Notes: a model not told the origin generated them from the letters alone. Shown: positions 1 to 64,000, counted from the first letter of the stretch. The stretch is 64,000 nucleotides of DNA from Bacillota bacterium (GCA_050951805.1 JBMNJT010000003.1:129163-193162), one strand, 5' to 3'. A program made the numbers and translations.

Positions 1-2
1 CG

Positions 3-437
3 ATGGGCGATGTTTCGCCGGTTGGCATGGATTTGGGGACGGCTGGAACTATGATGCGTCTCTCGCTCCCGTACGGCCTTGCTGCGGGGGCCGGCGATCG
101 CAGGAACTTGGCGAAGAGTGTCGAGCTCGAGACGGCCGGAGGGTCTGATGCCGCAGCTGAGGCCAGCGCTAGAGCCCGGGAAAACGAGAGGCTCGCGCAG
201 GCCTGTTCCGAGTTTGAGGCGATTTTTATCGAGATGATTCTCAAGTCGGCACGGGCTAGCATTCCCAAGGGTGGACTCTTCTCATCTGAAGAGGAGGAAC
301 TGGTCAGGGAGATGCTCGACTCCCAGCTTGCACAGGAGGTTGCCAAGGGCGGCGGAATCGGGCTTGCCAGGTTCATGGAGAGGAACATGACAGGCGATGG
401 CAAGGCGGTGAAGCAGGGTGGCGCTGGAGAACTGTAG
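3..437 (+). CDS. flgJ: FlgJ-like rod-binding domain protein (no muramidase domain)
   Basis: Rod-binding motif LAQACSEFEAIFIEMILKSAR...REMLDSQLAQEVAKGGGIGLA. The start may lie outside the window. Confidence 0.75.
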   Translation: MGDVSPVGMDLGTAGTMMRLSLPYGLAAGAGDRRNLAKSVELETAGGSDAAAEASARARENERLAQACSEFEAIFIEMILKSARASIPKGGLFSSEEEELVREMLDSQLAQEVAKGGGIGLARFMERNMTGDGKAVKQGGAGEL

Positions 438-882
438 CCGCTGCGGGAAGCTGTTCCATCGGATTTCGAAGCCGCTTTGCCCGGATTGCCTTGTGGAAGC
501 GGAAAAGCTTGCGGAGAAGGTAGTGGAGTACCTGAGAAGGCATTCCGGCGCAACCTTGACTGAAATTGCGGATGCTACTGGTGTGGACGAGGCATTTGTG
601 CTGGACCTTCTAAGGGATGGGCGGATAGAGATGGCTAGCGACGTTCGGCCGGTACTGTTCTGCCGAGCTTGTGGGGCGAGTATAGAGTCGGGCGTGTACT
701 GCGCCAAGTGCTTGGACAAGTTCGGGAAGGCCTTTTCGGGCAGGGGCTGCCCGGGAGGGCAAACAGGCCTTGGTCGGGGCGATGATGGTGAAAAGAGTCG
801 TTATAAGAGGGCACAATTAGGGGAAAGAGCTTCCGGGGCGCGGATGAGCGTTCCTGAACGCAGGAGAAAGGGTCGCGAGTGA
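418..882 (+). CDS. Flagellar operon protein, YvyF/TIGR03826-like (Zn-ribbon + HTH)
   Basis: N-terminal NCSRCGKLF...LCPDC, a second CRAC...YCAKC cysteine cluster, and position directly upstream of flgM as for B. subtilis yvyF. Confidence 0.8.
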   Translation: MALENCSRCGKLFHRISKPLCPDCLVEAEKLAEKVVEYLRRHSGATLTEIADATGVDEAFVLDLLRDGRIEMASDVRPVLFCRACGASIESGVYCAKCLDKFGKAFSGRGCPGGQTGLGRGDDGEKSRYKRAQLGERASGARMSVPERRRKGRE

Positions 883-902
883 AGCTTCGGTGGTCTATGG
901 GC

Positions 903-930
903 TAAAGTAAGGGCGGGGCCATGCCGATAC
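903..930 (+). promoter_or_regulatory. sigma28 (SigD/FliA) promoter for flgM
   Basis: TAAA (903-906), N16, GCCGATAC (923-930). Confidence 0.85.
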
Positions 931-951
931 ATAAGTTAGGACTCAAGAGAG

Positions 952-1284
952 GTGATGGCCTTGAAAATATCCGGAAGCCGGGGATTTGATCGGATCAACC
1001 TATACTCCCAACTGGCAAAGAAGGCTGAAAGGGCAGAACGAACGGGCGAGGTGAAGCCCGATGAGGTTGAGATCTCGGATAGGGGCAAGGAGATTCACCA
1101 CGCCATGCAGGCTCTGTCTTCCGTGTCCGATGTTCGGGACGACAAGGTTGAGGCTGTTCGTTCCCGCATTGAATCGGGCACATACGAGGTCAGCGGCAAA
1201 GATGTTGCTCGCAAGCTCTTTGCCGGGGCTGTGAGACGAGGTGACCTGGGTGGATTACGCAAAGGAAATGGCGAGGATTCTTAA
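952..1284 (+). CDS. flgM: Anti-sigma28 factor FlgM
   Basis: DEVEIS...VRDDKVEAVRSRIESGTYEVSGKDVARKL signature and operon position. Confidence 0.92.
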   Translation: MMALKISGSRGFDRINLYSQLAKKAERAERTGEVKPDEVEISDRGKEIHHAMQALSSVSDVRDDKVEAVRSRIESGTYEVSGKDVARKLFAGAVRRGDLGGLRKGNGEDS

Positions 1285-1750
1285 TCGCGAGTTTGCGCTA
1301 TGTTCGGAGTTGCTCTACGTGGCCAGGGCGCAGCGCAGCGTTATCACGTCAGGGGATGTTGCGGCCCTGGCTGAGCTAGTATCGAGGGCGGAAGAGATAA
1401 TAGGAGCCATCAGGGATGAGGAGATCGGTCTTGCTGATCTGGCAAAGCGTTGGGCAGACGAGACCGAAGTCGAAGTTGAAGATGCTGAACAAGCTCTCGC
1501 TGTCATGATTGCATCGTTCAAGGAAGAGGAGATGGCGGAGTTCGAGGTCCTTCGGGATTCGATCGCCGGCATCCTGGCGGAGATAGACTCGGCGAATGCA
1601 ATCAATGCAATGCTCATCCAAGATGCAATCGAATATATAGAGAATACCGTCAGGCTGATAGCTGAGGCGGATGGGACCAATTCGGTCTACAGCCGCTTGG
1701 GACGCATGGACAAGAAGGCTGTGTCTTCGGCAGTGGACGATACGGCTTAG
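1241..1750 (+). CDS. flgN: Flagellar export chaperone FlgN
   Basis: Helical protein between flgM and flgK with the N..NAMLIQDAIEYI...Y..G C-terminal pattern. Confidence 0.85.
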   Translation: MTWVDYAKEMARILNREFALCSELLYVARAQRSVITSGDVAALAELVSRAEEIIGAIRDEEIGLADLAKRWADETEVEVEDAEQALAVMIASFKEEEMAEFEVLRDSIAGILAEIDSANAINAMLIQDAIEYIENTVRLIAEADGTNSVYSRLGRMDKKAVSSAVDDTA

Positions 1751-1775
1751 CTGTATCAGATGGGGTGAAGCTCAA

Positions 1776-3104
1776 GTGTACTCTACATTCGTTGGACTGG
1801 AGACTGCGCGCAGGGCTCTCTACGCCCAGCGGGCGGCGATAGACATAACCGGGCACAATGTCTCTAACGTGAACACGCCGGGCTACAGAAGACAGAGGCC
1901 GGTCATTGAGGCAACTCCCCCCGCGCCAGGGGCGCTTCAGCCCGGAACAGGGGTGAAGGTGGCTGGGATTGAGCGGATGCGCGACCAATTCGTGGACACG
2001 CAGATAAGGCATACCCTGGCATCTTTGGGCAGGTGGGAAGCGCGCCAGGAGATTCTCGAGGAGATCCAGGAAGTATTCAAGGAGCCGAGCGATATTGGCA
2101 TCTCGGCGATGATGGACCGGTTCTGGATATCATGGCAGGAGCTTTCGGGCAATGCCACTGATCCGGGGAGGCGGACCAGTGTTCAGCAGGAGGCTATTTC
2201 GCTGGCGTCCGCTTTCAACTTGGCTGCCGCACAGCTCAATGAGACGAAAGCAGACATTGATCAGAATATCAAGTCGCTTGTACATCGAGTCAACACGACC
2301 GCTTCCAGCATTGCGGAGCTCAACCGGGAGATTGTCAGGGGAAATGTAGTCGGCGAAAACGTAGCGGACTTGCTGGACAGGCGGGATTATCTAGTTCAGC
2401 AGCTTGCGTCCGATGTCGACGTTGCGGTTGTGGAAGACAATAGCGGGCTCGTGCATGTTACTGTCGGGGGCAGGATCCTGGTGGCCGGGACTGATGCCAG
2501 GGAATTGGCTGAAGACGCCCTGATTACGGGTGGAAGGATAAAGGGCCTCAATGAGGCGGCCAACATGATAATCCCCGGATATCTCAAGGAACTGGACGAC
2601 CTTGCCAATGCGCTCATTGAGAAAATCAATGAGCAGCACATGGCCGGGTATGACCTCTTTGGAAACTCCGGGGGCGTCTTTTTTGAAGGAGAGGGCGCGG
2701 CGGGGATTCGTCTTTCAGAAGAGATAGAGGGGAATCCGGGGTTGATTGCGGCGGCAGATCAGACTGACAGCCCCGGCAATGGCAGGAACGCGTTGGCCAT
2801 GGCTCAGCTCAAGGATGGGCTCACTATGGTTGGGGGAACGGCCACGTTCCGCGACTTTTATGGTTCGATTCTGACAGGCCTCGGGCTTGAGACCCAGGAA
2901 TCGATGAGGTCGCGAGAGGTCTACGAAGGTGTGCTGGAGCAGCAAAAAGCGAGGCAGGAATCGGTATCCGGAGTTTCGCTGGATGAAGAGATGATCATGC
3001 TCATAAAGTACTCATCAGCGTTTGACGCGGCTGCTCGGTTGGTGACTGCGGTAGACGAGATGCTCGACAGGCTCATCAACGGAACGGGGCTTGTGGGAAG
3101 GTAG
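1776..3104 (+). CDS. flgK: Hook-associated protein 1 FlgK
   Basis: STFVGLETARRAL..QRAAIDITGHNVSNVNTPGYRRQ and C-terminal SGVSLDEEM. GTG start at 1776 after a GGGGTG Shine-Dalgarno (SD). Confidence 0.95.
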   Translation: MYSTFVGLETARRALYAQRAAIDITGHNVSNVNTPGYRRQRPVIEATPPAPGALQPGTGVKVAGIERMRDQFVDTQIRHTLASLGRWEARQEILEEIQEVFKEPSDIGISAMMDRFWISWQELSGNATDPGRRTSVQQEAISLASAFNLAAAQLNETKADIDQNIKSLVHRVNTTASSIAELNREIVRGNVVGENVADLLDRRDYLVQQLASDVDVAVVEDNSGLVHVTVGGRILVAGTDARELAEDALITGGRIKGLNEAANMIIPGYLKELDDLANALIEKINEQHMAGYDLFGNSGGVFFEGEGAAGIRLSEEIEGNPGLIAAADQTDSPGNGRNALAMAQLKDGLTMVGGTATFRDFYGSILTGLGLETQESMRSREVYEGVLEQQKARQESVSGVSLDEEMIMLIKYSSAFDAAARLVTAVDEMLDRLINGTGLVGR

Positions 3105-3180
3105 AGGCGGGCGCAGAGTGGCACAGGCCCTCTGGCGCGGGTTTGAGCGCAGCACATAGATGAGAAAGGGTGTTAGGGCC

Positions 3181-4089
3181 ATGCGGGTTACGAACAATGT
3201 CATGATGGAGCGGGCCATGCGCAATGTGAATGTGGCCTTTGAAAGATATGTGAAGCGTCAGGAGCAGCTGGCATCGGGCTGCTCGATAAACAGGCTTTCT
3301 GACGACCCGCACGGCGCTGCAAAGGCTGTAAGGCTTAGGTCTACCCTCAAAGGGCTCGAACAGTACAAGACCAATGCAGACATCGCGGATACGAAGCTCA
3401 GGGCTTATGACGGCGTTCTTGACAAGGTAGGCAGTATTATGAACCGCCTTAGGGATCTTGTGGGGCGCGCCGCCAGCGATACTGTGACTCCGACGGAACG
3501 GGACGGGATAGCTGTCGAGGTCAGGGAGCTGTTCGAGGAGGTTGTCAACGCAGGAAACGAGATGCACAATGGGGAGCATATGTTCGCCGGGCACAAGGTT
3601 GGACAGGCCCCCTTCAAGGTGGAGCGGGACGCGGATGGCAGGGTGACTGGCGTGTTGTACCACGGCGATTCCGGCAAGGACGCAATAGAGATAGGCCCCG
3701 GGATTGTGATCTCTGGAAGCCTTGCCGGGGATGAAGTTTTCATGGCGGACGGCGCCAATGTTTTCGATGCCATGATCGACATTGAAAGGCACCTCCGGGA
3801 AAACGATGTGGAGAGCCTGTCGGAAGAGGATCTTGGGCGTGTGGATGCAGTAGTTGACAACATTCTCAAGCATAGGGCCGAGATCGGCGGAAAGGGCAAG
3901 CGCCTTGAACTCGTAATGGACAGGCTTGAGAGTGATTCCATATCTATTGAAGGCCTTCTCAGCAAGACTGAGGATATCGATTTCGCAGAGGCTATAATGC
4001 GCCTGTGTGAGCAGGAGATAGTCTATTATGCTGCTCTGTCGGCAGCTTCGAAATCGGTGCAGGCAGGCTTGCTGCAATTTCTGAGATAG
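3181..4089 (+). CDS. flgL: Hook-associated protein 3 FlgL
   Basis: MRVTNN...QLASG..INRLSDDP flagellin-like N-terminus and EDIDFAEAI...LLQFLR C-terminus. Confidence 0.95.
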   Translation: MRVTNNVMMERAMRNVNVAFERYVKRQEQLASGCSINRLSDDPHGAAKAVRLRSTLKGLEQYKTNADIADTKLRAYDGVLDKVGSIMNRLRDLVGRAASDTVTPTERDGIAVEVRELFEEVVNAGNEMHNGEHMFAGHKVGQAPFKVERDADGRVTGVLYHGDSGKDAIEIGPGIVISGSLAGDEVFMADGANVFDAMIDIERHLRENDVESLSEEDLGRVDAVVDNILKHRAEIGGKGKRLELVMDRLESDSISIEGLLSKTEDIDFAEAIMRLCEQEIVYYAALSAASKSVQAGLLQFLR

Positions 4090-4102
4090 GGGGGCGTCAC
4101 AA

Positions 4103-4585
4103 GTGGAACATGGATTCGATGCGGAAGAGATTCAGCTTGTAGTCTTCGAGCTGGCTGATGAATCCTATGGCGTGGAGATCTCCCGGGTGCAGGACATCAA
4201 CAGGATGCAGGAGATAACGGAGATACCTCATGCGCCGGAATCGGTAGTTGGCGTCATCAATCTTCGCGGGCGGGTTATACCCGTAGTCGACCTCAGGACG
4301 AGGTTTGGGCTTCCTCCTGCGGAGCACACGAAGTCCACGAGGATAGTCGTTGTGCAGATGGGAGAGGAGCCGATAGGGATGATTGTGGACGCAGTCTCCC
4401 AGGTGCTTCGCATACCCACGAAGATAATCGAACCGCCTTCTCCTGTTCTTTCCGGTGTTGATTCGAGGTATCTGCGGGGCATAGCGAAACTCGAGGACGA
4501 GCTCGTGATCTTGCTCGACCTCGACTACGTGCTTTCCAAAGACGAACAGGAGTTTATCAGCGAGGCAATGGCCGAGAGCGTATAG
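4103..4585 (+). CDS. cheW: Chemotaxis coupling protein CheW
   Basis: QLVVFEL..ESYGVEI..V..I and GVINLRGRVIPVVDLR. Confidence 0.97.
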   Translation: MEHGFDAEEIQLVVFELADESYGVEISRVQDINRMQEITEIPHAPESVVGVINLRGRVIPVVDLRTRFGLPPAEHTKSTRIVVVQMGEEPIGMIVDAVSQVLRIPTKIIEPPSPVLSGVDSRYLRGIAKLEDELVILLDLDYVLSKDEQEFISEAMAESV

Positions 4586-4596
4586 GGGGCAGTCCG

Positions 4597-6768
4597 ATGC
4601 TGGAATTTCCGGGCATGACGGCCGATGACATCAAGGTGTTTTTGATAGAAGCAGAAGAGCAACTTCAGTCCCTTGAAGACGGTTTGCTCGAGTTGGAGCA
4701 GGCCGGCGAGGACGATGAGGTCATTGGGCAAATATTCAGAGCTGCGCATACTCTCAAGGGTTCGTCTGCCACACTTGGCCACGACAAAATGGCTAATCTG
4801 ACACATTCTATGGAGAGTGTGCTCGACCTGGTTCGAAAATCGCAGCTCGAGGTGGGCCCTGATCTCATGGATGTCCTCTTCGAATGCTTGGACGTGCTCA
4901 GAGTGCTCAATCGTGAAGTCGAGACGGGCCAAGAGAGCGGAGAGGACATTACCGTGCTTACCGGGCGCCTGCTCGACATAATCGCATTTGCCGAAGAGGG
5001 AGGCTCGGGTTGCATCAGTGGTGAAAGCGAAGCGGGGGGATCCGGCGCCCAGTCTACCATGACCGTCGTTGATGGCGGCATTATGCACGGCCCGGGCGAT
5101 GTGGAGCTTCGCATCGCTTTCGCAGATACTTGTCAGATGCCTTCGGTCAGGGCTTACCAGGTTGTCGATAGGCTGTCGGTGATGGGGAATATAATCTATA
5201 CCAGGCCTTCGATGGAACTGATCGAGGCGGGGCAGGACATAGGTGAGCTGACTGTGGCCATTGAGTGGGACGGCGATTCGCCGCAGCCCCTTGTTGAGGC
5301 CGCTATGGATGTTTCAGATGTAAAGTCGGCTCTGGTAGTTCAGGTGAGGCCTGCAGGCTCGCTAAAAGGAGAGGTCGATGCTGCTGCGGAGGCGTCGCGC
5401 GCGACTGTGGCTTCAGGGCCCAAGGAAAGTGAGCCCACGGGTGTTGAGGCTGGGCGTAAGGCCGGTGTGAATAGGGGTTCAAGGTCTGCAACGTCGACTC
5501 GGGCCACTACTGTGAGGGTGGATGTGGCGCGGCTCGACGCGTTGTCGAATCTCGTGGCGGAGTTGGTGATCGACCGCACGCACCTGGCTCAGCTCGAATC
5601 GAAGTTGGCGGAGAAACATGGCGGGGACGAGCTTGTGGCGGAGCTGAACAGGACATCCACTCACATAGGGAGGCTCACCACTGAGCTTCAGGAGGCCATA
5701 AACAAGGCCAGAATGTTCCCGATAGACAATGTTTTCAGGCGTTTTCCGAGAATGGTGAGGGATCTCGCGCAGAGCCAGGGAAAAGAGATCGACTTCATCA
5801 TAGAGGGTGAAGATACAGAGCTCGACAGATCAGTCTCGGAGGAGATAGGGGATCCTCTGATCCACTTGATCCGAAACGCTGTGGGCCACGGTATAGAGAC
5901 GCCGGAGGAGAGAGTCGCCGCGGGAAAGGCGCCCAAAGGGACTGTGAGGCTCTCTGCTTTTCATCAGGAAAATTACATAGTCATAGAAATTGCCGATGAC
6001 GGGCGGGGGATAGATCCTGAGGCGGTCAAGGAATCCGCTATCCGAAAAGGCCTGATCTCGGAGGAGGCAGCGGCGAGGATGTCTGACCGGGACGCGGTCA
6101 ACCTCATCTTTTCGCCGGGGCTTTCCACTAGCAAGAAGGTGGATGATGTCTCCGGGCGTGGCGTGGGCATGGATATTGTCCGAAAGAACATAGAACGGCT
6201 CAATGGCTCCATTTCCATAAATACACGTTTGGGAGAAGGCTCCACTTTTACTGTGAAACTTCCGCTCACCCTGGCGATAATCAGGGCGCTGCTGGTCGCC
6301 TACGATTCTCGAATTTACGCGATTCCTCTGGCTTCGGTGATGGAGATCACTAGGATAGAGCCTTCTGACATCCATACGGTGCACAAGCGCGAGGCCATAC
6401 GGCTGAGGGGAGATGTAATACCCCTGCTATGGCTGGGTGAGATCTTTTCCAAAAGAGGCGAGGAGCGCGGGGCGGCTGAATGGATGGCAGCTGACGGTCG
6501 GCCTGAGGATGGCGCTGCAGGAGAGGCGCAGTCGAGACGGATGTTCGCGGTGATCACCTCTTCTCATGAAGGCCAAGTCGGCCTCGTTGTCGATTCTTTG
6601 GTGGGCGAGATGGAGATAGTCATCAAAAGCCTGGGTTCTTTTATTGGAAACATTCCGGGGGTATCCGGCGTTACTATCCTGGGAGATGGGAGGGTAGCGC
6701 TGATACTGGATATTCCCAGCCTTGTCAGGAGAGTGGTGGAAGAGAGAAATGGCGCTGAACGGGGCTAA
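4597..6768 (+). CDS. cheA: Chemotaxis histidine kinase CheA
   Basis: Hpt motif IFRAAHTLKGSS, HLIRNAVGHGIE, DDGRGI, SGRGVGMDIV and a C-terminal CheW-like domain. Confidence 0.98.
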   Translation: MLEFPGMTADDIKVFLIEAEEQLQSLEDGLLELEQAGEDDEVIGQIFRAAHTLKGSSATLGHDKMANLTHSMESVLDLVRKSQLEVGPDLMDVLFECLDVLRVLNREVETGQESGEDITVLTGRLLDIIAFAEEGGSGCISGESEAGGSGAQSTMTVVDGGIMHGPGDVELRIAFADTCQMPSVRAYQVVDRLSVMGNIIYTRPSMELIEAGQDIGELTVAIEWDGDSPQPLVEAAMDVSDVKSALVVQVRPAGSLKGEVDAAAEASRATVASGPKESEPTGVEAGRKAGVNRGSRSATSTRATTVRVDVARLDALSNLVAELVIDRTHLAQLESKLAEKHGGDELVAELNRTSTHIGRLTTELQEAINKARMFPIDNVFRRFPRMVRDLAQSQGKEIDFIIEGEDTELDRSVSEEIGDPLIHLIRNAVGHGIETPEERVAAGKAPKGTVRLSAFHQENYIVIEIADDGRGIDPEAVKESAIRKGLISEEAAARMSDRDAVNLIFSPGLSTSKKVDDVSGRGVGMDIVRKNIERLNGSISINTRLGEGSTFTVKLPLTLAIIRALLVAYDSRIYAIPLASVMEITRIEPSDIHTVHKREAIRLRGDVIPLLWLGEIFSKRGEERGAAEWMAADGRPEDGAAGEAQSRRMFAVITSSHEGQVGLVVDSLVGEMEIVIKSLGSFIGNIPGVSGVTILGDGRVALILDIPSLVRRVVEERNGAERG

Positions 6769-7261
6769 AGATGTAGTACCGATCGGAATTGGCGAGATGC
6801 ATGTGTCGGACAAGCCAGGGGATGTTCTTGTTGCATACGGGCTCGGATCGTGTGTGGGCGTGGTCATTCATGACCCTATCGGGAAGGTCGGAGGAATGGT
6901 CCATGTGGCTTTGCCCGAGTCGCTTTCCGCCCCAAGGAGCGAGGAACGTCCTGATGCGAGGAGATACGCGGATGTGGGCGTTCCCATGCTCGTAGGCGAG
7001 GTGCTGAGGCTCGGAGGAATGAAGGCGAGGCTCGTGGCCCGGATCGCCGGAGGGGCAAAGATGTTTGACGTCACACCTGAGTTGGAATTCATGGATATCG
7101 GGGCGCGCAATTCCGTAGCTGTAAGGGCGGAGCTTGAGGCGATGGGGATTCCGATTGTCGCCGAGGACATAGGCGGGGCCGACGGGCGCACACTTCGCTA
7201 TGTTGTCGGCAGGGAGCAGGTTTTTGTCCGAAAGCTTGGGATGCGAGAGGTGGAGCTTTAG
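6749..7261 (+). CDS. cheD: Chemoreceptor glutamine deamidase CheD
   Basis: GLGSCVGV, GGMVHVALP, AGGAKMF, IGARN, EDIGG..GRT. Confidence 0.95.
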   Translation: MALNGAKDVVPIGIGEMHVSDKPGDVLVAYGLGSCVGVVIHDPIGKVGGMVHVALPESLSAPRSEERPDARRYADVGVPMLVGEVLRLGGMKARLVARIAGGAKMFDVTPELEFMDIGARNSVAVRAELEAMGIPIVAEDIGGADGRTLRYVVGREQVFVRKLGMREVEL

Positions 7262-7283
7262 CTTCAGTGGGGGTGTTTGGCAG

Positions 7284-7640
7284 GTGCCGACTGTCCTTGT
7301 TGTAGATGATGCTGCTTTCATGAGAATGAGGGCCGGGAAACTCTTGAGCCAGAGTGGCTACGAGGTGATTGAGGCAGAAAACGGGCTCGATGCGTTAAAC
7401 AAGTACACGGAGTACGAGCCTGACTTGGTCCTTATGGACATAACCATGCCTGTTATGGACGGTCTGACCGCGGTGCGGGAGATACGCCAGGTCGATCCGG
7501 AGGCGAAGATCATAATGGTATCTGCCATGGGGCAGCAGGCCATGGTGATCGAGGCGATCAAATTGGGGGCCAAGGATTTCATCGTGAAGCCTTATGAGCC
7601 TGATAATGTCCTGGCTTCGGTGAAGAAGTTGATAGGCTGA
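7284..7640 (+). CDS. cheY: Chemotaxis response regulator CheY
   Basis: VLVVDDAAFMR, MDITMPVMDG, SAMGQQAMV..AI..GAKDFIVKP (Bacillota-type CheY). GTG start at 7284. Confidence 0.93.
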   Translation: MPTVLVVDDAAFMRMRAGKLLSQSGYEVIEAENGLDALNKYTEYEPDLVLMDITMPVMDGLTAVREIRQVDPEAKIIMVSAMGQQAMVIEAIKLGAKDFIVKPYEPDNVLASVKKLIG

Positions 7641-8707
7641 TGATGCCCATATCAGTGCTGGTTGTCGATGACTCTGCATTCATGCGCAAGGTCGTATCGG
7701 AGATGATTGCCTCCGATCCGGAGCTTTCTGTGGCGGGCACGGCCAGGGACGGCAAGGACGCCATAGAGAAGGCTAGGTCCGTGAGGCCTGATGTGATTAC
7801 TTTGGATGTGGAGATGCCCGTCATGGACGGGCTCGAAGCTCTGCCAGTGCTAGCCGGGGAGCTTGGGATACCAGTGGTGATGCTTTCCAGCCTCACGCAG
7901 GAGGGGGCGGAGGTAACCCTTCGGGCGCTCGGCCTTGGAGCCATCGATTTTGTGCCCAAGCCTTCAGGCGCAATCTCCCTCGACATCGACGTTGTCAGAG
8001 AAGACCTGCTAACCAAGGTGAAGGCGGCAGCGAAGGTGTCGTCTGCACGGGTGCGGGGGCTTGCGAGGGACGCGCGGGTTCCATCGACGGGGTTGGGCCG
8101 CGAGGTTAAAGAGGCCAAGTCCGGGGCGAGGGCGGCCCGGGCAAGAAATGTAGTTGTGATCGGGACTTCAACCGGAGGTCCGAGGGCCCTTACGCAAGTG
8201 GTGCCATGGCTTCCTCCAAATCTGCCTGCCGGGGTGCTCATTGTGCAACACATGCCGGCGGGATTCACGAAGTCTTTGGCTGACAGGTTGAACCAGACGT
8301 CGAAGATAAGGGTGCTTGAGGCCCAGGGGGGCGAGGCCATAACTGAAGGTGTGGCGCTCATAGCTCAGGGAGGACTGCATATGGTGGTGGAGCCTGATGG
8401 TACTGTTAGGCTAGACTCGAGTCCGCCCATGCATGGTGTGAGGCCTGCCGTCGATTTGACTATGAATTCCGCCGTCGACCTTTTTGGGAAAAAGACGGTG
8501 GGTGTGATAATGACCGGGATGGGATCTGACGGGGCCGACGCCATGGCGCGGGTCAAGCGGATGGGCGGCAAGACCGTGTGCGAACACGAGTCCACTTGCG
8601 TGGTATACGGCATGCCAAGGGCAGTTGTTGAGCGGGGAGATGCCGACAGGGTGGTTCCGCTCCCTAAGATTGCCGATGAGATTGTAGATGCTGTTCTTTC
8701 ATTATAA
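7640..8707 (+). CDS. cheB: Chemotaxis response regulator methylesterase CheB
   Basis: REC domain plus the catalytic triad motifs GTSTGGP, VQHMP and MTGMGSDG. Confidence 0.97.
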   Translation: MMPISVLVVDDSAFMRKVVSEMIASDPELSVAGTARDGKDAIEKARSVRPDVITLDVEMPVMDGLEALPVLAGELGIPVVMLSSLTQEGAEVTLRALGLGAIDFVPKPSGAISLDIDVVREDLLTKVKAAAKVSSARVRGLARDARVPSTGLGREVKEAKSGARAARARNVVVIGTSTGGPRALTQVVPWLPPNLPAGVLIVQHMPAGFTKSLADRLNQTSKIRVLEAQGGEAITEGVALIAQGGLHMVVEPDGTVRLDSSPPMHGVRPAVDLTMNSAVDLFGKKTVGVIMTGMGSDGADAMARVKRMGGKTVCEHESTCVVYGMPRAVVERGDADRVVPLPKIADEIVDAVLSL

Positions 8708-8742
8708 TCACTGAAGTTATGCTTGAGTGAGCCCGTGAGGTA

Positions 8743-9561
8743 TTGCATATGAGCCTTGTTGACAACGCAGATTACGAGGTCTTCCGCAGGAAGGTACTTG
8801 CGCTGACCGGAATTGACCTCGGACTTTATAAGTCCCAGCAGATGCAGAGGCGCATAGGGAGCCTGATGGAAAGGGCTGGTGTTTCCACGTTCGCTGCCTA
8901 TGGCGACCTATTGGGGCGCGATCGGGCAGAGCTGGATCGGTTCTGCGACTACATAACGATAAATGTGTCGGAGTTTTTCCGGAATCCCGAGAAATTCGAT
9001 GAACTTGAGCGGGAGATACTGCCTGAGCTCCTTGCGAGGTCTCGAAACCTCAGTATTTGGAGCGCAGGGTGTTCCAATGGTGCAGAGATCTATTCGGTGG
9101 CCATGATCCTTCAGGAGATAGCTCCTAGAGGATACCATCGCCTCCTCGGAACCGACATCGATACCGGGATTCTTTCAAAGGCACTAGCAGGAGTCTATGG
9201 CCCACAGGACGTGCGAAACGTGTCGGCGGCGAGGATGGCCAAGTACTTTAAGGCGGACGGGGAGTCGTACGTGCTTTCGCCTGAAATAAGGTCGAAGGTG
9301 CAATTTAAGATGCACAACCTGTTGTCGGATCCCTTTGAGAGAGGTTTTGACCTGATAATCTGCAGAAATGTCGTGATCTACTTCACAGATGAAGCGAAGC
9401 AAGATCTTTACGGCAAGTTCTGGGAAAGCCTCAAGGATGACGGAGTGTTGTTTATCGGAGGGACTGAGACTATTCTCAATGCAAAAGACATAGGATTTGC
9501 GCCGATGGCGTCGTTTTTCTATAAGAAGGTTCCTGTTCGGAAGGAAGTTGGCGTGGGATGA
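8743..9561 (+). CDS. cheR: Chemotaxis methyltransferase CheR
   Basis: ITINVSEFFRN, IWSAGCSNGAEIYS, GTDID, FDLIICRNVVIYF. Confidence 0.96.
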   Translation: MHMSLVDNADYEVFRRKVLALTGIDLGLYKSQQMQRRIGSLMERAGVSTFAAYGDLLGRDRAELDRFCDYITINVSEFFRNPEKFDELEREILPELLARSRNLSIWSAGCSNGAEIYSVAMILQEIAPRGYHRLLGTDIDTGILSKALAGVYGPQDVRNVSAARMAKYFKADGESYVLSPEIRSKVQFKMHNLLSDPFERGFDLIICRNVVIYFTDEAKQDLYGKFWESLKDDGVLFIGGTETILNAKDIGFAPMASFFYKKVPVRKEVGVG

Positions 9562-10598
9562 GAAGGATAGCAGTGGAGCATATGAAGCCAGGAATGACGC
9601 TGGCTGAAGGGATATACAACGGCTCGGGCGTGACTCAGGTTTCCCCAGGCTCGGTTCTGAGTGAAACGGCGATCGCCAGGATCCGGCAGCTTGGCATTTC
9701 ACATGTCTTCATAGAGGACCCTCGCACGGATGATCTGGTCATACGGGATGCGGTCCCGTGGAATGTGGCTGCTAGGGGCAGGGAGTTGCTGCGGGATTTC
9801 GAGGAACGCGTTCGGGAGGCCGGGGGTCCGGACCATGTCAAAGTGCCCTTCGACGATCTGCTCGAGCTGGTCCATGATATCGAGGACGGGCTGCAGGGTA
9901 CCGACTTGAATGTCTTGGAGATACCCCCGGTAACCCGACCAGAGGACTATCGGTATGCTTATCCCATTAATGTTGCGGCGTTGTCCATGTTCGTCACTGC
10001 CAAGGCGGGGTTGCCGCGGCGCACGACCGATGTGGGGCTGGCGGCGCTTCTGCTCGACATAGGCATGGAGCTTGCACCCGAGGAGCCCGAGAAGCATCCG
10101 GAGATGTCCCTTGCAGTGCTCAGGCAGGACGAGAGGTTTTCGGCCTACAGCAGGGCCATAGTATTTCAGCATGAGGAGAGGCATGATGGGAGCGGATATC
10201 CTCGGGGGATTGCCGGGGATGACATCGACCCCCTGGCGAAAATCGTATCAGTTGCCGATATGTACTGTAGCCTCATTTCTGAGGGCAACCCCATGGGCGA
10301 GAGGCTTGTCCCGCAGGAAGCCTTCGATTACGTGACCAGCGCGGCCGGGTTCGAGTTCGAGCGCACTACGGTGCTCGGGGTGATGCAGTATGTGGCGCTG
10401 TACCCGGTGGGCACGATGGTGCGGCTTAACACCGGGGAGTGTGGTGTAGTAACCCGGGTCTACAAAGGGCTGACAACGAGGCCCACGGTGCGGGTGCTCT
10501 ATGGTGCAGATGGTGTGGAGGTTGCGCGGCCCTATGAGATGGTGTTGGCGGAGCCGGAGCACCAGACGGTGCTGGTTGCAGGGGTCTGCGAAGATTAG
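9558..10598 (+). CDS. HD-GYP domain protein, catalytically degenerate
   Basis: QHEERHDGSGYPRG retains the GYP motif, but the HD dyad reads LLLDIG. N-terminal MKPGMTLA and C-terminal YPVGTMVRLNTGE are typical of this family. Confidence 0.85.
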   Translation: MRRIAVEHMKPGMTLAEGIYNGSGVTQVSPGSVLSETAIARIRQLGISHVFIEDPRTDDLVIRDAVPWNVAARGRELLRDFEERVREAGGPDHVKVPFDDLLELVHDIEDGLQGTDLNVLEIPPVTRPEDYRYAYPINVAALSMFVTAKAGLPRRTTDVGLAALLLDIGMELAPEEPEKHPEMSLAVLRQDERFSAYSRAIVFQHEERHDGSGYPRGIAGDDIDPLAKIVSVADMYCSLISEGNPMGERLVPQEAFDYVTSAAGFEFERTTVLGVMQYVALYPVGTMVRLNTGECGVVTRVYKGLTTRPTVRVLYGADGVEVARPYEMVLAEPEHQTVLVAGVCED

Positions 10599-10619
10599 AA
10601 AGGGCTTGGGGGGATCGCA

Positions 10620-11087
10620 ATGAAGGTTCAGAGCTCTCGATTTGGCGCTTTGACCGTAGACGATAGCAAGCTCATTAGTTTCCCGAAGGGGATACCCGGG
10701 TTTGAGGACTCTCGAAGGTTCTTCCTATTGGATCATCCGGGGAGCGCGAAGGTGAAGTGGCTACACAGTGCAGACGATCCGGGGCTGGCGTTGGTGGTGG
10801 CAAGTCCCTTCGAGCTTTTTGCAAGTTACGAGCCGGAGGTGCCGGATGGGGTAGCGGAGGCGCTCGGGGCCGAAGGGCCTGAGGACATGTTGGTGCTTAC
10901 GGTGCTCTCAGTGCATGCGGGGAACCCGCCCAAGGTGACGGCCAATCTCTTAGCCCCGATTGTGGTATGCTCCGCTACCATGCGGGGCATGCAGGTTGTA
11001 ATGGAGGCCGGCAAATACGGCGTGAGGCACGAAATGGAGCTTGTACCGGAAAAATGTGAAGCGGGGGCTAAATCTTCGGTCGGTTAG
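10620..11087 (+). CDS. fliW: Flagellar assembly factor FliW (CsrA antagonist)
   Basis: SSRFG..LISFPKGIPGFED, WLHS.DDP.LALVV..PF, TANLLAPIVV. Confidence 0.95.
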   Translation: MKVQSSRFGALTVDDSKLISFPKGIPGFEDSRRFFLLDHPGSAKVKWLHSADDPGLALVVASPFELFASYEPEVPDGVAEALGAEGPEDMLVLTVLSVHAGNPPKVTANLLAPIVVCSATMRGMQVVMEAGKYGVRHEMELVPEKCEAGAKSSVG

Positions 11088-11096
11088 TGCCGATAG
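11069..11096 (+). promoter_or_regulatory. sigma28 promoter for flagellin
   Basis: TAAA (11069-72), N16, GCCGATAG (11089-96). Confidence 0.88.
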
Positions 11097-11155
11097 AGAT
11101 ATTGAAGGCGGCTATAGAGCCTAAGTCCTGCAGGCAAAGGCATAAGCCGTGGCCT

Positions 11156-11199
11156 GCCGCAAGGATGCGGCGGCCAGTATAGACACTACAAGGAGGTAG
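11156..11199 (+). promoter_or_regulatory. Two CsrA-binding hairpins in the flagellin 5' UTR
   Basis: GCCGCA-AGGA-TGCGGC (11156-71) and CTAC-AAGGAG-GTAG (11186-99, overlapping the SD). Both present ANGGA in the loop, as in the B. subtilis hag leader. Confidence 0.85.
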
Positions 11200-11205
11200 A
11201 GATAA

Positions 11206-12681
11206 TTGAGGATAAACCACAACCTATCTGCGCTCAATGCGTGGAAGAACATGAGTGTGAACGACAGCGGTCAGAACAAGTCGCTCGAGAAATTGTCAAG
11301 TGGTTTGAGGATTGGAAGGGCGGCGGACGACGCAGCTGGACTCTCGATTTCGGAGAAGATGCGTGGGCAGATTTCAGGCCTCAACCAGGCCAGCCGGAAC
11401 GCCCAGGACGGCATCTCCCTCCTGCAGACCGCAGAAGGCGCACTCCAGGAGACCCACTCAATCCTACAGAGGATGAGAGAGCTGGCAGTGCAGGCGGCGT
11501 CGGATACAGTGACCAATGATGACCGTCTTGAGATCCAGAAGGAGATTGACAACCTGCGAGTCGAGATGGACAGAATCTCGACGGATACTGAGTTCAACAC
11601 GCAGAAACTTCTCAATGGCAAGTTCGCCAACAAGATCATCCATATTGGCGCTAATGCGCAGCAGAATCTCAAGGTGAGCATAGCTTCGATGGGCGCTAGG
11701 GATCTAAAGGTGAACAAGGTAACCACAGCCTCGAGTGCCACTACGTTGAACGATGCATCCTTCATAGCTGAGCACGCTGGCGATGCCACCCTCACAGTGA
11801 GTGGGACATACACTGGACAAGCTCCCATCACGGCTCTGAGGACAAGCATCACCGAGGATGGCAAGGTTAGAGTCATAGGGAAGCGTGATGGGGCCGAGGG
11901 AGACCTGATAGTTGACCTGGATAGCGGTGCGACGAGCGTGGAAGTGAACGGCTTGACGTTCGCCATAGCCAACATCGCAGATGTGAGGGCCAATGCGACG
12001 ACGATAGAGGGCGGGCCCGACGATGGCAAGATAGACAATACAGGTGATGCGGGGACCGCGACACAGTTCTCATTCATAAACGGAGATGGCGCGACTCTCG
12101 CGATGTCTGGCACGGCCACGGAGAATATAACAGACATCTCTGCTACTGTGGTCGGTGACGGGCAGGTGCAGATCTCATACACGATTGGCAGCGATACGAC
12201 GAGTGTGACACTGTATGGTGATGATACTAGCGCTACTGCCGAGCATACAGTCGCAGGGGTGACGTTCGAACTAACCGGTGCTAAGAATGTAAGGGAAGCC
12301 CCGACTACGTTTACCTGGGAAGACGATAACTTGCCGATCAATGCCGAAGTAGTGGGCGGTCTAGACGTAGTAGACGAAGGAATCAATGTGTCGACTCAGG
12401 CTGCAGCTGACGCTGCAATCACTGTGATCGACGAAGCTATCGTAACCGTTTCGGGTGAGCGATCAAAGCTCGGTGCTATTCAAAACAGGCTTGAGCACAC
12501 CATCGCGAACCTATCGACTTCGTCTGAGAACCTGACGGCTGCCGAAAGCCGCATCCGCGACGTCGATATCGCAGTTGAGATGATGAACTTCACGAAGTAT
12601 CAGATTCTGAGCCAGGCGTCGACCGCCATGTTGGCCCAGGCCAATGCGAAGCCCCAGGCAGTACTGCAGCTGCTGAGGTAG
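11206..12681 (+). CDS. fliC: Flagellin
   Basis: MRINHNLSALNA...LEKLSSGLRIGRAADDAAGLSISEKMRGQ and C-terminal AESRIRDVDIAVEM...QAVLQLLR. TTG start. Confidence 0.99.
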   Translation: MRINHNLSALNAWKNMSVNDSGQNKSLEKLSSGLRIGRAADDAAGLSISEKMRGQISGLNQASRNAQDGISLLQTAEGALQETHSILQRMRELAVQAASDTVTNDDRLEIQKEIDNLRVEMDRISTDTEFNTQKLLNGKFANKIIHIGANAQQNLKVSIASMGARDLKVNKVTTASSATTLNDASFIAEHAGDATLTVSGTYTGQAPITALRTSITEDGKVRVIGKRDGAEGDLIVDLDSGATSVEVNGLTFAIANIADVRANATTIEGGPDDGKIDNTGDAGTATQFSFINGDGATLAMSGTATENITDISATVVGDGQVQISYTIGSDTTSVTLYGDDTSATAEHTVAGVTFELTGAKNVREAPTTFTWEDDNLPINAEVVGGLDVVDEGINVSTQAAADAAITVIDEAIVTVSGERSKLGAIQNRLEHTIANLSTSSENLTAAESRIRDVDIAVEMMNFTKYQILSQASTAMLAQANAKPQAVLQLLR

Positions 12682-12722
12682 CGGGGGAAGTCACGTAGTT
12701 GTAGTGGTATGGTGGACGATAT

Positions 12723-12744
12723 GGGGCGGCCTTCGGGCTGCCCC
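12723..12744 (+). terminator. Hairpin/terminator after fliC
   Basis: GGGGCGGCC-TTCG-GGCTGCCCC (cUUCGg tetraloop) about 40 nt after the stop. The U-tract is weak. Confidence 0.7.
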
Positions 12745-13393
12745 TCATAGTTCTCTTGCATCTATGCGGGGTAGTCGGTGGTAGAGGATATCGCCGTTCC
12801 CATGGAGTTGATGAATAGATCGCAATGTGCACTAGAGAAGCTGCCGATCACAGGTTTGAAACTGGTCTTGCGGTCTAGACAACTCCGCTTTGCCCGGCCG
12901 CCGTCCTCAGCAGAGACTGCATGCTGGTGTCAAGCCTTACTAAACCGGTTTTTGGCGATTCCTATTACTGTATCTTGGTGAGAGTACTTGCGCTGCAGCA
13001 AACCTGCCCATTTCGTCAAATGAACCCATGATGTGATCCCTGCAGTTGAGGATGGCATCTATCCACTCTTTGGCAAACGAGATGCTTGCGCAGACATGGT
13101 TGTGTGGTGAGTCTGTATCGGCTTCTCCGGGGAAAGACTGGCGCTCTGGAACTAGATTAGCATGTGCCGGGCGGGATTTCACACAGTGCTACATCGCAAT
13201 GACGGCGTCAACCTACTGTAGGAAAGAACAGCTAAGAGACCATTGGCTAATCCCGGTATGCCGACTCTGTCGTTAAAACCATATAAGCTTGTTTTATCCA
13301 GCGCTATTGTTTGATGCTGGTTGCATATGGGTGATGCGAAGTAGCGTATTCCCCCTCGGGAAAATCACAATGGCCGTCAACAACGGACCCATA

Positions 13394-14260
13394 TCATATG
13401 GCTATAGAATCCCGAAGTTCCCTGAATACCCGCGCAGTAAAGCTGGCGTTGCCCTTTAGGACTGGCACATTGCCCAGCTGGTTGCACGGACACTTCCCGC
13501 TAGTTCTAACCATAGTCTTTGCCTCCGAGCATAGCTGTTGAGCTTTACCCTGGTCGATCTTAATGCTCCCAAATCGGGGAGCTGTGCTGGGTAAGGCGCA
13601 GGCACTTACAGATTCGCCGTTGGCCTTTTTCACTCGCAGCTTGGCCATGATGTTGGCCCCTTCCTCGGACCATGACATCGGGCGGCTGGACATGCGATCC
13701 GAATAGATGTGGCTTACATGGCCTTCTGCACTGCAACCTACTACTTCCTGGTAATACCTCCGCCGGTTTTCGATTGCGCCCCACATGTTCGATATGTAAG
13801 TGCGGCATCTCTCAACGGATTTTGCCTGACCCTTAGTTACCGTGGTGGATCCCGCTTCATCCAGAATCTCGAAGGTTTTGCTGCGCTCTGCTGAATCTAC
13901 TGCCTTCCATAGCTTGCTCATCAGTTTTTTATCGCCATGACAAGCAGCTACAATGTATTTGCGTAGATGGAACAGGTCAGGCAAGCGCACCCCATTCACC
14001 ATGAATTCGGCCCCAAACGTTATCCAGTTGGCTCCATCCCCAGTGACGAAGATTATCTCTATGGAGTCGATATCATAAGTCTGCTCTATGTACCAGTATA
14101 CTTCCCACCAGAGCTCCTCAGTGTCCTTGTACATTCCTCCAAAGTATTTCGCGTGCACCAGCTCGGTGCGGCCACGTCCAACCCTCTTTCGGCCCTCATG
14201 AACGTATACAAGCTTCGGTTCTAACCGCATTCGCTTATTCCTATTATGCCGAAAACACAA
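13394..14260 (-). pseudogene. ISLre2-family (UPF0236) transposase, N-terminally truncated
   Basis: PKLVYVHEG, GDGANWI, DLFHLRKY, GCSAEGHVSHIYSDRMSSRPMSWS..GA..MAKLR. The N-terminal portion is missing. Confidence 0.85.
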
Positions 14261-14425
14261 GATGAGTTCGATCTTAATGTTGACTTTAATAAGCAGGCTC
14301 TGGGCAGGATGGTAAAGACCATACTCGAGCCATTCGGGTACTCTTGGACGGGGCAGGAGAAGCCCATTCGAAGAGAATTGTCGGATTTCATCACATCTGC
14401 TGCAGTGTATTCACTGGACTTTTAA
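14246..14425 (+). pseudogene. Short 59-codon ORF, probably the 3' remnant of a hypothetical gene
   Basis: Translates MPKTQDEFDLNVDFNKQALGRMVKTILEPFGYSW...FITSAAVYSLDF*. It is protein-like, abuts the IS truncation point and is followed by a strong hairpin. Confidence 0.35.
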
Positions 14426-14517
14426 GATCAGCCAAAACTCGATCTTGTCGTTGGGCCCTTGATGGCGAACATAAAGAGGAATGCCTTAACGGCAAATCTA
14501 GCCGGGATTCACGATCC

Positions 14518-14551
14518 GTGTCACCTGTGCCCTTTTAAGCGCAGGTGACAC
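14518..14551 (+). terminator. Stem-loop immediately 5' of the group II intron (probable target hairpin)
   Basis: GTGTCACCTGTGC-CCTTTTAA-GCGCAGGTGACAC, a 13-bp stem ending 3 nt before the intron 5' end. Confidence 0.75.
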
Positions 14552-14554
14552 CTT

Positions 14555-16404
14555 GTTCGCCCGGCATGTTTGTTGAGCCGATGGACTGAAAGAAGTCCTG
14601 TCACCCAACCAGCGGGAAGACAACCTCAAGGCAAAGGCGTCGCTGAAAGCGGCGGGGTCTGAAGGAAGCTTTAAGGGGGAACACGGAACGTAGCGAAAGC
14701 GAACCGAAGTTGGCCTGTCAGGTGGGTAACCTTGCGAAGTATGGGAAAGCCCGAAAGCTGGATAACCTGGGGGGGTTTGACGGACGGGTTCGTGTTCAGG
14801 CAGACAAACTTAACCGGGGAAGCTCTGCATCATCCAGATAGCTGGTAAGCCCAAACAAGCGGAGACGCAAGGATGGGAATATGTGGTGTGGGGTGGCAGA
14901 TGAGTCCGTAGTAGTTATGAACCCTCAGCCCATGAAAGCTGGCAACAGACCGGAGGATAAAACTGAGGGGACAGCGGCCGGGAGCTGCTGGGCTGCATTG
15001 GCCAAAAGCCTATGCAGTTGCGAAGGGACGAAGGCAAACCAAAGCGTGCAACCTAGTTACAGGCAAGCATGGGAGAGAGATAACAGAGGCTGAAATGCCG
15101 ATGGGAACGGGGGAGCCGGGGGCGACGAGTCTGCTGGTCCCTGCGCCCGCTCAGCAGAGTATCAAAGTTTCGCGGGGTAGATTGCCTTAGAGCTGCATAC
15201 AGGGCCGTCAGGGCCAACAACGGGGCTTCCGGGATAGACGGTGAGACCGTGGACGCCTTCGGCGAGAACCTGGAAGCCAGGCTGGCAGAGATACCGAAGC
15301 CAGACGGAAGCAAAAGGCCTCTTGGCATACCCACCGTTGGCGACAGAGTAGTGCAGCAAGCGCTGCTCAATGTGGTTCAGCCAATCTTCGACCCCGAATT
15401 CCATCCATCGAGCTATGGGTACCGACCCGGGCGATCCTGTCATCAAGCAGTGGCAAAGGCAGAGAGGTTCATTAATCGCTACGGTCTCAAGCACGTAGTG
15501 GACATGGACTTGTCAAAATGCTTTGACCGACTCGATCATGACCTGATCATTGAGCCTGTGAACCGAAAGGTCAGCGACGGAAGCGTACTTAAGCTGATCC
15601 GGAAGTTCCTTGAAGCAGGAGTCATGAAAGACGGGGCCTGGGAGGAAACAACCATAGGCAGTCCGCAAGGCGGAGTAATATCGCCTCTTCTTGCCAACAT
15701 CTATCTTGACTACTTTGATCAGAAGATGAAGTCAAAGGACATCAGGATAGTGAGGTACGCTGACGATATACTCATCTTTGCGCGGACAAGGCGACAGGCG
15801 GAAAAGTTCTTGGAGATAGCGTGCGAGATCCTTGAGGGCGAGTTAAAGCTCGTTGTGAACAGGGATAAAACGCACATAACCAGCGTCTATAAGGGAGTGC
15901 CCTACCTTGGGTTTGTCATACACCCCAAGAAGCTGGCGAAGTTCAAGGACGCCGTCCGCAAGCTGACTCCCCGCAATCATGGGATGAGTGTTGAGCAGAT
16001 GGTGAAGCGACTGAACCGATTCCTTATTGCAAACTGCAAGACGATAGTAGCCAGCCTGATGGGGTGGATAAGGCGGCGTCTGAGGATGAAGCAGATGAGG
16101 GAGTGGAAGAGCTGGAGGGGCCTGCATAAAGCACTTCGAAGGCGAGGCTACTCAGGCGAATTCCTGAAGATATCCATGAGACGATGGAGGAACTCGGCAA
16201 GTCCTCTGGTCAACATGGCGCTTCCTCAGGCTTGGTTCAGTGAGATAGGACTGATTGACCTCACGAAGTATGAGGTCGGCGTCTTGCATCTCTTCTATGA
16301 AGCGAAGTGACTAAGGTTTGCCAGGAGCCGTGTACGGGGCCCGTACGCACGGTTCTGTGAGAGGGATGACGCCAGGCTGATTACCTGGCGCCACCCTACT
16401 CGAT
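14555..16404 (+). mobile_element. Group II intron (compact, IIC-like insertion site)
   Basis: 5' end GTTCGCCCGGCATG (variant of GTGCGCCCGGCATG). Domain V GAGCCGTGTACGGGGCCCGTACGCACGGTTCT at 16325-56. Domain VI ends ...CCCTACTCGAT at 16404. RT ORF inside. Confidence 0.9.
15180..16310 (+). pseudogene. ltrA: Group II intron reverse transcriptase/maturase, damaged
   Basis: RT0 AYRAVRANNGASGIDG (in frame upstream of the listed ORF), IPKPDG..RPLGIPTV.DRVVQQA, GSPQGGVISPLLANIYL, RYADD, YLGF. No endonuclease domain, no in-frame ATG ahead of RT0, and apparent internal deletions. Confidence 0.85.
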
Positions 16405-16975
16405 ATGTCAGACTGTGCAACCGATGGCGTAGTAACTGATGTCAGAGCCCCAATACAACGAAGACGTAGTAGCAAGGGGTAAATCTATGGGCCGTATCGA
16501 CAACGTAGACACTGATGCTATAACACAATCGATTGTGTCATCCTTTTCACCCCTCACAGACATGCCTGTATCAACCTCCGTGGACGCTGATTGGCAAGAG
16601 GAGCCTGCTTCCGCTTACTTTCCAAAGCAAATGGCTGCGTTGGTTGATCATAATCGGAGTCAGTGGAAACCAGCATACACGGTTTCAGAAAACAATACCT
16701 GGCTCAGCGTGATTGTGCATTTCGAGATTGGTCACCATTTGCTCATATGAGCGAGGCCGTAAAGCCCAGATCATTGATTCAGTAGCGGTGGTAGCAAAGC
16801 AAGACCAGGTGCACGATGCATTTTCGATCGTTACACGACAAAAGGGAGCAATTGAGATTATGAGCGCCGGCGGATGCAGCCGGTGTTTGCGGTTACACGA
16901 AAGATACGGTGTCGCCCGCTTGTACTCAGCCTGCAGTGTTTGACCTAATTCAGACCCGTCCCTGGCCACCTCACC

Positions 16976-17383
16976 TCAGGGCCGCTCAGTCAGTCCCAGC
17001 TTTTCTTTGAGTGCATATTGCAGAACTTGTGAGAAGTTTATCCCCTCTTTTTCCGCTTCTTCATTGAGCCATTGCGGGATGGTGAGTGTCTTCTTGATGG
17101 ACTTGTTACTGATCTCGTCCCGTATTGGCTCGGTCCTTGCAGTTACTAACGTCACAAATGCATCGCTTGGTAAATGCACAGAGGTAGGCTTGGAGGGAGA
17201 GGAAATCTCGTCGCCATCCCGCTCCATCCCATATAGATGTAGAGCTAGGGCTTCTGACGCCATCCGGATTGCGTCGTCCAAGGTATCACCTTCCGTAACA
17301 CAACCGGGCAGATCCGGAAAGGTAATAGTATATCCGCCACACTCATTTGGATCGAAAACTGCAGGATAAATATACTTAGCCAT
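16976..17383 (-). CDS. hicB: HicB family antitoxin
   Basis: YIYPAVF...GYTITFPDLPGCVTEGDTLDDAIRMASEAL and C-terminal KKTLTIPQWLN..AEKEGINFSQVLQ. Confidence 0.95.
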   Translation of the reverse strand: MAKYIYPAVFDPNECGGYTITFPDLPGCVTEGDTLDDAIRMASEALALHLYGMERDGDEISSPSKPTSVHLPSDAFVTLVTARTEPIRDEISNKSIKKTLTIPQWLNEEAEKEGINFSQVLQYALKEKLGLTERP

Positions 17384-17416
17384 CTGTATCAAAACCTCCT
17401 GGCATGGCCGAACTCC

Positions 17417-17608
17417 TCATAAAAGCCCAGCCTGCTTAAGTATGGAGCTAACTGTCTTGGGAGCAAGCCTTGTCTTCGGATGAGGGATGGTAACTTTGCC
17501 GGGCTTCGTTAGGTGTTTGAACTGGTGGTGACTTCCCACAACGGCTACCAAGTACCACCCATCTTGTTCTATGAGTTTGATCACCTCGCGGGAAGACATG
17601 CTCTTCAT
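17417..17608 (-). CDS. hicA: HicA family mRNA interferase toxin
   Basis: SSREVIKLIEQDGWY...GSHHQFKH..KPGKVTIPHP...SILKQAGL. SD GGAGG precedes the ATG at 17608. Confidence 0.95.
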   Translation of the reverse strand: MKSMSSREVIKLIEQDGWYLVAVVGSHHQFKHLTKPGKVTIPHPKTRLAPKTVSSILKQAGLL

Positions 17609-17629
17609 GGCAACCTCCCTCTTGGCCAC

Positions 17630-17659
17630 ATTATGACACGTATCAAACATACGTGTCAA
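17630..17659 (-). promoter_or_regulatory. hicAB promoter with embedded palindromic operator
   Basis: Minus-strand TTGACA-N18-CATAAT. A perfect inverted repeat TGACACGTAT-caaac-ATACGTGTCA (17634-58) spans it. Confidence 0.8.
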
Positions 17660-17996
17660 CAGGATTTTGAGTAGCTGAGGAATGGAACAGAGATTCGCTT
17701 CAGCCGGCTACTACGAGTATGCTTGGGTCATCGCCCCGGGCACGCCATGGAGGCATTCAGGAGGTGCCCGTTGCCTCGTACATGGAGTTAGCGTTGAGTC
17801 AATAGAAGACTGAATTCACCGATGCCTGGATCGCCATGTGTCTCCGGTAATCCATGGATTGCCTCGCTTCAGAAATAGGGTTTCGACAATACACGAATCC
17901 TTATCGGAAAAACGCGCTCACGAAACGTGAGGAATATGTCTGAATACCGGTACTGCGACGCCGTAACGTAACAGGATTGAAAAGGAGGATTGCCAC

Positions 17997-18350
17997 GTGA
18001 ACCCGTATAGGACTATAGGTCAACGCCTTCAGCGGGCGCGTGAACGAGCTGGACTCACCCAATATGAGGTGGCTGGCTACTTGGGGGTGAAGCGCGAACA
18101 GATATCGCAGGTAGAGAACGGCCACCGCAAGGTGGATGTCATTACCCTGACCAAGCTTGCTGATCTCTACAGCTATTCGGTTACGCACTTCGTTGATCAG
18201 GTGGCACCGGAGCAGAGGGATACCTCCATTGCGTCTAGAGCCCAGAAGATAGATGAAGAGGATCTTGAATCGCTTCGCTGGATAAACCGTTTTGCCCGTA
18301 AACTCAGCGAACTGACGAGCCTGATCGAGCGGAGGTCGAAGGATGCGTAA
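17997..18350 (+). CDS. XRE-family HTH regulator
   Basis: IGQRLQRARERAGLTQYEVAGYLGVKREQISQVENGHR. SD AAGGAGG and GTG start. Confidence 0.9.
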   Translation: MNPYRTIGQRLQRARERAGLTQYEVAGYLGVKREQISQVENGHRKVDVITLTKLADLYSYSVTHFVDQVAPEQRDTSIASRAQKIDEEDLESLRWINRFARKLSELTSLIERRSKDA

Positions 18351-19078
18351 AATGGAGCAGATTGCAAGTGTGAGAGCAGCTAAGGCCCGGCGTAGCCTGG
18401 GAGTGAGTGCCTCTGAACCAGTTGATGTCATCAAGCTGCTCAGAGAATACCGCGACATCAGCTTCGTTCTCAGACCATTTGTGAGCGACATCTCCGGTAT
18501 GTTTGTGCGTTCCTATAGAGCAGAAGTTATTGCCATTAACACGGCCAGAAGCCTTGGCCACCAGCGTTTCACTGCAGCGCACGAGTACTTCCACCTCCTC
18601 TATGACGAGGGAATGCTCGGGGCTGCCTGCAAGGTTGGTGTAGTGGACCAGCCAACTTTACGAGAGGCTGAGGCAGATGCTTTTGCATTATGCCAGGTGA
18701 GGGAATTGGCGCGCGCGTTGTGGCGCGCACAGGCGGCAAGCGCGGTCTTGCCATGGAGGATGTCGTCTACTTGGAGCAGCATTTCGGAGTGAGTCACAAA
18801 GCAATGGTCAGACGCCTTCGGAATCTAGACCATATAAGCGCGGACCAATTCGAGCGGATGTGGAGCCTGCCAATCCGTCAGGCAGCTCGAACACTAGGCT
18901 ACGATATAGCCCTTTACATCCCAACGCACGAAGACAGGATCATATCATCGTACGCCGAGAAAGCGACTCGGATCTGATTTCGTTCGGCAAGTACGAGCAG
19001 TTGATGCAGCGTCACATCAGCCAAGGGGAGTCTCTCGAACTGAAAATGATTGCGGAGGGCGATATCGCTGACGAGTAA
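18343..19078 (+). pseudogene. ImmA/IrrE-family Zn metallopeptidase, two frameshifts
   Basis: ISGMF...IAINT...QRFTAAHEYFH (HExxH) and EAEADAFA. It continues in a second frame (MPGEGI...HFGVSHKAMVRRL, 18690-18977) and a third (LISFGKYEQL, to 19078). Confidence 0.85.
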
Positions 19079-19117
19079 TTCCAGTTGACTCAAGCCTCTA
19101 GGAAACCCAGGCCGCAA

Positions 19118-19369
19118 GAAGCAGCGATATAATACGTTCGCTTTCGTGGCGGCACGGTCGCAAGCAACAACCTGAGAGATGTTAGGGAATACTGTGAGGA
19201 GCATCATATGGGGCTCATTGAAACGGCAGACATCATGTGCCATGCGGTAGCTCAAGGGCTCATGTCGATTTCAGACGGTGAGAATCTTTGGAAGAGAATG
19301 AAGGCTCGCCGTCGCAGACTCCCGGATGGGGACTTCGCCGATGTGTTCAGGCGTGTCCAGGATTCTTGA
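19118..19369 (+). pseudogene. C-terminal remnant of a PIN-like protein
   Basis: Own translation: EAAI*YVRFRGGTVASNNLRDVREYCEEHHMGLIETADIMCHAVAQGLMSISDGENLWKRMKARRRRLP. It has an internal stop, lacks an N-terminus and resembles PIN-type partners of HTH/ImmA genes. Confidence 0.55.
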
Positions 19370-19872
19370 ACGATGTATAGTTGACCCCGATAGGGCTCGG
19401 TTATGATCAAAACCGGTGAAGCGGTGTCAAGAGATGGGAAATGAGCTGCCATGAGACTGGCGATTGTGAGATAAGCCTGGGCAACCCGGCGCGATTAACC
19501 ACTTTGTGACTATGTTCTCAAGGCTGATGGCACCGATGTAGGCGACGAGGGAGCGGTCTCCTGGGCTAATAATCTATCCGATGAAGAATTGGAGACTGTC
19601 GTGTGGGCAAGAGGACTCGTTTCCGACATGGCGGTACTCGACAATTTACTCAGGGGGGCGGGGCATTGACGTTGCGAGCTACCGATTGCACATGTGATTG
19701 AAGCTAAATTCCAACTGGCACCTGGAGTTCACCCTCAACATGATGCAGTAGAAGACGAGCTTCTCTGGGCGTGGCCTCTAGACCCGTCGCGCTGAGCTGC
19801 AAGATGTAGACGCCATAGCCCATGATGCCAATAAGAGCCAGTCCAAGTTGCTTGCATATGAACCTTCATCCG

Positions 19873-21213
19873 TCAGGCCAGCTGTATATCCAAAGCCTCC
19901 ATGGAGTCGCAGCGTTTCCTGGCATCGTAGGACTCCTCAATGAAATAGGCGACTCGGATGCCAGGTTGAAGTTCATGCTTGGGCCCCTTGAAGGCCTGTC
20001 TATTGAAGTAGTAGTTGTTGCCATCATCGTCCCTGATGAACCCGGCTCCAGATGGTAGCAGGTTTGCCACTGTGCCTGTCCCGCGGGGGCTGAGGTTTAG
20101 TCTGACGCTCTGCCAATATCTCTCAAGCTCCGGCTTGAGGTCATGGAAGCTATCGATGTCATTATCGGTAATCCCAAGGCTACTACAGACACTGTCGAGC
20201 TTTGTGTTGGTGCCCCAACCCATCCGTTTCCGTTCTCCCGCGGCATAGGCAGCATGCTTTTTCGCCATATCATCTTCGTTGCACGCTATGAGGACCTGAG
20301 CGATTGTGAGAAAAACCTCCCATCTTTTGCTCATGTCGGTGGAATTGTCTATAGCAACTGCTTCTACTCCACACCGAAGCGCGGAATCCAGATCCCCCTT
20401 GCCCAAATATGCCTTGGCCAGAACATGCCTGATAAACCACTCTTTCTTCTGGCGAAGGACCAAACGGAGAATCTCGATCGCTTCATCATGCCGGCCAAGT
20501 TCAACAAGGCACACACCTTTTCGGTATTTCATCCAGATCTCGAAAGTTGGATGAATCTCGGGAAAGGCTGTGAGTGCTTCATCGCAGAGGCATAATGCCT
20601 CCTCGTGGCGTGCAAGGGATTGCAGAGCCTTCACGCTAGCGTTGTAGTAACGTTCTCTGTCTGACGGCGTTCTGATTTGTTTGCCATCATTTCCAGTCCA
20701 ATAGCTCGCATTGGTCTCAAGCTCGTGGGGGTCGAGCCTGCCGGTCCATTCCAAAACCTGCTGGGCTGCGCTACTAGTGGCCCTTGGGCCAAGATAGTTC
20801 GTCACCTTAAAGCACGTGAGGATGTATGGAGACATGCGCGAATTCCATTGGCCTTCCGTAAGACGGACTATTTCATTTGCTGCCCCAAAAAACTCCTGCG
20901 GATTATCGGCGATTTCCTCGCGCTCCTTCTTGGCGTAGAGGTAATAGAGGCACCACGCGTGCACGTTTCGTATGGGGCCAAATTCCGGCCATTCCTGTTC
21001 TACCTCGTGGCATACAGCCAGGCTCTGCTCATAGTGGCCGACATGCTTAAGGCAGAATGCAAAGCCCCACCCGTCCCATTCGTTCGCATTGCCTCTGTGT
21101 TGCTCCCAGATGACGCTGTAGAATGGCAAGGCCTCTTCGATGCGGCGCCCTTTGCGCAGCTCCTGTGCTTTGCGCCGCAGTTCGCGCAGATCCGCTTGCG
21201 TCGACTCTGTCAT
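19873..21213 (-). CDS. TPR-repeat protein with C-terminal cold-shock/OB-fold domain
   Basis: Repeated TPR-like helices (GHYEQSLAVC, ARHEEALCLC, GRHDEAIEIL, GDLDSALRC) and C-terminal GTVANLLPSGAGFIRDDDGNNYYFNRQAF...LQPGIRVAY. Confidence 0.8.
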   Translation of the reverse strand: MTESTQADLRELRRKAQELRKGRRIEEALPFYSVIWEQHRGNANEWDGWGFAFCLKHVGHYEQSLAVCHEVEQEWPEFGPIRNVHAWCLYYLYAKKEREEIADNPQEFFGAANEIVRLTEGQWNSRMSPYILTCFKVTNYLGPRATSSAAQQVLEWTGRLDPHELETNASYWTGNDGKQIRTPSDRERYYNASVKALQSLARHEEALCLCDEALTAFPEIHPTFEIWMKYRKGVCLVELGRHDEAIEILRLVLRQKKEWFIRHVLAKAYLGKGDLDSALRCGVEAVAIDNSTDMSKRWEVFLTIAQVLIACNEDDMAKKHAAYAAGERKRMGWGTNTKLDSVCSSLGITDNDIDSFHDLKPELERYWQSVRLNLSPRGTGTVANLLPSGAGFIRDDDGNNYYFNRQAFKGPKHELQPGIRVAYFIEESYDARKRCDSMEALDIQLA

Positions 21214-21276
21214 TCTCCATACCTCCGATCAATTATGGGCTCTGCTGCAAAAGCGTCACTTGTCTGTCGCTAGCTC

Positions 21277-22116
21277 TTAAATGGCGGCCATAGCCTTGTA
21301 GTTCCGCTCCAATTCCGCAAAGTCATAACGCACCTCGTCAAGTTCGGGAAAGGCAAGTCCGCGCGCATGAGCTTCGTCCTTTAAGGCTATAGCCAGATCT
21401 ATGAAATCGAAGTCGCACTTGGCATACTTCTGTAGCGTCTTGTAGTACACATCTGCCCGCCTCATGGCGGCCTCTGCAGATTGAGACGGGGAAGCACTGG
21501 ATGATTCGCCGCCTAGTAGACTTGTGCGAATGGGTGCCCACAATTTGCCGATGCGGGCTGCGTCTTCACTGTTTGCGGGAGGAGTAGTGAACCTCAGCTC
21601 AAGTTGGTGCTTCGCTGTGTTGTAAATGTCGATTCTTGCTGGGACTCCCTGATTGAATAGGAGGTTCAGCCTTACATAGTGGTTGTAGATCCCGGCAAAC
21701 TCCGCTTGGATGCCCGACTTCGCTAGGGCTTTCAGAAGAAGGTCGGCTGCGGTCCTGGCCTGCTCTATTCTCGTGTGGTTGGTGGCTGGCGTATCTTGCA
21801 TGATCGGCCCAGGTTGCCGGGGTTGCCTTGAGCCTCCAGCCAAGCGGCAGCCTGTCGCAGCGCAGATCTCACAGAGAGTGCTTGCTGCGACATCATCGCG
21901 AATCGCCGCGAGATTGGCTGTGTATACAGCCCTATTGGGAGAGTAGGCCAGAAGAATATCGCCGATGTAATGCTTCCCCTGCGTCACTCTGAGCCTAGCC
22001 TGGTAATCGCGGAATCCGTAGGGATCAGTTTTGGCCAGAAGTTCGGGGCTCGTCTCCCCAATGGTTTTCTCCAGCTCCTGGTATTTCACTGCCAGCTCTT
22101 CTTTGCATTTGGTCAT
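21277..22116 (-). CDS. Hypothetical protein (279 aa), translationally coupled to the helicase
   Basis: ATGA overlap with the helicase stop at 22113-22116 and an intact ORF. Confidence 0.8.
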   Translation of the reverse strand: MTKCKEELAVKYQELEKTIGETSPELLAKTDPYGFRDYQARLRVTQGKHYIGDILLAYSPNRAVYTANLAAIRDDVAASTLCEICAATGCRLAGGSRQPRQPGPIMQDTPATNHTRIEQARTAADLLLKALAKSGIQAEFAGIYNHYVRLNLLFNQGVPARIDIYNTAKHQLELRFTTPPANSEDAARIGKLWAPIRTSLLGGESSSASPSQSAEAAMRRADVYYKTLQKYAKCDFDFIDLAIALKDEAHARGLAFPELDEVRYDFAELERNYKAMAAI

Positions 22117-25100
22117 GGCCTGTCCACCGCCTCCACATTCTTGAACATGCTGAGTGTCACGAGCAGGTCAGCCAGAGCTTCCTTCCCCTCGTCAACAGTG
22201 CCCTGTTGGAGAAGCGCATTCCGAATGTAACTTGCGCGGGTGATGATCCGGACGCATTCTATGCCCGAGTGGAAGCGCTCCAGTAAAACCTCGTTCATGG
22301 CCGCAAAGATCTCCGTATTCTGGTCATGGATGAAACGATGAACCTGGACATCCCCATTGCAGCCCAGCTCGACTTGGTCTCCCCTGATCGTCACTTCGAG
22401 TGTGATGTCGGGGACAGACTTTTCGTCCACTGGGGCAAGGCAGGGGCGGAACTTGCCTTCACCTAGGAGATATGCAAGAAACATCATTGCTGAACTCGCA
22501 TTTATCTGGCTTGCCCATGGACGAGATTCATAGCCCCTAAGGCACCTGTGGCAACCTTGCCTGTCGCAGTCGCAGCTTGCCACAATCTCATAGGCTTCCG
22601 CAAAAAGCTCCATCGAATCGAGATCCGCATAGATATCCTCGAGTCGCAGACAGTTGTTGCCGGTTGCATCGTATAGCGCCACGTATACAACTCTGTTAGA
22701 GCCCGGCAAGGGCGAATCGGAACTTGGGACGAAGTCGGCATCTATCATCATGCCGATTTCAGAATCATCCAGCTTGTACATGCTCTTGATCCCTCTGAGG
22801 ATGGCGAGGGAGGTGCTTATGTAAAGCGATGCGTCGCCGCATACATCCCGCTCAAAACCGAAAACGAGCGTTTCCCGTTCCATCGGATACTCGATGATGA
22901 AATGCCGTTCTGTCGATTGATCGAGGAAACCTGTATCTTTTCTTCGATCGGGGCTGATCGGGCCCCTGTTTGCGATGGTGAGCTGGGCATGGCGTGAATA
23001 TCCGGCCCATAGCACGGCTCTGTAATTGCGCCCCGTATCTATTCGGTCGAGTTTGCATACGATATCTTGCCTGAGAAGGCGTGGACGCTTCTCCGCAAAG
23101 AGCTCGTCTTTTTGCGCGGCGAAGGCGCGATAGACGCGGGACTCGTCGAAAGCAAGCCCCTCTGCCTGGCGGGATTCATATTCCCCGGACGCAAGGATTA
23201 TGAAGACGTCTCCTGCCATGTGAACCTGTTGGCCCGGCACGAATATGTAGGCTGCTAATTCTGGGTCGCGTGAGGATATGATGATTTCATCGGTGAACGT
23301 GTGCGCCCCTATCTCTTTTGCACGCCGGAGACCCTCTTCATCGCAGACAAGCACTTGGTCGTCCCTGAAAGCAAAGTCAGGCATTAGGTTCGTCTGATTG
23401 TAAAGGAACTGCTCGAAGGAGCCCACCCGAGAAGCGGCGGGTTCCTTCAATGCTTTGATCGCATTTGAACACAGCTTGTTCCCGAGGTATTGGCCTATAT
23501 CCATCGGGACATCGATGACGTTTCTTATCTCCTCTGCGAACCTCTCCGGCTCTTCAGCAATTTCTGCAATCCTCTGCCGGAAGCCCGCTTCATCCGAGAC
23601 ATGTCCTGCAAGCGCCATGGCGTTTGCATGCTCGACAGCGACTTTGAGGTTTTTGGCATTGAATGCCGGCGGTGAAACCACACCATCTATCATTCTGTGG
23701 GGATCATGGTAATAGACCATGTCGTTGGGGTTCTGTTCCGAACAGATTGTGACGATCAGCGAGTGCCCGCCACCTTGGCCCCGTCCTGCCCTGCCCGCCC
23801 TTTGGGCGTAATTCGCCGGTGTAGGGGGCACACCCATGAGCAGGATGGCTTGAAGCTTCCCAATGTCGATGCCCAATTCCAGCGTGGGCGTAGCCACTAC
23901 CATGCTTATCTTGCCTGCTGCGAAATCTCTTTCGGTGTCAACACGGTCTACCCGCCTGATTTCAGCGCTGTGAGGCCTTACCCGGTCTGCAAGCTCTTGC
24001 CAAACCTCATGGATTGACGCAAATTCAGACGGTCCTAGGTCGAATTTGAGCTGTTTGGGGGATATGTAGAAATACTGTTTGCCATCGGGTGTGATCCGTT
24101 CGAGAAGCGGCCCGCGGCTGACAAGATCTTTAACTATCGACTTCACCTTCGCCTCTCCGGTTCTGGCTACCATCTTCAGATGTTTGCAGTTGGGGTTGGT
24201 CGACAGCGCTCTGCCGGGGTAGTCACGTAATCCAGAGCGTTGCCCCTCGAAATGGATGCCCAAAAGCGATGTGGCCTGGTGGAGCGAGTATCTTATCGCC
24301 CGACCCTCGAGGTCTGCTGGCAGACGCGGAGCTTGCTTGAGTATGGCGCGTTCCTCCACAAAGACTGACAATACGTCGAGTTCATCCTGCTTAAACTGGT
24401 CAGCATCGACAATCTGCATGAACTCGCGCTTTGGCCCAATGTTGCGCGAAGGAATTGATATGAAGCGGGCAAACCAGACATCGAATTCCTGTGCAAGATT
24501 GCGTTCAGGCTCGGACATCCCGCTGGCGAACTCGGCCAATTCCTCTTGAAGGCCGAGGTGAGCTTCTTCGATATTGGATGGGTTGTGTTGAAGGCAGTAT
24601 ATCCTCAGCATTTCCTCAAAAAGGGCTGAGGCGAACTCATCGTCAAGGATTCGAGATTGTCTGGTGGCTTGCTCACGGCTGTCAACGAAGGCAAGCAGCT
24701 TTCTTCTGGGCCTAGTGGTATCCAGCATGGAACGGGCTATGCAATGCGTGTATTGATAGTCGGCAAACTTTGGCGACATCAAAACCCCAAGCGCCTCTAT
24801 TGCCTCGTCACCGTCTACGCGGAGACGTTCTATAGATAACGGCCCGTTCTCATCGTAAGCAAACTCAATTGACCCGTAACCGCCGATCTGCGCTATGGAG
24901 ACCCTGAAGGTTTCTGTGCAACCTCTGCCTTCCGCCGGCGCATCGTATCCGACAAGAACATATACTTGCAATCCTCGACTGCCCTCATCCGCTTCGAGGT
25001 GAGGAAGCAGGCGGCTGCTTTCAAGCCTGGCGATGCATTTTGCTGTATCTTTGCCATACACGAAGAACAGGGGGGCGCCACATTTGGTGCAGCTTTCCGA

Positions 25101-26543
25101 TTGCCCGGCGTGATACTTCCCACACCTGATGCATCTTCTGAGCAGGCCTTGGATTTCGTGCATGAAGAGGTGGACTCTGAAGTCGAGCACAGGATCGGGA
25201 CGGTTGTGCGGATTTGGATACGCTCTTGCAATGCTCGAGTCTATGAAAGATGCAGCAGCCAGAGATCCCCGCAGAATCTCTTCCGGGCTGCCTGCTCCGG
25301 ATATAGCGTCACTTACGGCGCCTGACAACTCCTCCATGGACTTCGACCCTTTGCGCAACGACTCTGCGATCGCTTGCATGCACGGGCTCGAAAGAAGGAG
25401 CGCGCGTGGGCCATCCGGTGCCAAAAGCCGATCAGGATCGGCGAGATCTTCGCGGGTGAAAGAGGTGCCAAGTAAGGAGTTGAGGTTGGCTAGCGCGGCG
25501 CCGGGAGAGTCCATTGAAGCCACATTGTATCTGAAAACCTTGCACGCGTTCGTGGTTGCGGATTGCAAGTTTGCCTGTGGCGGGTTTTCTGGACGGCCTG
25601 ACTTGGCAGCCGGACGCACAAGGTCGTATTCGTCTGGCGCTACGTCCAACAGCGGACAGATGAACCTGTTCACAGCTTCGCCCGAGTTTCTTGAATCCAA
25701 TGTGGCACTGCAACATATCTGCACGACGGGATTGGGAACGGCGTTCTTCAAGCGCCTGAGGAGAAATCGAAGGTGAGTCGCGCGATTGCCCTTATAGCTA
25801 TGGACTTCATCTAGCACGACAAAACGCAGATGATGGCAGCACTCTGTGAAAAGCCAGCGCTCCTGCGAGCGAGTGAGCATCCTGTCGAGCATCACGTGGT
25901 TGGTGACCAAAATATCGGGCGGTTCTGCCAGCATCTCGGATCTGTAAGCCAGATGGAAACGGCTCTCTCTTTCTACCGTTGCTTCCAATTCGTCGCGGGG
26001 AGTATCGCCGGTGTATACACCGTATGTTATCTCCGCTGCCGAGGCGCATTCGCCTATCCGCCGGAGCTGGTCGGCGGCCAGCGCATTTGTGGGATATACG
26101 ATGACAGCCTTTATCCCTTTTTCACGTTCGCGAAGACAGTAGTCGATTACGGGGATGAGGAAGGACTCGGTCTTGCCGCTTCCCGTTCCGGTGGCGATCA
26201 CGGTATGCCGGCAGGACGAAATGCTTCGGACAGCTTCCTCCTGATGCGCGTACAGCCGCTTTATTTTGGGGAATGGACCAGGAAGATTCTTGCTGAGGCC
26301 TATGGCTGCGCACAATTGGCCAAAGGGCAGTGCGCTCATCTCATATCGCGGGTTTGCCGAAAGAAAAAGGCGGCCGCTGAGCTCGAGAGATTCCATTATC
26401 CACTTGACATCTGAATCCCTCGACACCCCGGTCTTTAGAGCGTGTCTCGCCAGGTTGGCATAGGCATCGCTTACATGCTTTGCAGCCGCGATCGGGTCAT
26501 ACAAGCCGCCGCCATCACGTTGCATATAGCCTGCCCCCCCCAC
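22113..26543 (-). CDS. Large SF2 DEAD/DEAH helicase with DUF1998 Zn domain (YprA/DruE/DpdJ-like)
   Basis: LYAHQ, TGTGSGKT, VYPTNALAADQ, YTGDT, PPDILVTN, DEVH, CSAT, ATPTLELGIDIG, YAQRAGRAGR, internal CIRC..CTKC, LYDATG and CDC...GCHRCL. Start is GTG 26543 or ATG 26525. Confidence 0.9.
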   Translation of the reverse strand: MGGAGYMQRDGGGLYDPIAAAKHVSDAYANLARHALKTGVSRDSDVKWIMESLELSGRLFLSANPRYEMSALPFGQLCAAIGLSKNLPGPFPKIKRLYAHQEEAVRSISSCRHTVIATGTGSGKTESFLIPVIDYCLREREKGIKAVIVYPTNALAADQLRRIGECASAAEITYGVYTGDTPRDELEATVERESRFHLAYRSEMLAEPPDILVTNHVMLDRMLTRSQERWLFTECCHHLRFVVLDEVHSYKGNRATHLRFLLRRLKNAVPNPVVQICCSATLDSRNSGEAVNRFICPLLDVAPDEYDLVRPAAKSGRPENPPQANLQSATTNACKVFRYNVASMDSPGAALANLNSLLGTSFTREDLADPDRLLAPDGPRALLLSSPCMQAIAESLRKGSKSMEELSGAVSDAISGAGSPEEILRGSLAAASFIDSSIARAYPNPHNRPDPVLDFRVHLFMHEIQGLLRRCIRCGKYHAGQSESCTKCGAPLFFVYGKDTAKCIARLESSRLLPHLEADEGSRGLQVYVLVGYDAPAEGRGCTETFRVSIAQIGGYGSIEFAYDENGPLSIERLRVDGDEAIEALGVLMSPKFADYQYTHCIARSMLDTTRPRRKLLAFVDSREQATRQSRILDDEFASALFEEMLRIYCLQHNPSNIEEAHLGLQEELAEFASGMSEPERNLAQEFDVWFARFISIPSRNIGPKREFMQIVDADQFKQDELDVLSVFVEERAILKQAPRLPADLEGRAIRYSLHQATSLLGIHFEGQRSGLRDYPGRALSTNPNCKHLKMVARTGEAKVKSIVKDLVSRGPLLERITPDGKQYFYISPKQLKFDLGPSEFASIHEVWQELADRVRPHSAEIRRVDRVDTERDFAAGKISMVVATPTLELGIDIGKLQAILLMGVPPTPANYAQRAGRAGRGQGGGHSLIVTICSEQNPNDMVYYHDPHRMIDGVVSPPAFNAKNLKVAVEHANAMALAGHVSDEAGFRQRIAEIAEEPERFAEEIRNVIDVPMDIGQYLGNKLCSNAIKALKEPAASRVGSFEQFLYNQTNLMPDFAFRDDQVLVCDEEGLRRAKEIGAHTFTDEIIISSRDPELAAYIFVPGQQVHMAGDVFIILASGEYESRQAEGLAFDESRVYRAFAAQKDELFAEKRPRLLRQDIVCKLDRIDTGRNYRAVLWAGYSRHAQLTIANRGPISPDRRKDTGFLDQSTERHFIIEYPMERETLVFGFERDVCGDASLYISTSLAILRGIKSMYKLDDSEIGMMIDADFVPSSDSPLPGSNRVVYVALYDATGNNCLRLEDIYADLDSMELFAEAYEIVASCDCDRQGCHRCLRGYESRPWASQINASSAMMFLAYLLGEGKFRPCLAPVDEKSVPDITLEVTIRGDQVELGCNGDVQVHRFIHDQNTEIFAAMNEVLLERFHSGIECVRIITRASYIRNALLQQGTVDEGKEALADLLVTLSMFKNVEAVDRP

Positions 26544-26578
26544 TGAAGAAGTATGAGGGTTTAGAACCTAATCATGAT

Positions 26579-26606
26579 ATTCGCACCAAATAGATGAATA
26601 CCCTTC
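26579..26606 (-). promoter_or_regulatory. sigmaH-like promoter for the helicase arm
   Basis: Minus-strand GAAGGG-N16-GCGAAT. Confidence 0.55.
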
Positions 26607-26716
26607 TAGATTCGTCCATACCATTTGCGAGAATTGCATGAAATTTGTAGGCACAAGGGCCGGAAAAGGCGTTACGCAATGTGCAGTCGATCGATTTTCA
26701 CTATATTTGAAAACAG

Positions 26717-26744
26717 GAAGGGATCCTAATAGCTTCCTGCGAAT
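26717..26744 (+). promoter_or_regulatory. sigmaH-like promoter for the NTPase arm
   Basis: GAAGGG (26717-22), N16, GCGAAT (26739-44). Boxes and spacing are identical to the opposite-strand motif. Confidence 0.55.
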
Positions 26745-26811
26745 CAATTACATTATGGAACAACAATCGTTCCATTCATGTTCAATACTGAAAAGACGGG
26801 AGGGAATCAAC

Positions 26812-29800
26812 TTGGCCTCGACATCGATATCGAGGTTCTACGACTGGTTCGTTGACACGCTCACAGATGAGAAGCTCGATCAGGTGATCGATGAGGTCGT
26901 GGGGGGCGCAAAACATGCGGGCGCACCGCGCAAGCGTCCCCCCAAAGGAGGCTCGCTGCCCATTCTGCCACCCGACTGGAAAACTAGGTTCAGTTCGGAA
27001 CAGAAGCGAGAATTCGTGGCAATGATGTGGAAACGCGGCGTAAGGGAATTCACCGAGCACTTCCATGAGGAATACGCAGAGTGCAAGGAAAAAACAGACT
27101 CGTACACCCTCGACAAGATCGAGGATGAAAAGGACGAACTGATCAGCGCCTACGGAGGTCCGGCTGTTGTCCTTTGCCTGGTGTTGCAGCCACTCGACTA
27201 CAAGCAGGAACTGGGCCTTCGGATCATGGATGAGCTTGGCGACACGTGCAAAGCGCCTCGCCTCAGCGGACATGGGTCTTACGACTTGGCTTTAGGATTG
27301 CGAGATATTGCATCGGCGCTTCGCTCAGGCGAAATCGATGTCTCTGAAGACTCGATGGAAGCTGCCCTTTCTGATGTAGCCAGAGCATGGGCCGAATACA
27401 AGGAGACAAGCGTGGAGAGGCTCATCACTCGGATCGAGTCGACGCTCAACTTGATGGCAGAGCCATACACCGCATATTCATCCTTTTTCAAGGTTGCCCC
27501 GGGCCTTCCTATGGAAATAGGCGCATATGATAGCCTTGATGGGGATGACGCCCGGGCGGTCTTAGCCGAACTTGAGGCTGTGGCCGACAAGGTCAACGAG
27601 ACACGTGAGTTGTTATCACGGCCAGGATTGAGTATCGATGAAGTCGAAGAGCAGCTTACTGCCGCGAAAGCTGCGCATGAAGAAATAGCGGCGGCAACCG
27701 AACGGGTTATGACGCGCTTGCCCCAGAAGCCTAATCCCCCCGAGGATCCTACCCCCCAAAACGACTCAGACGGCAAGAAGATTCACCACACCCAACCGCC
27801 AACCCCGCCTGAGCCCGATCCCCAGTCCAAAGAAAAGGGATCTTGCTCGAAATCTACATCGGACTTGGATCCAGGATTGAATGGCCCCTCCGAGGGTGAA
27901 CCTGAGCCAGAAGAGGAGCCGGACACTGACATAACATCAGATGAGGAGCCTGGCGAGGCAGAAGAGACTAGTAATGAGTGGGCTGATGGGGAATCCCCGA
28001 GTGCTGAAGCCTGTCCCGCACAGTCTGAAGCGGAGCCAGAGCCTGAAGCAGAACCCGAGCCGGAGATTGAATCGGTTAGGCTCCGCACTTGTCAACGGGA
28101 AGAGTTGTCCCAACCCTGTGATCTGAAGTCCGCTATCAGAGATGCGCTGGCCGCCAAGGATTACGTTGTCGCTTACTGGTTGGCTCGCGAAGCTGAAGCC
28201 AGTAATCGCGCCAGTTTAACGTTGCCTTCATGGCTCTATGCCGCGTGCTGCCTGGGTTCGGGCGAGTACGCTGCGAACCCGTATGCTCTACGGGCCCTCG
28301 ACATCATCTACACAGAGCATTCAGCCCCAATGAGCGAGATACGTGGAGAGCGGAGGCCTGGCGAAAGCCATGCTCCCTATTACGTCATTGCCGCCTCCAT
28401 TGGTCCCGCCTTGTTCTCTCCCGACTATGCGGCCTTGGAATGGTTGAGGGATGCAGAACGCAACCTTGGTGCCAAAGATGAGACCCTTGTCTTGCTGGTA
28501 AGAGAGGTCCTAGATCTTCGCGCGCGTGTGAGCGGGGGCGTAGCTTTCGCGCTTGGGACTCAAGATCAGCGAGCCTCAGCAGTTGATTGGGGCGAAATGG
28601 CCAGCATGACGGCTCGACGGATTGAAGATTGGGTCGAGGTTACAAGAACAGCCAGGAGCAGGTACCTTCACGCTACTCGGGCCCAAAACTACCTTGCTAG
28701 CGTTGAGTCGCCTCTTTGGCCTGCAATCGAAGCGGCTATGAGCAATGACCCGAGCCGCATCGATACAGTGAATTCTGCATTGAACAGTGATCTATCAGGG
28801 CGTAAGGCCATGGAAACACTCATTGATAATGCGGTGAAGATTACTTCGGCCACAGCCCCGAAGCGAATAGCGCTCGAGGGGCGAACTCGGGACGACGTGC
28901 TCAAGAAGGTGGAAAACCTTGCCCAACTTCTTAGCGACTGGAGCGCAGCCGTTGCCCATGAGAGAGCGTTCCAGTATGGCGGTGGCTCTGGTGAAGGTGT
29001 GACGGCCCGATTGAGGCATATCGGCAAGCTGGCTTCGGAAGCCAAAGGCCAACTCTCGGAAGATGGAGGATCTGCTACTGCTCTGTCGGATGCCCTTGAA
29101 ATGGTGGCAAAAGCGATTGATGACGGCGTGCTGCCGCAATCCGCGGATGGCACAAGCATGTGCGATAGCGCATGGAAACGCGAACTCGTGTGCCCTCTCT
29201 TGCTAATTGCCAACCCACCCGCTGAGGAAATATCTAAATGGTTGGAACAGGGAAGCTTTGGGCTGCCCGACTTCGAGTCGACACGCAATGGGAAGCCGGG
29301 CTTTTCTGAAACCGCAAATCTCGCTGCTGAAAGTATGGAGGAGGCATTCTATGCCCACATCGTTCGCGGAGACTTTCCTGCGGCGCGGCTTGCCATGTCT
29401 TACCTGTCGCCCGTAGATGATGAGCATGAGTCAACTCGTTCAAAGATCAACGCCGCATATGACAGGGCTGTGAAAAGTCTGACTAGGGAAGCCATGAATA
29501 GCGTGAAGACAGCCCGCAACAAACTGGAGGAGTCGACTCTGATGCACTTCGTCAACGATGCGGCGCGAAGCCGGCTTGAAGGGGAACTTCTCACGGCCGA
29601 GGATTGGCTTGCAAGATCCCAAAGCGCTCCATCAGAAGCGGTGAATGTAGGAGAGGTATCCGCTCAAATCGATGCTGTCATGAGAGAACTCGATATCCTC
29701 AAGAAGGAACGCGCTCGATCATTGGCTCGACAGGTAGAAGAGTTCGATCATCAGTTGGATGTCGGACAGAAGGACCTGGCGCAAGAGGTTGCCAACGCGG

Positions 29801-32781
29801 CGCGGATGCATCTTCAGACTGCGCGCCAGAAGCTGGCGGAAAACGATCTTGTGTTGGCAGATCATTACATTGTCACTGCCGAGCAGGTGGTGGATCTTGG
29901 AGAGGTGTTTGAGGCCGAAGAGAAGTCTCCCAAAGATCACCCATATGTTCTGGAGTTCTGCGACATTGCAGGCAAGATAGAGCGCTACTTGGAGGATTAC
30001 AGAGGACGTCCCGCAGATCTCGTGTCAACGATTCTCCGCATCCGAAATCCTATCGGGCTCAATATGCGGCGCGTTCCCCCCAAGCGCGTCGAAGAGGCAG
30101 AGGCCGGCCTTGAAGCCTACTTCTTCCTCAAAGGCAAACGAAGATCGGCAGATGAACCATGGTTTGCCGACAACCTCAAGCTGCTTTTGAGCTTTGTAGG
30201 GTTTGGCAGGCCGAAAGTATCACTCACTGCATATGACTCGCAGTACGCTTACTTCAAAGCCACCATGGATGGCGAGAATATGTCGCCCCTGGCCGATTTC
30301 GGTTCTGAGCGAAATCGTTGCTACGATGTGGTGTTGATGTACGAGCGGCCTAGCATCACGCAGATGCGTCAGATACTTGGAAGGCACGGCCTGGAGACGT
30401 CTAGACCTGTTATCATCTACATGGGCAGAATGCGGCCTGCCCAAAGAGGAGAATGGAGTGCTGCCTGCAGGGCTGAAAGGATCACCGCCATGTTTATCGA
30501 TGAGGTTCTTCTGGTCTTTCTCGCCTCAGTCAGAGACAACAGACTGGAAGCTGCTGTAGAGTGCGGAACCGCCTGGGGGTGGGCGATGCCCTACAAATCA
30601 GCAGGTAAGATTCCCCCTGAGATCTTCATGGGACGGAAGCAGATGATAAGGCAGATAGGCGAGCCCCGTGGAAGCTCGCTTGTATATGGGGGTCGGCAAT
30701 TCGGAAAGACGACCCTTCTGCACATGGTCGTACGCGAGTATCATCGTCCGGAGCGTGGAAGCTTTGCCTGGGTTGAGGAGATCAGGAATGTAGGTTCGCC
30801 TGAGGATCCCTATGGTTCCTCCCGGGTATGGCAACTCATATGGAAAAAGCTTGTGGAGTTCGAGCTGTTTCCCAAAACAAAGTCGGGTTCGTCTAGGGAC
30901 GCTCAGTCACCTGATGAGATATCTTCCCGCATAGAAAGGCGCTTGAATGATGACCCGACGCTGAGAATTCTCGTCCTATTAGATGAAGCTGACCAATTCT
31001 TAGAGTGCGAGAAGAGAAGCAACTTCGATGAGCTCAGCCGAATGCGCACGCTCATGGAAAAGACCGACTACCGCTTTAAAGTGGTCTTCTGTGGCCTCAA
31101 AGACGTCCAGCGTTACTACACAGAGGTCAACCATCCGTTCGCCCAGCTGAGCAAGCCAGTGGAGGTTGGGGCGCTAGAGCCTCAGGCAGCAATAGCCTTG
31201 ATAAAGGGACCCATGGAGAGCTTGGGCATCTTCTTCGAAAGCGAAGATGTCGTCACCAGGATACTCTCATACACCAATTACCATCCCGCCCTCATACAGC
31301 TGTTCTGCGCCGAACTGGTAGAAAGGGTTCGCTCGCGGAGCGACGAGCCCCCATATACCTGCACCATGCAGGATGTTGAAGACATCTATCTGACTGAATC
31401 GTTTAGGATCGAAATGCGGAACCGTTTTGAATGGACCATTGCCTTGGACCCAAGATACCAGGTGATAGTGTATGCGATGATCCTGGAGCAATTGGACGAG
31501 AGCGACGGCTATCGGAAACGGTTTTCGGTATCGGAAATAGGAGAGATGGTGGAGGCCTATTGGCCCGAGGCATTTAGCGGGGCCGGCGTCGGCGACCTCC
31601 GTCCCCTTCTGGACGAGCTGATCAGCCTTGGAGTTTTGGTGAGGACCGAGGACGGCCTGTACCGTCTCAGAAGCGCCAATGTGGTTCGGGCGCTCGGTTC
31701 GCCGGGCGACATCATGTCGCGGTTGGAAGACATCATCTCGAAACCGCCGCCGTCAGATGACAAGTCCAGCATACTTCGGGTGGAGAGAGGGAAGGGCCAT
31801 ACGAAATGGGGGTCTATCACTCTATCTCAGGCGAGGGAGTTGGCGAGACCAGCCTCAGGAATTGCCCTTGTGTTTGGCAGCAACGCCCTGGACATCAATG
31901 GAGTAAGGCCAGCGCTGCAGACATTTCTCAAGCCTACAATGGACGCGGGGCCTGACTTGTTTTCGGTATCAGAGATGCCGGCAAGCTGCAAATCGGCAAG
32001 GGATGTTGTAGCGGCCATAAACCGCGAAACTTCGCGGCCGGTTACAGGTCGACGTATCATGTTCTCGAAGTCGTCATGTATGACGTTGACTGCAGAGAAC
32101 ATGGCAGAGGCGATGGAGACGGTCGGGGCCAGGCTCCAGAGGTTTGCAAGGGGCGGGCGAGAAGTAGCCAAGTGGATCCTGCTTCTTCATCCTGCAGAGG
32201 CGGAACAATGGTTCCTCATGCCCGAAAACGCCAGGGCCGGGATCGAGCAGCACATAGTTTCCGAGGCCAAGCTCGCCAAGTGGGATAGGGAGATGATTGC
32301 GCACTGTCTCGAATGCGAAGACCTGATAAACACCTCTCACGCAGTGAACTGCGTATACGAAGCCACCGGCGGATGGCCGTGCCTCATGTCGCAGTTTATG
32401 AAACGCGCTCTTGCTTGGCATAAAGAGACTCAGAATCCGGATGTGTCTGGGCTGGCGGCGCAGTTTGAAAAGGATTTTCTGGACAACGAGGGTGGTATGC
32501 GCGATCGTTTCATCGCTAGCTCTGGTATAGACGCCATCACATGTGGGCGGCAGATTGCACGCCTCGTTGCCGAGCTGGGACCCATGACATTGGAGGATCT
32601 ACACAGCGCATGCAAGTTGGAGGAATACCCTGAGTTGGCCAAGCTTTCCCCGGAGTCCATAGAGGCGGCGGCAGCGGCCTTCGTGGCATGCAGAGTTTTC
32701 GACGGCGAAGGTTTAGCCGGGGAATCCTCATTCCTGCTCACGTGCGACCCGACAGCAGCAAAGGTGGTGCTACTGCCTTGA
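26812..32781 (+). CDS. Giant (~1990 aa) STAND-like P-loop NTPase
   Basis: PY...IFMGRK, Walker A GGRQFGKT (30688-711), Walker B LVLLDEAD, YHPALIQ, a wHTH-like segment, then a second degenerate module ending ATGGWP. Probable TTG start at 26812 after GGGAGGGA; the ORF is open from 26638. Confidence 0.8.
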   Translation: MASTSISRFYDWFVDTLTDEKLDQVIDEVVGGAKHAGAPRKRPPKGGSLPILPPDWKTRFSSEQKREFVAMMWKRGVREFTEHFHEEYAECKEKTDSYTLDKIEDEKDELISAYGGPAVVLCLVLQPLDYKQELGLRIMDELGDTCKAPRLSGHGSYDLALGLRDIASALRSGEIDVSEDSMEAALSDVARAWAEYKETSVERLITRIESTLNLMAEPYTAYSSFFKVAPGLPMEIGAYDSLDGDDARAVLAELEAVADKVNETRELLSRPGLSIDEVEEQLTAAKAAHEEIAAATERVMTRLPQKPNPPEDPTPQNDSDGKKIHHTQPPTPPEPDPQSKEKGSCSKSTSDLDPGLNGPSEGEPEPEEEPDTDITSDEEPGEAEETSNEWADGESPSAEACPAQSEAEPEPEAEPEPEIESVRLRTCQREELSQPCDLKSAIRDALAAKDYVVAYWLAREAEASNRASLTLPSWLYAACCLGSGEYAANPYALRALDIIYTEHSAPMSEIRGERRPGESHAPYYVIAASIGPALFSPDYAALEWLRDAERNLGAKDETLVLLVREVLDLRARVSGGVAFALGTQDQRASAVDWGEMASMTARRIEDWVEVTRTARSRYLHATRAQNYLASVESPLWPAIEAAMSNDPSRIDTVNSALNSDLSGRKAMETLIDNAVKITSATAPKRIALEGRTRDDVLKKVENLAQLLSDWSAAVAHERAFQYGGGSGEGVTARLRHIGKLASEAKGQLSEDGGSATALSDALEMVAKAIDDGVLPQSADGTSMCDSAWKRELVCPLLLIANPPAEEISKWLEQGSFGLPDFESTRNGKPGFSETANLAAESMEEAFYAHIVRGDFPAARLAMSYLSPVDDEHESTRSKINAAYDRAVKSLTREAMNSVKTARNKLEESTLMHFVNDAARSRLEGELLTAEDWLARSQSAPSEAVNVGEVSAQIDAVMRELDILKKERARSLARQVEEFDHQLDVGQKDLAQEVANAARMHLQTARQKLAENDLVLADHYIVTAEQVVDLGEVFEAEEKSPKDHPYVLEFCDIAGKIERYLEDYRGRPADLVSTILRIRNPIGLNMRRVPPKRVEEAEAGLEAYFFLKGKRRSADEPWFADNLKLLLSFVGFGRPKVSLTAYDSQYAYFKATMDGENMSPLADFGSERNRCYDVVLMYERPSITQMRQILGRHGLETSRPVIIYMGRMRPAQRGEWSAACRAERITAMFIDEVLLVFLASVRDNRLEAAVECGTAWGWAMPYKSAGKIPPEIFMGRKQMIRQIGEPRGSSLVYGGRQFGKTTLLHMVVREYHRPERGSFAWVEEIRNVGSPEDPYGSSRVWQLIWKKLVEFELFPKTKSGSSRDAQSPDEISSRIERRLNDDPTLRILVLLDEADQFLECEKRSNFDELSRMRTLMEKTDYRFKVVFCGLKDVQRYYTEVNHPFAQLSKPVEVGALEPQAAIALIKGPMESLGIFFESEDVVTRILSYTNYHPALIQLFCAELVERVRSRSDEPPYTCTMQDVEDIYLTESFRIEMRNRFEWTIALDPRYQVIVYAMILEQLDESDGYRKRFSVSEIGEMVEAYWPEAFSGAGVGDLRPLLDELISLGVLVRTEDGLYRLRSANVVRALGSPGDIMSRLEDIISKPPPSDDKSSILRVERGKGHTKWGSITLSQARELARPASGIALVFGSNALDINGVRPALQTFLKPTMDAGPDLFSVSEMPASCKSARDVVAAINRETSRPVTGRRIMFSKSSCMTLTAENMAEAMETVGARLQRFARGGREVAKWILLLHPAEAEQWFLMPENARAGIEQHIVSEAKLAKWDREMIAHCLECEDLINTSHAVNCVYEATGGWPCLMSQFMKRALAWHKETQNPDVSGLAAQFEKDFLDNEGGMRDRFIASSGIDAITCGRQIARLVAELGPMTLEDLHSACKLEEYPELAKLSPESIEAAAAAFVACRVFDGEGLAGESSFLLTCDPTAAKVVLLP

Positions 32782-34115
32782 TTGACATGTCGGCGAGAGT
32801 CAGGTCCTTGCCTGGACCGTCGTGGGCGGCAGGCAGTGTTGTGGATGATCTGTGCATGGGCCGCGGGGTCGTTTGGGCCTTCCCGCGGCCCGCTCCCGCA
32901 ATAGAACTCATCACAGAAACAGTGGACAGGCTTTATGATGCAGGCATTGAGACACACGTCGTAAGAGTGTCGGAGCATGTAGATCCCGAGGGAGGAAAAG
33001 CGAGGCAGCGCGACATGCCTGCCCTTGAAGACACGATCCGAAAGGTCACAGGAAAGGCAGCCCCCCGCGAGCTGCTCGATGGGAAATTCACCCCGGTAGT
33101 GACGGTCTTTGATGCCTTGGATATCTGCGACGAGGTTGCGCAGAAGGCTGTAGATGTGGGCATGATGACCACCCTTAGAGAATGGGCGGTTCAATCCAGA
33201 GAGGATTATCGCAGAACCGGCATTTTTGCAGGCGTGATGTTGGTCACTACGGGGAGCGTCGCGGCCCATGTCGCGCCCGACAACGATTGTCTCAGGACGA
33301 GATGGCACTGGGGGACAGTGACAGTTGCGGAGCTGTGCCTACTTGCGAGGGAGATCGCTGCAGATCTCAAACTTGGCTGGGAAAGATCCACATGGATGCA
33401 GTGGGTTGGTTCGGAAGTGGCGGGAACTGATCCCGCATTGCTGGTGCATTTGTGCGAGCAATGGGAGCCTGCTGAAGGAATGTCTCAGCTCATTAATGTA
33501 CTGTGTAGTTATGCAATGAGGCAAGGCTGGACGGCGAAGGACTACGCCAGTGTCCCTCGGAACCTGGGAGAGCCCTTTACTCCGGGTCGTACGAGGCGTC
33601 CGCCATGCCCGCCAGAGCATCTGGCGGCACTGTACGATTTGGGAATGCTGGACTGGGAGGCAGAAAGAGGCCTGCGCCTCCACTCAGCTGCGCTGGCTTT
33701 GGCCGGCGATGTGACGGAGATATCCCACAGAGTGTGGGCAGGGCAGGCAGGCTGTTTGCTTCCGCTGTTCGATAGAGAACGCCTCGAGATCTGCAGGCGT
33801 CTTGATGAGGAATCGGGGGGCTGGCGGAACTGGTGCGCAAGGACTGAAGACCGCAACTGCAGCGGTCTGGCTGTTTTCAATGACTCCGGCGCAGACCAGG
33901 CGGTGGATGAAGGTACTCCAGTGATGGAGTTTGCCGATATCCGTCAATACCTTAGCTGCAACAGAAATAGATCCACAGCGGCGTTGCTTAAGAGAGTCGA
34001 TTTTTTGACGAAGGCCCGCAATTGTCTCGCACATTATACCCCGCTGTCCTGGGAGAACTTTAGCGCTGCACTGAAATGGCATGGATCTGCTGAGGAGTTT
34101 GCGGGGAAGGGATAG
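32778..34115 (+). CDS. Hypothetical protein (~445 aa) with C-terminal HEPN-like RNCLAH motif
   Basis: TTGA overlap with the NTPase stop, SD AAGGTGG, and RNCLAH at 34017-34034. Confidence 0.7.
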   Translation: MIDMSARVRSLPGPSWAAGSVVDDLCMGRGVVWAFPRPAPAIELITETVDRLYDAGIETHVVRVSEHVDPEGGKARQRDMPALEDTIRKVTGKAAPRELLDGKFTPVVTVFDALDICDEVAQKAVDVGMMTTLREWAVQSREDYRRTGIFAGVMLVTTGSVAAHVAPDNDCLRTRWHWGTVTVAELCLLAREIAADLKLGWERSTWMQWVGSEVAGTDPALLVHLCEQWEPAEGMSQLINVLCSYAMRQGWTAKDYASVPRNLGEPFTPGRTRRPPCPPEHLAALYDLGMLDWEAERGLRLHSAALALAGDVTEISHRVWAGQAGCLLPLFDRERLEICRRLDEESGGWRNWCARTEDRNCSGLAVFNDSGADQAVDEGTPVMEFADIRQYLSCNRNRSTAALLKRVDFLTKARNCLAHYTPLSWENFSAALKWHGSAEEFAGKG

Positions 34116-34345
34116 GGCTTGGACATTGGCTCATGCTGATAGCTAGCGCGAGACCTCTGGGAAACCCCGATTAAATGAAGAAGCAGGTCTAAAGCAGGGG
34201 AGCGACTTCGGTCAATCCAGGCGATAGCAGCTAAACTTGCTGATGGGCTCATTCCACTTCAAAAAGTCTGAAAAGGAGCTGTTTGTCTGAGCAGTTCAGG
34301 CGCTGTCTAACTTGCTTAACCCCTACGGGGGCGGGGTATATAGGG

Positions 34346-34773
34346 TTACGAGTAGGTCGTAGATGCGAGGTTTTGTGGGGTTACGTGGTTGGTTGTGTGC
34401 GGCTTGGGCAAGGTTAGCTGACATGTCGGTGGGCTATGGATATAAGCAGGGGTGTATGGTAGGTGAAGCACGGTTGCGCATTCCAATTAATGTAATACAG
34501 CGAATATTTCGTAGCGTTTTGTGCTACACTACGAATATTTCGTGGACACAATGACATTTATAGGTAATATATAGGAAGTAATGTATATTGGGGCATACTG
34601 AGGTCGGATTGACCTCGTTTTGGGCTCGGCTTGGTGCTATATTTCTCCAATAATAGACATAGCATGCCACATAGCATCCAGATAAACCAATTAACCCTCA
34701 CGTTATGTTAACCTACATTTTGACCCTACGATTTTTTCGTAGCATAGGAAAAAACATTACGAGAAAATCGTAG
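34346..34773. repeat. Five 17-bp palindromic motifs, consensus YTACGA-N5-TCGTAG
   Basis: Copies start at 34346, 34498, 34529, 34726 and 34757. The last four form two pairs, each exactly 31 bp apart. Confidence 0.8.
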
Positions 34774-34877
34774 TGTCGGTGGCGATCGACCCACTCGTCG
34801 CATGGTTGACGAGTCTGCCTCTATAGCTCACACGAACAATGAAGCCGAGGACCGCAGGCTTTATCCCCAGCGCACTC

Positions 34878-35639
34878 TCAGTCGCAGCTTTCACTCTGCC
34901 TTTGAGTTTTGGCGAGATGACCCATATAGCTATCGTAGATCTGAGTAAGTTCGCTTACTATTGGCCCTCGCTGTCTATATTGCCGCAGTGGCAGCCACGC
35001 AACCTTTTGGAGCATTACTCGAAGGTTTAGGTCTTCTGCGGTTACCTCTACAAGCCGGACACCGTGCCGTGCACAAATCCCTGCCTTCGTATTGTCGCGG
35101 CGTTGCTGTTCAACCAGTGCCAACGGATCCGGATACATCAGGGTCGTCTGGAAGTGCTGCTGGCCTTGAAACTCGAAAGCTGTTCTCAACCCCTTATACT
35201 CACGATCAAACTCCATTTTGTGCCCTGTTGATGTCTGCCGAAGCCATTCAGGCCTCGAGTGGTCGAGGTAGTCAGCTGACACGACAAGATAGTCGAGCCA
35301 ACAAGTCATCAGCCATTCACCAAGATACGGGACATTCCACCTGTCGTTCCGTATTGACTTGGCAATCTCCGATTCCACCCTAACCGGCCAGGTGGTGACG
35401 ATTTGCCTCTGGCGAGCGCTAGGTTGCCTTAGATCCATAACCCATCCTTTGGATTTTAGATGTGCAACCGCTGCTCGTGCCGAGTCCAGTGATGAGCCAA
35501 TGCCTGCAGCGATGTTGCTGATTGATTCCGGGCGCCTTCCAATCAGGAACAGGTAGACACTCTGAGCCCGTGGACAGGCTCGAGTATCATTGAACAGAGC
35601 TTCTGGGATTGTGTGCTGAATGTGCTGTCGGAAGGACAA
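34878..35639 (-). CDS. wHTH + Vsr/DUF559-like endonuclease-fold protein
   Basis: SISNIAAGIGSSLDSARAAVAHLKSKGWV (wHTH), then RPEWL...MEFDREY...AFEFQGQQHF...RDNTK...GVRLVEV. Confidence 0.7.
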   Translation of the reverse strand: MSFRQHIQHTIPEALFNDTRACPRAQSVYLFLIGRRPESISNIAAGIGSSLDSARAAVAHLKSKGWVMDLRQPSARQRQIVTTWPVRVESEIAKSIRNDRWNVPYLGEWLMTCWLDYLVVSADYLDHSRPEWLRQTSTGHKMEFDREYKGLRTAFEFQGQQHFQTTLMYPDPLALVEQQRRDNTKAGICARHGVRLVEVTAEDLNLRVMLQKVAWLPLRQYRQRGPIVSELTQIYDSYMGHLAKTQRQSESCD

Positions 35640-35899
35640 CGCATTTCACCTCACGAAAAAACAGGTCAGGAACGTATTGATATTATCCACATAATACCAT
35701 CCACGGGTCGTGCAGGCAATATGGTCAGACGTTTGTCATCCTGGTTAGCCTGAAAGAACATCTCGTTGCGGGCAGATACTTCGAGAAGGGCCTAAGGTAA
35801 AGGCCTTTAGCACTGAATGGAGAAATCAAGCTTGGAGACTATCATGTTCGTTGGCTTGTCAAAAAACTCTGCGGGTCTTGAAAACCGGGCGAAAAAGGA

Positions 35900-36142
35900 G
35901 TGGCTGAGACTGTGAATAGGACGGGATCAGAGACGCCAATAAGGATCGAAGTTGAGGCGACGGGTGGAACCTCTGTTGCAGCGGGCGACAGGGTGCGCTG
36001 TGGTCAGGACTTGGGCATTTCCCCCGACTTTAGTGAACGTGTTGTGTGTCATGTCGATGGTTTGGTAGAAGCTTGTGTCTTCAACTCTGATACGCACAGG
36101 TTTGAGATAACAATCGTTCCCGATAATGCAAAAAAGGAGTAG
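35900..36142 (+). CDS. Small hypothetical protein, barrel-sandwich-hybrid-like
   Basis: SD-like AAGG before a GTG start. The V..GDRV..GQ.LG...V...DG.V pattern recalls biotinyl/lipoyl-like folds. Confidence 0.5.
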   Translation: MAETVNRTGSETPIRIEVEATGGTSVAAGDRVRCGQDLGISPDFSERVVCHVDGLVEACVFNSDTHRFEITIVPDNAKKE

Positions 36143-36208
36143 AGTAGACTTGCATCAGCAATGCGGTTTGATGAGAACTGGCTGAGCGGCCGAAGGAGGA
36201 CTAGAAAA

Positions 36209-36511
36209 GTGGTAAGGCATGTAGTCATGTGGAGCCTCGCAGATGAGGCTGCTGGCGGCGTTAAGCAGCAAAACGCAGCCATTATCAAGGAGGGGCTTGA
36301 AGCCCTTGTCGGGAAGATTGAAGGCTTAATCGGCCTGGAAGTAGGCATCAATGCCCTCGAACTTGCTGGAAACTACGACATAGTGCTCATAGCTGATTTC
36401 CAGGACGAAGCTGCTTTGGAGCGTTATCAGGTCCATCCCGAGCACGTGAAAGTAGCCGACTTCATAAAGAAGGTCAGGCTGGAGCGGGTTGCCGTGGATT
36501 ACCTAATGTAG
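36209..36511 (+). CDS. Dabb (stress-responsive alpha/beta barrel) protein
   Basis: MVRHVVMW...LVGKIEG...EVGIN...YDIVL..DF...L..YQVHPEH...DY. SD AAGGAGG. Confidence 0.9.
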   Translation: MVRHVVMWSLADEAAGGVKQQNAAIIKEGLEALVGKIEGLIGLEVGINALELAGNYDIVLIADFQDEAALERYQVHPEHVKVADFIKKVRLERVAVDYLM

Positions 36512-36550
36512 CATCCATAACAGATACAGATACCCGACAGATTTCCGGCC

Positions 36551-37240
36551 TCAGCCTAGCTTCTTCATGCTCTCCAGCATCTTCGGCACACCTGTAGTTG
36601 CTTTTTCCATGATGTGAGTTACTTCGCGCAACGATGAAAGAGCAACCTCCTTGGGATCTACCAGAAACACAGGAGCGTCAGAAGGAACGAACTGAACTAG
36701 TGCTGCGGCGGGGTAGACCACGAGGGAACTGCCTACTACGGCGAAAATGTCGGCGCTCTGGGCGATCTCCGCCGCTTCGGCCATTGCCGGCACAGGCTCC
36801 CCGAACCAGACCACGTGCGGCCTGAGTTGAGATCCTAGTTCGCATTTGTCTCCCCAGTCTAGTTCGGTGCCTTCTATGTCGTAGATCAGTGATGGGTCAG
36901 CTGTGGAACGCGATTTCTTCAGTTCGCCGTGGAGATGGAGCACCTTGGCGCTGCCTGCCCGCTCGTGGAGGTCGTCGATGTTCTGGGTGATTATATGTAC
37001 GTCGAAGTCCTCATCGGCTCTAGCAAGCGCCAAATGGGCAGCGTTTGGCTTTGTGCGGTAGAGCTCCCTTCTCCGCTGGTTGTAGAAGTCGAGGACCAGT
37101 TTGGGATCACGACGCCATCCCTCCGGGGTCGCTACATCCATGACGTCGTATTCATACCAGAGACCGTCTGAATCTCGGAAAGTCCTTATTCCGCTCTCAG
37201 CACTGATACCAGCGCCAGTCAGAACCACAAGCTTTTTCAT
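36551..37240 (-). CDS. cobB: NAD-dependent protein deacylase (sirtuin, CobB type)
   Basis: VLTGAGISAESGIRTFRD, TQNIDDLHERAG, HLHG, RPHVVWFGE, VGSSLVVYPAA. Confidence 0.93.
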   Translation of the reverse strand: MKKLVVLTGAGISAESGIRTFRDSDGLWYEYDVMDVATPEGWRRDPKLVLDFYNQRRRELYRTKPNAAHLALARADEDFDVHIITQNIDDLHERAGSAKVLHLHGELKKSRSTADPSLIYDIEGTELDWGDKCELGSQLRPHVVWFGEPVPAMAEAAEIAQSADIFAVVGSSLVVYPAAALVQFVPSDAPVFLVDPKEVALSSLREVTHIMEKATTGVPKMLESMKKLG

Positions 37241-37656
37241 GCGTCGAATATCATTCCCTTCCTCCAAGCCAAACACCGTGTTTATCTCAATGTCTGCCTT
37301 CCTGGGTGTGCCAACGAAGTGGCCCGGTGGCTGGCTCGAGTTTCCGTTGAAGGCTTCCACTACTTATTATACCAGTAGCCCCCAAGACGGGCAGATTGAG
37401 CGGCGTTGTCCCACACCACATGGTTGGTGATCTTCCCAGAGGTCGTGCTGAGGCGTAGACTATGGATTGGCCCGTTTGCCTGATTGGACTGGGGCTATCG
37501 CCTGGCCGAAATGACGAGACACCGCTACCTATAGGCAGTATCTGCTTCAAGCCGGTTCACGTATATCTTGCACGCAGCAACCCAAGCTCGACCGCCCTCC
37601 ACCCCTACTTGGGCCACCAACTGCAAACAGGGATAGCGCATACGCGCCGGAACGCT

Positions 37657-37684
37657 GAAGGTATACACATCCCCCATGACGAAT
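37657..37684 (+). promoter_or_regulatory. Possible sigmaH-like promoter for csrA
   Basis: GAAGGT-N18-GAAT about 40 nt upstream of the csrA ATG. Confidence 0.45.
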
Positions 37685-37725
37685 GCTACCTGAAACCGAG
37701 ATCCACCGGAGGGATGATAAAGGTT

Positions 37726-37959
37726 ATGCTCGTTCTTACACGGAAGGCCAAGCAGAGCATTATGATAGGTGATGGCATCGAGATCACCGTCGTCGAAATC
37801 AAGGGCGATGCGGTGAAGTTAGCCATCGACGCCCCGCGTGACGTTCCCGTCCATCGCCGCGAGGTCTACGAGGAGATCCAGCGCGAGAACAGGGAGGCTT
37901 CTTCTGCGTCGGTGGAGGATGTAAGCGCCATCGACAAGCTTCTGGGAGGGAGGCCATAA
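37726..37959 (+). CDS. csrA: Carbon storage regulator CsrA
   Basis: [55 protein letters not shown], with the C-terminal extension typical of FliW-partnered CsrA. Confidence 0.97.
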
Positions 37960-38002
37960 CCCTCACTTTTCTCACCGGGATTCAAATAGTACACTTGAAC
38001 CA

Positions 38003-38029
38003 TAAACTCCTTGCTGCATATGCCGATAA
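38003..38029 (+). promoter_or_regulatory. sigma28 promoter for flaG-fliD-fliS
   Basis: TAAA (38003-06), N15, GCCGATAA (38022-29). Confidence 0.88.
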
Positions 38030-38146
38030 CAATACCAGAGCCTGTTCTCTTGGCTCTCTGGTTTTGTGTGGTTTGCGGCTTTCGCATTTGTTGTGGCGCT
38101 GGGCATGGAAGCTAGGCCCTACAGATAGAGCATGGAGGTGTTGTCT

Positions 38147-38455
38147 ATGCGCCCAGACAGGATATCAGGAGTATCTTCCATTGATACGCAAGTCTCGAAA
38201 ACCGTGTGGAACTGGCAAACGCCCAGAAGACAACAGGATGATGTGAGGGCTCAGGTGCGACGGGCAAACAAGGCGCTTGAGGCCCTCGAAGTCCAGGCGA
38301 AGTTCTCGGTTCACGAGGGCACCGGGCAGATCGTGGTCAAGCTTGAGGATACGGAAACAGGGGAGATTCTGAGGGAGATTCCCCCAGAAAAAATGCTCGA
38401 CCTTGTCGCCCAAATGACCGAGATGGCTCGTGGGATAATCAACGAAAAACCTTGA
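38147..38455 (+). CDS. flaG: Flagellar protein FlaG
   Basis: KFSVHEGTGQIVVKLED.ETGEILREIPPEKMLDL. Confidence 0.93.
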   Translation: MRPDRISGVSSIDTQVSKTVWNWQTPRRQQDDVRAQVRRANKALEALEVQAKFSVHEGTGQIVVKLEDTETGEILREIPPEKMLDLVAQMTEMARGIINEKP

Positions 38456-38466
38456 ATTGGAGGTGA

Positions 38467-40581
38467 ATGACGGTGGCAGGAGATTTTCGCGTTTCCGGCC
38501 TGGCGTCGGGCTATGATACCGCCCAACTCATAGAGCAATTGATAGCGCTTGAACGCAAGCCTGTGCTTCAGATGCAGAAGAGACAGGATCAGATAAAGGT
38601 AAGGTCAGATGCTTGGCGCGACATAACTACTCGTCTTTCAAACCTCAAATCGAAGGCCTCTTCATTGAAACTTGAAGCTACGATAAATGCAAAGTCCGCG
38701 TCGTCGTCCAACGACAAGCTGGTCACGGCAACTGCAAGTCCGGGTGCTGCCAATGCTGTCTACAAGATATGGGTGGATCAGCTTGCCACTTCCACTAAGG
38801 TGGCCTCGGGTGGGCAGGTCGGTCGGGAGCTTGACCTGAAAGTCAAGTTATCGGAGGCGGGTTTTGCCACGATGCCAACTGTTGGGACGTTTACCGTCAA
38901 TGGCGTGGCTATCCGCATCGATACCGACACTGTGATGAGCGATGGGGTTGACGACGCTGGCTCAAATTCGATCCTTGGAAAGATCAATTCCTCGGGCACA
39001 GGCGTTACGGCCTCGGTCGAGGACAATAGGCTTGTCCTTCGTGCCCAGCCCGGGTCTGGACCGATTCGGCTGGGAAGCGGCGGCGATACCAGCAATTTCC
39101 TTACGGCGGCCAAGGTCCTTGGTGTCCCCGCCGGCGAGACTGTATCGAGTTATGGTGTGCTGGGCGTGGCCAAGACTACGGTGGCGTTGAACAAGGCGAG
39201 GCTGGCAACTGGAATTGCCCATTCGGTCACAGGCGGTGTTGTGGAGGGCGAGACCGAGGGCAAGCTTGCGACGGCGCTGGATGAGGGAACGACTGTCGTG
39301 TTCACCTATCGAGGTCAGGAATACACTACTGGCGCCCTATCCGGAGGCGACGACATGGAGCTGATCGCGGCGGAGCTTGAGGCGAAGATGAACGAGGCGG
39401 CAGGGCTTGAGCCGGGCACGATCAGGGTCCGCGTTTCAGGGCTCGAGGGGAAGAGGAATGACAGGTTCGTCATCACCGACACCCAAACGCCTGAATTGGG
39501 TGATGGGGCGGATGGTGTTGCCGACAACTCCATTATTGTGAATGAAGCTTCGTCTGCTCTCCGTCTTACGATATCCGAGGGCGCGACGACCAAGGGAATG
39601 TTCAAGCTGAACGGGGTTGCTATAGAGTACGATGCCAACCGCGATGCTATAAACGACATCATAAACCGGATTAACGCATCGACTGCGGGTGTAACCGCCA
39701 CGTACGATGTCCTTTCTGACAGTCTCGTTCTCGCCTCAAAGGAGACGGGAGGTCTTACGATCACCATGGATGATGTGGGAGGCAACTTCCTCTCTGCTGT
39801 GGGCCTTGCCGGCGCAGAGCAGGAATACGGGAAGAACGCCCTCTTCCGCGTAGATGGGGTGCAGGATGGTGCTCAGCTTTCATCTGCGTCTAACACGGTC
39901 TCCGGGATTCTGACTAATGTCACTTTGACCCTCAAGGATGTGGGCGAGGATCCGGTCACTGTAACAGTCTCCCAAGACGCTGATTCTGCTGCCAAGGCGA
40001 TACGTGGATTCGTGGATCAGTACAACTCCACTATGGACCTCCTGTCGAGCTTGACTGCGTACGACAAGGAGAGCAAGACGGCCGGAGCTCTGCAGGGCAA
40101 TTCGGCGGTGCGCGGGATTCAGACATCTCTCCGCCGTCTCACAATGGCCTCTGTGGAAGGGCAGCCCAAGGGTTTCAATTCGCTTCTGGCGGTAGGCATA
40201 TCCACGGGCGCTCCGGGGAGGAAGGTTGGCTCCAGCACCGGTACGCTCACCATCGATGAGGCGAAGCTGAAGGAAGCCCTAACAAGCGACCCACAATCTG
40301 TCCTCAGGCTCTTCAACGAGGCGGAGCAGGGTATAGCGGTTCAGTATGAAAAGTACATTGACGAACTTGTGAAGAGCACATCGGGGCTGATATCTCAGAC
40401 TCAAAAGGTTTTGAAGGAACAGACAAAAGACATAGATCGCCGGATAGAAGAGATGGAGGCTCGCCTCGAAAAACGAAAAGAATCGTTGATCAGACAGTAT
40501 ACTCAAATGGAAAAGGCGCTTGCGGCCATGTACCAGCAGCAGATGTGGATGGACGCGCAGTTTAAGTCGATGGGAGTATGA
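38467..40581 (+). CDS. fliD: Filament cap protein FliD
   Basis: SGLASGYDTAQLIEQLIALER, VDQLAT, FVDQYN and C-terminal QYTQMEKAL. Contains internal Flagellin_IN-type repeats. Confidence 0.95.
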   Translation: MTVAGDFRVSGLASGYDTAQLIEQLIALERKPVLQMQKRQDQIKVRSDAWRDITTRLSNLKSKASSLKLEATINAKSASSSNDKLVTATASPGAANAVYKIWVDQLATSTKVASGGQVGRELDLKVKLSEAGFATMPTVGTFTVNGVAIRIDTDTVMSDGVDDAGSNSILGKINSSGTGVTASVEDNRLVLRAQPGSGPIRLGSGGDTSNFLTAAKVLGVPAGETVSSYGVLGVAKTTVALNKARLATGIAHSVTGGVVEGETEGKLATALDEGTTVVFTYRGQEYTTGALSGGDDMELIAAELEAKMNEAAGLEPGTIRVRVSGLEGKRNDRFVITDTQTPELGDGADGVADNSIIVNEASSALRLTISEGATTKGMFKLNGVAIEYDANRDAINDIINRINASTAGVTATYDVLSDSLVLASKETGGLTITMDDVGGNFLSAVGLAGAEQEYGKNALFRVDGVQDGAQLSSASNTVSGILTNVTLTLKDVGEDPVTVTVSQDADSAAKAIRGFVDQYNSTMDLLSSLTAYDKESKTAGALQGNSAVRGIQTSLRRLTMASVEGQPKGFNSLLAVGISTGAPGRKVGSSTGTLTIDEAKLKEALTSDPQSVLRLFNEAEQGIAVQYEKYIDELVKSTSGLISQTQKVLKEQTKDIDRRIEEMEARLEKRKESLIRQYTQMEKALAAMYQQQMWMDAQFKSMGV

Positions 40582-40619
40582 TGGAATGCAGGGCGGCCAA
40601 TGGAAGGGATGGCGGTTCG

Positions 40620-41048
40620 ATGATGACCAGTGCCTATAACAGATATATGGAAGTCCAGGTTCAGACGGCGCCACCTGAAAACCTCGTCCTCATGCTATAT
40701 GATGGTGCCATAAGGTTCGCAACTCAGGCCAAGACCGATTTTGCTGAGGGGAATAGGGAGGCTGCCCACAATAACCTCACTCGGGCCCAGGACATAATGG
40801 GCGAGCTCATGGGCTCACTCAATATGGAGATCGGCGAAGTAGCTGGGAACCTTTTTAGCATTTACGAGTACATGCAGCACCGACTGATTGAGGCCAACAT
40901 AAGACAGTCTGTTGAGTGCATAGATGAGGTCCTCAAGATGCTTGGTGAACTCCGCCAGACGTGGGCGGACGCAATCAGGCAGTACCGGGGACAATCTGCC
41001 GTAAGCGCAGATTCTGTGGGTGGAGGCGAACGGGGGGAGGTAGGCTGA
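40620..41048 (+). CDS. fliS: Flagellin chaperone FliS
   Basis: QVQTAPPENLVLMLYDGAIRF...AQDIM.EL..SLN...NLFSIYEYM..RL.EAN. Confidence 0.96.
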   Translation: MMTSAYNRYMEVQVQTAPPENLVLMLYDGAIRFATQAKTDFAEGNREAAHNNLTRAQDIMGELMGSLNMEIGEVAGNLFSIYEYMQHRLIEANIRQSVECIDEVLKMLGELRQTWADAIRQYRGQSAVSADSVGGGERGEVG

Positions 41049-41545
41049 TGGCGCATGAACTCCTTTCTGATATCGCTTCATTAGAGGAACGTATACATTC
41101 ATGCCGCGACGAGCAGCTCACTCTCTACAAGCGACTGCTTGAGCTTTCCGATGCCCAGCGCGGGGCTATTGCCAGAGGTGACACTGATGCTCTTCTCTGG
41201 GCGACTGAGGAGAAAGGGAGGCTGATCGAGAGGATCGATGCGATAGACATCAGGCTGGCGGGCCTAATCGATGATGCCTCGATCCTTGCCGGAAAAGAGG
41301 GCCTATCACATCTTTGCCCATACAAGGAGCCGGGCATAGATTCTGCCTGTCCGCTCAACGTGGAGATAGCCCAGATCATCAAGACGATCCTAAAAACAGA
41401 TAGGGAGAACCAGGCCCTTCTCGAGGAGGCGATCGGAGCGGCCGGCGATGAGATAAAGCAACTCGATTCAGGCGGCAAAGCGGTCAAAGCCTACTGGAGA
41501 CGTTCTCCCGAATCTCCTGCCGGCAATGTCGACGATGCCTTCTGA
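41048..41545 (+). CDS. FliT/FlgN-like export chaperone
   Basis: Helical protein coupled to fliS (TGATG overlap), with the LLELS..Q..AI..GD...L....EK..LI..ID pattern. Confidence 0.65.
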   Translation: MAHELLSDIASLEERIHSCRDEQLTLYKRLLELSDAQRGAIARGDTDALLWATEEKGRLIERIDAIDIRLAGLIDDASILAGKEGLSHLCPYKEPGIDSACPLNVEIAQIIKTILKTDRENQALLEEAIGAAGDEIKQLDSGGKAVKAYWRRSPESPAGNVDDAF

Positions 41546-41679
41546 GTCTTCCCCTATAGGCTGTAGACTTTCTGGCCCTTTTTCACACACTCTCATATGC
41601 ATTCCTTGATGCCACGCTGTTTTTGCTGAAATAAGAAGGATATATGCAACTATCTGAAGAAATGTAATAGGGTTATAGG

Positions 41680-43377
41680 TTGATCCATTATGTGGAACAG
41701 CAATTCGGATCTCTTCAGATAGGGGACAATGTTGTGGAAACGGGTATGAGGGACGATGTGAAGGCGCCTGCCAGGCGCGTACTTATTGTTGATGATGAGA
41801 CAAATATGCAGGTAGTTCTCTCGGCTGCTTTCGAAGATGCGGGTTTTGCGACAGGCACGGCATCGACTGGGGAGGAGGCTATTCGTGCCCTAACTCAGAC
41901 AGATTATGACCTCATGTTGCTCGATCTCAAGCTACCTGATATGACGGGAATCGACGTGTTCAGGCACGCGCGGGAGGCGAGCCCGGGTACAATCGTGATA
42001 ATGATAACCGCCTATTCTTCAGTGGAGACTGCGATAGAGGCTATGAAGATGGGCGCTTATGATTACATAACCAAGCCATTCAATTTGGAAAAACTCCTCA
42101 TGATCGCGGGAAACGCCATTGATGCAAGGCGATGTGCAAGAATAGACTCGGGCTCTTCGGCTGGCCTACTGCCGTCTACACGTTTGGTGCGTGGTGGCCT
42201 AGAACGGAACGCGATGCGCGGGGACACCGCAAAGGCCGGTAGTGCAGTGGCTTTTCACGGAGGCAAGGCTGCAGGGACCCTCAGCCAAGCCGACTGGGCT
42301 CTCTCAGGCATCGAACTTGTAGCCGAAGACGAGGACTTCGACGGGGTTGTGGGCGTTACGCCGCAGATGAGGCAGTTGATGGAGATGTCGCGGGATATAG
42401 CACCCACCAATGCCACCGTTCTTATATACGGCGAAAGTGGAACAGGGAAAGAGCTTGTTGCGGATTACATTCACAAGAAGAGCCTCAGGGCGGGCAGACC
42501 CTTCATAAAGGTGAACTGCGCCGCAATTCCCGAACCCCTCCTCGAATCGGAGCTTTTCGGGCATGAGAAGGGTGCTTTTACCCATGCAATCTCCAGACGG
42601 CTTGGCAGGTTTGAGCTTGCCGACAAGGGTTCCATATTACTCGATGAAGTCGGCGAGATGTCCAATGCTATGCAGGCCAAGCTCCTCAGGGTCCTCCAGG
42701 AGAAGGAGTTCGAGCGAGTCGGGGGCACGGAGACGATAAAGGTAGATGTGAGGGTGATTGCAGCTACCAATCAGAACCTTAAAGAGGCGGTGCTGAGGGG
42801 CGATTTTCGTGAAGATCTTTACTATCGATTGTCGGTTGTGCCTCTTTTTCTTCCCCCTCTGCGAGATCGGAAGCGTGATATTCCACTGCTGTGCGCGAGG
42901 TTTATCGACAAATACAACAAGGAGTTCGGCAGGGAGGTCTCGGGTGTTTCCCCTAAGGTGCTGGAGATGTTTGCCGAATATGATTGGCCGGGGAATATTC
43001 GCGAGCTGCAGAACGCGATGGAACGGGCGGTTCTTCTTTCAAGAAGTGATGTGTTGACGCCTGATGATTTTCACCTTGGGATGGACCCGGCTGAAATCAT
43101 ATCCCTGGGGACGGGGGTCACCTGCCGCAGTTGCGCCAACTCGAGGCTGGCCGGGGGAAACTGGGATGGCAGTGGGGCGGATATGGTGTCCGATGGTGCA
43201 GACGGCTACATCGAGATTTTGGATGAAAACGGGAGTCCGCTGTCTTTGGAGGAGATGGAGAAGCGACACATCAAGGCGGTTTTGGATCAGTTCAACTGGA
43301 ATAAGACTCAGGCAGCCCAAGCCCTCAATATTACCAGGCGGACTCTGCTCAACAAGATAAACAAGTATGACCTGTAG
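41680..43377 (+). CDS. sigma54-dependent NtrC/AtoC-family response regulator
   Basis: REC (LIVDDE, LLDLKLP, ITKP), AAA+ (GESGTGKE, ESELFGHEKGAFTHA, LLDEVGEM, WPGNIRELQN) and a Fis-type HTH. The start may be 41734 or 41746. Confidence 0.95.
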   Translation: MIHYVEQQFGSLQIGDNVVETGMRDDVKAPARRVLIVDDETNMQVVLSAAFEDAGFATGTASTGEEAIRALTQTDYDLMLLDLKLPDMTGIDVFRHAREASPGTIVIMITAYSSVETAIEAMKMGAYDYITKPFNLEKLLMIAGNAIDARRCARIDSGSSAGLLPSTRLVRGGLERNAMRGDTAKAGSAVAFHGGKAAGTLSQADWALSGIELVAEDEDFDGVVGVTPQMRQLMEMSRDIAPTNATVLIYGESGTGKELVADYIHKKSLRAGRPFIKVNCAAIPEPLLESELFGHEKGAFTHAISRRLGRFELADKGSILLDEVGEMSNAMQAKLLRVLQEKEFERVGGTETIKVDVRVIAATNQNLKEAVLRGDFREDLYYRLSVVPLFLPPLRDRKRDIPLLCARFIDKYNKEFGREVSGVSPKVLEMFAEYDWPGNIRELQNAMERAVLLSRSDVLTPDDFHLGMDPAEIISLGTGVTCRSCANSRLAGGNWDGSGADMVSDGADGYIEILDENGSPLSLEEMEKRHIKAVLDQFNWNKTQAAQALNITRRTLLNKINKYDL

Positions 43378-43456
43378 CCTCTCGAGCAGGCGCGTCGGAC
43401 ACAGTCACTGCTGTCTAGCGTCGATGAGAGGTATTTTTAATGAGGGTGTGACAGCC

Positions 43457-45268
43457 ATGGGAAGCGCACACGCTAGACTATGGGTGCCTGGAGCGATGTT
43501 CGCCGCTCTTTTGGCGGCCAGATTTGTTTATGGCTGGATTGTTCCGACTGCCGGGGTTTGGTGGGTGGCGGCAATCGATGCCAGCCTCGTGTTCTGCTCA
43601 GCATTTATCGCGGCTTACTACGCAAGGGCTCTCAAGTCTCAATTGGATGCGGTGGAGGCCGTTTCAGATCGCGCGGGTCGCCTCGAGCTTGTGGCGAGGG
43701 AACTCGTGGATAATGAGGCTGTAATGAGGGAGGATCTCGTCCGTGGCCAGCGTGAGCTGAATGAGAGGATTCTCAGGCTATCGAGCCTTCTCGATGCAAC
43801 AAGGGAGCTTGTGGGCGCAAGGAATCTGGAGGATGCTCTCCAGCATGTGGCCGATATGACGTGTAAGGTAATGGGTGCAGACAAGGCGACGATAAGTGTG
43901 ACTATGGCAGATGAAGCCCTTACGGTCGTATCCACGGGCACAAACTGCAGCGATTCCCTTCTCTTTCGCTCTTCTTCTGAGATTGTCCTGTTTGGCGATG
44001 CAGCAGGCGAACTGGTAGTGGAGTTCGCCAACATCAGTCCGGGCAATGCCGACGCAGGCAGCTTCTTGTCTATCATATCTGCTTTTGCTAGTGCAGCGAT
44101 TGAAAATGCTATGCTTTATCGGAATCTGACTGAGGCCAATGAGAAACTCGAGGTCTCGCGAAGATATGCGGAGAGACTGATTGAGGAGGCCCCTTTAGGC
44201 ATGGTGGTGATAGATGGTGAATGCCGCGTGCTTACTTGGAATAGGGCGTTGGCCGAGATTACTAATGTCTGTCGGGGGGCCGCCACAGGGAAGGACCTTC
44301 ACGATATCATCACGGGATCCGGCAGTGAGCGACTATTCGCCCTGATTGACAAGGCATCTGCAGAGGGGGATTCCACTGTTGCGGAGAACATTGCCCTCCA
44401 TATTGAACATGGGGACGATCACATTTTCCGGATTATTGTCTCCCCAGTCGAACGTCTTCTCGGCGACAACCCCGGTTTTATAATCATGGCCGAGGATGTG
44501 ACGGAAAAGGTTCGCCTCGGAGAGCAGCTTAAGCAGGCGGAGAGATTGAAGACTTTGGGCGAGTTTGCCGCAGGGGTAGTGCACGAGATAAACAACCCTA
44601 TAGGCATAATCTGTGCGTGTGCTGAGGTGATGGAGAAGAAGCTCTCCCGCCACGGGCCCAAGATGGCTGAGTGTGTAAAGACTGCCCAGATTATACAGGA
44701 TGAGGCTATAAGGTGTTCTTCCATAGTCAAGAACCTCCTCGGCTTTGCCAGACAGGGCGAGATTAACCCTGAAGAGGTAGACGTCGAAGAGGTACTTAGG
44801 CAGGTTGTCGAGTTCATCAAGGGCTATGCGGCTGCTTCCAATGTAGAGATGGATTTGAAAGTAAGCGGGGATATCCCGCTGATAATCGGTGATGTGCTCC
44901 AGCTTGAGCAGGTCTTTCTTAATCTGTCCATAAACGCCATAGAGGCGATGGCAGGTGGTGGCCGGTTGGAGGTGTCTGCCTGCTGCGCGGGGGATGAGGT
45001 AAGGATCTCCTTTTCTGATTCAGGACCGGGAATTGAGGGCGTAGCTGCCCAGAAACTGTTCAATCCTTTTTTCACTACGAAGTCGACTGGCACAGGTCTG
45101 GGATTGTCGGTGAGCCTTGGTATCGTGGAGCGCCACGGGGGCAGGATCGAAGTGGGAGATTCTGATGCTGGCGGCGCGTGTTTCACTGTGGTCCTCCCCC
45201 TCACTATAGATGCTTGGGAGGACCATTTGCCCCGGAGCATAGGGAAACACTTGCATGCAGGTGAGTAA
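43457..45268 (+). CDS. Membrane sensor histidine kinase (GAF-like + PAS, NtrB-like)
   Basis: Two N-terminal hydrophobic helices, H-box VVHEINNPIG, QVFLNLSINA, DSGPGI, FNPFFTTK, GTGLGL. Confidence 0.93.
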   Translation: MGSAHARLWVPGAMFAALLAARFVYGWIVPTAGVWWVAAIDASLVFCSAFIAAYYARALKSQLDAVEAVSDRAGRLELVARELVDNEAVMREDLVRGQRELNERILRLSSLLDATRELVGARNLEDALQHVADMTCKVMGADKATISVTMADEALTVVSTGTNCSDSLLFRSSSEIVLFGDAAGELVVEFANISPGNADAGSFLSIISAFASAAIENAMLYRNLTEANEKLEVSRRYAERLIEEAPLGMVVIDGECRVLTWNRALAEITNVCRGAATGKDLHDIITGSGSERLFALIDKASAEGDSTVAENIALHIEHGDDHIFRIIVSPVERLLGDNPGFIIMAEDVTEKVRLGEQLKQAERLKTLGEFAAGVVHEINNPIGIICACAEVMEKKLSRHGPKMAECVKTAQIIQDEAIRCSSIVKNLLGFARQGEINPEEVDVEEVLRQVVEFIKGYAAASNVEMDLKVSGDIPLIIGDVLQLEQVFLNLSINAIEAMAGGGRLEVSACCAGDEVRISFSDSGPGIEGVAAQKLFNPFFTTKSTGTGLGLSVSLGIVERHGGRIEVGDSDAGGACFTVVLPLTIDAWEDHLPRSIGKHLHAGE

Positions 45269-45280
45269 AAATTGCTCACC
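45260..45280. promoter_or_regulatory. Candidate enhancer (UAS) for the sigma54 activator
   Basis: Imperfect palindrome GGTGAGTAA-AAA-TTGCTCACC about 130-150 bp upstream of the -24 box. Confidence 0.4.
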
Positions 45281-45361
45281 TCAGAAAATGAGCGGGTCCC
45301 CGTTTGCGCTGGCGCCACTTTCGGCTTGAAACTGGATGAGGAACATATTGCCAGCTTACAT

Positions 45362-45399
45362 AGCCTTTCCACGTCCGTTTGCGGAAAGGCTCTTTTGTT
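45362..45399 (+). terminator. Intrinsic terminator after the kinase gene
   Basis: AGCCTTTCC...GGAAAGGCT followed by CTTTTGTT. Confidence 0.7.
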
Positions 45400-45408
45400 C
45401 TGTTTCGC

Positions 45409-45424
45409 TGGCATCATTATTGCA
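45409..45424 (+). promoter_or_regulatory. sigma54 (-24/-12) promoter for the flgB operon
   Basis: TGGCAT-CATTA-TTGCA with exact GG-N10-GC spacing, about 50 nt upstream of flgB. Confidence 0.85.
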
Positions 45425-45474
45425 TCTATATTTATTGGATTTCGTATTTCCTTTTCGAAAGGAGGCTTCGGTCC

Positions 45475-45912
45475 GTGGAATTCTTTGAAAGTCCGACTAT
45501 AAAAGTGCTCGGAGCGGCCCTGGATATCTCCTCCGCCAGGCACACGGCTATCTCGCGCAATGTGGCGAACGCCAACACCCCGGGATACAAGGCGGTCGAC
45601 ATGGATTTCAGCGAGACATTGAAGCGGTCCATGGCTGGCGCGGGCGCCCCTCGTTCTGTTGGGGTAAAGGCTACGCGGCCGGGGCACTTCGGATCTCGTT
45701 CTCATGCGGCGACTGGCGCGGCGGGGCTTTCGCCGGTGGCAGTGTCGTCTGATCCTGACGGGGTTTCCATGAGGGCGGATGGAAACAGTGTGGATATCGA
45801 TCTCGAGATGGCTAAGATGGCGGAGAATGTGATCTTGTACAACACTGTGTCGCACATTTTGGCCAGCAAGTTCGGGATGCTTAGGTATGTTATCAGCGAG
45901 GGGAGGCGGTAA
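45475..45912 (+). CDS. flgB: Basal-body rod protein FlgB
   Basis: RHTAISRNVANANTPGYKA and RADGNSVDIDLEMAKMAEN..LY. SD AAAGGAGG and GTG start. Confidence 0.96.
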   Translation: MEFFESPTIKVLGAALDISSARHTAISRNVANANTPGYKAVDMDFSETLKRSMAGAGAPRSVGVKATRPGHFGSRSHAATGAAGLSPVAVSSDPDGVSMRADGNSVDIDLEMAKMAENVILYNTVSHILASKFGMLRYVISEGRR

Positions 45913-45915
45913 TGA

Positions 45916-46305
45916 ATGGCGCTGATGTCGAGTTTCGGGGTGAGCGCGTCGGGAATGTCCGCTGAAAGGCTGCGTCTTGACGCTATTTCAAACAATCTTG
46001 CGAATATCAATACCACGCGCACGCCGGAGGGCGGGCCATATAGGCGGATCATGGTGATGCTAGAATCGTCTGCTGGCGGAGTCCGCGTGGCGGGAATAGA
46101 ACGGGACAGTTCGCCGCCGATGATGGTATATGATCCGGGCCATCCAGATGCCGGGGCCGATGGCTGTGTGGCCATGCCTAATGTCAATCCGGTGCTGGAG
46201 ATGGTGGACATGATTACGGCTACCCGGGCATACGAGGCGAATGTTGCTGCGTTCAATGCTGCCAAGTCTATGGCTGCGAAAGCGCTCGAGATAGGGAAGA
46301 TATAG
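45916..46305 (+). CDS. flgC: Basal-body rod protein FlgC
   Basis: SASGMSAERLRLDAISNNLANINTT, YDPGHPDA, MPNVN...EMVDMI.ATRAYEAN. Confidence 0.97.
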   Translation: MALMSSFGVSASGMSAERLRLDAISNNLANINTTRTPEGGPYRRIMVMLESSAGGVRVAGIERDSSPPMMVYDPGHPDAGADGCVAMPNVNPVLEMVDMITATRAYEANVAAFNAAKSMAAKALEIGKI

Positions 46306-46534
46306 TAGGTTTTCGACGAGTGCCTGAACGCTATCCGGGAGCTTGAACGTGGATTTTGGATGGCGCGAAGAGATACTGGAAGCTGCCAGACTGATTTTGA
46401 GAACATTCTTGAGTAGTGTGGAAAAGCTCTGCTCTGGATTTCGCAAAATGCAAAATACAGGCGGCACAGAGTTTGACTGAGGGTTGCTCAGATGGAAAGG
46501 GAATCTTGAAGCAGGCGCATGGAGGTGCATGCGG

Positions 46535-46837
46535 ATGTCGAGGATCGATGGGATAGGCGACGGCATGGCGCTGCTTGGGACGCCGTCCGTGTCGTCCAAT
46601 GATGGAACAGATTTGGTTCGCGCTTTTGGCGACGTGCTCGAGCAGGCGCTCGACACCGTCAATGACATGCAGTCCCGTGCCGACAGGCTCACTGAGAAGC
46701 TTGCCGCCGGCGAAGTCAGCGATATCCATCAGGTGATGATCGCGGTGGAGCAGGTGAACTTGGCTCTCCAACTTACCATGCAGGTAAGGAACAAGATCAT
46801 CGAATCATATCAGGAAGTAATGAGGATGCAGATATAA
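46535..46837 (+). CDS. fliE: Hook-basal body protein FliE
   Basis: FGDVLEQAL..VN..Q...DIHQVMIA...VRNKIIESYQEVMRMQI. Confidence 0.96.
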   Translation: MSRIDGIGDGMALLGTPSVSSNDGTDLVRAFGDVLEQALDTVNDMQSRADRLTEKLAAGEVSDIHQVMIAVEQVNLALQLTMQVRNKIIESYQEVMRMQI

Positions 46838-48451
46838 ATGGGTATTCCCGATGCAGGTCAGGACGATATCGCTCAGACTGAGAAGTCTGGGCTCATGTCC
46901 GGTTTGACAAAGAAGCAAAAAATCATAGTTGCGGCAATTGTCGGGGGAGTATTCATCGTCCTGATTCTTCTCATTGTATCCAGCTCCTCAAAGGACTACG
47001 CCGTACTTTATTCCGGCTTGTCTGTTGAGGACGCCGGCAGGATCGTCGAGCATCTAAAGGAATCGGGCGTGAAGTACAGGTTGACTTCTGGGGGGCACAC
47101 TATCGAGGTTCCAGAGGACCGTGTCTACGAACTGAGGATGGAGTTGGCGGCGAAGGGTTTCCCACAGGGCGCCGGCGCCGGATTTGAGCTGTTCGATAAG
47201 ACGAGTCTGGGGGCGACTGAGTTTACGCAGAAGGTAAACTACACCCGGGCCCTCCAAAATGAGCTGGCGAGGACGATTATGACTCTTACCCCTGTAGATC
47301 AGGCGAGGGTCCATATTGTGATCCCCGAGGAAAGGCTCTTTTCGGAGCAGCAAAAGCCCACGACAGCATCGATAGTCCTTCAGATGAAGCCCGGCGCATA
47401 TCTCCTCGATGCTCAGGTGCGGGGTGTGGTCCATCTGGCGTCCAGTGCTGTGCAGGGCCTTACCCCTGAGAATGTGACTGTGCTCGATACAGACGGGAAT
47501 TTGCTTTGGCGAGCCAGTACTGCGGAATCGACTGCCGGCCCAATGACTACGGCGCAGCTTGAAGCCAAGATGGGGTTTGAACAGGAGATGCAGAGACGGA
47601 TCGAGACGATGCTCGACCGTGCTTTCGGACTTGGCAAGTCGATAGTGCGGGTATACGCTGACATCAACTTCGACAGCGCAGAGCGGGCAAGCGAGATCTA
47701 CCAGCCTTTAGAAGGCGGCCTGGGGATACCGGTAGCTGTCCAGACGACTCAGGAAGAACGGGTTGGCGATTCGGATGCCGCCCGGGGCTATGCGGGAACG
47801 CCGTCGAATGTCGAAGGTTATCCGGTTCTTTCGGGGACGGGCAGCGGTGAATCGAGGTATATGAGAAGCGAAAGCACGACTAATTACGAGGTGTCCAAGG
47901 TTGTTCAGAAGGAGATCATCGCTCCGGGCAAAGTGGAGAGGGTCTCTGTCGCTGTGATGCTCGATCGGGTGATGCCGATGGACCGCATGGAGGAGATGCG
48001 GCAAGTGATAAGCGCTGCGGTAGGTATTCAGCCGGAGCGGGGGGACCAGATAGCCATTACCACCATGGAATTTGCGCGGGCCGCGAGCGAGGACGAGATG
48101 TTTGCATCAGCGGAGAGTCTTGCGAAAGCGGATAAGCAGGCCTTTATTATGCGTCTTGTCAAGTCGCTTACCCCTCTCATCCTCGGATTGCTCGTGCTCC
48201 TGTTTGCCATGTCTTTTCTTCGAGTCTTCCGTGAGCAGCAGGAATATGCAACCGAGCCTGCCATTGTAGGTAGAAAAGTCGATGAAGTGCTCGCGGAAGA
48301 GGCTTCCCCGGAACCTCTGAGCCCGGCGGCATTGGTCGCTTTGGCTGAGGAAAAACAGAAGGCAGAAATGAGACAAGGCGTTGAGGCGCTAGCCCGGAAG
48401 AAACCAGGCGATGTGGCAAGGATTCTTGAGACGTGGATGTCGGAAGATTGA
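46838..48451 (+). CDS. fliF: MS-ring protein FliF
   Basis: GFELFDK..LGATEF...ALQNELARTI...ARVHIVIP...TASIVL and two TM helices. Confidence 0.97.
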   Translation: MGIPDAGQDDIAQTEKSGLMSGLTKKQKIIVAAIVGGVFIVLILLIVSSSSKDYAVLYSGLSVEDAGRIVEHLKESGVKYRLTSGGHTIEVPEDRVYELRMELAAKGFPQGAGAGFELFDKTSLGATEFTQKVNYTRALQNELARTIMTLTPVDQARVHIVIPEERLFSEQQKPTTASIVLQMKPGAYLLDAQVRGVVHLASSAVQGLTPENVTVLDTDGNLLWRASTAESTAGPMTTAQLEAKMGFEQEMQRRIETMLDRAFGLGKSIVRVYADINFDSAERASEIYQPLEGGLGIPVAVQTTQEERVGDSDAARGYAGTPSNVEGYPVLSGTGSGESRYMRSESTTNYEVSKVVQKEIIAPGKVERVSVAVMLDRVMPMDRMEEMRQVISAAVGIQPERGDQIAITTMEFARAASEDEMFASAESLAKADKQAFIMRLVKSLTPLILGLLVLLFAMSFLRVFREQQEYATEPAIVGRKVDEVLAEEASPEPLSPAALVALAEEKQKAEMRQGVEALARKKPGDVARILETWMSED

Positions 48452-48458
48452 GAGGCGG

Positions 48459-49484
48459 GTGCAGGTCGAAATGAACGGCGCAAGGGGCGCGGCAAGCGGA
48501 AGGCGGAAGGCAGCTATAGTCCTGGTGTCTCTCGATTCTGAGACTGCCGCATCCGTTCTCAAGCACATGAAGGACGATGATATTGAGCAACTGACGCTGG
48601 AGATAGCGACGCTTGGCAAGGTCACGCCTGAACAGCAGGAGACCGCCCTGGAGGAGTTTTACCAGCTGGCTCTCGCTCAGGAGTACATAGCCCAGGGCGG
48701 AATAGATTACGCGAAACAGATTCTGGAGAAGGCGTTGGGTACGGCTAAGGCCATGGAGATCATCAACAGGCTTTCGGCCAATCTGCGCGTGACGCCTTTT
48801 GCCTTTGCGCGCAATGTCAGCCCTGAGCAGCTCACCGGCTTTATAGAGGGCGAGCACCCGCAGACTATAGCCTTGGTCGTTGCCCACCTCAGACCAGATC
48901 AGGCGGCGCTGGTTCTGTCGGCGCTTCCCCCGGATCTCCAGGCGGATGTGGCGCTTCGGGTGGCCCAGATGGAGGGCGCAAGGCCCGAGGTGATCAAGGA
49001 AGTCGAGGAAGTGCTCGAACGAAAACTGACTACCTTCGGAACGCAGGAGTTTCAGGCTGCTGGCGGCGTCAAGTCGCTGGTGGAGGTTTTGCAGAACGTT
49101 GACCGCTCCACTGAAAAGGTCATTCTCGAAAGGCTCGAGGAAGAGAACCCGGAGATTGCTGAAGAGATCAAGAATCTCATGTTCGTCTTCGAGGACATCG
49201 TGTTCATGGAAGACCGCTACGTGCAGATGATCATCAGGGAGATAGACTCCAAGGACCTTGCTTTGGCTTTGAAAGCTGCTTCGGATGAGGTGAAGGACAA
49301 GATCATGCGGAACATGTCGGAAAGGGCAGCAACAATGCTCCAAGAGGAGTTGGAGTATCTCGGTCCTGTAAGGCTCCGCCAAGTTGAGGAGGCGCAGATG
49401 AAGATTGTCGCAGTCATAAGAAAGATGGAAGAGGCCGGGCAGATCGTCGCCATACGCGAGAAGGGGGACGAAGTGATTGTCTAA
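48459..49484 (+). CDS. fliG: Motor switch protein FliG
   Basis: KAAIVLVSL, EHPQTIALV, MFVFEDI, NMSERAA. Confidence 0.97.
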   Translation: MQVEMNGARGAASGRRKAAIVLVSLDSETAASVLKHMKDDDIEQLTLEIATLGKVTPEQQETALEEFYQLALAQEYIAQGGIDYAKQILEKALGTAKAMEIINRLSANLRVTPFAFARNVSPEQLTGFIEGEHPQTIALVVAHLRPDQAALVLSALPPDLQADVALRVAQMEGARPEVIKEVEEVLERKLTTFGTQEFQAAGGVKSLVEVLQNVDRSTEKVILERLEEENPEIAEEIKNLMFVFEDIVFMEDRYVQMIIREIDSKDLALALKAASDEVKDKIMRNMSERAATMLQEELEYLGPVRLRQVEEAQMKIVAVIRKMEEAGQIVAIREKGDEVIV

Positions 49485-50223
49485 GGTGATAAAGCGGACA
49501 CTCATAGACGACGTTCTTGTCGCTTCTCCCGCATTTTGCGTGCCAACTGACAGGCCTGAACTATCCTTTGTCGCCTCGGATGAGGAAGAATTCGTGCCCG
49601 AGGCGGACGGAGAGGCTGCGATAGAGCAGGCTGAGGCCCGGGCCAAAGAGATCATCGCCAGATCTCGGCGGGAGGCGGACCTGATTCTTAAGGATGCCAA
49701 GGCTGAAGCGGAGAGTATTGCAAAGCGGGCTGAGAAGGAAGGATACGAGTTGGGGCAGGCTGCGGGCCTTGCCCAGGTCCGGGAGGCCTATGCTGAGGCT
49801 CTGAACACGATAGATTCTGTTGCCGATTCAATAGTAGCGGCGGCCGACGCCTTGGTGAGCGGATGCGAGTGCGAGGTGGCGAAGCTCGCTGTGGCAGTGG
49901 CTGAGAAGCTTGTCCGCAAAACGATAGATGAGGATCCGGAAGCTGTTCTTTGCATGGTCCGTGAGGCGGTGCGAAGAACTGAAGGGGCCAGGACAGTGGT
50001 TATGAGGGTTTCACCTGCTGATCTTGAGGTGGTTGCCCGGGCACATAACGAGTTGATCGGACTTTCCCCCGATCTTCGCAGCCTGGAGATTGTTGAAGAC
50101 GCCAGGATCGAGCGTGGTGGCTGTGTGATTGAAATGGAAGTTGGGTCGGTGGATGCCAGAATAGATGAGCAGCTCCGCGAGGTGGAGCGATCCTTCTTGG
50201 AGGAAGCAGGACATGTGCGCTGA
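49477..50223 (+). CDS. fliH: Flagellar assembly protein FliH
   Basis: AEKEGYELG..AG repeats and C-terminal GGCVIE..VGSVDARI. Confidence 0.92.
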   Translation: MSKVIKRTLIDDVLVASPAFCVPTDRPELSFVASDEEEFVPEADGEAAIEQAEARAKEIIARSRREADLILKDAKAEAESIAKRAEKEGYELGQAAGLAQVREAYAEALNTIDSVADSIVAAADALVSGCECEVAKLAVAVAEKLVRKTIDEDPEAVLCMVREAVRRTEGARTVVMRVSPADLEVVARAHNELIGLSPDLRSLEIVEDARIERGGCVIEMEVGSVDARIDEQLREVERSFLEEAGHVR

Positions 50224-51556
50224 TCACATTGCGTCCGATCTGGCCAGGGATATAGATTTTAGTAGATACCATGCAAAGCTTAAAGGCCTTGACACTATCA
50301 AGCAGCGTGGAAGAGTGGCACAGGTTATTGGCCTTGTGATCGAATCAGACGGGCCCCATGCGCAGGTCGGAGAGATTTGCTCCATATACCCTCGAAACGC
50401 CACTTTGCCTGTGACGGCTGAGGTGGTGGGGTTCCGTGAGAACAAGCTTCTCTTGATGCCGCTGGGAGAGATGGCTGGAATTGAGCCGGGAAGCGAGGTC
50501 GTGGCGGGGGGCAATTTCCTGACTGTGCGCGTGGGTGATGAGCTTCTAGGGAGGGTTCTGGACGGGCTTGGGAGGCCCATGGACGGATTGGGGCCGATCC
50601 ACACTGTGTCTGAATACCCTGTGTCGAGTTCCCCACCGAATCCCCTTTTGAGGCCGAGGATTTCGAAGCCGCTGCCCCTCGGGGTTCGAGCTATAGACGG
50701 ATTGCTCACGTGCGGCTGCGGGCAGCGTGTGGGAATCTTCGCAGGGAGCGGGGTGGGCAAGAGTACTCTGTTGGGCATGATCGCCAGGAATACAAGGGCC
50801 GATGTAAACGTGATTGCGCTGGTGGGAGAGCGCGGACGCGAGGTCCTCGAGTTTATAGAAGGAGACCTCGGGGAAGAAGGATTGGCCAGGTCTGTGGTGG
50901 TTGTGGCAACTTCGGACACTCCAGCGCTGGTCAGAATAAAGGGAGCCATGGTGGCTACCGCGATCGCCGAATACTTCCGTGACCAGGGGCTCAATGTGAT
51001 GTTCATGATGGATTCGGTAACCCGTTTTGCCATGGCTCAGCGCGAGGTTGGGCTGGCCATCGGCGAGCCGCCGGCGACCAAAGGATATACTCCTTCTGTC
51101 TTCGCGCTGCTTCCAAAATTGCTTGAACGCTCGGGGACTAGCGAGCGGGGGACGATAACCGGTCTTTACACGGTGCTCGTGGACGGTGACGACCTGACTG
51201 AACCGATTGCCGACGCAGTTCGAAGCATTCTTGACGGACACATAGTCCTTTCGCGCAAACTTGCTGACGCCAACCACTACCCGGCCATCGATGTGCTCCG
51301 GAGCGTCAGCCGAGTAATGGACAATATTGTCTCTCCTGGGCAGCGGGCGGCTGCTGGAAGGTTCCGCGATCTACTAGCCACATACCGAGAGGCGGAGGAT
51401 TTGATAAATATCGGGGCCTATGTGGCAGGATCGAACCCGAAGATAGATGAGTCGATTGCTGCAATAGACGGGTTCAATGCCTATCTCAGGCAGGGCGTGG
51501 GGGAGAAGGTTTCGTTCGACGAGGCTGTAGAAGGTTTGATTACAGTTGTGGGATAG
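50213..51556 (+). CDS. fliI: Flagellar export ATPase FliI
   Basis: GIFAGSGVGKSTLLGM, GERGREV, MDSVTRFAMAQRE, LDGHIVLSR. Confidence 0.98.
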   Translation: MCADHIASDLARDIDFSRYHAKLKGLDTIKQRGRVAQVIGLVIESDGPHAQVGEICSIYPRNATLPVTAEVVGFRENKLLLMPLGEMAGIEPGSEVVAGGNFLTVRVGDELLGRVLDGLGRPMDGLGPIHTVSEYPVSSSPPNPLLRPRISKPLPLGVRAIDGLLTCGCGQRVGIFAGSGVGKSTLLGMIARNTRADVNVIALVGERGREVLEFIEGDLGEEGLARSVVVVATSDTPALVRIKGAMVATAIAEYFRDQGLNVMFMMDSVTRFAMAQREVGLAIGEPPATKGYTPSVFALLPKLLERSGTSERGTITGLYTVLVDGDDLTEPIADAVRSILDGHIVLSRKLADANHYPAIDVLRSVSRVMDNIVSPGQRAAAGRFRDLLATYREAEDLINIGAYVAGSNPKIDESIAAIDGFNAYLRQGVGEKVSFDEAVEGLITVVG

Positions 51557-51566
51557 GGGGATCGGC

Positions 51567-52025
51567 ATGGACACTTTTACTTTCAAACTGCAACCGGTCC
51601 TGGATCATAGAAGACGCCTGGAAGACCAGGCAAAGCAGGAATTTGCCAAGGCCCAATCGCGCGAGCTCGAGGCCCGCCAGGTATTGGCGGATATGGAGTG
51701 GAATTTCGGGGAAGGGCAGTCCGAGATGGCTGAGGCTGCTCGGGACGATGTCGATTTGGCAGAGGTCTCCGCGTGCCAACGATACTTGAATCGATTGAGA
51801 ACTGCGATGCTGGAGCAGAACGACCTCGTTGCAACGCTCCATCTTACGTCTGAAGAGAAGAGGACGGGCGTTGTAGATGGAATGAAGGCCCGCAAGATAG
51901 TGGAGAAGCTCAAGGAGAAGGAGTACGAGCAGTATATGGTCGATATCAACCGTCTTGAGCAAAAGCAAACGGATGAGTTGGCCACTACAAGGCATGGAAG
52001 GTCAAAGAAGTGGACGGGGCTCTGA
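51567..52025 (+). CDS. fliJ: Export protein FliJ
   Basis: FTFKLQPVLD.R...E..AK and EKLKEK...EQKQTDE. Confidence 0.93.
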   Translation: MDTFTFKLQPVLDHRRRLEDQAKQEFAKAQSRELEARQVLADMEWNFGEGQSEMAEAARDDVDLAEVSACQRYLNRLRTAMLEQNDLVATLHLTSEEKRTGVVDGMKARKIVEKLKEKEYEQYMVDINRLEQKQTDELATTRHGRSKKWTGL

Positions 52026-52107
52026 TTATTGGCTGACTGCCGCATGCGGCAGGGACAAAGGTGAAAAGCCAGCGCCCTGGACACGTTGGATATGAGGGTG
52101 AAGGGAG

Positions 52108-55100
52108 GTGATAGACAAGATGGATGGTATGAAGGTGGGTCTTGCCTATAAAATCCCTGGCGAGCTGGGAGGCGTGGGAGACGGCCCGGATTCAGCCCGC
52201 TTTCTGGGGCTTGCGGCCGCTTTGGACGTGGGCTGCAATCGTGGACCGGGTGGGGACGCGAGGGCGCCTGGCAGTTCACTGGAATTCCTCTGGGTGCTGC
52301 AGGAGATCTCTTCGGAAATGCCAGGCGAAGCAGAAGCTGCATTGACGGTCGCCCGGCGCCTGGCTCGCTGCGGGCATGAGAGGGCAGATGGACAGAAGGA
52401 TGCTCCTGTCTTGGAGGGTGCGGCCAGAGACGAGACGTCTGTCGCGTCCCGGAAAGTGGGTGCTCAGGCTCTTGGAAAGCTGAGGTTGGATTCGACCGAT
52501 GATATCCGCCCTGCAGCTGAAGATGGCGCGCAGGATGAAGACGAGCCTGATGGCGAAAGTTCCGTTTTCACGAGGACGGATCTTATGGAGCCGGTTTTAG
52601 GGCCGACTGTGGGAGTGGCTGTGGCAATAGAGTTACCGGCGCCGATAGTTGACACATCGCGAGAGACGAACGTTCCTGGTGATCAAACACGGGGCTTTCG
52701 TGTTGGACCCGCACGCGTCGATGCGGCGCGTGATAGCGCGCTTGGATATGAGGAAGGAATCGATGATGCGGCATCGGTCACAGACGGGTTTTCTGAGCTT
52801 GCTATGGGCAATTGCGATGATGGCGTTGTCCGGGCCCAGCTAGGTCGGGATGTAGATCCTATGGAAAGCAGGGACGAGCATGCTCGATCTTATGCTTCAG
52901 GAGATAGGGTTGATGGTGCGGTGATACGTGAGGCCAAGGAAGGTGTCACAACCGGCGAAGGCGGCGAGCTAGCGCCAGCTGGCCCGAGCGAGCTTGTCAT
53001 GGGCGAGGAATCGACGAAGTCTGTACAATCAGACGGTATGCAATGTGCCACAATGGCAGGCGGTGACCGGGTTCGGTCAGCAGATAGCAGGCGGGTGGAT
53101 GATGTTCCTTCCGATGGCTCCATTCAAGAGGCAGCTAATGGTGAGGGTCAGGCAGAACCCAAGTCTATATCTGGCATTCCGCTGATGGGCGGAGGAGCAG
53201 ACAAGATCGGGCATGCCCGGATTGGCGCCGGGTCGGGCTTCTGGAGCGTTGTGGAACTTGACGGTCGCGCGGCTCTTCTGGATGATGTAGAGTCCGCCAT
53301 GTTCCTATCGGGCGCGATGCCTGTTGGGAGCATGGGTGGACGGGGCAGAACTGTGCAGATGGAAATGGCGGAGCGCCCAGCTCAGCGCGGGGGCATCGAA
53401 CAGGCAGCAACCAGCGGGAAAACGCCGACGGTGAATGTAGACAGATACCATTTCCGCGCTGGCGAGAATGGCAGTGGATCTCACGGGGCCATGATGGGCG
53501 GTGGCACGTCTGGAAACCGCAGTAGGATATGGGAGAATGTGAGGACGGCAACGCCTATCCAGGCTGATGACAGAGGGGGAACTGATGGCCGTAAGGCTGC
53601 CCAAACTAACGTAGGCGTCAGGCGCACGCATGAGCGCGGTGCTGCATCCCCAAAAGGGCCGACGGGTGAAGGAGAAGCATCTGTCGAAGGAGCCTTCGGC
53701 ATTGACCGCGCCGATACGGGCGGAGCCTGGGAAAGAGGAGTGTCGACGGACGCGTTCTTTGCAAACCTCCAAGGAGATGACTTTCAGGTCGACATAGCGG
53801 ATTCCGAAGTCGGAATGAGTGCGGGGGCAACAGATGAACCTGCCTATCTTCGCAATGTGAGCAGTGCAGCAAGCGAAGGGGCTATGGCACACACTGGGAC
53901 AGTGGACAGCCTCAGCGAGTTGGGCCGGAATGCAGAGATGGCAATAACTCATCTCGTTGCGGGTCAGTCCGAAGGAGATGGCCAGAAAGGCGAGACAATG
54001 GATGAAAGCTCTAGCCGTGCGGATGCGCATGGCGAGGCAGTACTGCAAAGGCGTGCAAACCAAGGGCAAAACTCTGTTCGGGGGGTTCCCGACGCTGAAA
54101 GCGATGAAATGGCTAGTCTCTGGAAGACTGAGGTATCGACAGCTGATGCATTCTTTTCGGCCATCGAAAGAGACGCGATTTCGGCTGAGATGCGGGACAG
54201 TAGCCCAATCACGGCGAGATCGTTCGTAGGCGATGTGTCTGAAGAAAACGCGCGGGTGGGCGCTATGGAGCGTCCTGGAGACCGAGTCGCCGATGGCAGC
54301 GGGAGAATCGCAGCCCCAACGGAAGACATAGCCCCGAAATCGGGTAATGCTGTTGCTGGCGGGTTTTCCGCGGATCCGGAAGCCAGCCTTTCTGCTCCGA
54401 GCGGGGGAGGTGTCGGCCTGGGAATGACCAGCGGGGTCTGGGGCCGAGGCATCGACAGCCGTTTAGCAGAGGAAAGGCCCATGGGCGTGGAGCAGGAAGG
54501 CGTGAGCCATGGCTCTGACGGAGTCGATTGGGCGGGCACGTCTAATCCCAAAGGAATCGGGGGCGCTGATGAAGGGAAGCCGGAAAGGGCCGAGTTGACA
54601 GAGGTCGAATCGGGTGCCAAGGCACGAGCTGGACACGGGGTTTCTTCTCGACGTCACAGTGAGGCGGAGACCGCGGTAAGCACTGCGGGATCAAAACTTG
54701 AGGCTCGGCGGATTCAGACAGCCGACTCTCAGTCGATGGCAGAGAGAGCGACATCCGATGCCGGGCTAATCAAATCCGATGGGTTTGGGGTGAGACCTGC
54801 AGGGCGTCAGAACATCGTAAGCGGGATGGACGAGGGAGAGGAAAGCCTGGCAGCGAGGGAGGAAGCGGATGGCGCCGATGCTGCTGATGGCGAGAGTGTA
54901 CTGCGGGTTCGTGTACCGGAGCCGGATGTGACTATGAGGCGGGATAATACAAGCTCGGACATGCAATCGGATGCCCGTTCGCGAGAGCGATCGCACGGCA
55001 GTCGCGAGGTCGTCTTTGAACCAAGGCGGGAGTCGGCACAATCCGGATCTGAGCAGATCGGCCATTCCGACAATGGAGTTGTTGGGTTTGAGGGGCTGGT

Positions 55101-55659
55101 AGCGAACTTGGAAGCAGTCAACACAGGCGCGGCACCAACAGAAGGCGTGCCCATAGATGGACGAAACCGCATATCAGATGAGGCTGGCCGTTCGATGATG
55201 CGGCAGATAGCTGCCCACATTGAAGCCAGGCGCGGCGTTGGATCCGGAGAGTTCAGGGCGAAGCTCGTTCCTGAAAGCCTTGGAGAGGTTCGGATAAGGA
55301 TAAAGGTCCAGGGCGGAGTCTGCACGGCGACGATTCGCGTGGGCGATAGTGAAGTTGGGAAGTACATAGAAGAACATGGGACAGATCTCAAAGTCCTTCT
55401 CGCAGAGAGTGGCATTGATCTGGCGGACCTCTCAGTATCGGTGGGATCGCACTCTGCGTCTGAGGGCGCGCGGGAGTGGACGCAAGGACAGTACGCTGCC
55501 GCGGCTTTCGCAGGCGGCGGGCGCAGGGGACGCAAGGACTACGCGCCTGTTGAAGAGTGGTTCTGTAACTCCCATAGAAATGAGCTCGCGCCGCAGGAGA
55601 TCGAGCTTGCTGCGGCTTATGCAAGATCCGGGCATGGAAGGATCGACTACTTTGCTTGA
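52108..55659 (+). CDS. fliK: Hook-length control protein FliK (unusually long, 1183 aa)
   Basis: Lies between fliJ and flgD. Low-complexity body with C-terminal domain KLVPESLGEVRIRIKV...LKVLLAESGI....SVSV. Confidence 0.85.
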   Translation: MIDKMDGMKVGLAYKIPGELGGVGDGPDSARFLGLAAALDVGCNRGPGGDARAPGSSLEFLWVLQEISSEMPGEAEAALTVARRLARCGHERADGQKDAPVLEGAARDETSVASRKVGAQALGKLRLDSTDDIRPAAEDGAQDEDEPDGESSVFTRTDLMEPVLGPTVGVAVAIELPAPIVDTSRETNVPGDQTRGFRVGPARVDAARDSALGYEEGIDDAASVTDGFSELAMGNCDDGVVRAQLGRDVDPMESRDEHARSYASGDRVDGAVIREAKEGVTTGEGGELAPAGPSELVMGEESTKSVQSDGMQCATMAGGDRVRSADSRRVDDVPSDGSIQEAANGEGQAEPKSISGIPLMGGGADKIGHARIGAGSGFWSVVELDGRAALLDDVESAMFLSGAMPVGSMGGRGRTVQMEMAERPAQRGGIEQAATSGKTPTVNVDRYHFRAGENGSGSHGAMMGGGTSGNRSRIWENVRTATPIQADDRGGTDGRKAAQTNVGVRRTHERGAASPKGPTGEGEASVEGAFGIDRADTGGAWERGVSTDAFFANLQGDDFQVDIADSEVGMSAGATDEPAYLRNVSSAASEGAMAHTGTVDSLSELGRNAEMAITHLVAGQSEGDGQKGETMDESSSRADAHGEAVLQRRANQGQNSVRGVPDAESDEMASLWKTEVSTADAFFSAIERDAISAEMRDSSPITARSFVGDVSEENARVGAMERPGDRVADGSGRIAAPTEDIAPKSGNAVAGGFSADPEASLSAPSGGGVGLGMTSGVWGRGIDSRLAEERPMGVEQEGVSHGSDGVDWAGTSNPKGIGGADEGKPERAELTEVESGAKARAGHGVSSRRHSEAETAVSTAGSKLEARRIQTADSQSMAERATSDAGLIKSDGFGVRPAGRQNIVSGMDEGEESLAAREEADGADAADGESVLRVRVPEPDVTMRRDNTSSDMQSDARSRERSHGSREVVFEPRRESAQSGSEQIGHSDNGVVGFEGLVANLEAVNTGAAPTEGVPIDGRNRISDEAGRSMMRQIAAHIEARRGVGSGEFRAKLVPESLGEVRIRIKVQGGVCTATIRVGDSEVGKYIEEHGTDLKVLLAESGIDLADLSVSVGSHSASEGAREWTQGQYAAAAFAGGGRRGRKDYAPVEEWFCNSHRNELAPQEIELAAAYARSGHGRIDYFA

Positions 55660-55673
55660 AGGGGGGATGAGGA

Positions 55674-56078
55674 TTGTACACTTCCAGAGCTGCGAGCGTA
55701 GGGACATATGCGGTTCCTCCGGAGAACACTCCCAGGAAAACCCTGGGTAAGGACGAGTTCCTGATGCTTCTGATTACACAAATGAGAAACCTTGACATAG
55801 GCGAAGGATCTTCAAATCAGGAGTTCGTGGCGCAGATGGCCCAGTTCACCCTCTTGGAGGAAGTTCAGAATCTCAGCTATTCAGTGCAGGAACTCATGTG
55901 CAGGCAGCTGATTGCAGAGGCCGGGTCCTTTGTGGGAAAAGATATCGAGGCATGGATTCCCGGCTACGACATGCCTGTCAAAGGGCACGTGGACTCGGTG
56001 GAGGTAATCGGAGGATTGCCTTACCTGGTAGTTGGGGACATGCGGATCAACATGGCGCATGTGACGAAGATATCTTAG
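55674..56078 (+). CDS. flgD: Hook capping protein FlgD
   Basis: LGKDEFLMLLITQMRN...EFVAQMAQFTLLE. Confidence 0.93.
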   Translation: MYTSRAASVGTYAVPPENTPRKTLGKDEFLMLLITQMRNLDIGEGSSNQEFVAQMAQFTLLEEVQNLSYSVQELMCRQLIAEAGSFVGKDIEAWIPGYDMPVKGHVDSVEVIGGLPYLVVGDMRINMAHVTKIS

Positions 56079-56090
56079 GGGTGTCGACAG

Positions 56091-56504
56091 ATGACAGTGG
56101 ACAGGACAGACATGATAGCTGGTCGCGGCATGACCCCGGGTATCTCCGGGGTGCGACCGGACAGGCCGGCGCCAGCGGGAACTGAGGTGCCCTTAGCCAG
56201 GGGCGCGGGAGCAACCTTCCAGGATGTGCTCGCAGAACAGCTGTCTCCAGGCGGAGTCAAATTCTCAGCCCATGCACGCTCCAGGCTGGCCGCCCGCAGG
56301 ATAGATCTGGGCCAAGAGGACCTTTCGAGGCTGGAGGGTGGCGTGAGCAGGGCAGCTGCGAAGGGTGCGCGAGAATCTCTAATCCTTTTGGACGACAAGG
56401 CATTCGTCGTAAGCGTGAGAAATCGCACAGTCATCACTGCAGTCGATGGCGAACACCTCAAGGAGAACGTGTTTACCAATATCGATTCTGCGGTGATAGT
56501 CTAG
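56091..56504 (+). CDS. Flagellar operon protein, TIGR02530 family
   Basis: KFSAHARSRL..R.I...KGARESLILL...VVSVRNRTVITA...ENVFTNIDSAVI. Confidence 0.92.
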   Translation: MTVDRTDMIAGRGMTPGISGVRPDRPAPAGTEVPLARGAGATFQDVLAEQLSPGGVKFSAHARSRLAARRIDLGQEDLSRLEGGVSRAAAKGARESLILLDDKAFVVSVRNRTVITAVDGEHLKENVFTNIDSAVIV

Positions 56505-56505
56505 A

Positions 56506-56572
56506 TCCGCTAATTTGGGCCGGACCTCTATGAGGAAGCCCTGGACCGTCTGGGACTGAGACGGCCTGCGGA
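56506..56572 (+). ncRNA. Candidate structured cis-RNA in the flgE leader
   Basis: Outer stem TCCGC/GCGGA encloses GGGC-cgga-CCTC-tat-GAGG-aa-GCCC and CCGTCT-gggactg-AGACGG. Confidence 0.45.
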
Positions 56573-56599
56573 ATAAAGAGATATGGAGGTCGAACGTGA

Positions 56600-57862
56600 A
56601 TGATGCGTTCAATGTTTGCCGGTGTGTCCGGAACCCGCGCTCATCAGGTGCGCATGGACGTGATCGGCAATAACATAGCCAATGTCAACACCGTTGGATA
56701 CAAGTATGGAAGGGCAACCTTCCAGGACATGCTCTCCCAGACCATGAGGGGTTCAATGGCGCCTACTGGAAACAGGGGAGGGGTCGATCCGATGCAGGTT
56801 GGCATGGGGGTTTCCACAAGGTCGATCGATATCGTGTTTACCCCCGGAAACCTGGAATACACTGGAAGACTGACTGATATGGCCATCCAAGGCAGCGGAT
56901 TGTTTGTGGTCCGCGATTCCAGTGGAGGCTTGATGTTTACGAGGGATGGAGCGTTCAAGATAGATGCTGAAGGAAACCTCACCCATCCGTCCACTGGTTT
57001 CATGGTGCAGGGATGGATGGCCGATGCCAAAGGGACAATCGACCGGAGCGGTGAGATACAGGGACTCAGAATTCCGCTGGGAACCAGCATGAGCGCCAAA
57101 GCTACGGACAGAATCACGTTTGTCGGAAACCTCAATGCCGAAGGCGATGTTGGAACCTTGCACAGCACTTCTGTCCCTATCTATGACTCACTTGGCATTC
57201 AGCACACGCTCATATTGGAGTTTGAGAAGACCGGGGACAAAGCGTGGACGTGGACTGCCAGATATGGAGAGCTCGATTCCGACACAGGCGAGATTCCAAG
57301 TGTAGGAACGGGCGTGGTGACTTTTGATGAAAACGGCGCCGTGGTGAGGGGCCAAGATCCAAGTCAAGACCCAGCAGCCCCAACGATAACGTTCACTCCT
57401 GCGGGGGGTGCAGCAGACCTCAAAGTGAACCTGGATTTTACGGCGTTGAGCCAGTTTGGGGAAGCGTGTTCTGTTAACTGGAGCACTCAGGATGGCTATG
57501 CCGCAGGCACCATGGAGACGTTCAATATCGATGACCGGGGGATAATCACGGGAGTATATTCCAACGGACAGTACAAGATCATAGGCCAGATGGTGCTGGC
57601 CTCCTTTGCAAACGCGGAGGGCCTGACAAGACAGGCAAACAACATGTTCGCGGCTACGACGAACTCCGGAAGTCCGCAGCTTGGCGAGGCCACAACCGGC
57701 GGGCGCGGGTCTGTAATGGGGACGACTCTTGAGATGTCCAACGTCGACCTTGCAAGGGAGTTCACGGATATGATCATAACCCAGCGCGGTTTCCAGGCTA
57801 ATTCGAGGGTGATAACTGCCGCAGACGAGATGCTTCAGGAGCTTTTGGCACTGAAGAGATAA
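56600..57862 (+). CDS. flgE: Flagellar hook protein FlgE
   Basis: MMRSMFAGVSG...MDVIGNNIANVNTVGYK, TRDGAF, LEMSNVDLAREFTDMIITQRGFQANSRVI. Confidence 0.97.
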   Translation: MMRSMFAGVSGTRAHQVRMDVIGNNIANVNTVGYKYGRATFQDMLSQTMRGSMAPTGNRGGVDPMQVGMGVSTRSIDIVFTPGNLEYTGRLTDMAIQGSGLFVVRDSSGGLMFTRDGAFKIDAEGNLTHPSTGFMVQGWMADAKGTIDRSGEIQGLRIPLGTSMSAKATDRITFVGNLNAEGDVGTLHSTSVPIYDSLGIQHTLILEFEKTGDKAWTWTARYGELDSDTGEIPSVGTGVVTFDENGAVVRGQDPSQDPAAPTITFTPAGGAADLKVNLDFTALSQFGEACSVNWSTQDGYAAGTMETFNIDDRGIITGVYSNGQYKIIGQMVLASFANAEGLTRQANNMFAATTNSGSPQLGEATTGGRGSVMGTTLEMSNVDLAREFTDMIITQRGFQANSRVITAADEMLQELLALKR

Positions 57863-57905
57863 TCGTTGGCAGGTTGTGACGTTACACGTGTCGGCAAGAA
57901 GCAGT

Positions 57906-57958
57906 GAGGCGGGGAGAGGGGGATCGGGCAGAGTCTAGCCCTCTCCCCCCTGTGCCTC
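57906..57958 (+). other. Long GC-rich hairpin after flgE (mRNA stability or attenuation)
   Basis: GAGGC-GGGGAGAGGG...CCCTCTCCCC...GCCTC with no U-tract. Confidence 0.55.
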
Positions 57959-57994
57959 TGCTGATGCGAGTAGTGTACAAGGGGGCCTTGTTGA

Positions 57995-58219
57995 ATGATA
58001 AAGGTAACCAAATTGAACGGATCGCCGATACATATTAATGCGGAGTTGATCGAGACGATAGCCGCTACCCCCGATACTGTGATTACGCTCACTAATGGCA
58101 CCAAACTCATAGTGGAAGAATCAGTGGAGAAAGTGGTTGACATGATTATCCGCTATCACCGCCTTATTAACCGTCGGGCAGTGATTGTCAGGGATTCAGC
58201 GGAGAAGCAGACGAGGTAG
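57995..58219 (+). CDS. flbD: Flagellar protein FlbD/SwrD family
   Basis: MIKVTKLNG..I.INAELIETI.ATPDTVITLTNG.K.IV.ES. Confidence 0.95.
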   Translation: MIKVTKLNGSPIHINAELIETIAATPDTVITLTNGTKLIVEESVEKVVDMIIRYHRLINRRAVIVRDSAEKQTR

Positions 58220-58223
58220 GCAA

Positions 58224-59069
58224 ATGGATAGTGCGACTGTTATAGGGTTTATATTGGGAGTAGCGTGTATTCTCATAGCGCTCATGCAAAGCGATGCTGG
58301 GCTCAGGCCGTTTTGGGATATTCAATCGGTCCTGATAACTGTGGGAGGAGCGCTGGGTGCTGTGATAATCAGCTTTTCGGCGGAGCAGCTCAAAGATATC
58401 CCCAAGATGATAAAGATCGCCTTCAGGTCTGAAGAGGAGGATCCGTTGGTCATCATCGATGGAATGGTTGATCTGGCGGAAATGGCGCGAAGAGAGGGGC
58501 TCCTGGCCCTTGAAGACAGCCTGAATAGGACGGACGACCCGTTTTTGCAAAGAGGAATTCAGCTAATTGTCGACGGCACAGATCCGGAACTGGTGCGAGA
58601 TATTCTAGAGACTGACCTTGCCTATATAGAGGACAGGCATAGAAACGGCAAAGCCATATTCGACGCCATGACGGCATATGCTCCGGCCTTCGGGATGATC
58701 GGGACATTGATCGGCCTCGTTCTTATGCTTCGCACTCTGGATAAGCCCAGCACCATAGGCCCCGCCATGGCGGTGGCTCTTATCACCACTTTGTACGGCG
58801 CTGTGATAGCCAACTTGGTCACAGGTCCTATCGCTACTAAGCTTGGTGTGAAAAGCGCCGAGGAGATACGCTTGCGTGAGATGATGCTCGAAGGAATCCT
58901 CTCGATACAGTCGGGCGAGAACCCGCGTATCGTAGAAGAGAAGCTCATGGGGTTTTTGGCACCCAAGGATAGACTGCGAGCTCAAGAACGGGCTGGGATG
59001 AGGCGCGGAGGCGCTAGGTCCCGGCGGGAGATGGCGGAAGACACAGGAGGGAGTGGCACAACGCTATGA
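58224..59069 (+). CDS. motA: Stator protein MotA
   Basis: ARREGLLALE, APAFGMIGTLIGLV, MAVALITTLYG. Confidence 0.96.
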   Translation: MDSATVIGFILGVACILIALMQSDAGLRPFWDIQSVLITVGGALGAVIISFSAEQLKDIPKMIKIAFRSEEEDPLVIIDGMVDLAEMARREGLLALEDSLNRTDDPFLQRGIQLIVDGTDPELVRDILETDLAYIEDRHRNGKAIFDAMTAYAPAFGMIGTLIGLVLMLRTLDKPSTIGPAMAVALITTLYGAVIANLVTGPIATKLGVKSAEEIRLREMMLEGILSIQSGENPRIVEEKLMGFLAPKDRLRAQERAGMRRGGARSRREMAEDTGGSGTTL

Positions 59070-59815
59070 GGAGGCGCAAGAGAAACGATGAGTCGGGAGG
59101 GTCGCAGCCTTCTTGGATGACGACCTACAGCGACCTGATGTCGCTCCTTCTGACCTTCTTCATCATGCTCTTTGCTTTCTCTTCGATCGACATGCAAAGG
59201 TTCAGAGAGGCGTTGATTTCTCTCCAGGGCGCGTTGGGCGTATTGAGCGGGGGCCCGGCTTTGTTGGAGCCGGGAGAGATGCCCATTCCTCCGGATAATC
59301 CGTCGCAGATAGGTGACGATACCATGTCGCAGGCCCGCACGGATCTGGTGATCATCAAGGGGCAGTTGGAACAGTATCTCGAAGAAAAGGGGCTTCGCGG
59401 CAAGGTCCACGTTGAGATGAACAAGAGGGGGCTTCTGATCAGATTCACAGACACAGTCCTGTTCGACTTGGGCATGGCGACACTGAGGCCCGACTCCAGG
59501 ATGCTTCTGCGCGATCTGGCGAAGTTCATCGGGCCCATACAGAATGAGGTCGTAGTTGAAGGGCACACCGACAATGTGCCGCTCCGCCGTGGCGCCCAAT
59601 ACGAGACCAACTGGGAGCTTTCTACGGCGCGCGCGACGACTGTCGTTCGTTATTTTATTGAGGAACTGGGACTATCCCCGAAGCGGTTTTCGGCTGCGGG
59701 TTATGGCGAGTACCGCCCCGTGCTTCCGAATACATCATATGCAAACAGGGAATTGAACAGGCGTGTCGATATACTCATTATTGCGTCAGATGTGACTGAT
59801 ATTCCGGGGATGTGA
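59066..59815 (+). CDS. motB: Stator protein MotB
   Basis: WMTTYSDLMSLLLTFFIMLF and OmpA-like EGHTDN...NWELSTARA...NRRVDI. Confidence 0.96.
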   Translation: MRRRKRNDESGGSQPSWMTTYSDLMSLLLTFFIMLFAFSSIDMQRFREALISLQGALGVLSGGPALLEPGEMPIPPDNPSQIGDDTMSQARTDLVIIKGQLEQYLEEKGLRGKVHVEMNKRGLLIRFTDTVLFDLGMATLRPDSRMLLRDLAKFIGPIQNEVVVEGHTDNVPLRRGAQYETNWELSTARATTVVRYFIEELGLSPKRFSAAGYGEYRPVLPNTSYANRELNRRVDILIIASDVTDIPGM

Positions 59816-59819
59816 TGGA

Positions 59820-60308
59820 ATGAAAAAAGCTGAGAATGGCAACAAGAGAAAGTTCAAAAGCAAGCGGAAGACGACGTTTGCAGTTGCGGCACTGCTGGTC
59901 GGAGCAATCCTCGGATACTGTCTTGTTGCGCGACGGGCGCCGGGCACGGAAAGCGGCGCGTCTGAGATGGCGCAGACCGAACAGACGAACGCGGATCGAG
60001 ACGAGATTGGCCCCGAGTACACCTTTGACACGTTTATAGTAAACATAGCTGATACCAATGGCCACCGTTTCCTGAAGTGCACGCTTACTGTCGAGTTCGA
60101 TGATAAAGCGGGAGTAACGGAGGCGGCGGGAAAGGTGCCGCTGCTTCGCGATGCGATCATAGATGTGCTTTCATCTAAGACCCTGGAAGAGCTTGAACCG
60201 GGCGAGCCAAGGGACGCGTTGAGAGCCGAATTAGTCGAGGCCGTCGCCCGCCTTATTGCAAAGGCAGATGTGAAAAGGGTATTTTTCAGTGAATTTGTTG
60301 TCCAATAG
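59820..60308 (+). CDS. fliL: Flagellar protein FliL
   Basis: N-terminal TM helix and FIVNIAD...RDAII..LS.K...V.FSEFVVQ. Confidence 0.93.
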   Translation: MKKAENGNKRKFKSKRKTTFAVAALLVGAILGYCLVARRAPGTESGASEMAQTEQTNADRDEIGPEYTFDTFIVNIADTNGHRFLKCTLTVEFDDKAGVTEAAGKVPLLRDAIIDVLSSKTLEELEPGEPRDALRAELVEAVARLIAKADVKRVFFSEFVVQ

Positions 60309-60317
60309 ATCCGGGAG

Positions 60318-61310
60318 TTGGTTTCATTGGCCGAAGTTTTGACACAAGAGGAGATAAATGCGCTCCTCGCGCAGTTTTCGAAAAGCGAGGAAGAGGATCA
60401 GGAACATCGTGGGGCTCTGTCGGATGGTGTCAGCTACACGGTTTATGATTTCAAGCGTCCGAACAGATTCTCCCGTGAGCAGCTGAGAACAATTCACATG
60501 CTCCACGAGACCTTCGCGCGCTACCTCTCAACGACGCTTTCAGCGCATTTGCGCACGCCGGTGAAGGTGACGCTCATCGATGTACAACAGCGTATATACG
60601 ATGAATACTTAAGCTCTCTGAAGTCGCCGGCAGTCATGTATGTCTTTACACCGGAGCCCCTTGACGGACAGGCCATAATAGAATTTAACCCGTACATAGT
60701 TTTCATAATGATAGACAGGCTCATGGGCGGCCCCGGACGTGTACGGGGACGAGTGCGCGAGCTCACTGAAATAGAGGAGAAGCTTGTCCGCGCGATGGTG
60801 GATCGGGCCATGGACGATCTGAAAGACGCTTGGGATCCTATGGTGAGATTCGATCCCCATATCGATGCATATGAATCCAATCCACAGTTTACGCAGATAG
60901 TTTCGCCAAACGATACCACGTGCGTCATCTCATTCGAGATCAGGGTGGGAGAAGCCAATGGCTCCATGAGCATTTGCATGCCGCATTCCACGTTGCAGCC
61001 GGTGCTTCAGAAGCTCAGTGCCCAGCAGTGGTATCAGAAAGGCACCAAGATCAGTTCCGAAAAGTCGACCAACGCCATCAGCGCTGGGCTCGAGGGAGTA
61101 AAGGTTCCCATTGCGGCCTGTTTGGGAAGGGCGTCGATCACCGTCAGCGAGATGCTGGAACTGCAGACGGGCGATGTTATTAAACTGGATGAGCATGCCT
61201 TCGACCCTCTCACAGTTGTGATCGGAAACAGCCCGAAGTTTCATGCGATTCCGGGGCTTGTCGGGAAGAATTACGCAATCCAGATCGTTGGCACTGTAGA
61301 GTCTACGTAG
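60318..61310 (+). CDS. fliM: Motor switch protein FliM
   Basis: [33 protein letters not shown] and a SpoA-like C-terminus. Confidence 0.96.
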
Positions 61311-61326
61311 AAATGAGGGGAATGTC

Positions 61327-61788
61327 ATGAGTGAATTCTCGTGGGACGACATGCAGACTGATGATGATGCTGTTCCTCAGTTTGATCTGACGCCTGAGGT
61401 TCCGGAGGCGTCACACTCAAACCAGTCGGCTCAGTCTGCAGTGAGATCATCCAAGCAGGTGCAGGAGGAACAGGCAAATGTACAGCCCGTCCAGTTCATG
61501 CCATTTGACGAACCCGGCATGGAAGGCGGGAAAGGCGACAATCTGGACCTGCTCATGGATGTGCCGCTTCCGGTCATGGTCGAGCTCGGGCGGACTACCA
61601 TGCTTGTGAAGGACATAATGTCTGTCGGGCCAGGGTCCATAATCGAGCTTGACAAGGCGGCAGGAGAGAATGTTGACATCCTCATCAACGGTCGGCTGAT
61701 TGCCCGGGGCGAGGTTGTGGTGATTGAGGAGAATTTCGGGGTGAGGATCGTGGAGTTCGTCAAGGCACCGGAGAAAGCAGTGCAATAG
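61327..61788 (+). CDS. fliN: Motor switch protein FliN (no CheC-like domain)
   Basis: [17 protein letters not shown]...[33 protein letters not shown]. Confidence 0.94.
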
Positions 61789-61790
61789 GA

Positions 61791-62192
61791 ATGGAAGAGA
61801 GTATGGCCATGTTGCTCCTGCGCGCTGCGCTTGCCCTCGCAGCGGTTGCGGGCCTCATTTATCTTGTGGCTTGGCTTCTCAAGAAGGCTCGTGCGTCGGG
61901 GATGATAAAGGTATCAGGCCCGGAAAGGCGCATCCGCCTCATTGAGACCGCTCGCCTAGGCGCCGATTCCTATCTGCACCTTGCTGAAGTGGATGGCAAG
62001 CTTGCGTTGATAGGCGTGGGGCGTGGCGGGATCAGTATTGTTCAATGGCCACGCGGCAGTGGCCAAGAGGGAACAGGGGACATGCCGGATGGCGATGGGG
62101 GCTTGAGCGCTGCCCTGTATGGCCAAACCGATGAGGAGAGCACCGACAGCCAGGATGGTGGAGGAAGCGAAGGCGGGGTGGACGCTGTATGA
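61791..62192 (+). CDS. fliO: Export protein FliO/FliZ
   Basis: N-terminal TM helix, IRLIET..LG....LHL.EV.GK..LIGV, and position between fliN and fliP. Confidence 0.85.
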   Translation: MEESMAMLLLRAALALAAVAGLIYLVAWLLKKARASGMIKVSGPERRIRLIETARLGADSYLHLAEVDGKLALIGVGRGGISIVQWPRGSGQEGTGDMPDGDGGLSAALYGQTDEESTDSQDGGGSEGGVDAV

Positions 62193-63001
62193 ACAAGAGA
62201 CGCGCCCGGTTGGAGACTCGGATACCCCGCTCAGCAAGGACAGCGCTTGTTTGGATAGGGGCGATTATGGCGGGAATAGGGATAGCGCTTGCATGTTCGG
62301 CAGTGGCCTACTGCCAGCCTATGCCTATCCCGAACATAAGGATAGGGGTGGACACCGCGGAGAGCCCGACAGAAGTAGCGGGAGCACTGCGGATTATCGC
62401 TCTGCTAACGGTATTGTCGATTGCGCCGGCAATACTCTTGATGACGACTTCGTTTACCAGAATAGTCATTGTTCTCTCATTTGTCCGAAATGCTATGGGC
62501 ACGCAACAGGTGCCGCCGAACCAAGTCCTGATCGGGCTGGCCCTCTTTGTCACCTTGTTCGTGATGATGCCTGTCTATTCTCAGATAAATGAGGAGGCAT
62601 TGAAGCCTTACATGGCCGGCATCATAAGCCAGGAGGAAGCCATGGCCCGCGGGGTAGCACCCTTGCGCAGTTTTATGCTCAAGCAGACGCGGGAGAAAGA
62701 CCTCGCGCTCTTCGTGGATCTTGCCGGATTGCCAAAGCCGGGCGGGCCGGAGGACATACCGACCTATGTGATAATGCCGGCATTCATGGTCAGCGAACTC
62801 AAGACGGCATTTCAAATGGGCTTCGTCATATTCATCCCATTTCTCGTCATTGACATGCTCGTTGCGAGCGTTCTGATGTCGATGGGGATGATGATGCTCC
62901 CGCCGGTCCTCATTTCGCTGCCATTCAAGGTTTTAATGTTTGTGCTGGTAGACGGATGGGGATTGGTTGTGAAGTCGTTGGTGGAAAGTGTGGCCAGGTA
63001 A
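62189..63001 (+). CDS. fliP: Export gate FliP
   Basis: TSFTRIVIVLSFVRNAMG.QQVPPNQVL, SELKTAFQMGF, MGMMMLPP..ISLPFK..FVLVDGW. Confidence 0.98.
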   Translation: MNKRRARLETRIPRSARTALVWIGAIMAGIGIALACSAVAYCQPMPIPNIRIGVDTAESPTEVAGALRIIALLTVLSIAPAILLMTTSFTRIVIVLSFVRNAMGTQQVPPNQVLIGLALFVTLFVMMPVYSQINEEALKPYMAGIISQEEAMARGVAPLRSFMLKQTREKDLALFVDLAGLPKPGGPEDIPTYVIMPAFMVSELKTAFQMGFVIFIPFLVIDMLVASVLMSMGMMMLPPVLISLPFKVLMFVLVDGWGLVVKSLVESVAR

Positions 63002-63022
63002 GCATGGTGGGAGTTTGGAGGG

Positions 63023-63298
63023 GTGAACATGAATGAGGCGATGGTTGCTGCACTGGCGTCGGAGGCGGTGTCGGTGGCATTTAAAGTCAGTTTGCCGGTG
63101 CTCCTTACCGCATTGGTAGTGGGAGTTCTCGTATCAGTGCTGCAGGCCGCAACGCAAATACAGGAGCTCACACTCACTTTCGTTCCTAAGCTGTTGGCCA
63201 TCGCTGCAGTATTGCTTCTGACTGGATCGTGGATGACCAGCACCCTCACGGGGTTTGCGCGCGAGGTCTTCGCTATGTTGCCTTCGTTGGCAAAGTAG
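63023..63298 (+). CDS. fliQ: Export gate FliQ
   Basis: VGVLVSVLQAATQIQELTLTFVPK. Confidence 0.97.
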   Translation: MNMNEAMVAALASEAVSVAFKVSLPVLLTALVVGVLVSVLQAATQIQELTLTFVPKLLAIAAVLLLTGSWMTSTLTGFAREVFAMLPSLAK

Positions 63299-63319
63299 TC
63301 TATACAGGCGGTGCTTAAG

Positions 63320-64000
63320 GTGGCTGAAGGCACATTGGGATTCACAGAAAGGGAGTTTTTGCTTTTCTTCCTGGTGCTTGTGAGGATGACAGGCTTGTTC
63401 ATCCTGGCACCGCTTTTTGGGCACGCCAGTGTGCCCGCTCGGGCAAAGGCAGGGCTTGCTTTCGCATGTGCATTGGTTGTTTATCCCATGATGGCCCAGA
63501 CGCCATTCGAAATGCCGACTGATGTGTACGAGTTGACGTCAGACGTGGCCAGAGAGCTTTTTGTCGGGGCGACGCTTGGGTTCGTATCGCTTCTGGTTCT
63601 CGCGGCCGCTCAGTATGGGGGCGAGATGATAGACACTCAGATCGGCTTCAGTTTGGCAAATATAGTAGATCCTTCATTCGGCCAGCAAGTCAGCTTGCTG
63701 GGGCAGTTTCATTACCTTGTGGCAATGATGGTGTATATGGCAGTAGACGGCCACCACTATCTTATCGGTGCCCTGATGCGTAGCTATTCGGTGATTCCCA
63801 TTGGCGGGGCCGGGATGTCGTCTGAGCTTTTTTCGCTGGTGCTTGCAAGGTTTTCCGATCTCTTCATGATTGCCATCAGGATGTCGCTACCCCCAGTGGC
63901 TTGCTTGCTCATAACCGAAATAGCGTTGGGGGTGCTGGCCAAGTCCGTTCCGCAGATGAACGTGCTTATGGTCGGATTCCCCGCAAAAATAGTGGTTGGT
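63320..64000 (+). CDS. fliR: Export gate FliR (runs off the window)
   Basis: Own translation: MAEGTLGFTEREFLLFFLVLVRMTGLFILAPLFGHASVPARAK...PQMNVLMVGFPAKIVVG. No stop before 64000. Confidence 0.93.
   Translation, partial: MAEGTLGFTEREFLLFFLVLVRMTGLFILAPLFGHASVPARAKAGLAFACALVVYPMMAQTPFEMPTDVYELTSDVARELFVGATLGFVSLLVLAAAQYGGEMIDTQIGFSLANIVDPSFGQQVSLLGQFHYLVAMMVYMAVDGHHYLIGALMRSYSVIPIGGAGMSSELFSLVLARFSDLFMIAIRMSLPPVACLLITEIALGVLAKSVPQMNVLMVGFPAKIVVG

What the first reader, a model, noticed from the sequence alone, without database searches (positions are those of the whole stretch)
19873..34115. Intact five-gene divergent locus: candidate undescribed defence system
Seen: five uninterrupted ORFs (about 14 kb) in two arms that face away from a ~270-bp AT-rich spacer, while most neighbouring island genes are broken. 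The minus arm is helicase, 279-aa protein (ATGA overlap) and TPR-CSD protein. The plus arm is the giant NTPase and a HEPN-motif protein (TTGA overlap). Established: large DUF1998/YprA-like helicases are core parts of Druantia (DruE), DISARM (DrmA/B) and Dpd (DpdJ); STAND NTPases are phage sensors in Avs systems; HEPN domains are common abortive RNases. I see none of the usual partners here (methyltransferase, PLD nuclease, SNF2 helicase). Inference: this is a sensor/helicase/RNase system not matching any named gene set, or two co-regulated modules.
Basis: partly seen in the sequence, partly recalled or inferred. Interest (0 to 1): 0.9.

Follow-up and report, generated by a model that had tools for sequence, protein, structure and literature searches.

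The report
Two adjacent defence modules, not one
The five intact genes are real but form two separable anti-phage-type modules placed back to back: a stripped-down version of the rare, recently named TALON helicase system, and a widespread, still unnamed pair of a giant STAND ATPase with a small HEPN-motif partner.

Summary
In detail: five intact ORFs lie in two divergent arms around a 286-bp, 42% GC spacer, in a variable island between fliC and fliD.

The minus arm is a YprA helicase, a 279-aa protein and a TPR-CSD protein. It is a reduced TALON system (Bell et al. 2025 preprint). The closest locus with context (L109) reads helicase, NERD/UvrD, TBP-RNaseH, TPR-CSD. The window has lost the NERD/UvrD gene, and the genome holds no copy of it. 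It has also lost the RNase H domain of the adaptor.

The plus arm is a conserved two-gene cassette:
- a roughly 1,990-aa STAND NTPase (NOD fold, Z 20.7);
- a 442-aa partner made of a Walker-less STAND-like module plus an invariant RNxLAH (HEPN-type) motif.

The scan confirmed 583 relatives of the NTPase. Of the 80 loci examined, 45 carry the partner directly downstream. The 279-aa protein occurs in 0 of 80 and TPR-CSD in 1 of 80, so the arms are separable.

In 22 of 45 pair loci, one of the nearest neighbours is a PADLOC defence protein. The pair matches no PADLOC model, and Pfam recognises only a generic AAA domain.

No function was tested. The verdict is a new variant of known kinds, of moderate interest.

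The parts
19873..21213 (-). TPR-CSD (TPR plus OB/cold-shock-like) protein, 446 aa. It is the sensor/scaffold component shared by TOTE and TALON.
   Evidence: PADLOC PDLC01170 at 204.6 bits. Pfam DUF7017 and TPR repeats. 37.6% identity (299 bits) to the TPR-CSD that follows a TBP-RNaseH gene in L110, and 38.6% to the one in L109.
21277..22116 (-). 279-aa adaptor made of two homologous ~85-aa repeats plus a conserved C-terminal tail. It is the TALON/TOTE 'TBP' gene with the RNase H domain deleted.
   Evidence: phmmer over 1.84 billion representatives gave 35 hits. Most are ~400-aa proteins built as repeat, RNase H, repeat, tail. Repeat 1 against repeat 2: hhalign probability 98.6%, E 6e-16. The repeat profile matches the 190-aa gene at the same position in canonical TALON locus L203 (89.6%, E 1.9e-6). 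There was no Pfam hit. The TBP fold was not modelled.
22113..26525 (-). YprA/MrfA-family SF2 helicase of the TALON clade, 1470 aa from ATG 26525 (the longest ORF starts at GTG 26543).
   Evidence: DEAD 99-286, Helicase_C 854-921, MZB 1247-1335. Full-length homology to helicases of three NERD/TBP/TPR-CSD loci: L109 at 485+229 bits, L203 at 427 bits, L206 at 215+169 bits. About 65 full-length homologues at 24-35% identity, then a sharp drop. It scores only 252 bits on DruE3, where a true DruE3 scores 2042.
26526..26811 (.). Divergent intergenic spacer, 286 bp at 42% GC. It presumably holds both promoters.
   Evidence: Sequence, GC content. RNA-library contigs of four runs (three studies) begin at 26765-26800, which is a weak hint of a 5' end. 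The sigma-70 consensus scan found no site in the spacer.
26812..32781 (+). Giant STAND-type NTPase, about 1989 aa from TTG 26812 (the longest ORF starts at ATG 26638). Numbered on the longest ORF, it has: an N-terminal region of ~1150 aa with no recognised domain; a conserved alpha/beta domain at 1151-1316; a NOD at 1317-1688 with Walker A GGRQFGKT and Walker B DEAD; and a C-terminal alpha/beta domain at 1710-2047.
   Evidence: AF2 model of residues 1151-2047 has pLDDT 89.6. VIA-align 2: 2qen Z 20.7 (325 aligned, rmsd 4.1), 2fna Z 19.8, plant NLRs Z 18.3 and 17.0, ORC/Cdc6 Z 16.5, CED-4 Z 14.9. The Walker residues are invariant in 57 sequences. The scan confirmed 583 relatives.
32778..34115 (+). 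Partner protein, 442 aa from ATG 32787 (or from TTG 32778). It has a Walker-less STAND/ORC-like NOD module (residues 1-308) and a C-terminal helical domain that carries an invariant RNxLAH (HEPN-type Rx4H) motif.
   Evidence: AF2 model pLDDT 84.8. VIA-align 2: 2qen Z 11.6, TIR-NLR Z 11.4, Cdc6/Orc1 Z 10.7, CED-4 Z 10.5, all over residues 1-311. R411 and H416 are invariant and N412 and A415 at least 90% conserved in 41 homologues. No P-loop lysine is conserved. A family member lies directly downstream of the NTPase in 45 of 80 loci.

Best explanation
The 14-kb locus is two separable defence-type modules. They sit back to back in a variable island between fliC and fliD and are transcribed outward from a shared 286-bp spacer.

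(1) Minus arm: a reduced TALON/TOTE-type system.
A TPR-CSD protein and a tandem-repeat 'TBP' adaptor form the sensor/adaptor pair. A TALON-clade YprA helicase is the motor. Compared with its nearest relative with known context (helicase, NERD/UvrD, TBP-RNaseH, TPR-CSD), this copy has lost both recognisable nuclease modules. Inferred mechanism: the CSD and TBP-like repeats bind an invader nucleic acid, the adaptor's conserved tail couples to the TPR protein, and the helicase acts on the target. With no nuclease of its own, it either interferes without cutting or borrows a nuclease.

(2) Plus arm: a conserved two-gene cassette.
Inferred mechanism: the giant STAND NTPase senses a trigger through its large non-catalytic regions and oligomerises on NTP binding. 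The small partner has a dead NOD of the same structural class (both models have 2qen as their best match). It joins or docks on that assembly, which brings HEPN domains together into an active RNase and shuts down the infected cell.

What is shown: the gene content, the homologies, the folds, the conserved motifs, the adjacency statistics, the defence-island context, and the presence of both arms in RNA libraries.
What is inferred: binding between the proteins, RNase activity, the trigger, and any defence phenotype.
For: Separability of the two arms:
- The scan with the NTPase alignment confirmed 583 loci, and the best 80 were examined.
- A partner-family gene lies directly downstream on the same strand in 45 of 80 loci by HMM. 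It was 44 of 80 by clustering.
- P0002 homologues occur in 0 of 80 of these loci. TPR-CSD occurs in 1 of 80 at full score (L023); a 24-bit hit in L086 is not counted.
- P0003-like helicases occur in 6 of 80, and only weakly.

Identity of the minus arm as TALON:
- Bell et al. 2025 define TALON as an ARMADA-like YprA helicase, a NERD nuclease, TPR-CSD and TBP (passages read).
- L109, L203 and L206 have exactly that order. Their helicases are full-length homologues of P0003, and their 636-653-aa genes carry NERD plus UvrD domains.
- P0001 and P0002 are closest to the L109/L110 pair.
- Full-length TBP-RNaseH genes are followed by a TPR-CSD gene in 2 of 2 metagenome loci that have downstream DNA.

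Loss of the nuclease modules:
- No NERD/UvrD homologue was found anywhere in the 97%-complete genome.
- The RNase H block is absent from P0002 and from its two close relatives.

Plus arm:
- STAND fold of the NTPase.
- Dead-NOD fold of the partner.
- Invariant RNxLAH motif.
- The pair also occurs on a Salinibacter plasmid, where the partner matches the family HMM at E 1.7e-61.

Defence context:
- 29 of 112 scanned nearest neighbours, in 22 of 45 pair loci, hit PADLOC models at E<=1e-5. The models include BrxL, BrxA, BrxHI, DruF/DruL, SIR2-HerA, DrmMI, pPIWI, methyltransferases and mad3.
- adds L019 and L041.

Presence in RNA libraries:
- Contigs of run X15 cover 20031-26453 in three pieces and 26800-34958 in one 8,293-nt piece. 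Runs X16-X18 cover parts of both arms.
Against: Against the two modules being unrelated:
- They share one short spacer.
- The closest relatives of the helicase, P0002 and the NTPase appear to lie on the same contigs. P0164, P0127 and P0007 all list a 17,618-bp longest contig, and P0290 and P0006 both list 15,628 bp. This is an inference from equal lengths; the contigs themselves were not seen.
- In L023 an NTPase pair lies directly beside a TOTE module. In L041 a Druantia-like YprA helicase lies directly upstream of a pair.
- The minus arm has no nuclease of its own. This would make sense if it used the HEPN protein.

Against the TALON label:
- The defining nuclease is absent.
- The helicase's 'inactivated RNase H' tail could not be confirmed (hhalign probability 0.3%).
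- None of 28 adaptor-family members hits Pfam TBP-TOTE.

Against the HEPN call:
- The C-terminal domain was not tested by fold search (one search says so).
- No Pfam HEPN model matched.

Other limits:
- 35 of 80 NTPase loci show no partner by HMM. Three of these have a tblastn match only. Several contigs end at the NTPase. About 16 cyanobacterial loci carry a PLD-SNF2 helicase instead.
- No random-gene control was run for the defence-island count.
- Logan contigs cannot show strand or level, and DNA can be present in RNA libraries.
Confidence: 0.72

Rival explanations
1. One integrated five-gene system. In this reading the nuclease-less TALON arm (TPR-CSD, TBP adaptor, helicase) senses or processes invader nucleic acid and relies on the neighbouring STAND-HEPN pair as its effector. 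The HEPN RNase would functionally replace the lost NERD/UvrD and RNase H modules.
For: - Both nuclease modules of the nearest canonical locus are missing here, yet all three remaining genes are intact.
- The arms are divergent, with a shared 286-bp spacer.
- Both arms appear to be co-inherited in two relatives at 64-80% protein identity. This is inferred from equal contig lengths.
- Adjacency recurs in L023 (pair plus TOTE) and L041 (YprA helicase plus pair).
- Both arms are covered by contigs of RNA libraries.
Against: - P0002 occurs in 0 of 80 NTPase loci and TPR-CSD in 1 of 80.
- None of the three canonical TALON loci (L109, L203, L206) has the pair within the DNA fetched.
- None of the 7 TPR-CSD loci in the window's own phylum has either the helicase or the pair.
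- In L023 the TOTE module has its own 471-aa TBP-TOTE protein.
- Defence systems cluster in islands, so a few adjacencies are expected. The same genome holds two more YprA systems elsewhere, without a pair.
Confidence: 0.17
2. The minus arm is a decaying remnant. After losing its NERD/UvrD gene and RNase H domain, the TALON arm no longer defends and merely persists beside a functional STAND-HEPN cassette.
For: - Both recognisable nuclease modules are lost relative to L109.
- The island contains other degraded or mobile material.
- RNA-library contigs of runs X15 and X16 leave the window sequence at 24624, inside the helicase gene. This may mean some strains carry an interrupted copy.
Against: - ORFs of 1470, 279 and 446 aa with no frameshift, and translational coupling preserved (ATGA overlap).
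- The same RNase H-less adaptor is kept in two relatives at 73% and 64% identity.
- The helicase motifs are still recognised at E 1e-27 for DEAD and 2e-13 for Helicase_C.
- RNA-library contigs cover the arm.
Confidence: 0.08
3. Neither arm is a defence system. In this reading the STAND NTPase pair and the helicase trio serve the host cell (regulation, repair or RNA metabolism) and lie in a variable region by accident.
For: - No phenotype has been measured for TALON or for the pair. Bell et al. tested ARMADA, not TALON (passages read).
- MrfA/YprA-family helicases include repair enzymes, as the Pfam name 'MrfA Zn-binding domain' reflects.
Against: - Distribution is patchy. TPR-CSD occurs in 12 of 401 genomes of the phylum and is absent from the one other genome of the genus searched.
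- The pair occurs on plasmids.
- PADLOC defence neighbours are present in 22 of 45 pair loci.
- The insertion site lies between fliC and fliD, alongside transposase and intron material.
Confidence: 0.03

Closest known systems
[quoted passage not shown] 2025, bioRxiv 10.1101/2025.09.15.676423 (abstract, outline and passages read; supplements closed)
   Same: - A YprA-family helicase of the same clade, with full-length homology to the helicases of L109, L203 and L206.
- A TPR-CSD gene and a 'TBP' adaptor gene in the same order and on the same strand, with overlapping stops and starts.
   Different: - No NERD (here NERD plus UvrD) gene in the locus or anywhere in the genome.
- The adaptor is of the longer TOTE type (two repeats plus tail) with its RNase H domain deleted, not the 190-aa form seen in the Chloroflexota loci.
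- The nearest relatives of the giant NTPase are from Bacillota, so the host is probably Bacillota. The preprint describes TALON as largely confined to Chloroflexota.
TOTE conflict systems (TPR, OB, TBP, Effector). Attributed to Aravind, Iyer et al. 2022 by Bell et al.; the original was not seen. Pfam TBP-TOTE PF22721. PADLOC candidate PDC-M16 appears to be the same thing.
   Same: - The TPR-OB protein plus a TBP-type adaptor.
- P0001 and P0002 are closest to a two-gene TBP-RNaseH plus TPR-CSD pair (L110).
- P0001 weakly hits PDC-M16B. The TBP-TOTE protein of L023 hits PDC-M16A.
   Different: - No effector domain is fused to the adaptor, because the RNase H is deleted.
- None of 28 adaptor-family members reaches Pfam TBP-TOTE.
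- A large YprA helicase is attached upstream.
Druantia type III (DruH plus DruE)
   Same: A large DUF1998/MZB helicase with a long insertion between the RecA lobes. DruE3 is its best PADLOC hit.
   Different: - It scores 252 bits, against 2042 bits for a true DruE3 on the same model.
- No PADLOC family, DruH included, matched any of the five proteins other than the helicase and the TPR-CSD protein.
- Its partners are different.
Avs / bacterial STAND NTPase immune receptors, and sensor-helper NLR pairs of plants
   Same: - A STAND NOD with intact Walker A and B motifs (Z 17-21 to archaeal STAND-like ATPases and plant NLRs).
- Very large non-catalytic regions that could act as sensors.
- Defence-island context and a nuclease-type effector motif.
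   Different: - The effector motif sits on a separate protein that has its own Walker-less NOD.
- The NOD lies near the C-terminus, after about 1,300 residues.
- No PADLOC Avs model matched.
- Whether the family is among the 589 STAND clades of the 2026 Nature study (PMC13581612, passages read) could not be checked, because that list is in a closed supplement.
HEPN RNase effectors (for example RnlA/LsoA, Swt1-type HEPN)
   Same: An R-N-x-L-A-H motif in a C-terminal helical domain, invariant in 41 homologues.
   Different: - No Pfam HEPN model matched.
- The fold of the C-terminal domain was not tested on its own.
- Only a weak language-model lead (0.79) points to clusters that partly carry HEPN_Swt1.

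Membership tests
TALON | YprA-family helicase of the ARMADA-like/TALON clade | tested here: met
   DEAD, Helicase_C and MZB domains. End-to-end homology to the helicases of three loci that carry NERD/UvrD, TBP and TPR-CSD: L203 at 427 bits over query residues 16-1473, L109 at 485+229 bits, L206 at 215+169 bits. In a 61-sequence alignment the identity to L203 is 25.9% over 1407 positions.
TALON | NERD-type PD-(D/E)xK nuclease gene in the operon | tested here: not met
   The helicase stop overlaps the adaptor start, so there is no room for such a gene. Flanking ORFs gave no NERD hit in Pfam. tblastn of the L109, L203 and L206 NERD/UvrD proteins against the whole 2.75-Mb genome found nothing at E<=1e-3.
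TALON | TPR-CSD gene | tested here: met
   PADLOC PDLC01170 at 204.6 bits, covering profile positions 3-366 of 368. Pfam DUF7017 and TPR repeats.
TALON | TBP (TATA-binding-protein-like) gene | tested here: inconclusive
   P0002 is homologous in position and sequence to the adaptor genes of L109/L110 and of L203 (hhalign probability 89.6%) and L206 (47.6%). It has an internal duplication. None of 28 family members hit Pfam TBP-TOTE.
TALON | Inactivated RNase H-fold domain at the helicase C-terminus | tested here: inconclusive
   A tail of about 140 aa after the MZB domain is shared by the 61 clade members aligned. hhalign against an RNase H profile gave probability 0.3%. The tail was not folded.
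TOTE | Effector domain joined to the TBP adaptor | tested here: not met
   In the alignment of 28 family members, P0002 and its two close relatives lack the whole RNase H block. 22 of the 28 members carry it by Pfam.
Druantia type III | DruE-class helicase together with DruH | tested here: not met
   P0003 scores 252 bits on PDLC00037, where a true member (L085) scores 2042. No DruH or other PADLOC model matched P0002, P0004 or P0005.
STAND NTPase superfamily | NOD (P-loop NBD, helical domain, winged helix) with Walker A and B | tested here: met
   Model residues 167-538 against 2qen: Z 20.7, rmsd 4.1, 325 of 350 residues aligned. 2fna Z 19.8, NLRs Z 18.3 and 17.0, CED-4 Z 14.9. The GGRQxGK and DExD residues are invariant in 57 sequences. 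Some homologues hit Pfam nSTAND1, ATPase_2 or AAA_16.
Avs (single-chain antiviral STAND) | Effector, NOD and sensor on one polypeptide that matches an Avs family | tested here: not met
   P0004 gave no PADLOC hit. The only effector-type motif is on the separate partner protein.
HEPN | Conserved Rx4-6H motif | tested here: met
   R411 and H416 are invariant, and N412 and A415 are at least 90% conserved, in 41 homologues. The Salinibacter plasmid homologue has RNRIAH.
HEPN | HEPN helical-bundle fold | tested here: inconclusive
   The model is helical from residue 309 to 440. Both fold searches were filled by the N-terminal NOD, and states that the rest was barely tested. The Atlas lead scores only 0.79.

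The most novel reading that the evidence does not exclude
The giant STAND NTPase and its partner (a dead NOD carrying a HEPN motif) are a new, widespread anti-phage system. It would work as a hetero-oligomeric receptor/executor pair, a prokaryotic counterpart of sensor/helper NLR pairs. In this lineage it may also have become the effector arm of a TALON system that lost both of its own nucleases.
Probability: 0.35. Interest if true: 0.75.

Novelty: new variant of a known kind. Interest (0 to 1): 0.55.

Why it matters
TALON has so far been reported only as an extremely rare system, predicted by computation and largely confined to Chloroflexota. The window holds an intact, nuclease-less derivative, probably in a Bacillota host, and both of its arms appear in contigs of RNA libraries. 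It offers a natural test of which TALON/TOTE parts are sensor and which are executor.

The plus arm matters more. It is a two-gene cassette with at least 583 relatives across more than ten phyla and on plasmids, and it sits among known defence genes. No library searched here names it. It pairs an active giant STAND NTPase with a catalytically dead STAND module that bears a HEPN motif. If it defends, it would add a split-receptor architecture to bacterial STAND immunity, and it can be tested with ordinary cloning and phage challenge.

Tried and rejected
- **Complex prediction.** NTPase residues 1625-2047 were run against the partner. The result was no verdict (score 0.00), which is evidence neither for nor against binding.
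- **Partner versus NTPase by sequence.** hhalign of the partner family against the whole NTPase family found no detectable similarity (probability 0.2%).
- **Fused NTPase-partner forms.** The partner HMM found none. The C-terminal module ends within 13 residues of the stop in 70 of 71 genes (43 in L063), including the 2,450-aa forms, whose extra length is therefore N-terminal.
- **PDB by sequence.** Profile searches for the NTPase, the partner and the adaptor gave nothing significant. The one exception was the RNase H block of the adaptor's relatives (2kq2, E 1e-31).
- **ESM Atlas.** No usable hit for P0002.
- **Adaptor repeats versus TBP-type sequences.** hhalign of the adaptor repeats against single sequences carrying Pfam TBP-TOTE or RnlA/DUF3378 hits gave no match.
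- **Helicase tail versus RNase H.** No match.
- **Accession look-up.** The aim was to tie P0003's relatives to the TALON representative named in the preprint. The cluster listing gave no accessions.
- **Promoters.** The sigma-70 and terminator scans found no more sites than in shuffled sequence, and no promoter in the spacer.
- **Phage records.** No relative of the NTPase.
- **RNA-library coverage gaps.** The stretch 17651-19603 beside the locus, and the spacer, have little or no contig cover in the four RNA runs.
- **Literature.** Three searches for prior descriptions found only the Bell et al. preprint for TALON/TOTE. They found nothing that describes the NTPase-partner pair. The supplements of both papers were closed and may list it.


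Full report
**Observation**

The five ORFs are present and uninterrupted (translations).
- The helicase stop and the start of the 279-aa gene share ATGA at 22113-22116.
- The NTPase stop and a TTG of the last gene share TTGA at 32778-32781, and an ATG follows at 32787.
- The collection's copy of the helicase is 1470 aa (P0163), which corresponds to the ATG at 26525.
- The NTPase most likely starts at TTG 26812. A GGGAGGG sequence lies just upstream, and that start gives the N-terminus MxxxxxxxFxxW seen in the homologues.
- With these starts the spacer is 286 bp at 42% GC, against 54.7% for the locus.

The locus lies in a ~26-kb insert between a flagellin gene (11206-12681) and fliD (38467-40581), inside a flagellar/chemotaxis cluster. 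The insert also holds:
- a truncated UPF0236 transposase;
- a group II intron, with an RT ORF at 15249-16310 and Rfam domains at 14639-14809 and 16323-16404;
- a HicB-like ORF;
- a capP-like M78 peptidase fragment;
- a Sir2-family gene.

**Do the arms belong together?**

I aligned 26 homologues of the giant NTPase and scanned one genome per species. The scan confirmed 583 stretches as relatives, and the best 80 were fetched with 10-kb flanks.

| Feature searched in the 80 NTPase loci | Loci with it |
|---|---|
| ~425-aa partner gene directly downstream, same strand, by clustering | 44 |
| Partner family by HMM (two are fragments; three more match by tblastn only) | 45 |
| P0002 homologue | 0 |
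| TPR-CSD at full score (L023) | 1 |
| P0003-like helicase, weak matches only | 6 |

The reverse test gives the same answer. None of 7 TPR-CSD loci sampled from 401 genomes of the window's phylum has the helicase, P0002 or the pair. None of the three canonical TALON loci described below has the pair. The arms are therefore separable modules.

**The minus arm**

The helicase has DEAD, Helicase_C and MZB/DUF1998 domains, with a ~570-aa insert between the RecA lobes. Its best PADLOC hits are DruE models at about 250 bits. On the same model a true DruE3 scores 2042 bits, and a canonical TALON helicase scores 245. It is therefore not DruE.

The helicase has about 65 full-length homologues at 24-35% identity, followed by a sharp fall to partial matches.

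The 279-aa protein has only two close homologues. An exhaustive phmmer search found 35 relatives, most of them ~400 aa.
- The alignment shows them as repeat, RNase H, repeat, conserved tail. P0002 and its two close relatives lack the whole RNase H block.
- The two repeats are homologous to each other (hhalign probability 98.6%, E 6e-16).

A literature search on Pfam's 'TBP-TOTE' name led to Bell et al. 2025 (abstract, outline and passages read). That preprint defines TALON as an extremely rare system, largely in Chloroflexota. Its parts are an ARMADA-like YprA helicase, a NERD nuclease, TPR-CSD and TBP proteins. The last two are shared with TOTE (TPR, OB, TBP, Effector).

I found such loci myself.
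- Two of 401 Chloroflexota genomes sampled (L203, L206) read helicase(1470/1477 aa), NERD+UvrD(653/649), 190-aa gene, TPR-CSD.
- Metagenome contig L109 reads helicase(1466), 636-aa homologue of those NERD/UvrD proteins, TBP-RNaseH(396), TPR-CSD.

L109 is the closest to the window. Its helicase is 34-43% identical to P0003, its TPR-CSD is 38.6% identical to P0001, and its adaptor matches P0002.

Relative to L109, the window has lost the NERD/UvrD gene and the RNase H domain. tblastn of the NERD/UvrD proteins found no copy in the 97%-complete genome.

I therefore file the arm as a reduced, nuclease-less TALON variant. Three points remain open:
- the TBP fold of P0002 was not modelled;
- the RNase H-like nature of the helicase tail was not shown;
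- no member of the adaptor family hits Pfam TBP-TOTE.

**The plus arm**

*NTPase.* Pfam sees only AAA_22 in the NTPase. In 24 homologues it sees only AAA_22, AAA_16, nSTAND1, ATPase_2 and TniB. PADLOC and NCBIfam see nothing.

An AF2 model of residues 1151-2047, built from 57 sequences, has pLDDT 89.6. Its residues 167-538 form a STAND/ORC-type NOD.

| Match (VIA-align 2) | Z |
|---|---|
| 2qen | 20.7 |
| 2fna | 19.8 |
| plant NLR resistosomes | 18.3 and 17.0 |
| ORC/Cdc6 | about 15-16.5 |
| CED-4 | 14.9 |

These values are; Foldseek agrees. The Walker A (GGRQxGK) and Walker B (DExD) residues are invariant. Three regions were not resolved by the searches: the ~1150-residue N-terminal region, the conserved alpha/beta domain just before the NOD, and the C-terminal domain.

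*Partner.* The partner's model, built from 41 sequences, has pLDDT 84.8.
- Residues 1-308 have the same NOD-type fold: 2qen Z 11.6, TIR-NLR Z 11.4, Cdc6/Orc1 Z 10.7, CED-4 Z 10.5. Foldseek gives ORC2 at E 5e-5.
- No P-loop lysine is conserved.
- The only invariant residues are W317, R332, R411 and H416. The last two lie in an RNxLAH motif.
- The HEPN fold itself was not tested. The Atlas lead to HEPN_Swt1 clusters is weak (0.79).

*Context of the pair.* The pair occurs on plasmids. In 25 plasmid records it is annotated only as 'ATP-binding protein' or 'hypothetical protein'. Salinibacter pSR118 carries a 1927-aa NTPase plus a 377-aa partner that matches the family HMM at E 1.7e-61. It was not found in phage records.

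Of the 125 nearest neighbours of the 45 pair loci, I scanned 112. I dropped 8 that were already characterised or were NTPase fragments, and 5 small distal ORFs, to fit the size limit.
- 29 proteins in 22 loci hit PADLOC models: BrxL, BrxA, BrxHI, DruF/DruL, SIR2+HerA, DrmMI, pPIWI, SspH/mad8, mad3, methyltransferases and PDC candidates.
- adds L019 and L041.
- No random control was run.

About 20 loci, mostly cyanobacterial, lack the partner and instead carry a PLD+SNF2 helicase next to the NTPase.

**Evidence from public sequencing runs**

The central 10 kb occurs nearly word for word in 14 DNA runs of 6 studies (sludge, bioreactor and landfill metagenomes). Some of these may be the source sample. 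It also occurs in RNA libraries.

Logan contigs of four RNA runs (three studies) were laid on the locus.
- In X15 they cover 20031-26453 in three contigs and 26800-34958 in one 8,293-nt contig.
- X16-X18 cover parts of both arms.
- Contigs begin at 26765, 26769, 26797 and 26800 in the four runs. This is a weak hint of a 5' end just upstream of TTG 26812.

Contigs cannot give strand or level, and DNA carry-over cannot be excluded.

**Mechanism (inferred)**

*Plus arm.* The giant STAND protein binds a trigger through its non-catalytic regions and oligomerises on NTP binding. The partner's dead NOD joins or docks on the oligomer, and HEPN domains brought close together cut RNA.

*Minus arm.* The CSD and the TBP-like repeats bind nucleic acid, the adaptor tail links to the TPR protein, and the helicase acts on the target. 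Without its own nuclease, this arm blocks the invader without cutting, uses another nuclease, or is on its way to decay.

*Residual case for coupling between the arms.* This case rests on:
- the shared spacer;
- the missing nucleases;
- the apparent co-inheritance of both arms in two relatives, inferred only from equal contig lengths;
- the adjacencies in L023 and L041.

I put this reading at about 0.17.

**Novelty**

The minus arm is a new, reduced variant of a system named in 2025. The plus arm is a STAND-plus-HEPN design of a known general kind. Its split architecture and its family are unnamed in every library searched here. My three paper searches did not find it described. The closed supplements of PMC13581612 (589 STAND clades) and of the TALON preprint might list it.

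The complex prediction gave no verdict and is not used as evidence.

Noticed in passing
window 14639-16404 (+): An apparently whole group II intron. Rfam finds D1-D4 at 14639-14809 and domain V/VI at 16323-16404. Between them lies a 353-aa RT/maturase ORF at 15249-16310 (RVT_1 plus GIIM).
   Followed up: partly
window 13394-14260 (-), 16976-17392 (-), 18343-18792 (+): Other island content:
- an N-terminally truncated UPF0236 transposase;
- a HicB-like antitoxin ORF, which lies in the bin (17000-17650) with the highest summed contig depth in run X15, where a 1,067-nt contig of depth 78 covers 17000-17590;
- a short M78 peptidase ORF that hits PADLOC capP (CBASS-associated).
   Followed up: partly
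own genome G000, contig C2 369867-382005 and 385168-394205: A second defence island holds two more YprA-type systems.
- The first is a 1771-aa DruE-like helicase, a 950-aa DpdE/DrmD-like SNF2 helicase and a 1325-aa DrmMI-like methyltransferase (an ARMADA-like trio).
- The second is a 1391-aa protein with no PADLOC hit followed by a 1621-aa DruE-like helicase (569 bits on DruE1).
This 2.75-Mb genome therefore carries three large YprA helicases.
   Followed up: partly
L023 6842-17789: In a Bacillota MAG, five genes lie on one strand: NTPase, partner, DUF1848 (PADLOC RTasDUF1848), a 471-aa TBP-TOTE protein (PADLOC PDC-M16A) and TPR-CSD. This is the only other adjacency of the pair with a TOTE-type module among the 80 loci. 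It also suggests that PADLOC's candidate PDC-M16 is the TOTE system.
   Followed up: partly
L041 3421-15797: In a Chloroflexi MAG, a 1650-aa Druantia-like YprA helicase (689 bits on DruE1) lies 68 bp upstream of an NTPase-partner pair, on the same strand.
   Followed up: no
L055 and about 15 other cyanobacterial loci; L019, L022, L067: This variant of the NTPase has no HEPN partner. Instead a ~1100-aa PLD (HKD) plus SNF2 helicase (PADLOC C3a139 'HKD+Snf2', 434 bits) lies beside it, with a 4-bp overlap in L055. In L019 and L067 large methyltransferases (type IIG-like, or DUF1156/HmaB-like) are also present. The NTPases in the cyanobacterial loci are ~2,450 aa, and the extra length is N-terminal.
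   Followed up: partly
L210 (Azospirillum oryzae plasmid NZ_CP054617.1) 1702-13142: A 3,256-aa relative of the NTPase is annotated 'RNaseH domain-containing protein'. It is followed by a 525-aa 'AAA family ATPase' that matches the N-terminal (NOD) part of the partner family (E 8e-34). That alignment ends at profile position 405 of 427. Whether it reaches the RNxLAH motif was not checked.
   Followed up: no
window 24624; 34394-34958: RNA-library contigs depart from the window sequence at two places.
- At 24624, inside the helicase gene (runs X15, X16).
- At 34827 and 34958, just downstream of the partner gene (three and four runs). One X15 contig also diverges from 34394 onward.
This suggests strain variants with a different right flank, and possibly an interrupted helicase.
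   Followed up: no
L104, L102 (TPR-CSD loci in the window's phylum): TPR-CSD genes sit next to Cas genes: Cas6 in both loci, and Cas1 and a RAMP protein in L104. In L102 the TPR-CSD gene also lies next to a PIF1-like helicase that carries a TBP-TOTE domain.
   Followed up: no
window 36551-37360 (-), 37462-37959 (+): A Sir2-family gene with no PADLOC hit and a CsrA ORF lie between the island and fliD. CsrA is probably part of the flagellar cluster rather than of the island.
   Followed up: no

Follow-up and report, generated by a model that had tools for sequence, protein, structure and literature searches.

Two adjacent genes of a Bacillota bacterium, one encoding a giant ATPase and the other a smaller partner protein with a Swt1-like HEPN domain, on balance probably form a self-contained, horizontally mobile NLR/STAND module with an ATP-gated HEPN effector, its role being most likely anti-phage or anti-plasmid. 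The pair lies in a stretch of 64,000 nucleotides (GCA_050951805.1, JBMNJT010000003.1:129163-193162; hereafter the window). An earlier note, made from the sequence of the window, had suggested that active and inactive NTPase domains may gate the dimerization of a separately encoded HEPN RNase, a proposal that fits the anatomy described here.

The open frames of the pair on the plus strand are 26638..32781 (the longest, ATG 26638, 2047 aa) and, overlapping it, 32688..34115. The closest homolog of the giant, P0007, starts MASTSISRFYDW and aligns with TTG 26812, which is immediately preceded by GGGAGGG; therefore the start given in the earlier note is right, and the giant ATPase gene spans 26812..32781 (+), encoding about 1989 aa. 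The alignment of the giant's homologs begins at about residue 56-59, residues of the giant being counted throughout from ATG 26638 and not from TTG 26812. The partner gene (32787..34115, +) encodes 442 aa from ATG 32787, 5 nt past the giant's stop, and an alternative partner start, TTG 32778, overlaps the giant's stop codon as TTGA. Contigs of four RNA runs start at 26765-26800, near the 5' end of the giant gene, the giant-partner junction is bridged by contigs in 4/4 RNA runs, and in two studies such contigs cover both genes; libraries of this kind may include DNA, and one contig spanning the two genes is not proof of a single transcript. All of the motifs quoted in the earlier note are found in the translations of the two proteins and, judged from homologous sequences, are conserved rather than chance matches.

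Domain organization of the giant ATPase

STAND and NLR-like proteins carry a repeat sensor (TPR, WD40, LRR or like) beside the NOD and undergo signal-dependent oligomerization. The N-terminal half of the giant, the presumed site of sensing, is by column conservation far less conserved than its NODs. Its first region (residues 59-360; 26812..27717, +) is weakly conserved, with a mean column conservation of 0.17-0.34; Pfam gave nothing for it at a threshold of E 0.01, and Atlas no usable match. The Pro/Glu-rich acidic linker reported earlier is present in the translation at residues about 361-495 (27718..28122, +), and across homologs it has an occupancy of 0.47-0.66 and low conservation. A candidate sensor or scaffold follows in the form of a conserved region, residues 496-1179 (28123..30174, +), which has conserved positions at A512, Y513, W514, W602, W768 and R1025 and is without a Pfam match in the window protein and in 24/24 homologs scanned. 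Neither Pfam (window protein and 24 homologs, with no repeat family matched) nor Atlas revealed a repeat of sensor type or any known domain within the N-terminal 1100 residues. The earlier note had seen no obvious C-terminal TPR sensor or N-terminal effector of the canonical Avs kind.

The remainder of the giant, residues 1180-2047, was modelled with AF2 (pLDDT 90.7); in the model a small alpha/beta domain leads into two NOD modules. The small domain, residues 1180-1300 (30175..30537, +; model residues 1-120, pLDDT 89-97), has the modelled order helix, three strands, helix, strand, helix, strand, and its G1222 and D1288 are invariant among 48 giants. NOD1, residues 1316-1688 (30583..31701, +), is of AAA+/STAND type: its alpha/beta core, helical lid and winged helix are evident both in the AF2 model and in VIA comparisons, and its motifs agree with the STAND patterns GxxxxGK[ST] (Walker A) and hhhhD[DE] (Walker B). 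The Walker A motif GGRQFGKT (residues 1351-1358; 30688..30711, +) has six of eight residues invariant in 48 giants (G1351, G1352, R1353, Q1354, G1356 and K1357), and the expression GG[RK]Q.GK[ST] is matched by 80/80 giants from loci. In the Walker B motif LLDEAD (residues 1447-1452; 30976..30993, +), D1449, E1450 and D1452 are invariant in the same 48 giants, and the corresponding expression is matched at 76/80 loci. The sequences PY..FMGR and YHP occupy residues 1318-1333 and 1548-1550, and T1546, N1547 and H1549 are likewise invariant in the 48 giants.

By structural comparison, NOD1 most resembles the archaeal protein PAB2304 (2qen), with a VIA Z score of 20.4 over 323 aligned residues (model residues 138-509) and a Foldseek value of 4.7e-8, and SSO1545 (2fna; Z 19.2). 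These invariant motifs and the Z score of 20.4 bear out the intact STAND-like module that the first reading of the sequence had recognized. Other members of the STAND class follow, with Z scores of 16.8-18 for NLR resistosomes, 14.5 for CED-4 and 12.3 for MalT, and DNA-loading ATPases are also matched (ORC/Cdc6 at 14.5-16.5, MuB and TnsC at about 15), as is BrxC at 12.0. At the sequence level NOD1 matches Pfam AAA_22 at 3.3e-6; the Pfam models nearest to the giants are AAA_22, AAA_16, ATPase_2 and nSTAND1, the last of which is matched in 4/24 giants, in two of these above the cut-off.

NOD2, residues about 1714-2047 (31777..32778, +; model residues 535-868), is modelled with a five-strand alpha/beta core, a lid and a winged helix in the same modelled order as NOD1, without a P-loop. 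It has no Pfam match in the window protein, and its HHalign similarity to NOD1 is weak (probability 34%, P 4.4e-4), with residues 1732-1848 placed in register on 1339-1446. With two-ring AAA+ proteins, the giant model gave Foldseek alignments some 700 columns long. In place of a P-loop stands LVFGSNAL (residues 1744-1751; 31867..31890, +), which lacks GK[ST] and lies on a strand at model residues 562-567; in this region A1750 is invariant and G1741 and S1748 are conserved at 90% or more in 48 giants, as are L1744 and F1746 in 109 giants. The NOD2 counterpart of NOD1's TNYHP is TGGWP (residues 1910-1914, GGWP being 1911-1914; 32365..32379, +). Each of the two motifs lies between two lid helices, at model residues 367-371 and 731-735, and in TGGWP G1912 is invariant and T1910 and W1913 are conserved at 90% or more in 48 giants. 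The modelled domain order and these conserved motifs thus uphold the second module with a degenerate P-loop and retained GGWP that had been proposed, and support a giant composed, after its N-terminal half and small domain, of an intact STAND/ORC-type module and then a second, P-loop-less one.

A third NOD and a HEPN domain in the partner protein

The partner was modelled by AF2 with a pLDDT of 87.4 and a pTM of 0.88. The alpha/beta N-terminal half seen in the earlier note is confirmed and, a point missed there, is itself an ORC/STAND-like NOD without Walker A: NOD3, residues 1-308 (32787..33710, +). Foldseek matched the partner model to ORC2 (1w5t, 2.3e-5) and also to Cdc6, RFC, NLRs and Avs4, and VIA gave residues 1-308 a Z score of 11.3 to 2qen, 10.4 to 2fna and 9.7-9.9 to Avs5. 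In the AF2 models a winged helix follows each NOD. GK[ST] is absent from the partner consensus of 81 sequences, and so inactive modules are present on both proteins.

Members of the HEPN superfamily have an Rx4-6H motif within an all-alpha bundle and act as dimers in metal-independent RNA cleavage by an endoRNase mechanism. The C-terminal part of the partner, residues 309-442 (33711..34112, +), is modelled as helices at 309-342, 346-361, 382-391, 395-415 and 422-438, with most blocks at pLDDT >90; the hits of the Foldseek and VIA searches were taken up by the NOD. The predicted catalytic Rx4H motif, RNCLAH (residues 411-416; 34017..34034, +), lies within ARNCLAHYTPL (410-420), in which a fit to the HEPN consensus had been noticed. 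R411 and H416, whose conservation had been proposed as a check, are both invariant in 81 partners, with N412 and A415 at 90% or more; an Rx4H motif occurs in the last 90 residues of 54/54 full-length partner frames from genome loci, 48 times as RNxxAH. The Pfam profile of the Swt1-like HEPN family, PF18731, is matched by 19/81 partner-family members at E 0.05 or better (best 2.9e-6) over profile positions 6-114, one of 40 members reaching the cut-off (28.0 vs 27.5 bits). The window's own partner has no direct PF18731 match and its locus was also missed by a genome-wide PF18731 scan, and the HEPN assignment is based on the partner's relatives and on a profile-profile match. In the latter, HHalign aligned the partner family with 21 independent PF18731 domains from other proteins (94.1%, E 1.2e-7), setting RNCLAH on their RN..AH, and four control profiles scored 0.6% or less. 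Together, these sequence comparisons support the presence, in the downstream protein, of a HEPN domain of Swt1-like type whose R and H are invariant.

Linkage, distribution and neighbourhood of the pair

The linkage of the two genes in other genomes, on which the original proposal depended, is borne out. The partner lies downstream of the giant in 51/70 assessable loci, with a 4-nt overlap in 20 of the 51, and is present at 4/4 assessable loci of a phylum sample. Across 54 loci, pairwise distances among giants and among partners are correlated (Mantel r 0.89), none of 999 permutations giving a value as high. At 17 of the 19 loci without the partner there is a PLD-SNF2 helicase; these 17 form one derived cyanobacterial clade (99% support), in which the helicase is translationally coupled to the giant, and loci from such related cyanobacteria are not independent counts. 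Among the 51 HEPN-partner loci, three only (L047, L057 and L083) also have a PLD-SNF2 helicase, after the partner in L057 and far upstream in L047, and the other 48 have none nearby. In L021 a ResIII-type helicase follows the partner.

The distribution of the module is patchy and indicative of mobility. A near-full-length copy occurs in only 5/400 other genomes of the phylum, the loci with the linked pair come from many phyla, and the protein tree cuts across phyla. Partner relatives number 387 representatives at E 1e-3 or better. Relatives occur in 25 plasmid records and in no phage record. Neighbourhoods are defence-like: at 17/26 loci PADLOC models are matched (threshold E 1e-10) within two genes on either side, among them Dsr2, PglZ/BrxL, SIR2-HerA, type IIG R-M and pPIWI. 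Some of these neighbour matches are of a general kind, to methyltransferases, to SMC-like ATPases and in one case to a sigma-54 activator, and at 9/26 loci the four flanking genes gave no match. Neighbour clustering revealed no methyltransferase family conserved with the pair and no antitoxin-like small gene. The pair itself matched no PADLOC family at E 0.1 or better (0 for the giant, 0 for the partner), and so none for BrxC, BrxB or Hma.

Proposed mechanism and relation to known systems

We infer from this anatomy that the two proteins bind one another, oligomerize, respond to a trigger and exert an RNase activity that confers defence. The long, fast-evolving N-terminal region of the giant would be the sensor or scaffold, NOD1 the working ATPase and NOD2 its P-loop-less copy, and the partner would contribute a third NOD without Walker A fused to the Swt1-like HEPN RNase domain. 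The three kinds of NOD may build a hetero-oligomer, in the way that ORC or clamp loaders combine active with inactive subunits. Upon an invader cue, NOD1 would bind or hydrolyse ATP and the assembly would be rearranged so that two partner HEPN domains meet, creating a composite Rx4H site that could cut RNA and stop growth or infection. In one cyanobacterial clade a PLD-SNF2 helicase-nuclease would replace the RNase partner.

A DNA-directed machine would fit the ORC, MuB and TnsC-like structural neighbours, the winged helices and the helicase partners equally well. A machine of this kind, restriction-like or BREX-like, is an unlikely, although still credible, alternative; here the giant, like BrxC, DUF499, ORC, MuB or TnsC, would be an ATPase that binds DNA or serves as a scaffold and works with a helicase-nuclease, and the HEPN partner would be only a fallback or suicide effector, a role put forward for HEPN-DUF499 systems. 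It would account for the likeness of NOD1 to DNA-loading ATPases, the winged helix after each NOD, the helicases coupled to the giant in one clade or placed after the partner in L057 and L021, and perhaps the small alpha/beta domain before NOD1, whose initial order is helix, three strands, helix and strand and whose nuclease-like identity would be putative. HEPN domains also occur as accessories to ATPase-helicase systems, as described in the available portions of PMC3710099 and PMC12839542. However, no methyltransferase is conserved with the pair, the PLD-SNF2 gene is rare at HEPN-partner loci, the giant has no PADLOC match to BrxC, Hma or DUF499, and its best structural neighbours are of STAND class (2qen, 2fna and NLRs), with the DNA-loading ATPases ranking below them.

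It is improbable that the pair has no defence role and acts instead as a selfish or addiction module of mobile elements or in the regulation of the host's RNA metabolism. Relatives on plasmids, a patchy distribution, the 9/26 loci without defence-like neighbours and the presence of the genes in RNA libraries with no known infection would suit such a role, as would the occurrence of HEPN domains in toxin-antitoxin pairs (PMC3710099, in the part available). Nevertheless, known addiction modules do not resemble a sensor-like protein of 2000 aa, one half of which diverges rapidly, most of the loci assessed have defence-like neighbours, and neither a phage record with a relative nor a conserved antitoxin-like small gene was found.

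The pair is most improbable as an accessory of the divergent DruE/YprA-like helicase next door (22113..26543, -; DEAD, Helicase_C and MZB domains), in a Druantia- or TALON-type system with the giant in DruH's part: this helicase matches PADLOC DruE3 at 2.9e-75 and in L021 and L062 the gene immediately before the giant, read in the same direction, encodes a YprA-type helicase, but a YprA-type helicase with MZB adjoins the giant in 3/86 loci only (the window, L021 and L062), the three helicases are dissimilar (window and L021 share only two short BLAST segments of 39-41% identity, and the best PADLOC match of L062 is DruE1), the giant has no PADLOC DruH match, and RNA-run contigs break between the helicase unit and the giant-partner unit. 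The helicase heads an operon of its own that also contains a gene of 279 aa and one for a TPR-cold-shock fusion (PADLOC 6.8e-61), a gene set that is TALON/TOTE-like according to the available part of Bell et al. 2025, and most likely belongs to a separate operon of that type. Membership of Druantia type III was rejected on the missing DruH match and the rare YprA linkage; the pair resembles DruH-DruE in that a DruE-like YprA helicase adjoins a large protein without annotated domains, and differs in that this helicase has its own TALON/TOTE-like companions.

The favoured reading, an NLR/STAND module with an ATP-gated HEPN effector, can be set beside several described systems. Membership of BREX BrxC/BrxB or DUF499 (Hma/BR) systems was rejected, there being no PADLOC match and no conserved PglX-type methyltransferase. 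Shared with BrxC/BrxB of BREX and with the HEPN-DUF499 ATPases of BREX-related/Hma systems, in so far as the portions at hand of PMC12839542 and PMC3710099 describe these, are the pairing of an active ORC/STAND-type ATPase with a STAND protein that is inactive, a Swt1-family HEPN joined to an AAA+ module, and the frequent company of an SNF2 helicase carrying a PLD nuclease. Unlike BREX, neither a PglX-like methyltransferase nor PglZ is conserved with the pair, and the likeness to BrxC is at the level of fold only (Z 12.0); unlike DUF499 proteins, which have HEPN at the N-terminus of the active ATPase, the partner has HEPN at the C-terminus of an inactive module. The archaeal ATPase_2 proteins PAB2304 and SSO1545, the best structural matches of NOD1 and NOD3, differ in being single modules of about 350 aa with 6-16% sequence identity, and their entry titles mention no HEPN partner or defence role.

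No curated PADLOC model places the pair among Avs (AVAST) systems. With Avs structures (Avs3 8dgc, Avs4 8dgf, Avs5 9jap and 9nc9) it shares a NOD of AAA+ core, lid and winged helix (giant versus Avs3, Z 11.0; versus Avs5, Z 11.1), and with Avs systems a very large protein, a variable presumed sensing region and defence-island contexts. In contrast to Avs, the pair carries its effector on a second protein, the region of the giant that varies is N-terminal and without detectable TPR repeats, and there are two extra NODs without Walker A.

A close precedent is the mobile two-gene nSTAND2 operon that Kaur, Iyer, Burroughs and Aravind (eLife 2021, PMC8195603) predicted in silico. The accessible text of that paper describes a STAND module in both proteins, one of them with eroded NTP-binding motifs and joined to an effector that is commonly an RNase of the HEPN type; predicts a toroidal hetero-multimer for the pair; and places the family near CR-ATPases, S29/DAP3 and RNA12, with GT4 effectors also common. 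Here, too, two adjacent genes each encode a STAND module, and the partner's NOD, without GK[ST], is followed by HEPN. By that description, which gives one STAND core per protein, the present pair differs in its giant of ~2000 aa with tandem NODs and a long N-terminus, in its nearest Pfam models (AAA_22, AAA_16, ATPase_2 and nSTAND1) and structures (2qen, 2fna, NLRs and ORC), and in that none of 150 listed partner relatives is long enough for GT4. No Pfam family named nSTAND2 was matched in the giants or partners scanned, and the library may hold no such model. The giant-partner pair may or may not be the nSTAND2 family, the two having been compared by description only, and the idea of an active STAND protein paired with an inactive STAND-HEPN protein is one that PMC8195603 had already predicted in silico.

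Gene boundaries and domain architecture of the pair

The giant NLR-like ATPase lies in a longest frame of 2047 codons (26638..32781, +), from which its residues are numbered here, and is overlapped by the frame of its partner (32688..34115, +). Alignments of homologous giants to the window protein start only at residue 56-59. The N-terminus of P0007, the closest giant homolog (77% identity across the C-terminal part), reads MASTSISRFYDW and lines up with a TTG at 26812, just upstream of which lies GGGAGGG. Based on this alignment, we place the start of the giant at TTG 26812, yielding a protein of ~1989 residues, in agreement with the coordinate chosen in an earlier note made from the sequence alone. 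The partner has two possible starts, an ATG at 32787, 5 bases past the giant stop codon, and a TTG at 32778, which overlaps that stop as TTGA. The motifs quoted in the earlier note were all recovered in the two translations. Invariant positions across 48 giants comprise six of eight in Walker A, three of six in Walker B, G1912, and T1546, N1547 and H1549 of the TNYHP motif in NOD1, the first AAA+/STAND-type nucleotide-binding module (NOD). The arginine and histidine whose conservation that note had proposed to check, R411 and H416, show no variation among 81 partners. In a second set, drawn from genome loci, Rx4H is present near the C-terminus of all 54 full-length partners and Walker A in all 80 giants. 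This conservation across giants and partners argues that the motifs are not chance matches.

Sequence searches with the giant returned a single Pfam match, AAA_22 (residues 1344-1491, E 3.3e-6). AAA_22 was matched at the same place in all 24 homologous giants searched, and nSTAND1 in four of them (two above cut-off); the N-terminal 1200 residues and the last 350 had no Pfam match in any of the 24. PADLOC and NCBIfam searches yielded no match for either protein. PDB sequence-profile searches gave nothing credible (best, Hsp70 at E 0.14 for the giant and L7Ae at E 0.16 for the partner), and no solved relative of either is detectable by sequence. The N-terminal half of the giant is poorly conserved among homologs, and an Atlas search with its N-terminal 1122 residues returned no usable match.

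An AlphaFold2 model of the C-terminal 868 residues (67-row alignment; pLDDT 90.7, pTM 0.84) comprises a small alpha/beta domain (residues 1180-1300), NOD1 (~1316-1688), whose five-strand core bears the Walker motifs and is followed by a helical lid and a winged helix, and a NOD2 unit (~1714-2047), which has the same order of strand, lid-helix and winged-helix elements and lacks a P-loop. In VIA structure searches NOD1 was closest to the archaeal STAND-class ATPases (ATPase_2) PAB2304 (Z 20.4, rmsd 4.2, 323 of 350 residues aligned) and SSO1545 (Z 19.2), followed by NLR resistosomes (Z 16.8-18), ORC/Cdc6 (14.5-16.5) and MuB and TnsC (~15), then CED-4 (14.5), MalT (12.3), BrxC (12.0) and Avs3 (11.0). 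Foldseek likewise placed PAB2304 at the top for the C-terminal model (4.7e-8, TM 0.68 on the target), followed by two-ring AAA+ proteins (p97, ClpC, Hsp104 and dynein) aligned over ~700 columns. Profile comparison of NOD2 with NOD1 by HHalign gave a weak match (34%, P 4.4e-4) that is in register and places LVFGSNAL on the P-loop strand. TNYHP of NOD1 and TGGWP of NOD2 occupy equivalent positions, each between two lid helices of the model. Given the order of elements in the model, this in-register match and the equivalence of the two motifs, we accept the tandem-module description of the earlier note, with NOD2 as a predicted second NOD-like unit devoid of a P-loop.

That description stands for the giant, but it missed a third NOD in the partner. 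In the AlphaFold2 model of the partner (81-row alignment; pLDDT 87.4, pTM 0.88), residues 1-308 adopt an ORC/STAND-type NOD fold. Foldseek matched it to ORC2 (2.3e-5), then to Cdc6, RFC, PAB2304, NLRs, Avs4 and Apaf-1, and its VIA Z score against PAB2304 is 11.3. Since GK[ST] is absent from the partner family consensus, this third NOD lacks the nucleotide-binding loop. The pair thus comprises one intact NOD and two P-loop-less NODs, split over two translationally coupled proteins.

The remainder of the partner, residues 309-438, forms five helices in the model. Because the NOD filled the fold-search results, assignment of this region to the HEPN domain is based on sequence. Pfam HEPN_Swt1 (PF18731) matches 19 of 81 partner family members at E <=0.05, over nearly the full profile span and in one case at the curated cut-off; it gave no match when compared directly with the window's own partner. 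For profile-profile comparison we assembled 21 PF18731 domains of other proteins from 21 genomes, none at a giant's locus; two of these genomes (G292 and G390) hold both a giant and the listed domain, the latter elsewhere in the genome. HHalign matched the partner C-terminal profile to this set at 94.1% (E 1.2e-7, 99 columns), with RN.LAH aligned on RN..AH, while four control profiles gave at most 0.6%. The HEPN reading of the earlier note is thus borne out by PF18731 matches of the partner's relatives and by this profile match, and the small protein bears a HEPN domain with invariant catalytic residues. The sole PF18731 match in the window's genome is a weak one in a 615-aa frame away from this locus (L108, G000:C8:245192-245329; E 0.028, 15.8 bits). 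Complex prediction for giant residues 1704-2047 (NOD2) with the whole partner scored 0.00 twice, without controls, and is neutral on binding.

Linkage, distribution and probable loss or replacement of the partner

A full HMMER scan, which we used for counts, identified 387 representative partner relatives, nearly always 400-460 aa in length; word-index searches returned at least three proteins with the single sequence and at least five with the alignment, and a locus search started from the partner sequence by itself yielded one locus. Relatives of the giant's ATPase part are present in at least 584 species genomes, distributed over Bacillota, Chloroflexota, Cyanobacteriota, Myxococcota, Acidobacteriota and other phyla. 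From 80 loci retained, 70 were long enough to assess linkage. The partner lies downstream of the giant in 51 of these, with a 4-nt overlap with the giant stop in 20. Furthermore, of 400 other genomes sampled from the window's phylum five encode a near-full-length giant, accompanied by the partner in all four that could be assessed. The pairing proposed in the earlier note therefore recurs in other genomes; taken as a whole its observation is confirmed.

Distances among giants and among partners at 54 loci are correlated (Mantel r 0.89, 0 of 999 permutations as high), a value to which shared ancestry contributes, and the nearest neighbour is identical for both proteins at 20 of the 54. Phyla are intermixed in the giants' tree. 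Relatives occur in 25 plasmid records, among them a Salinibacter plasmid bearing the same pair; a search of phage records with the giant's NTPase part found no match.

The partner is absent from 19 of the 70 loci. Seventeen of these bear a ~1100-aa PLD-SNF2 helicase, mostly overlapping the giant start, and these counts are not independent, as many come from related Microcoleus genomes. In a FastTree phylogeny built on the C-terminal parts of the giants, the helicase-only loci fall into a single derived clade of cyanobacteria (99% local support) whose sister comprises giants with HEPN partners. One event of partner loss or replacement explains this most simply. Cyanobacterial loci L079-L105, L068, L073, L096 and L103 encode giants of ~2400 aa, with the extra length N-terminal and no HEPN partner, translationally coupled to the ~1100-aa PLD-SNF2 helicase. 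Fusion of the partner onto these giants was rejected: the best partner-profile match has E 0.12, and no C-terminal RN..AH is present. Their C-terminal end is the same NOD2 as that of the shorter giants. Both partner and PLD-SNF2 helicase are present at L057.

Other loci depart from the common arrangement. A Bradyrhizobium elkanii plasmid (L107, 2023..12978) encodes a 3100-aa 'RNaseH domain-containing' protein whose C-terminal third contains the NTPase module; a 549-aa 'AAA family ATPase' comes after it. This suggests that the NOD cassette also combines with different N-terminal regions and partners. L001, a 2.8-kb contig assigned to a Methanothrix bin, carries a partner with 69% identity to that of the window, through possible mis-binning or gene transfer. 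Partner-like frames of 660 and 555 aa (L069, 5248..7230; L100, 11716..13383) overlap the giant end by 600-700 nt and may be start-codon artefacts of the ORF caller, or altered or fused forms.

Genomic setting and transcription

The window region 12700..37400, between flagellin (11206..12681) and csrA-fliD-fliS (37462..41048), appears to be a variable island inserted within a flagellar gene cluster. Near one end it contains a UPF0236 transposase fragment (13394..14260, -) beside a group II intron (14639..16404, +; Rfam D1-D4 and domain V/VI, with a reverse-transcriptase/maturase frame at 15249..16310). At the other edge lies a Sir2-family gene (36551..37360, -; Pfam 5.8e-40, no PADLOC match) that probably encodes a housekeeping deacetylase.

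Divergent from the pair is an operon (19873..26543, -) comprising a 1476-aa YprA/DruE-like helicase (22113..26543, -; DEAD, Helicase_C and MZB; PADLOC DruE3, 2.9e-75), a 279-aa protein without family match and a TPR-cold-shock fusion (PADLOC 6.8e-61). Bell et al. 2025 describe TALON, a rare system in which a YprA helicase occurs together with TPR-CSD and TBP genes as in TOTE systems; the window operon resembles such TALON/TOTE-like systems, with no NERD nuclease or TBP assigned. The giant has an MZB-bearing YprA helicase as its neighbour at three of 86 loci (the window, L021 and L062), the three helicases are mutually dissimilar, and contigs from RNA runs break between the helicase and giant units. 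The helicase is therefore best regarded as a defence-island neighbour outside the pair. A large gene beside a DruE-like helicase is not automatically Druantia. We treat the TPR-cold-shock and 279-aa genes as a separate system as well, since the former recurs with the pair in one other locus (L039) and the latter in none.

Two genes on each side of the pair were compared with PADLOC at 26 loci (104 proteins, threshold E 1e-10). A match was found beside the pair at 17 loci, one of them a sigma-54 activator alone and some of the matches generic, and none at nine. The matches include Dsr2, PglZ/BrxL/BrxA, SIR2-HerA, type IIG R-M, SoFic, pPIWI and several PADLOC candidate families. At L022, L024 and L025 the pair is located among housekeeping genes, indicating that the two genes move together; at L024 it adjoins polysaccharide-synthesis and chemotaxis-receptor genes. 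The distribution of the pair is mobile and patchy, with defence-like neighbours and, in one clade, a helicase-nuclease gene in place of the partner.

The 2.7-kb junction region was found in metagenomes of sludge, digesters and landfill, and six RNA libraries contain it as well. Four RNA runs, belonging to two studies, supplied contigs that were placed on the window. One contig spans 26800 to 34593 without interruption, those of the other three runs start at 26769, 26792 and 26765, and the giant-partner junction is bridged in all four runs. These placements are compatible with a single transcript starting just upstream of TTG 26812, although RNA libraries can contain DNA and contigs cannot prove that one transcript spans both genes. 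Together with these contig starts, the end of one RNA contig at 26453 hints that a transcript boundary lies in the intergenic region between the divergent units (26453..26800). A promoter and terminator scan found fewer sites than in shuffled sequence, none usefully placed.

A possible mechanism and comparison with known systems

We infer a plausible mechanism in which ATP gates the HEPN domain. The NODs of the giant and the partner would assemble as a hetero-oligomer, and a cue sensed by the N-terminal half of the giant would allow NOD1 to bind or hydrolyse ATP. The resulting rearrangement would bring two HEPN domains together to form a composite active site, an established requirement of HEPN RNases (reviewed in PMC3710099). 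RNA cleavage would then halt growth or infection.

A more specific reading, which we advance tentatively as possible rather than probable, is that the pair builds an asymmetric NLR-like ring of three NOD types, with a catalytic and a dead NOD in cis in the giant and a dead NOD supplied in trans by the partner. A single ATP site would permit two HEPN domains to pair. The gene downstream would act as a swappable effector slot, filled by either the RNase partner or the PLD-SNF2 helicase-nuclease, and the 1100-residue N-terminal half, without known fold, would represent a novel type of invader sensor. To our knowledge, an ORC- or clamp-loader-style ring has not yet been described in bacterial immunity. 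The main rival to the ATP-gated mechanism, which we consider unlikely, is a BREX-like machine directed at DNA, with HEPN serving as a backup effector; in its favour are the likeness to ORC, MuB, TnsC and BrxC, the winged helices and the helicase companions.

If the pair is a defence system, it would extend the bacterial NLR-like repertoire by a large and common family, one spread over many phyla yet covered by no PADLOC or NCBIfam model. It would also provide a natural example of active and dead NODs divided over two proteins, and such a split could reveal both pseudo-ATPase control of an RNase effector and exchange of RNA-cutting for DNA-cutting effectors.

The giant was not matched in a test against curated models of Avs, DruH and BrxC. 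No experimental study of the pair was found in the literature searched, which largely excludes subscription journals. Comparators include Avs and NLR-like proteins, BrxC/BrxB, HEPN-DUF499 systems and Druantia III. The nearest printed description is that of Kaur et al. 2021 (PMC8195603), whose section 15 and Figure 6 legend describe a mobile two-gene operon with a new STAND module, nSTAND2, in both proteins, one of them inactive and fused to GT4 or HEPN, and predict a toroidal hetero-multimer. These two portions of the text mention no 2000-aa protein, tandem NODs or long N-terminal region. We found no match of giant or partner to a family named nSTAND2 (PF20704 and PF20719 were rejected as such, both being other families) and no GT4 form of the partner among the 150 relatives listed. 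On the portions of that paper cited, membership of the pair and the nSTAND2 operon in the same family is conceivable and on balance doubtful. The two share their logic, and the concept of an active/inactive STAND pair bearing HEPN has, in the same portions, an in silico precedent.
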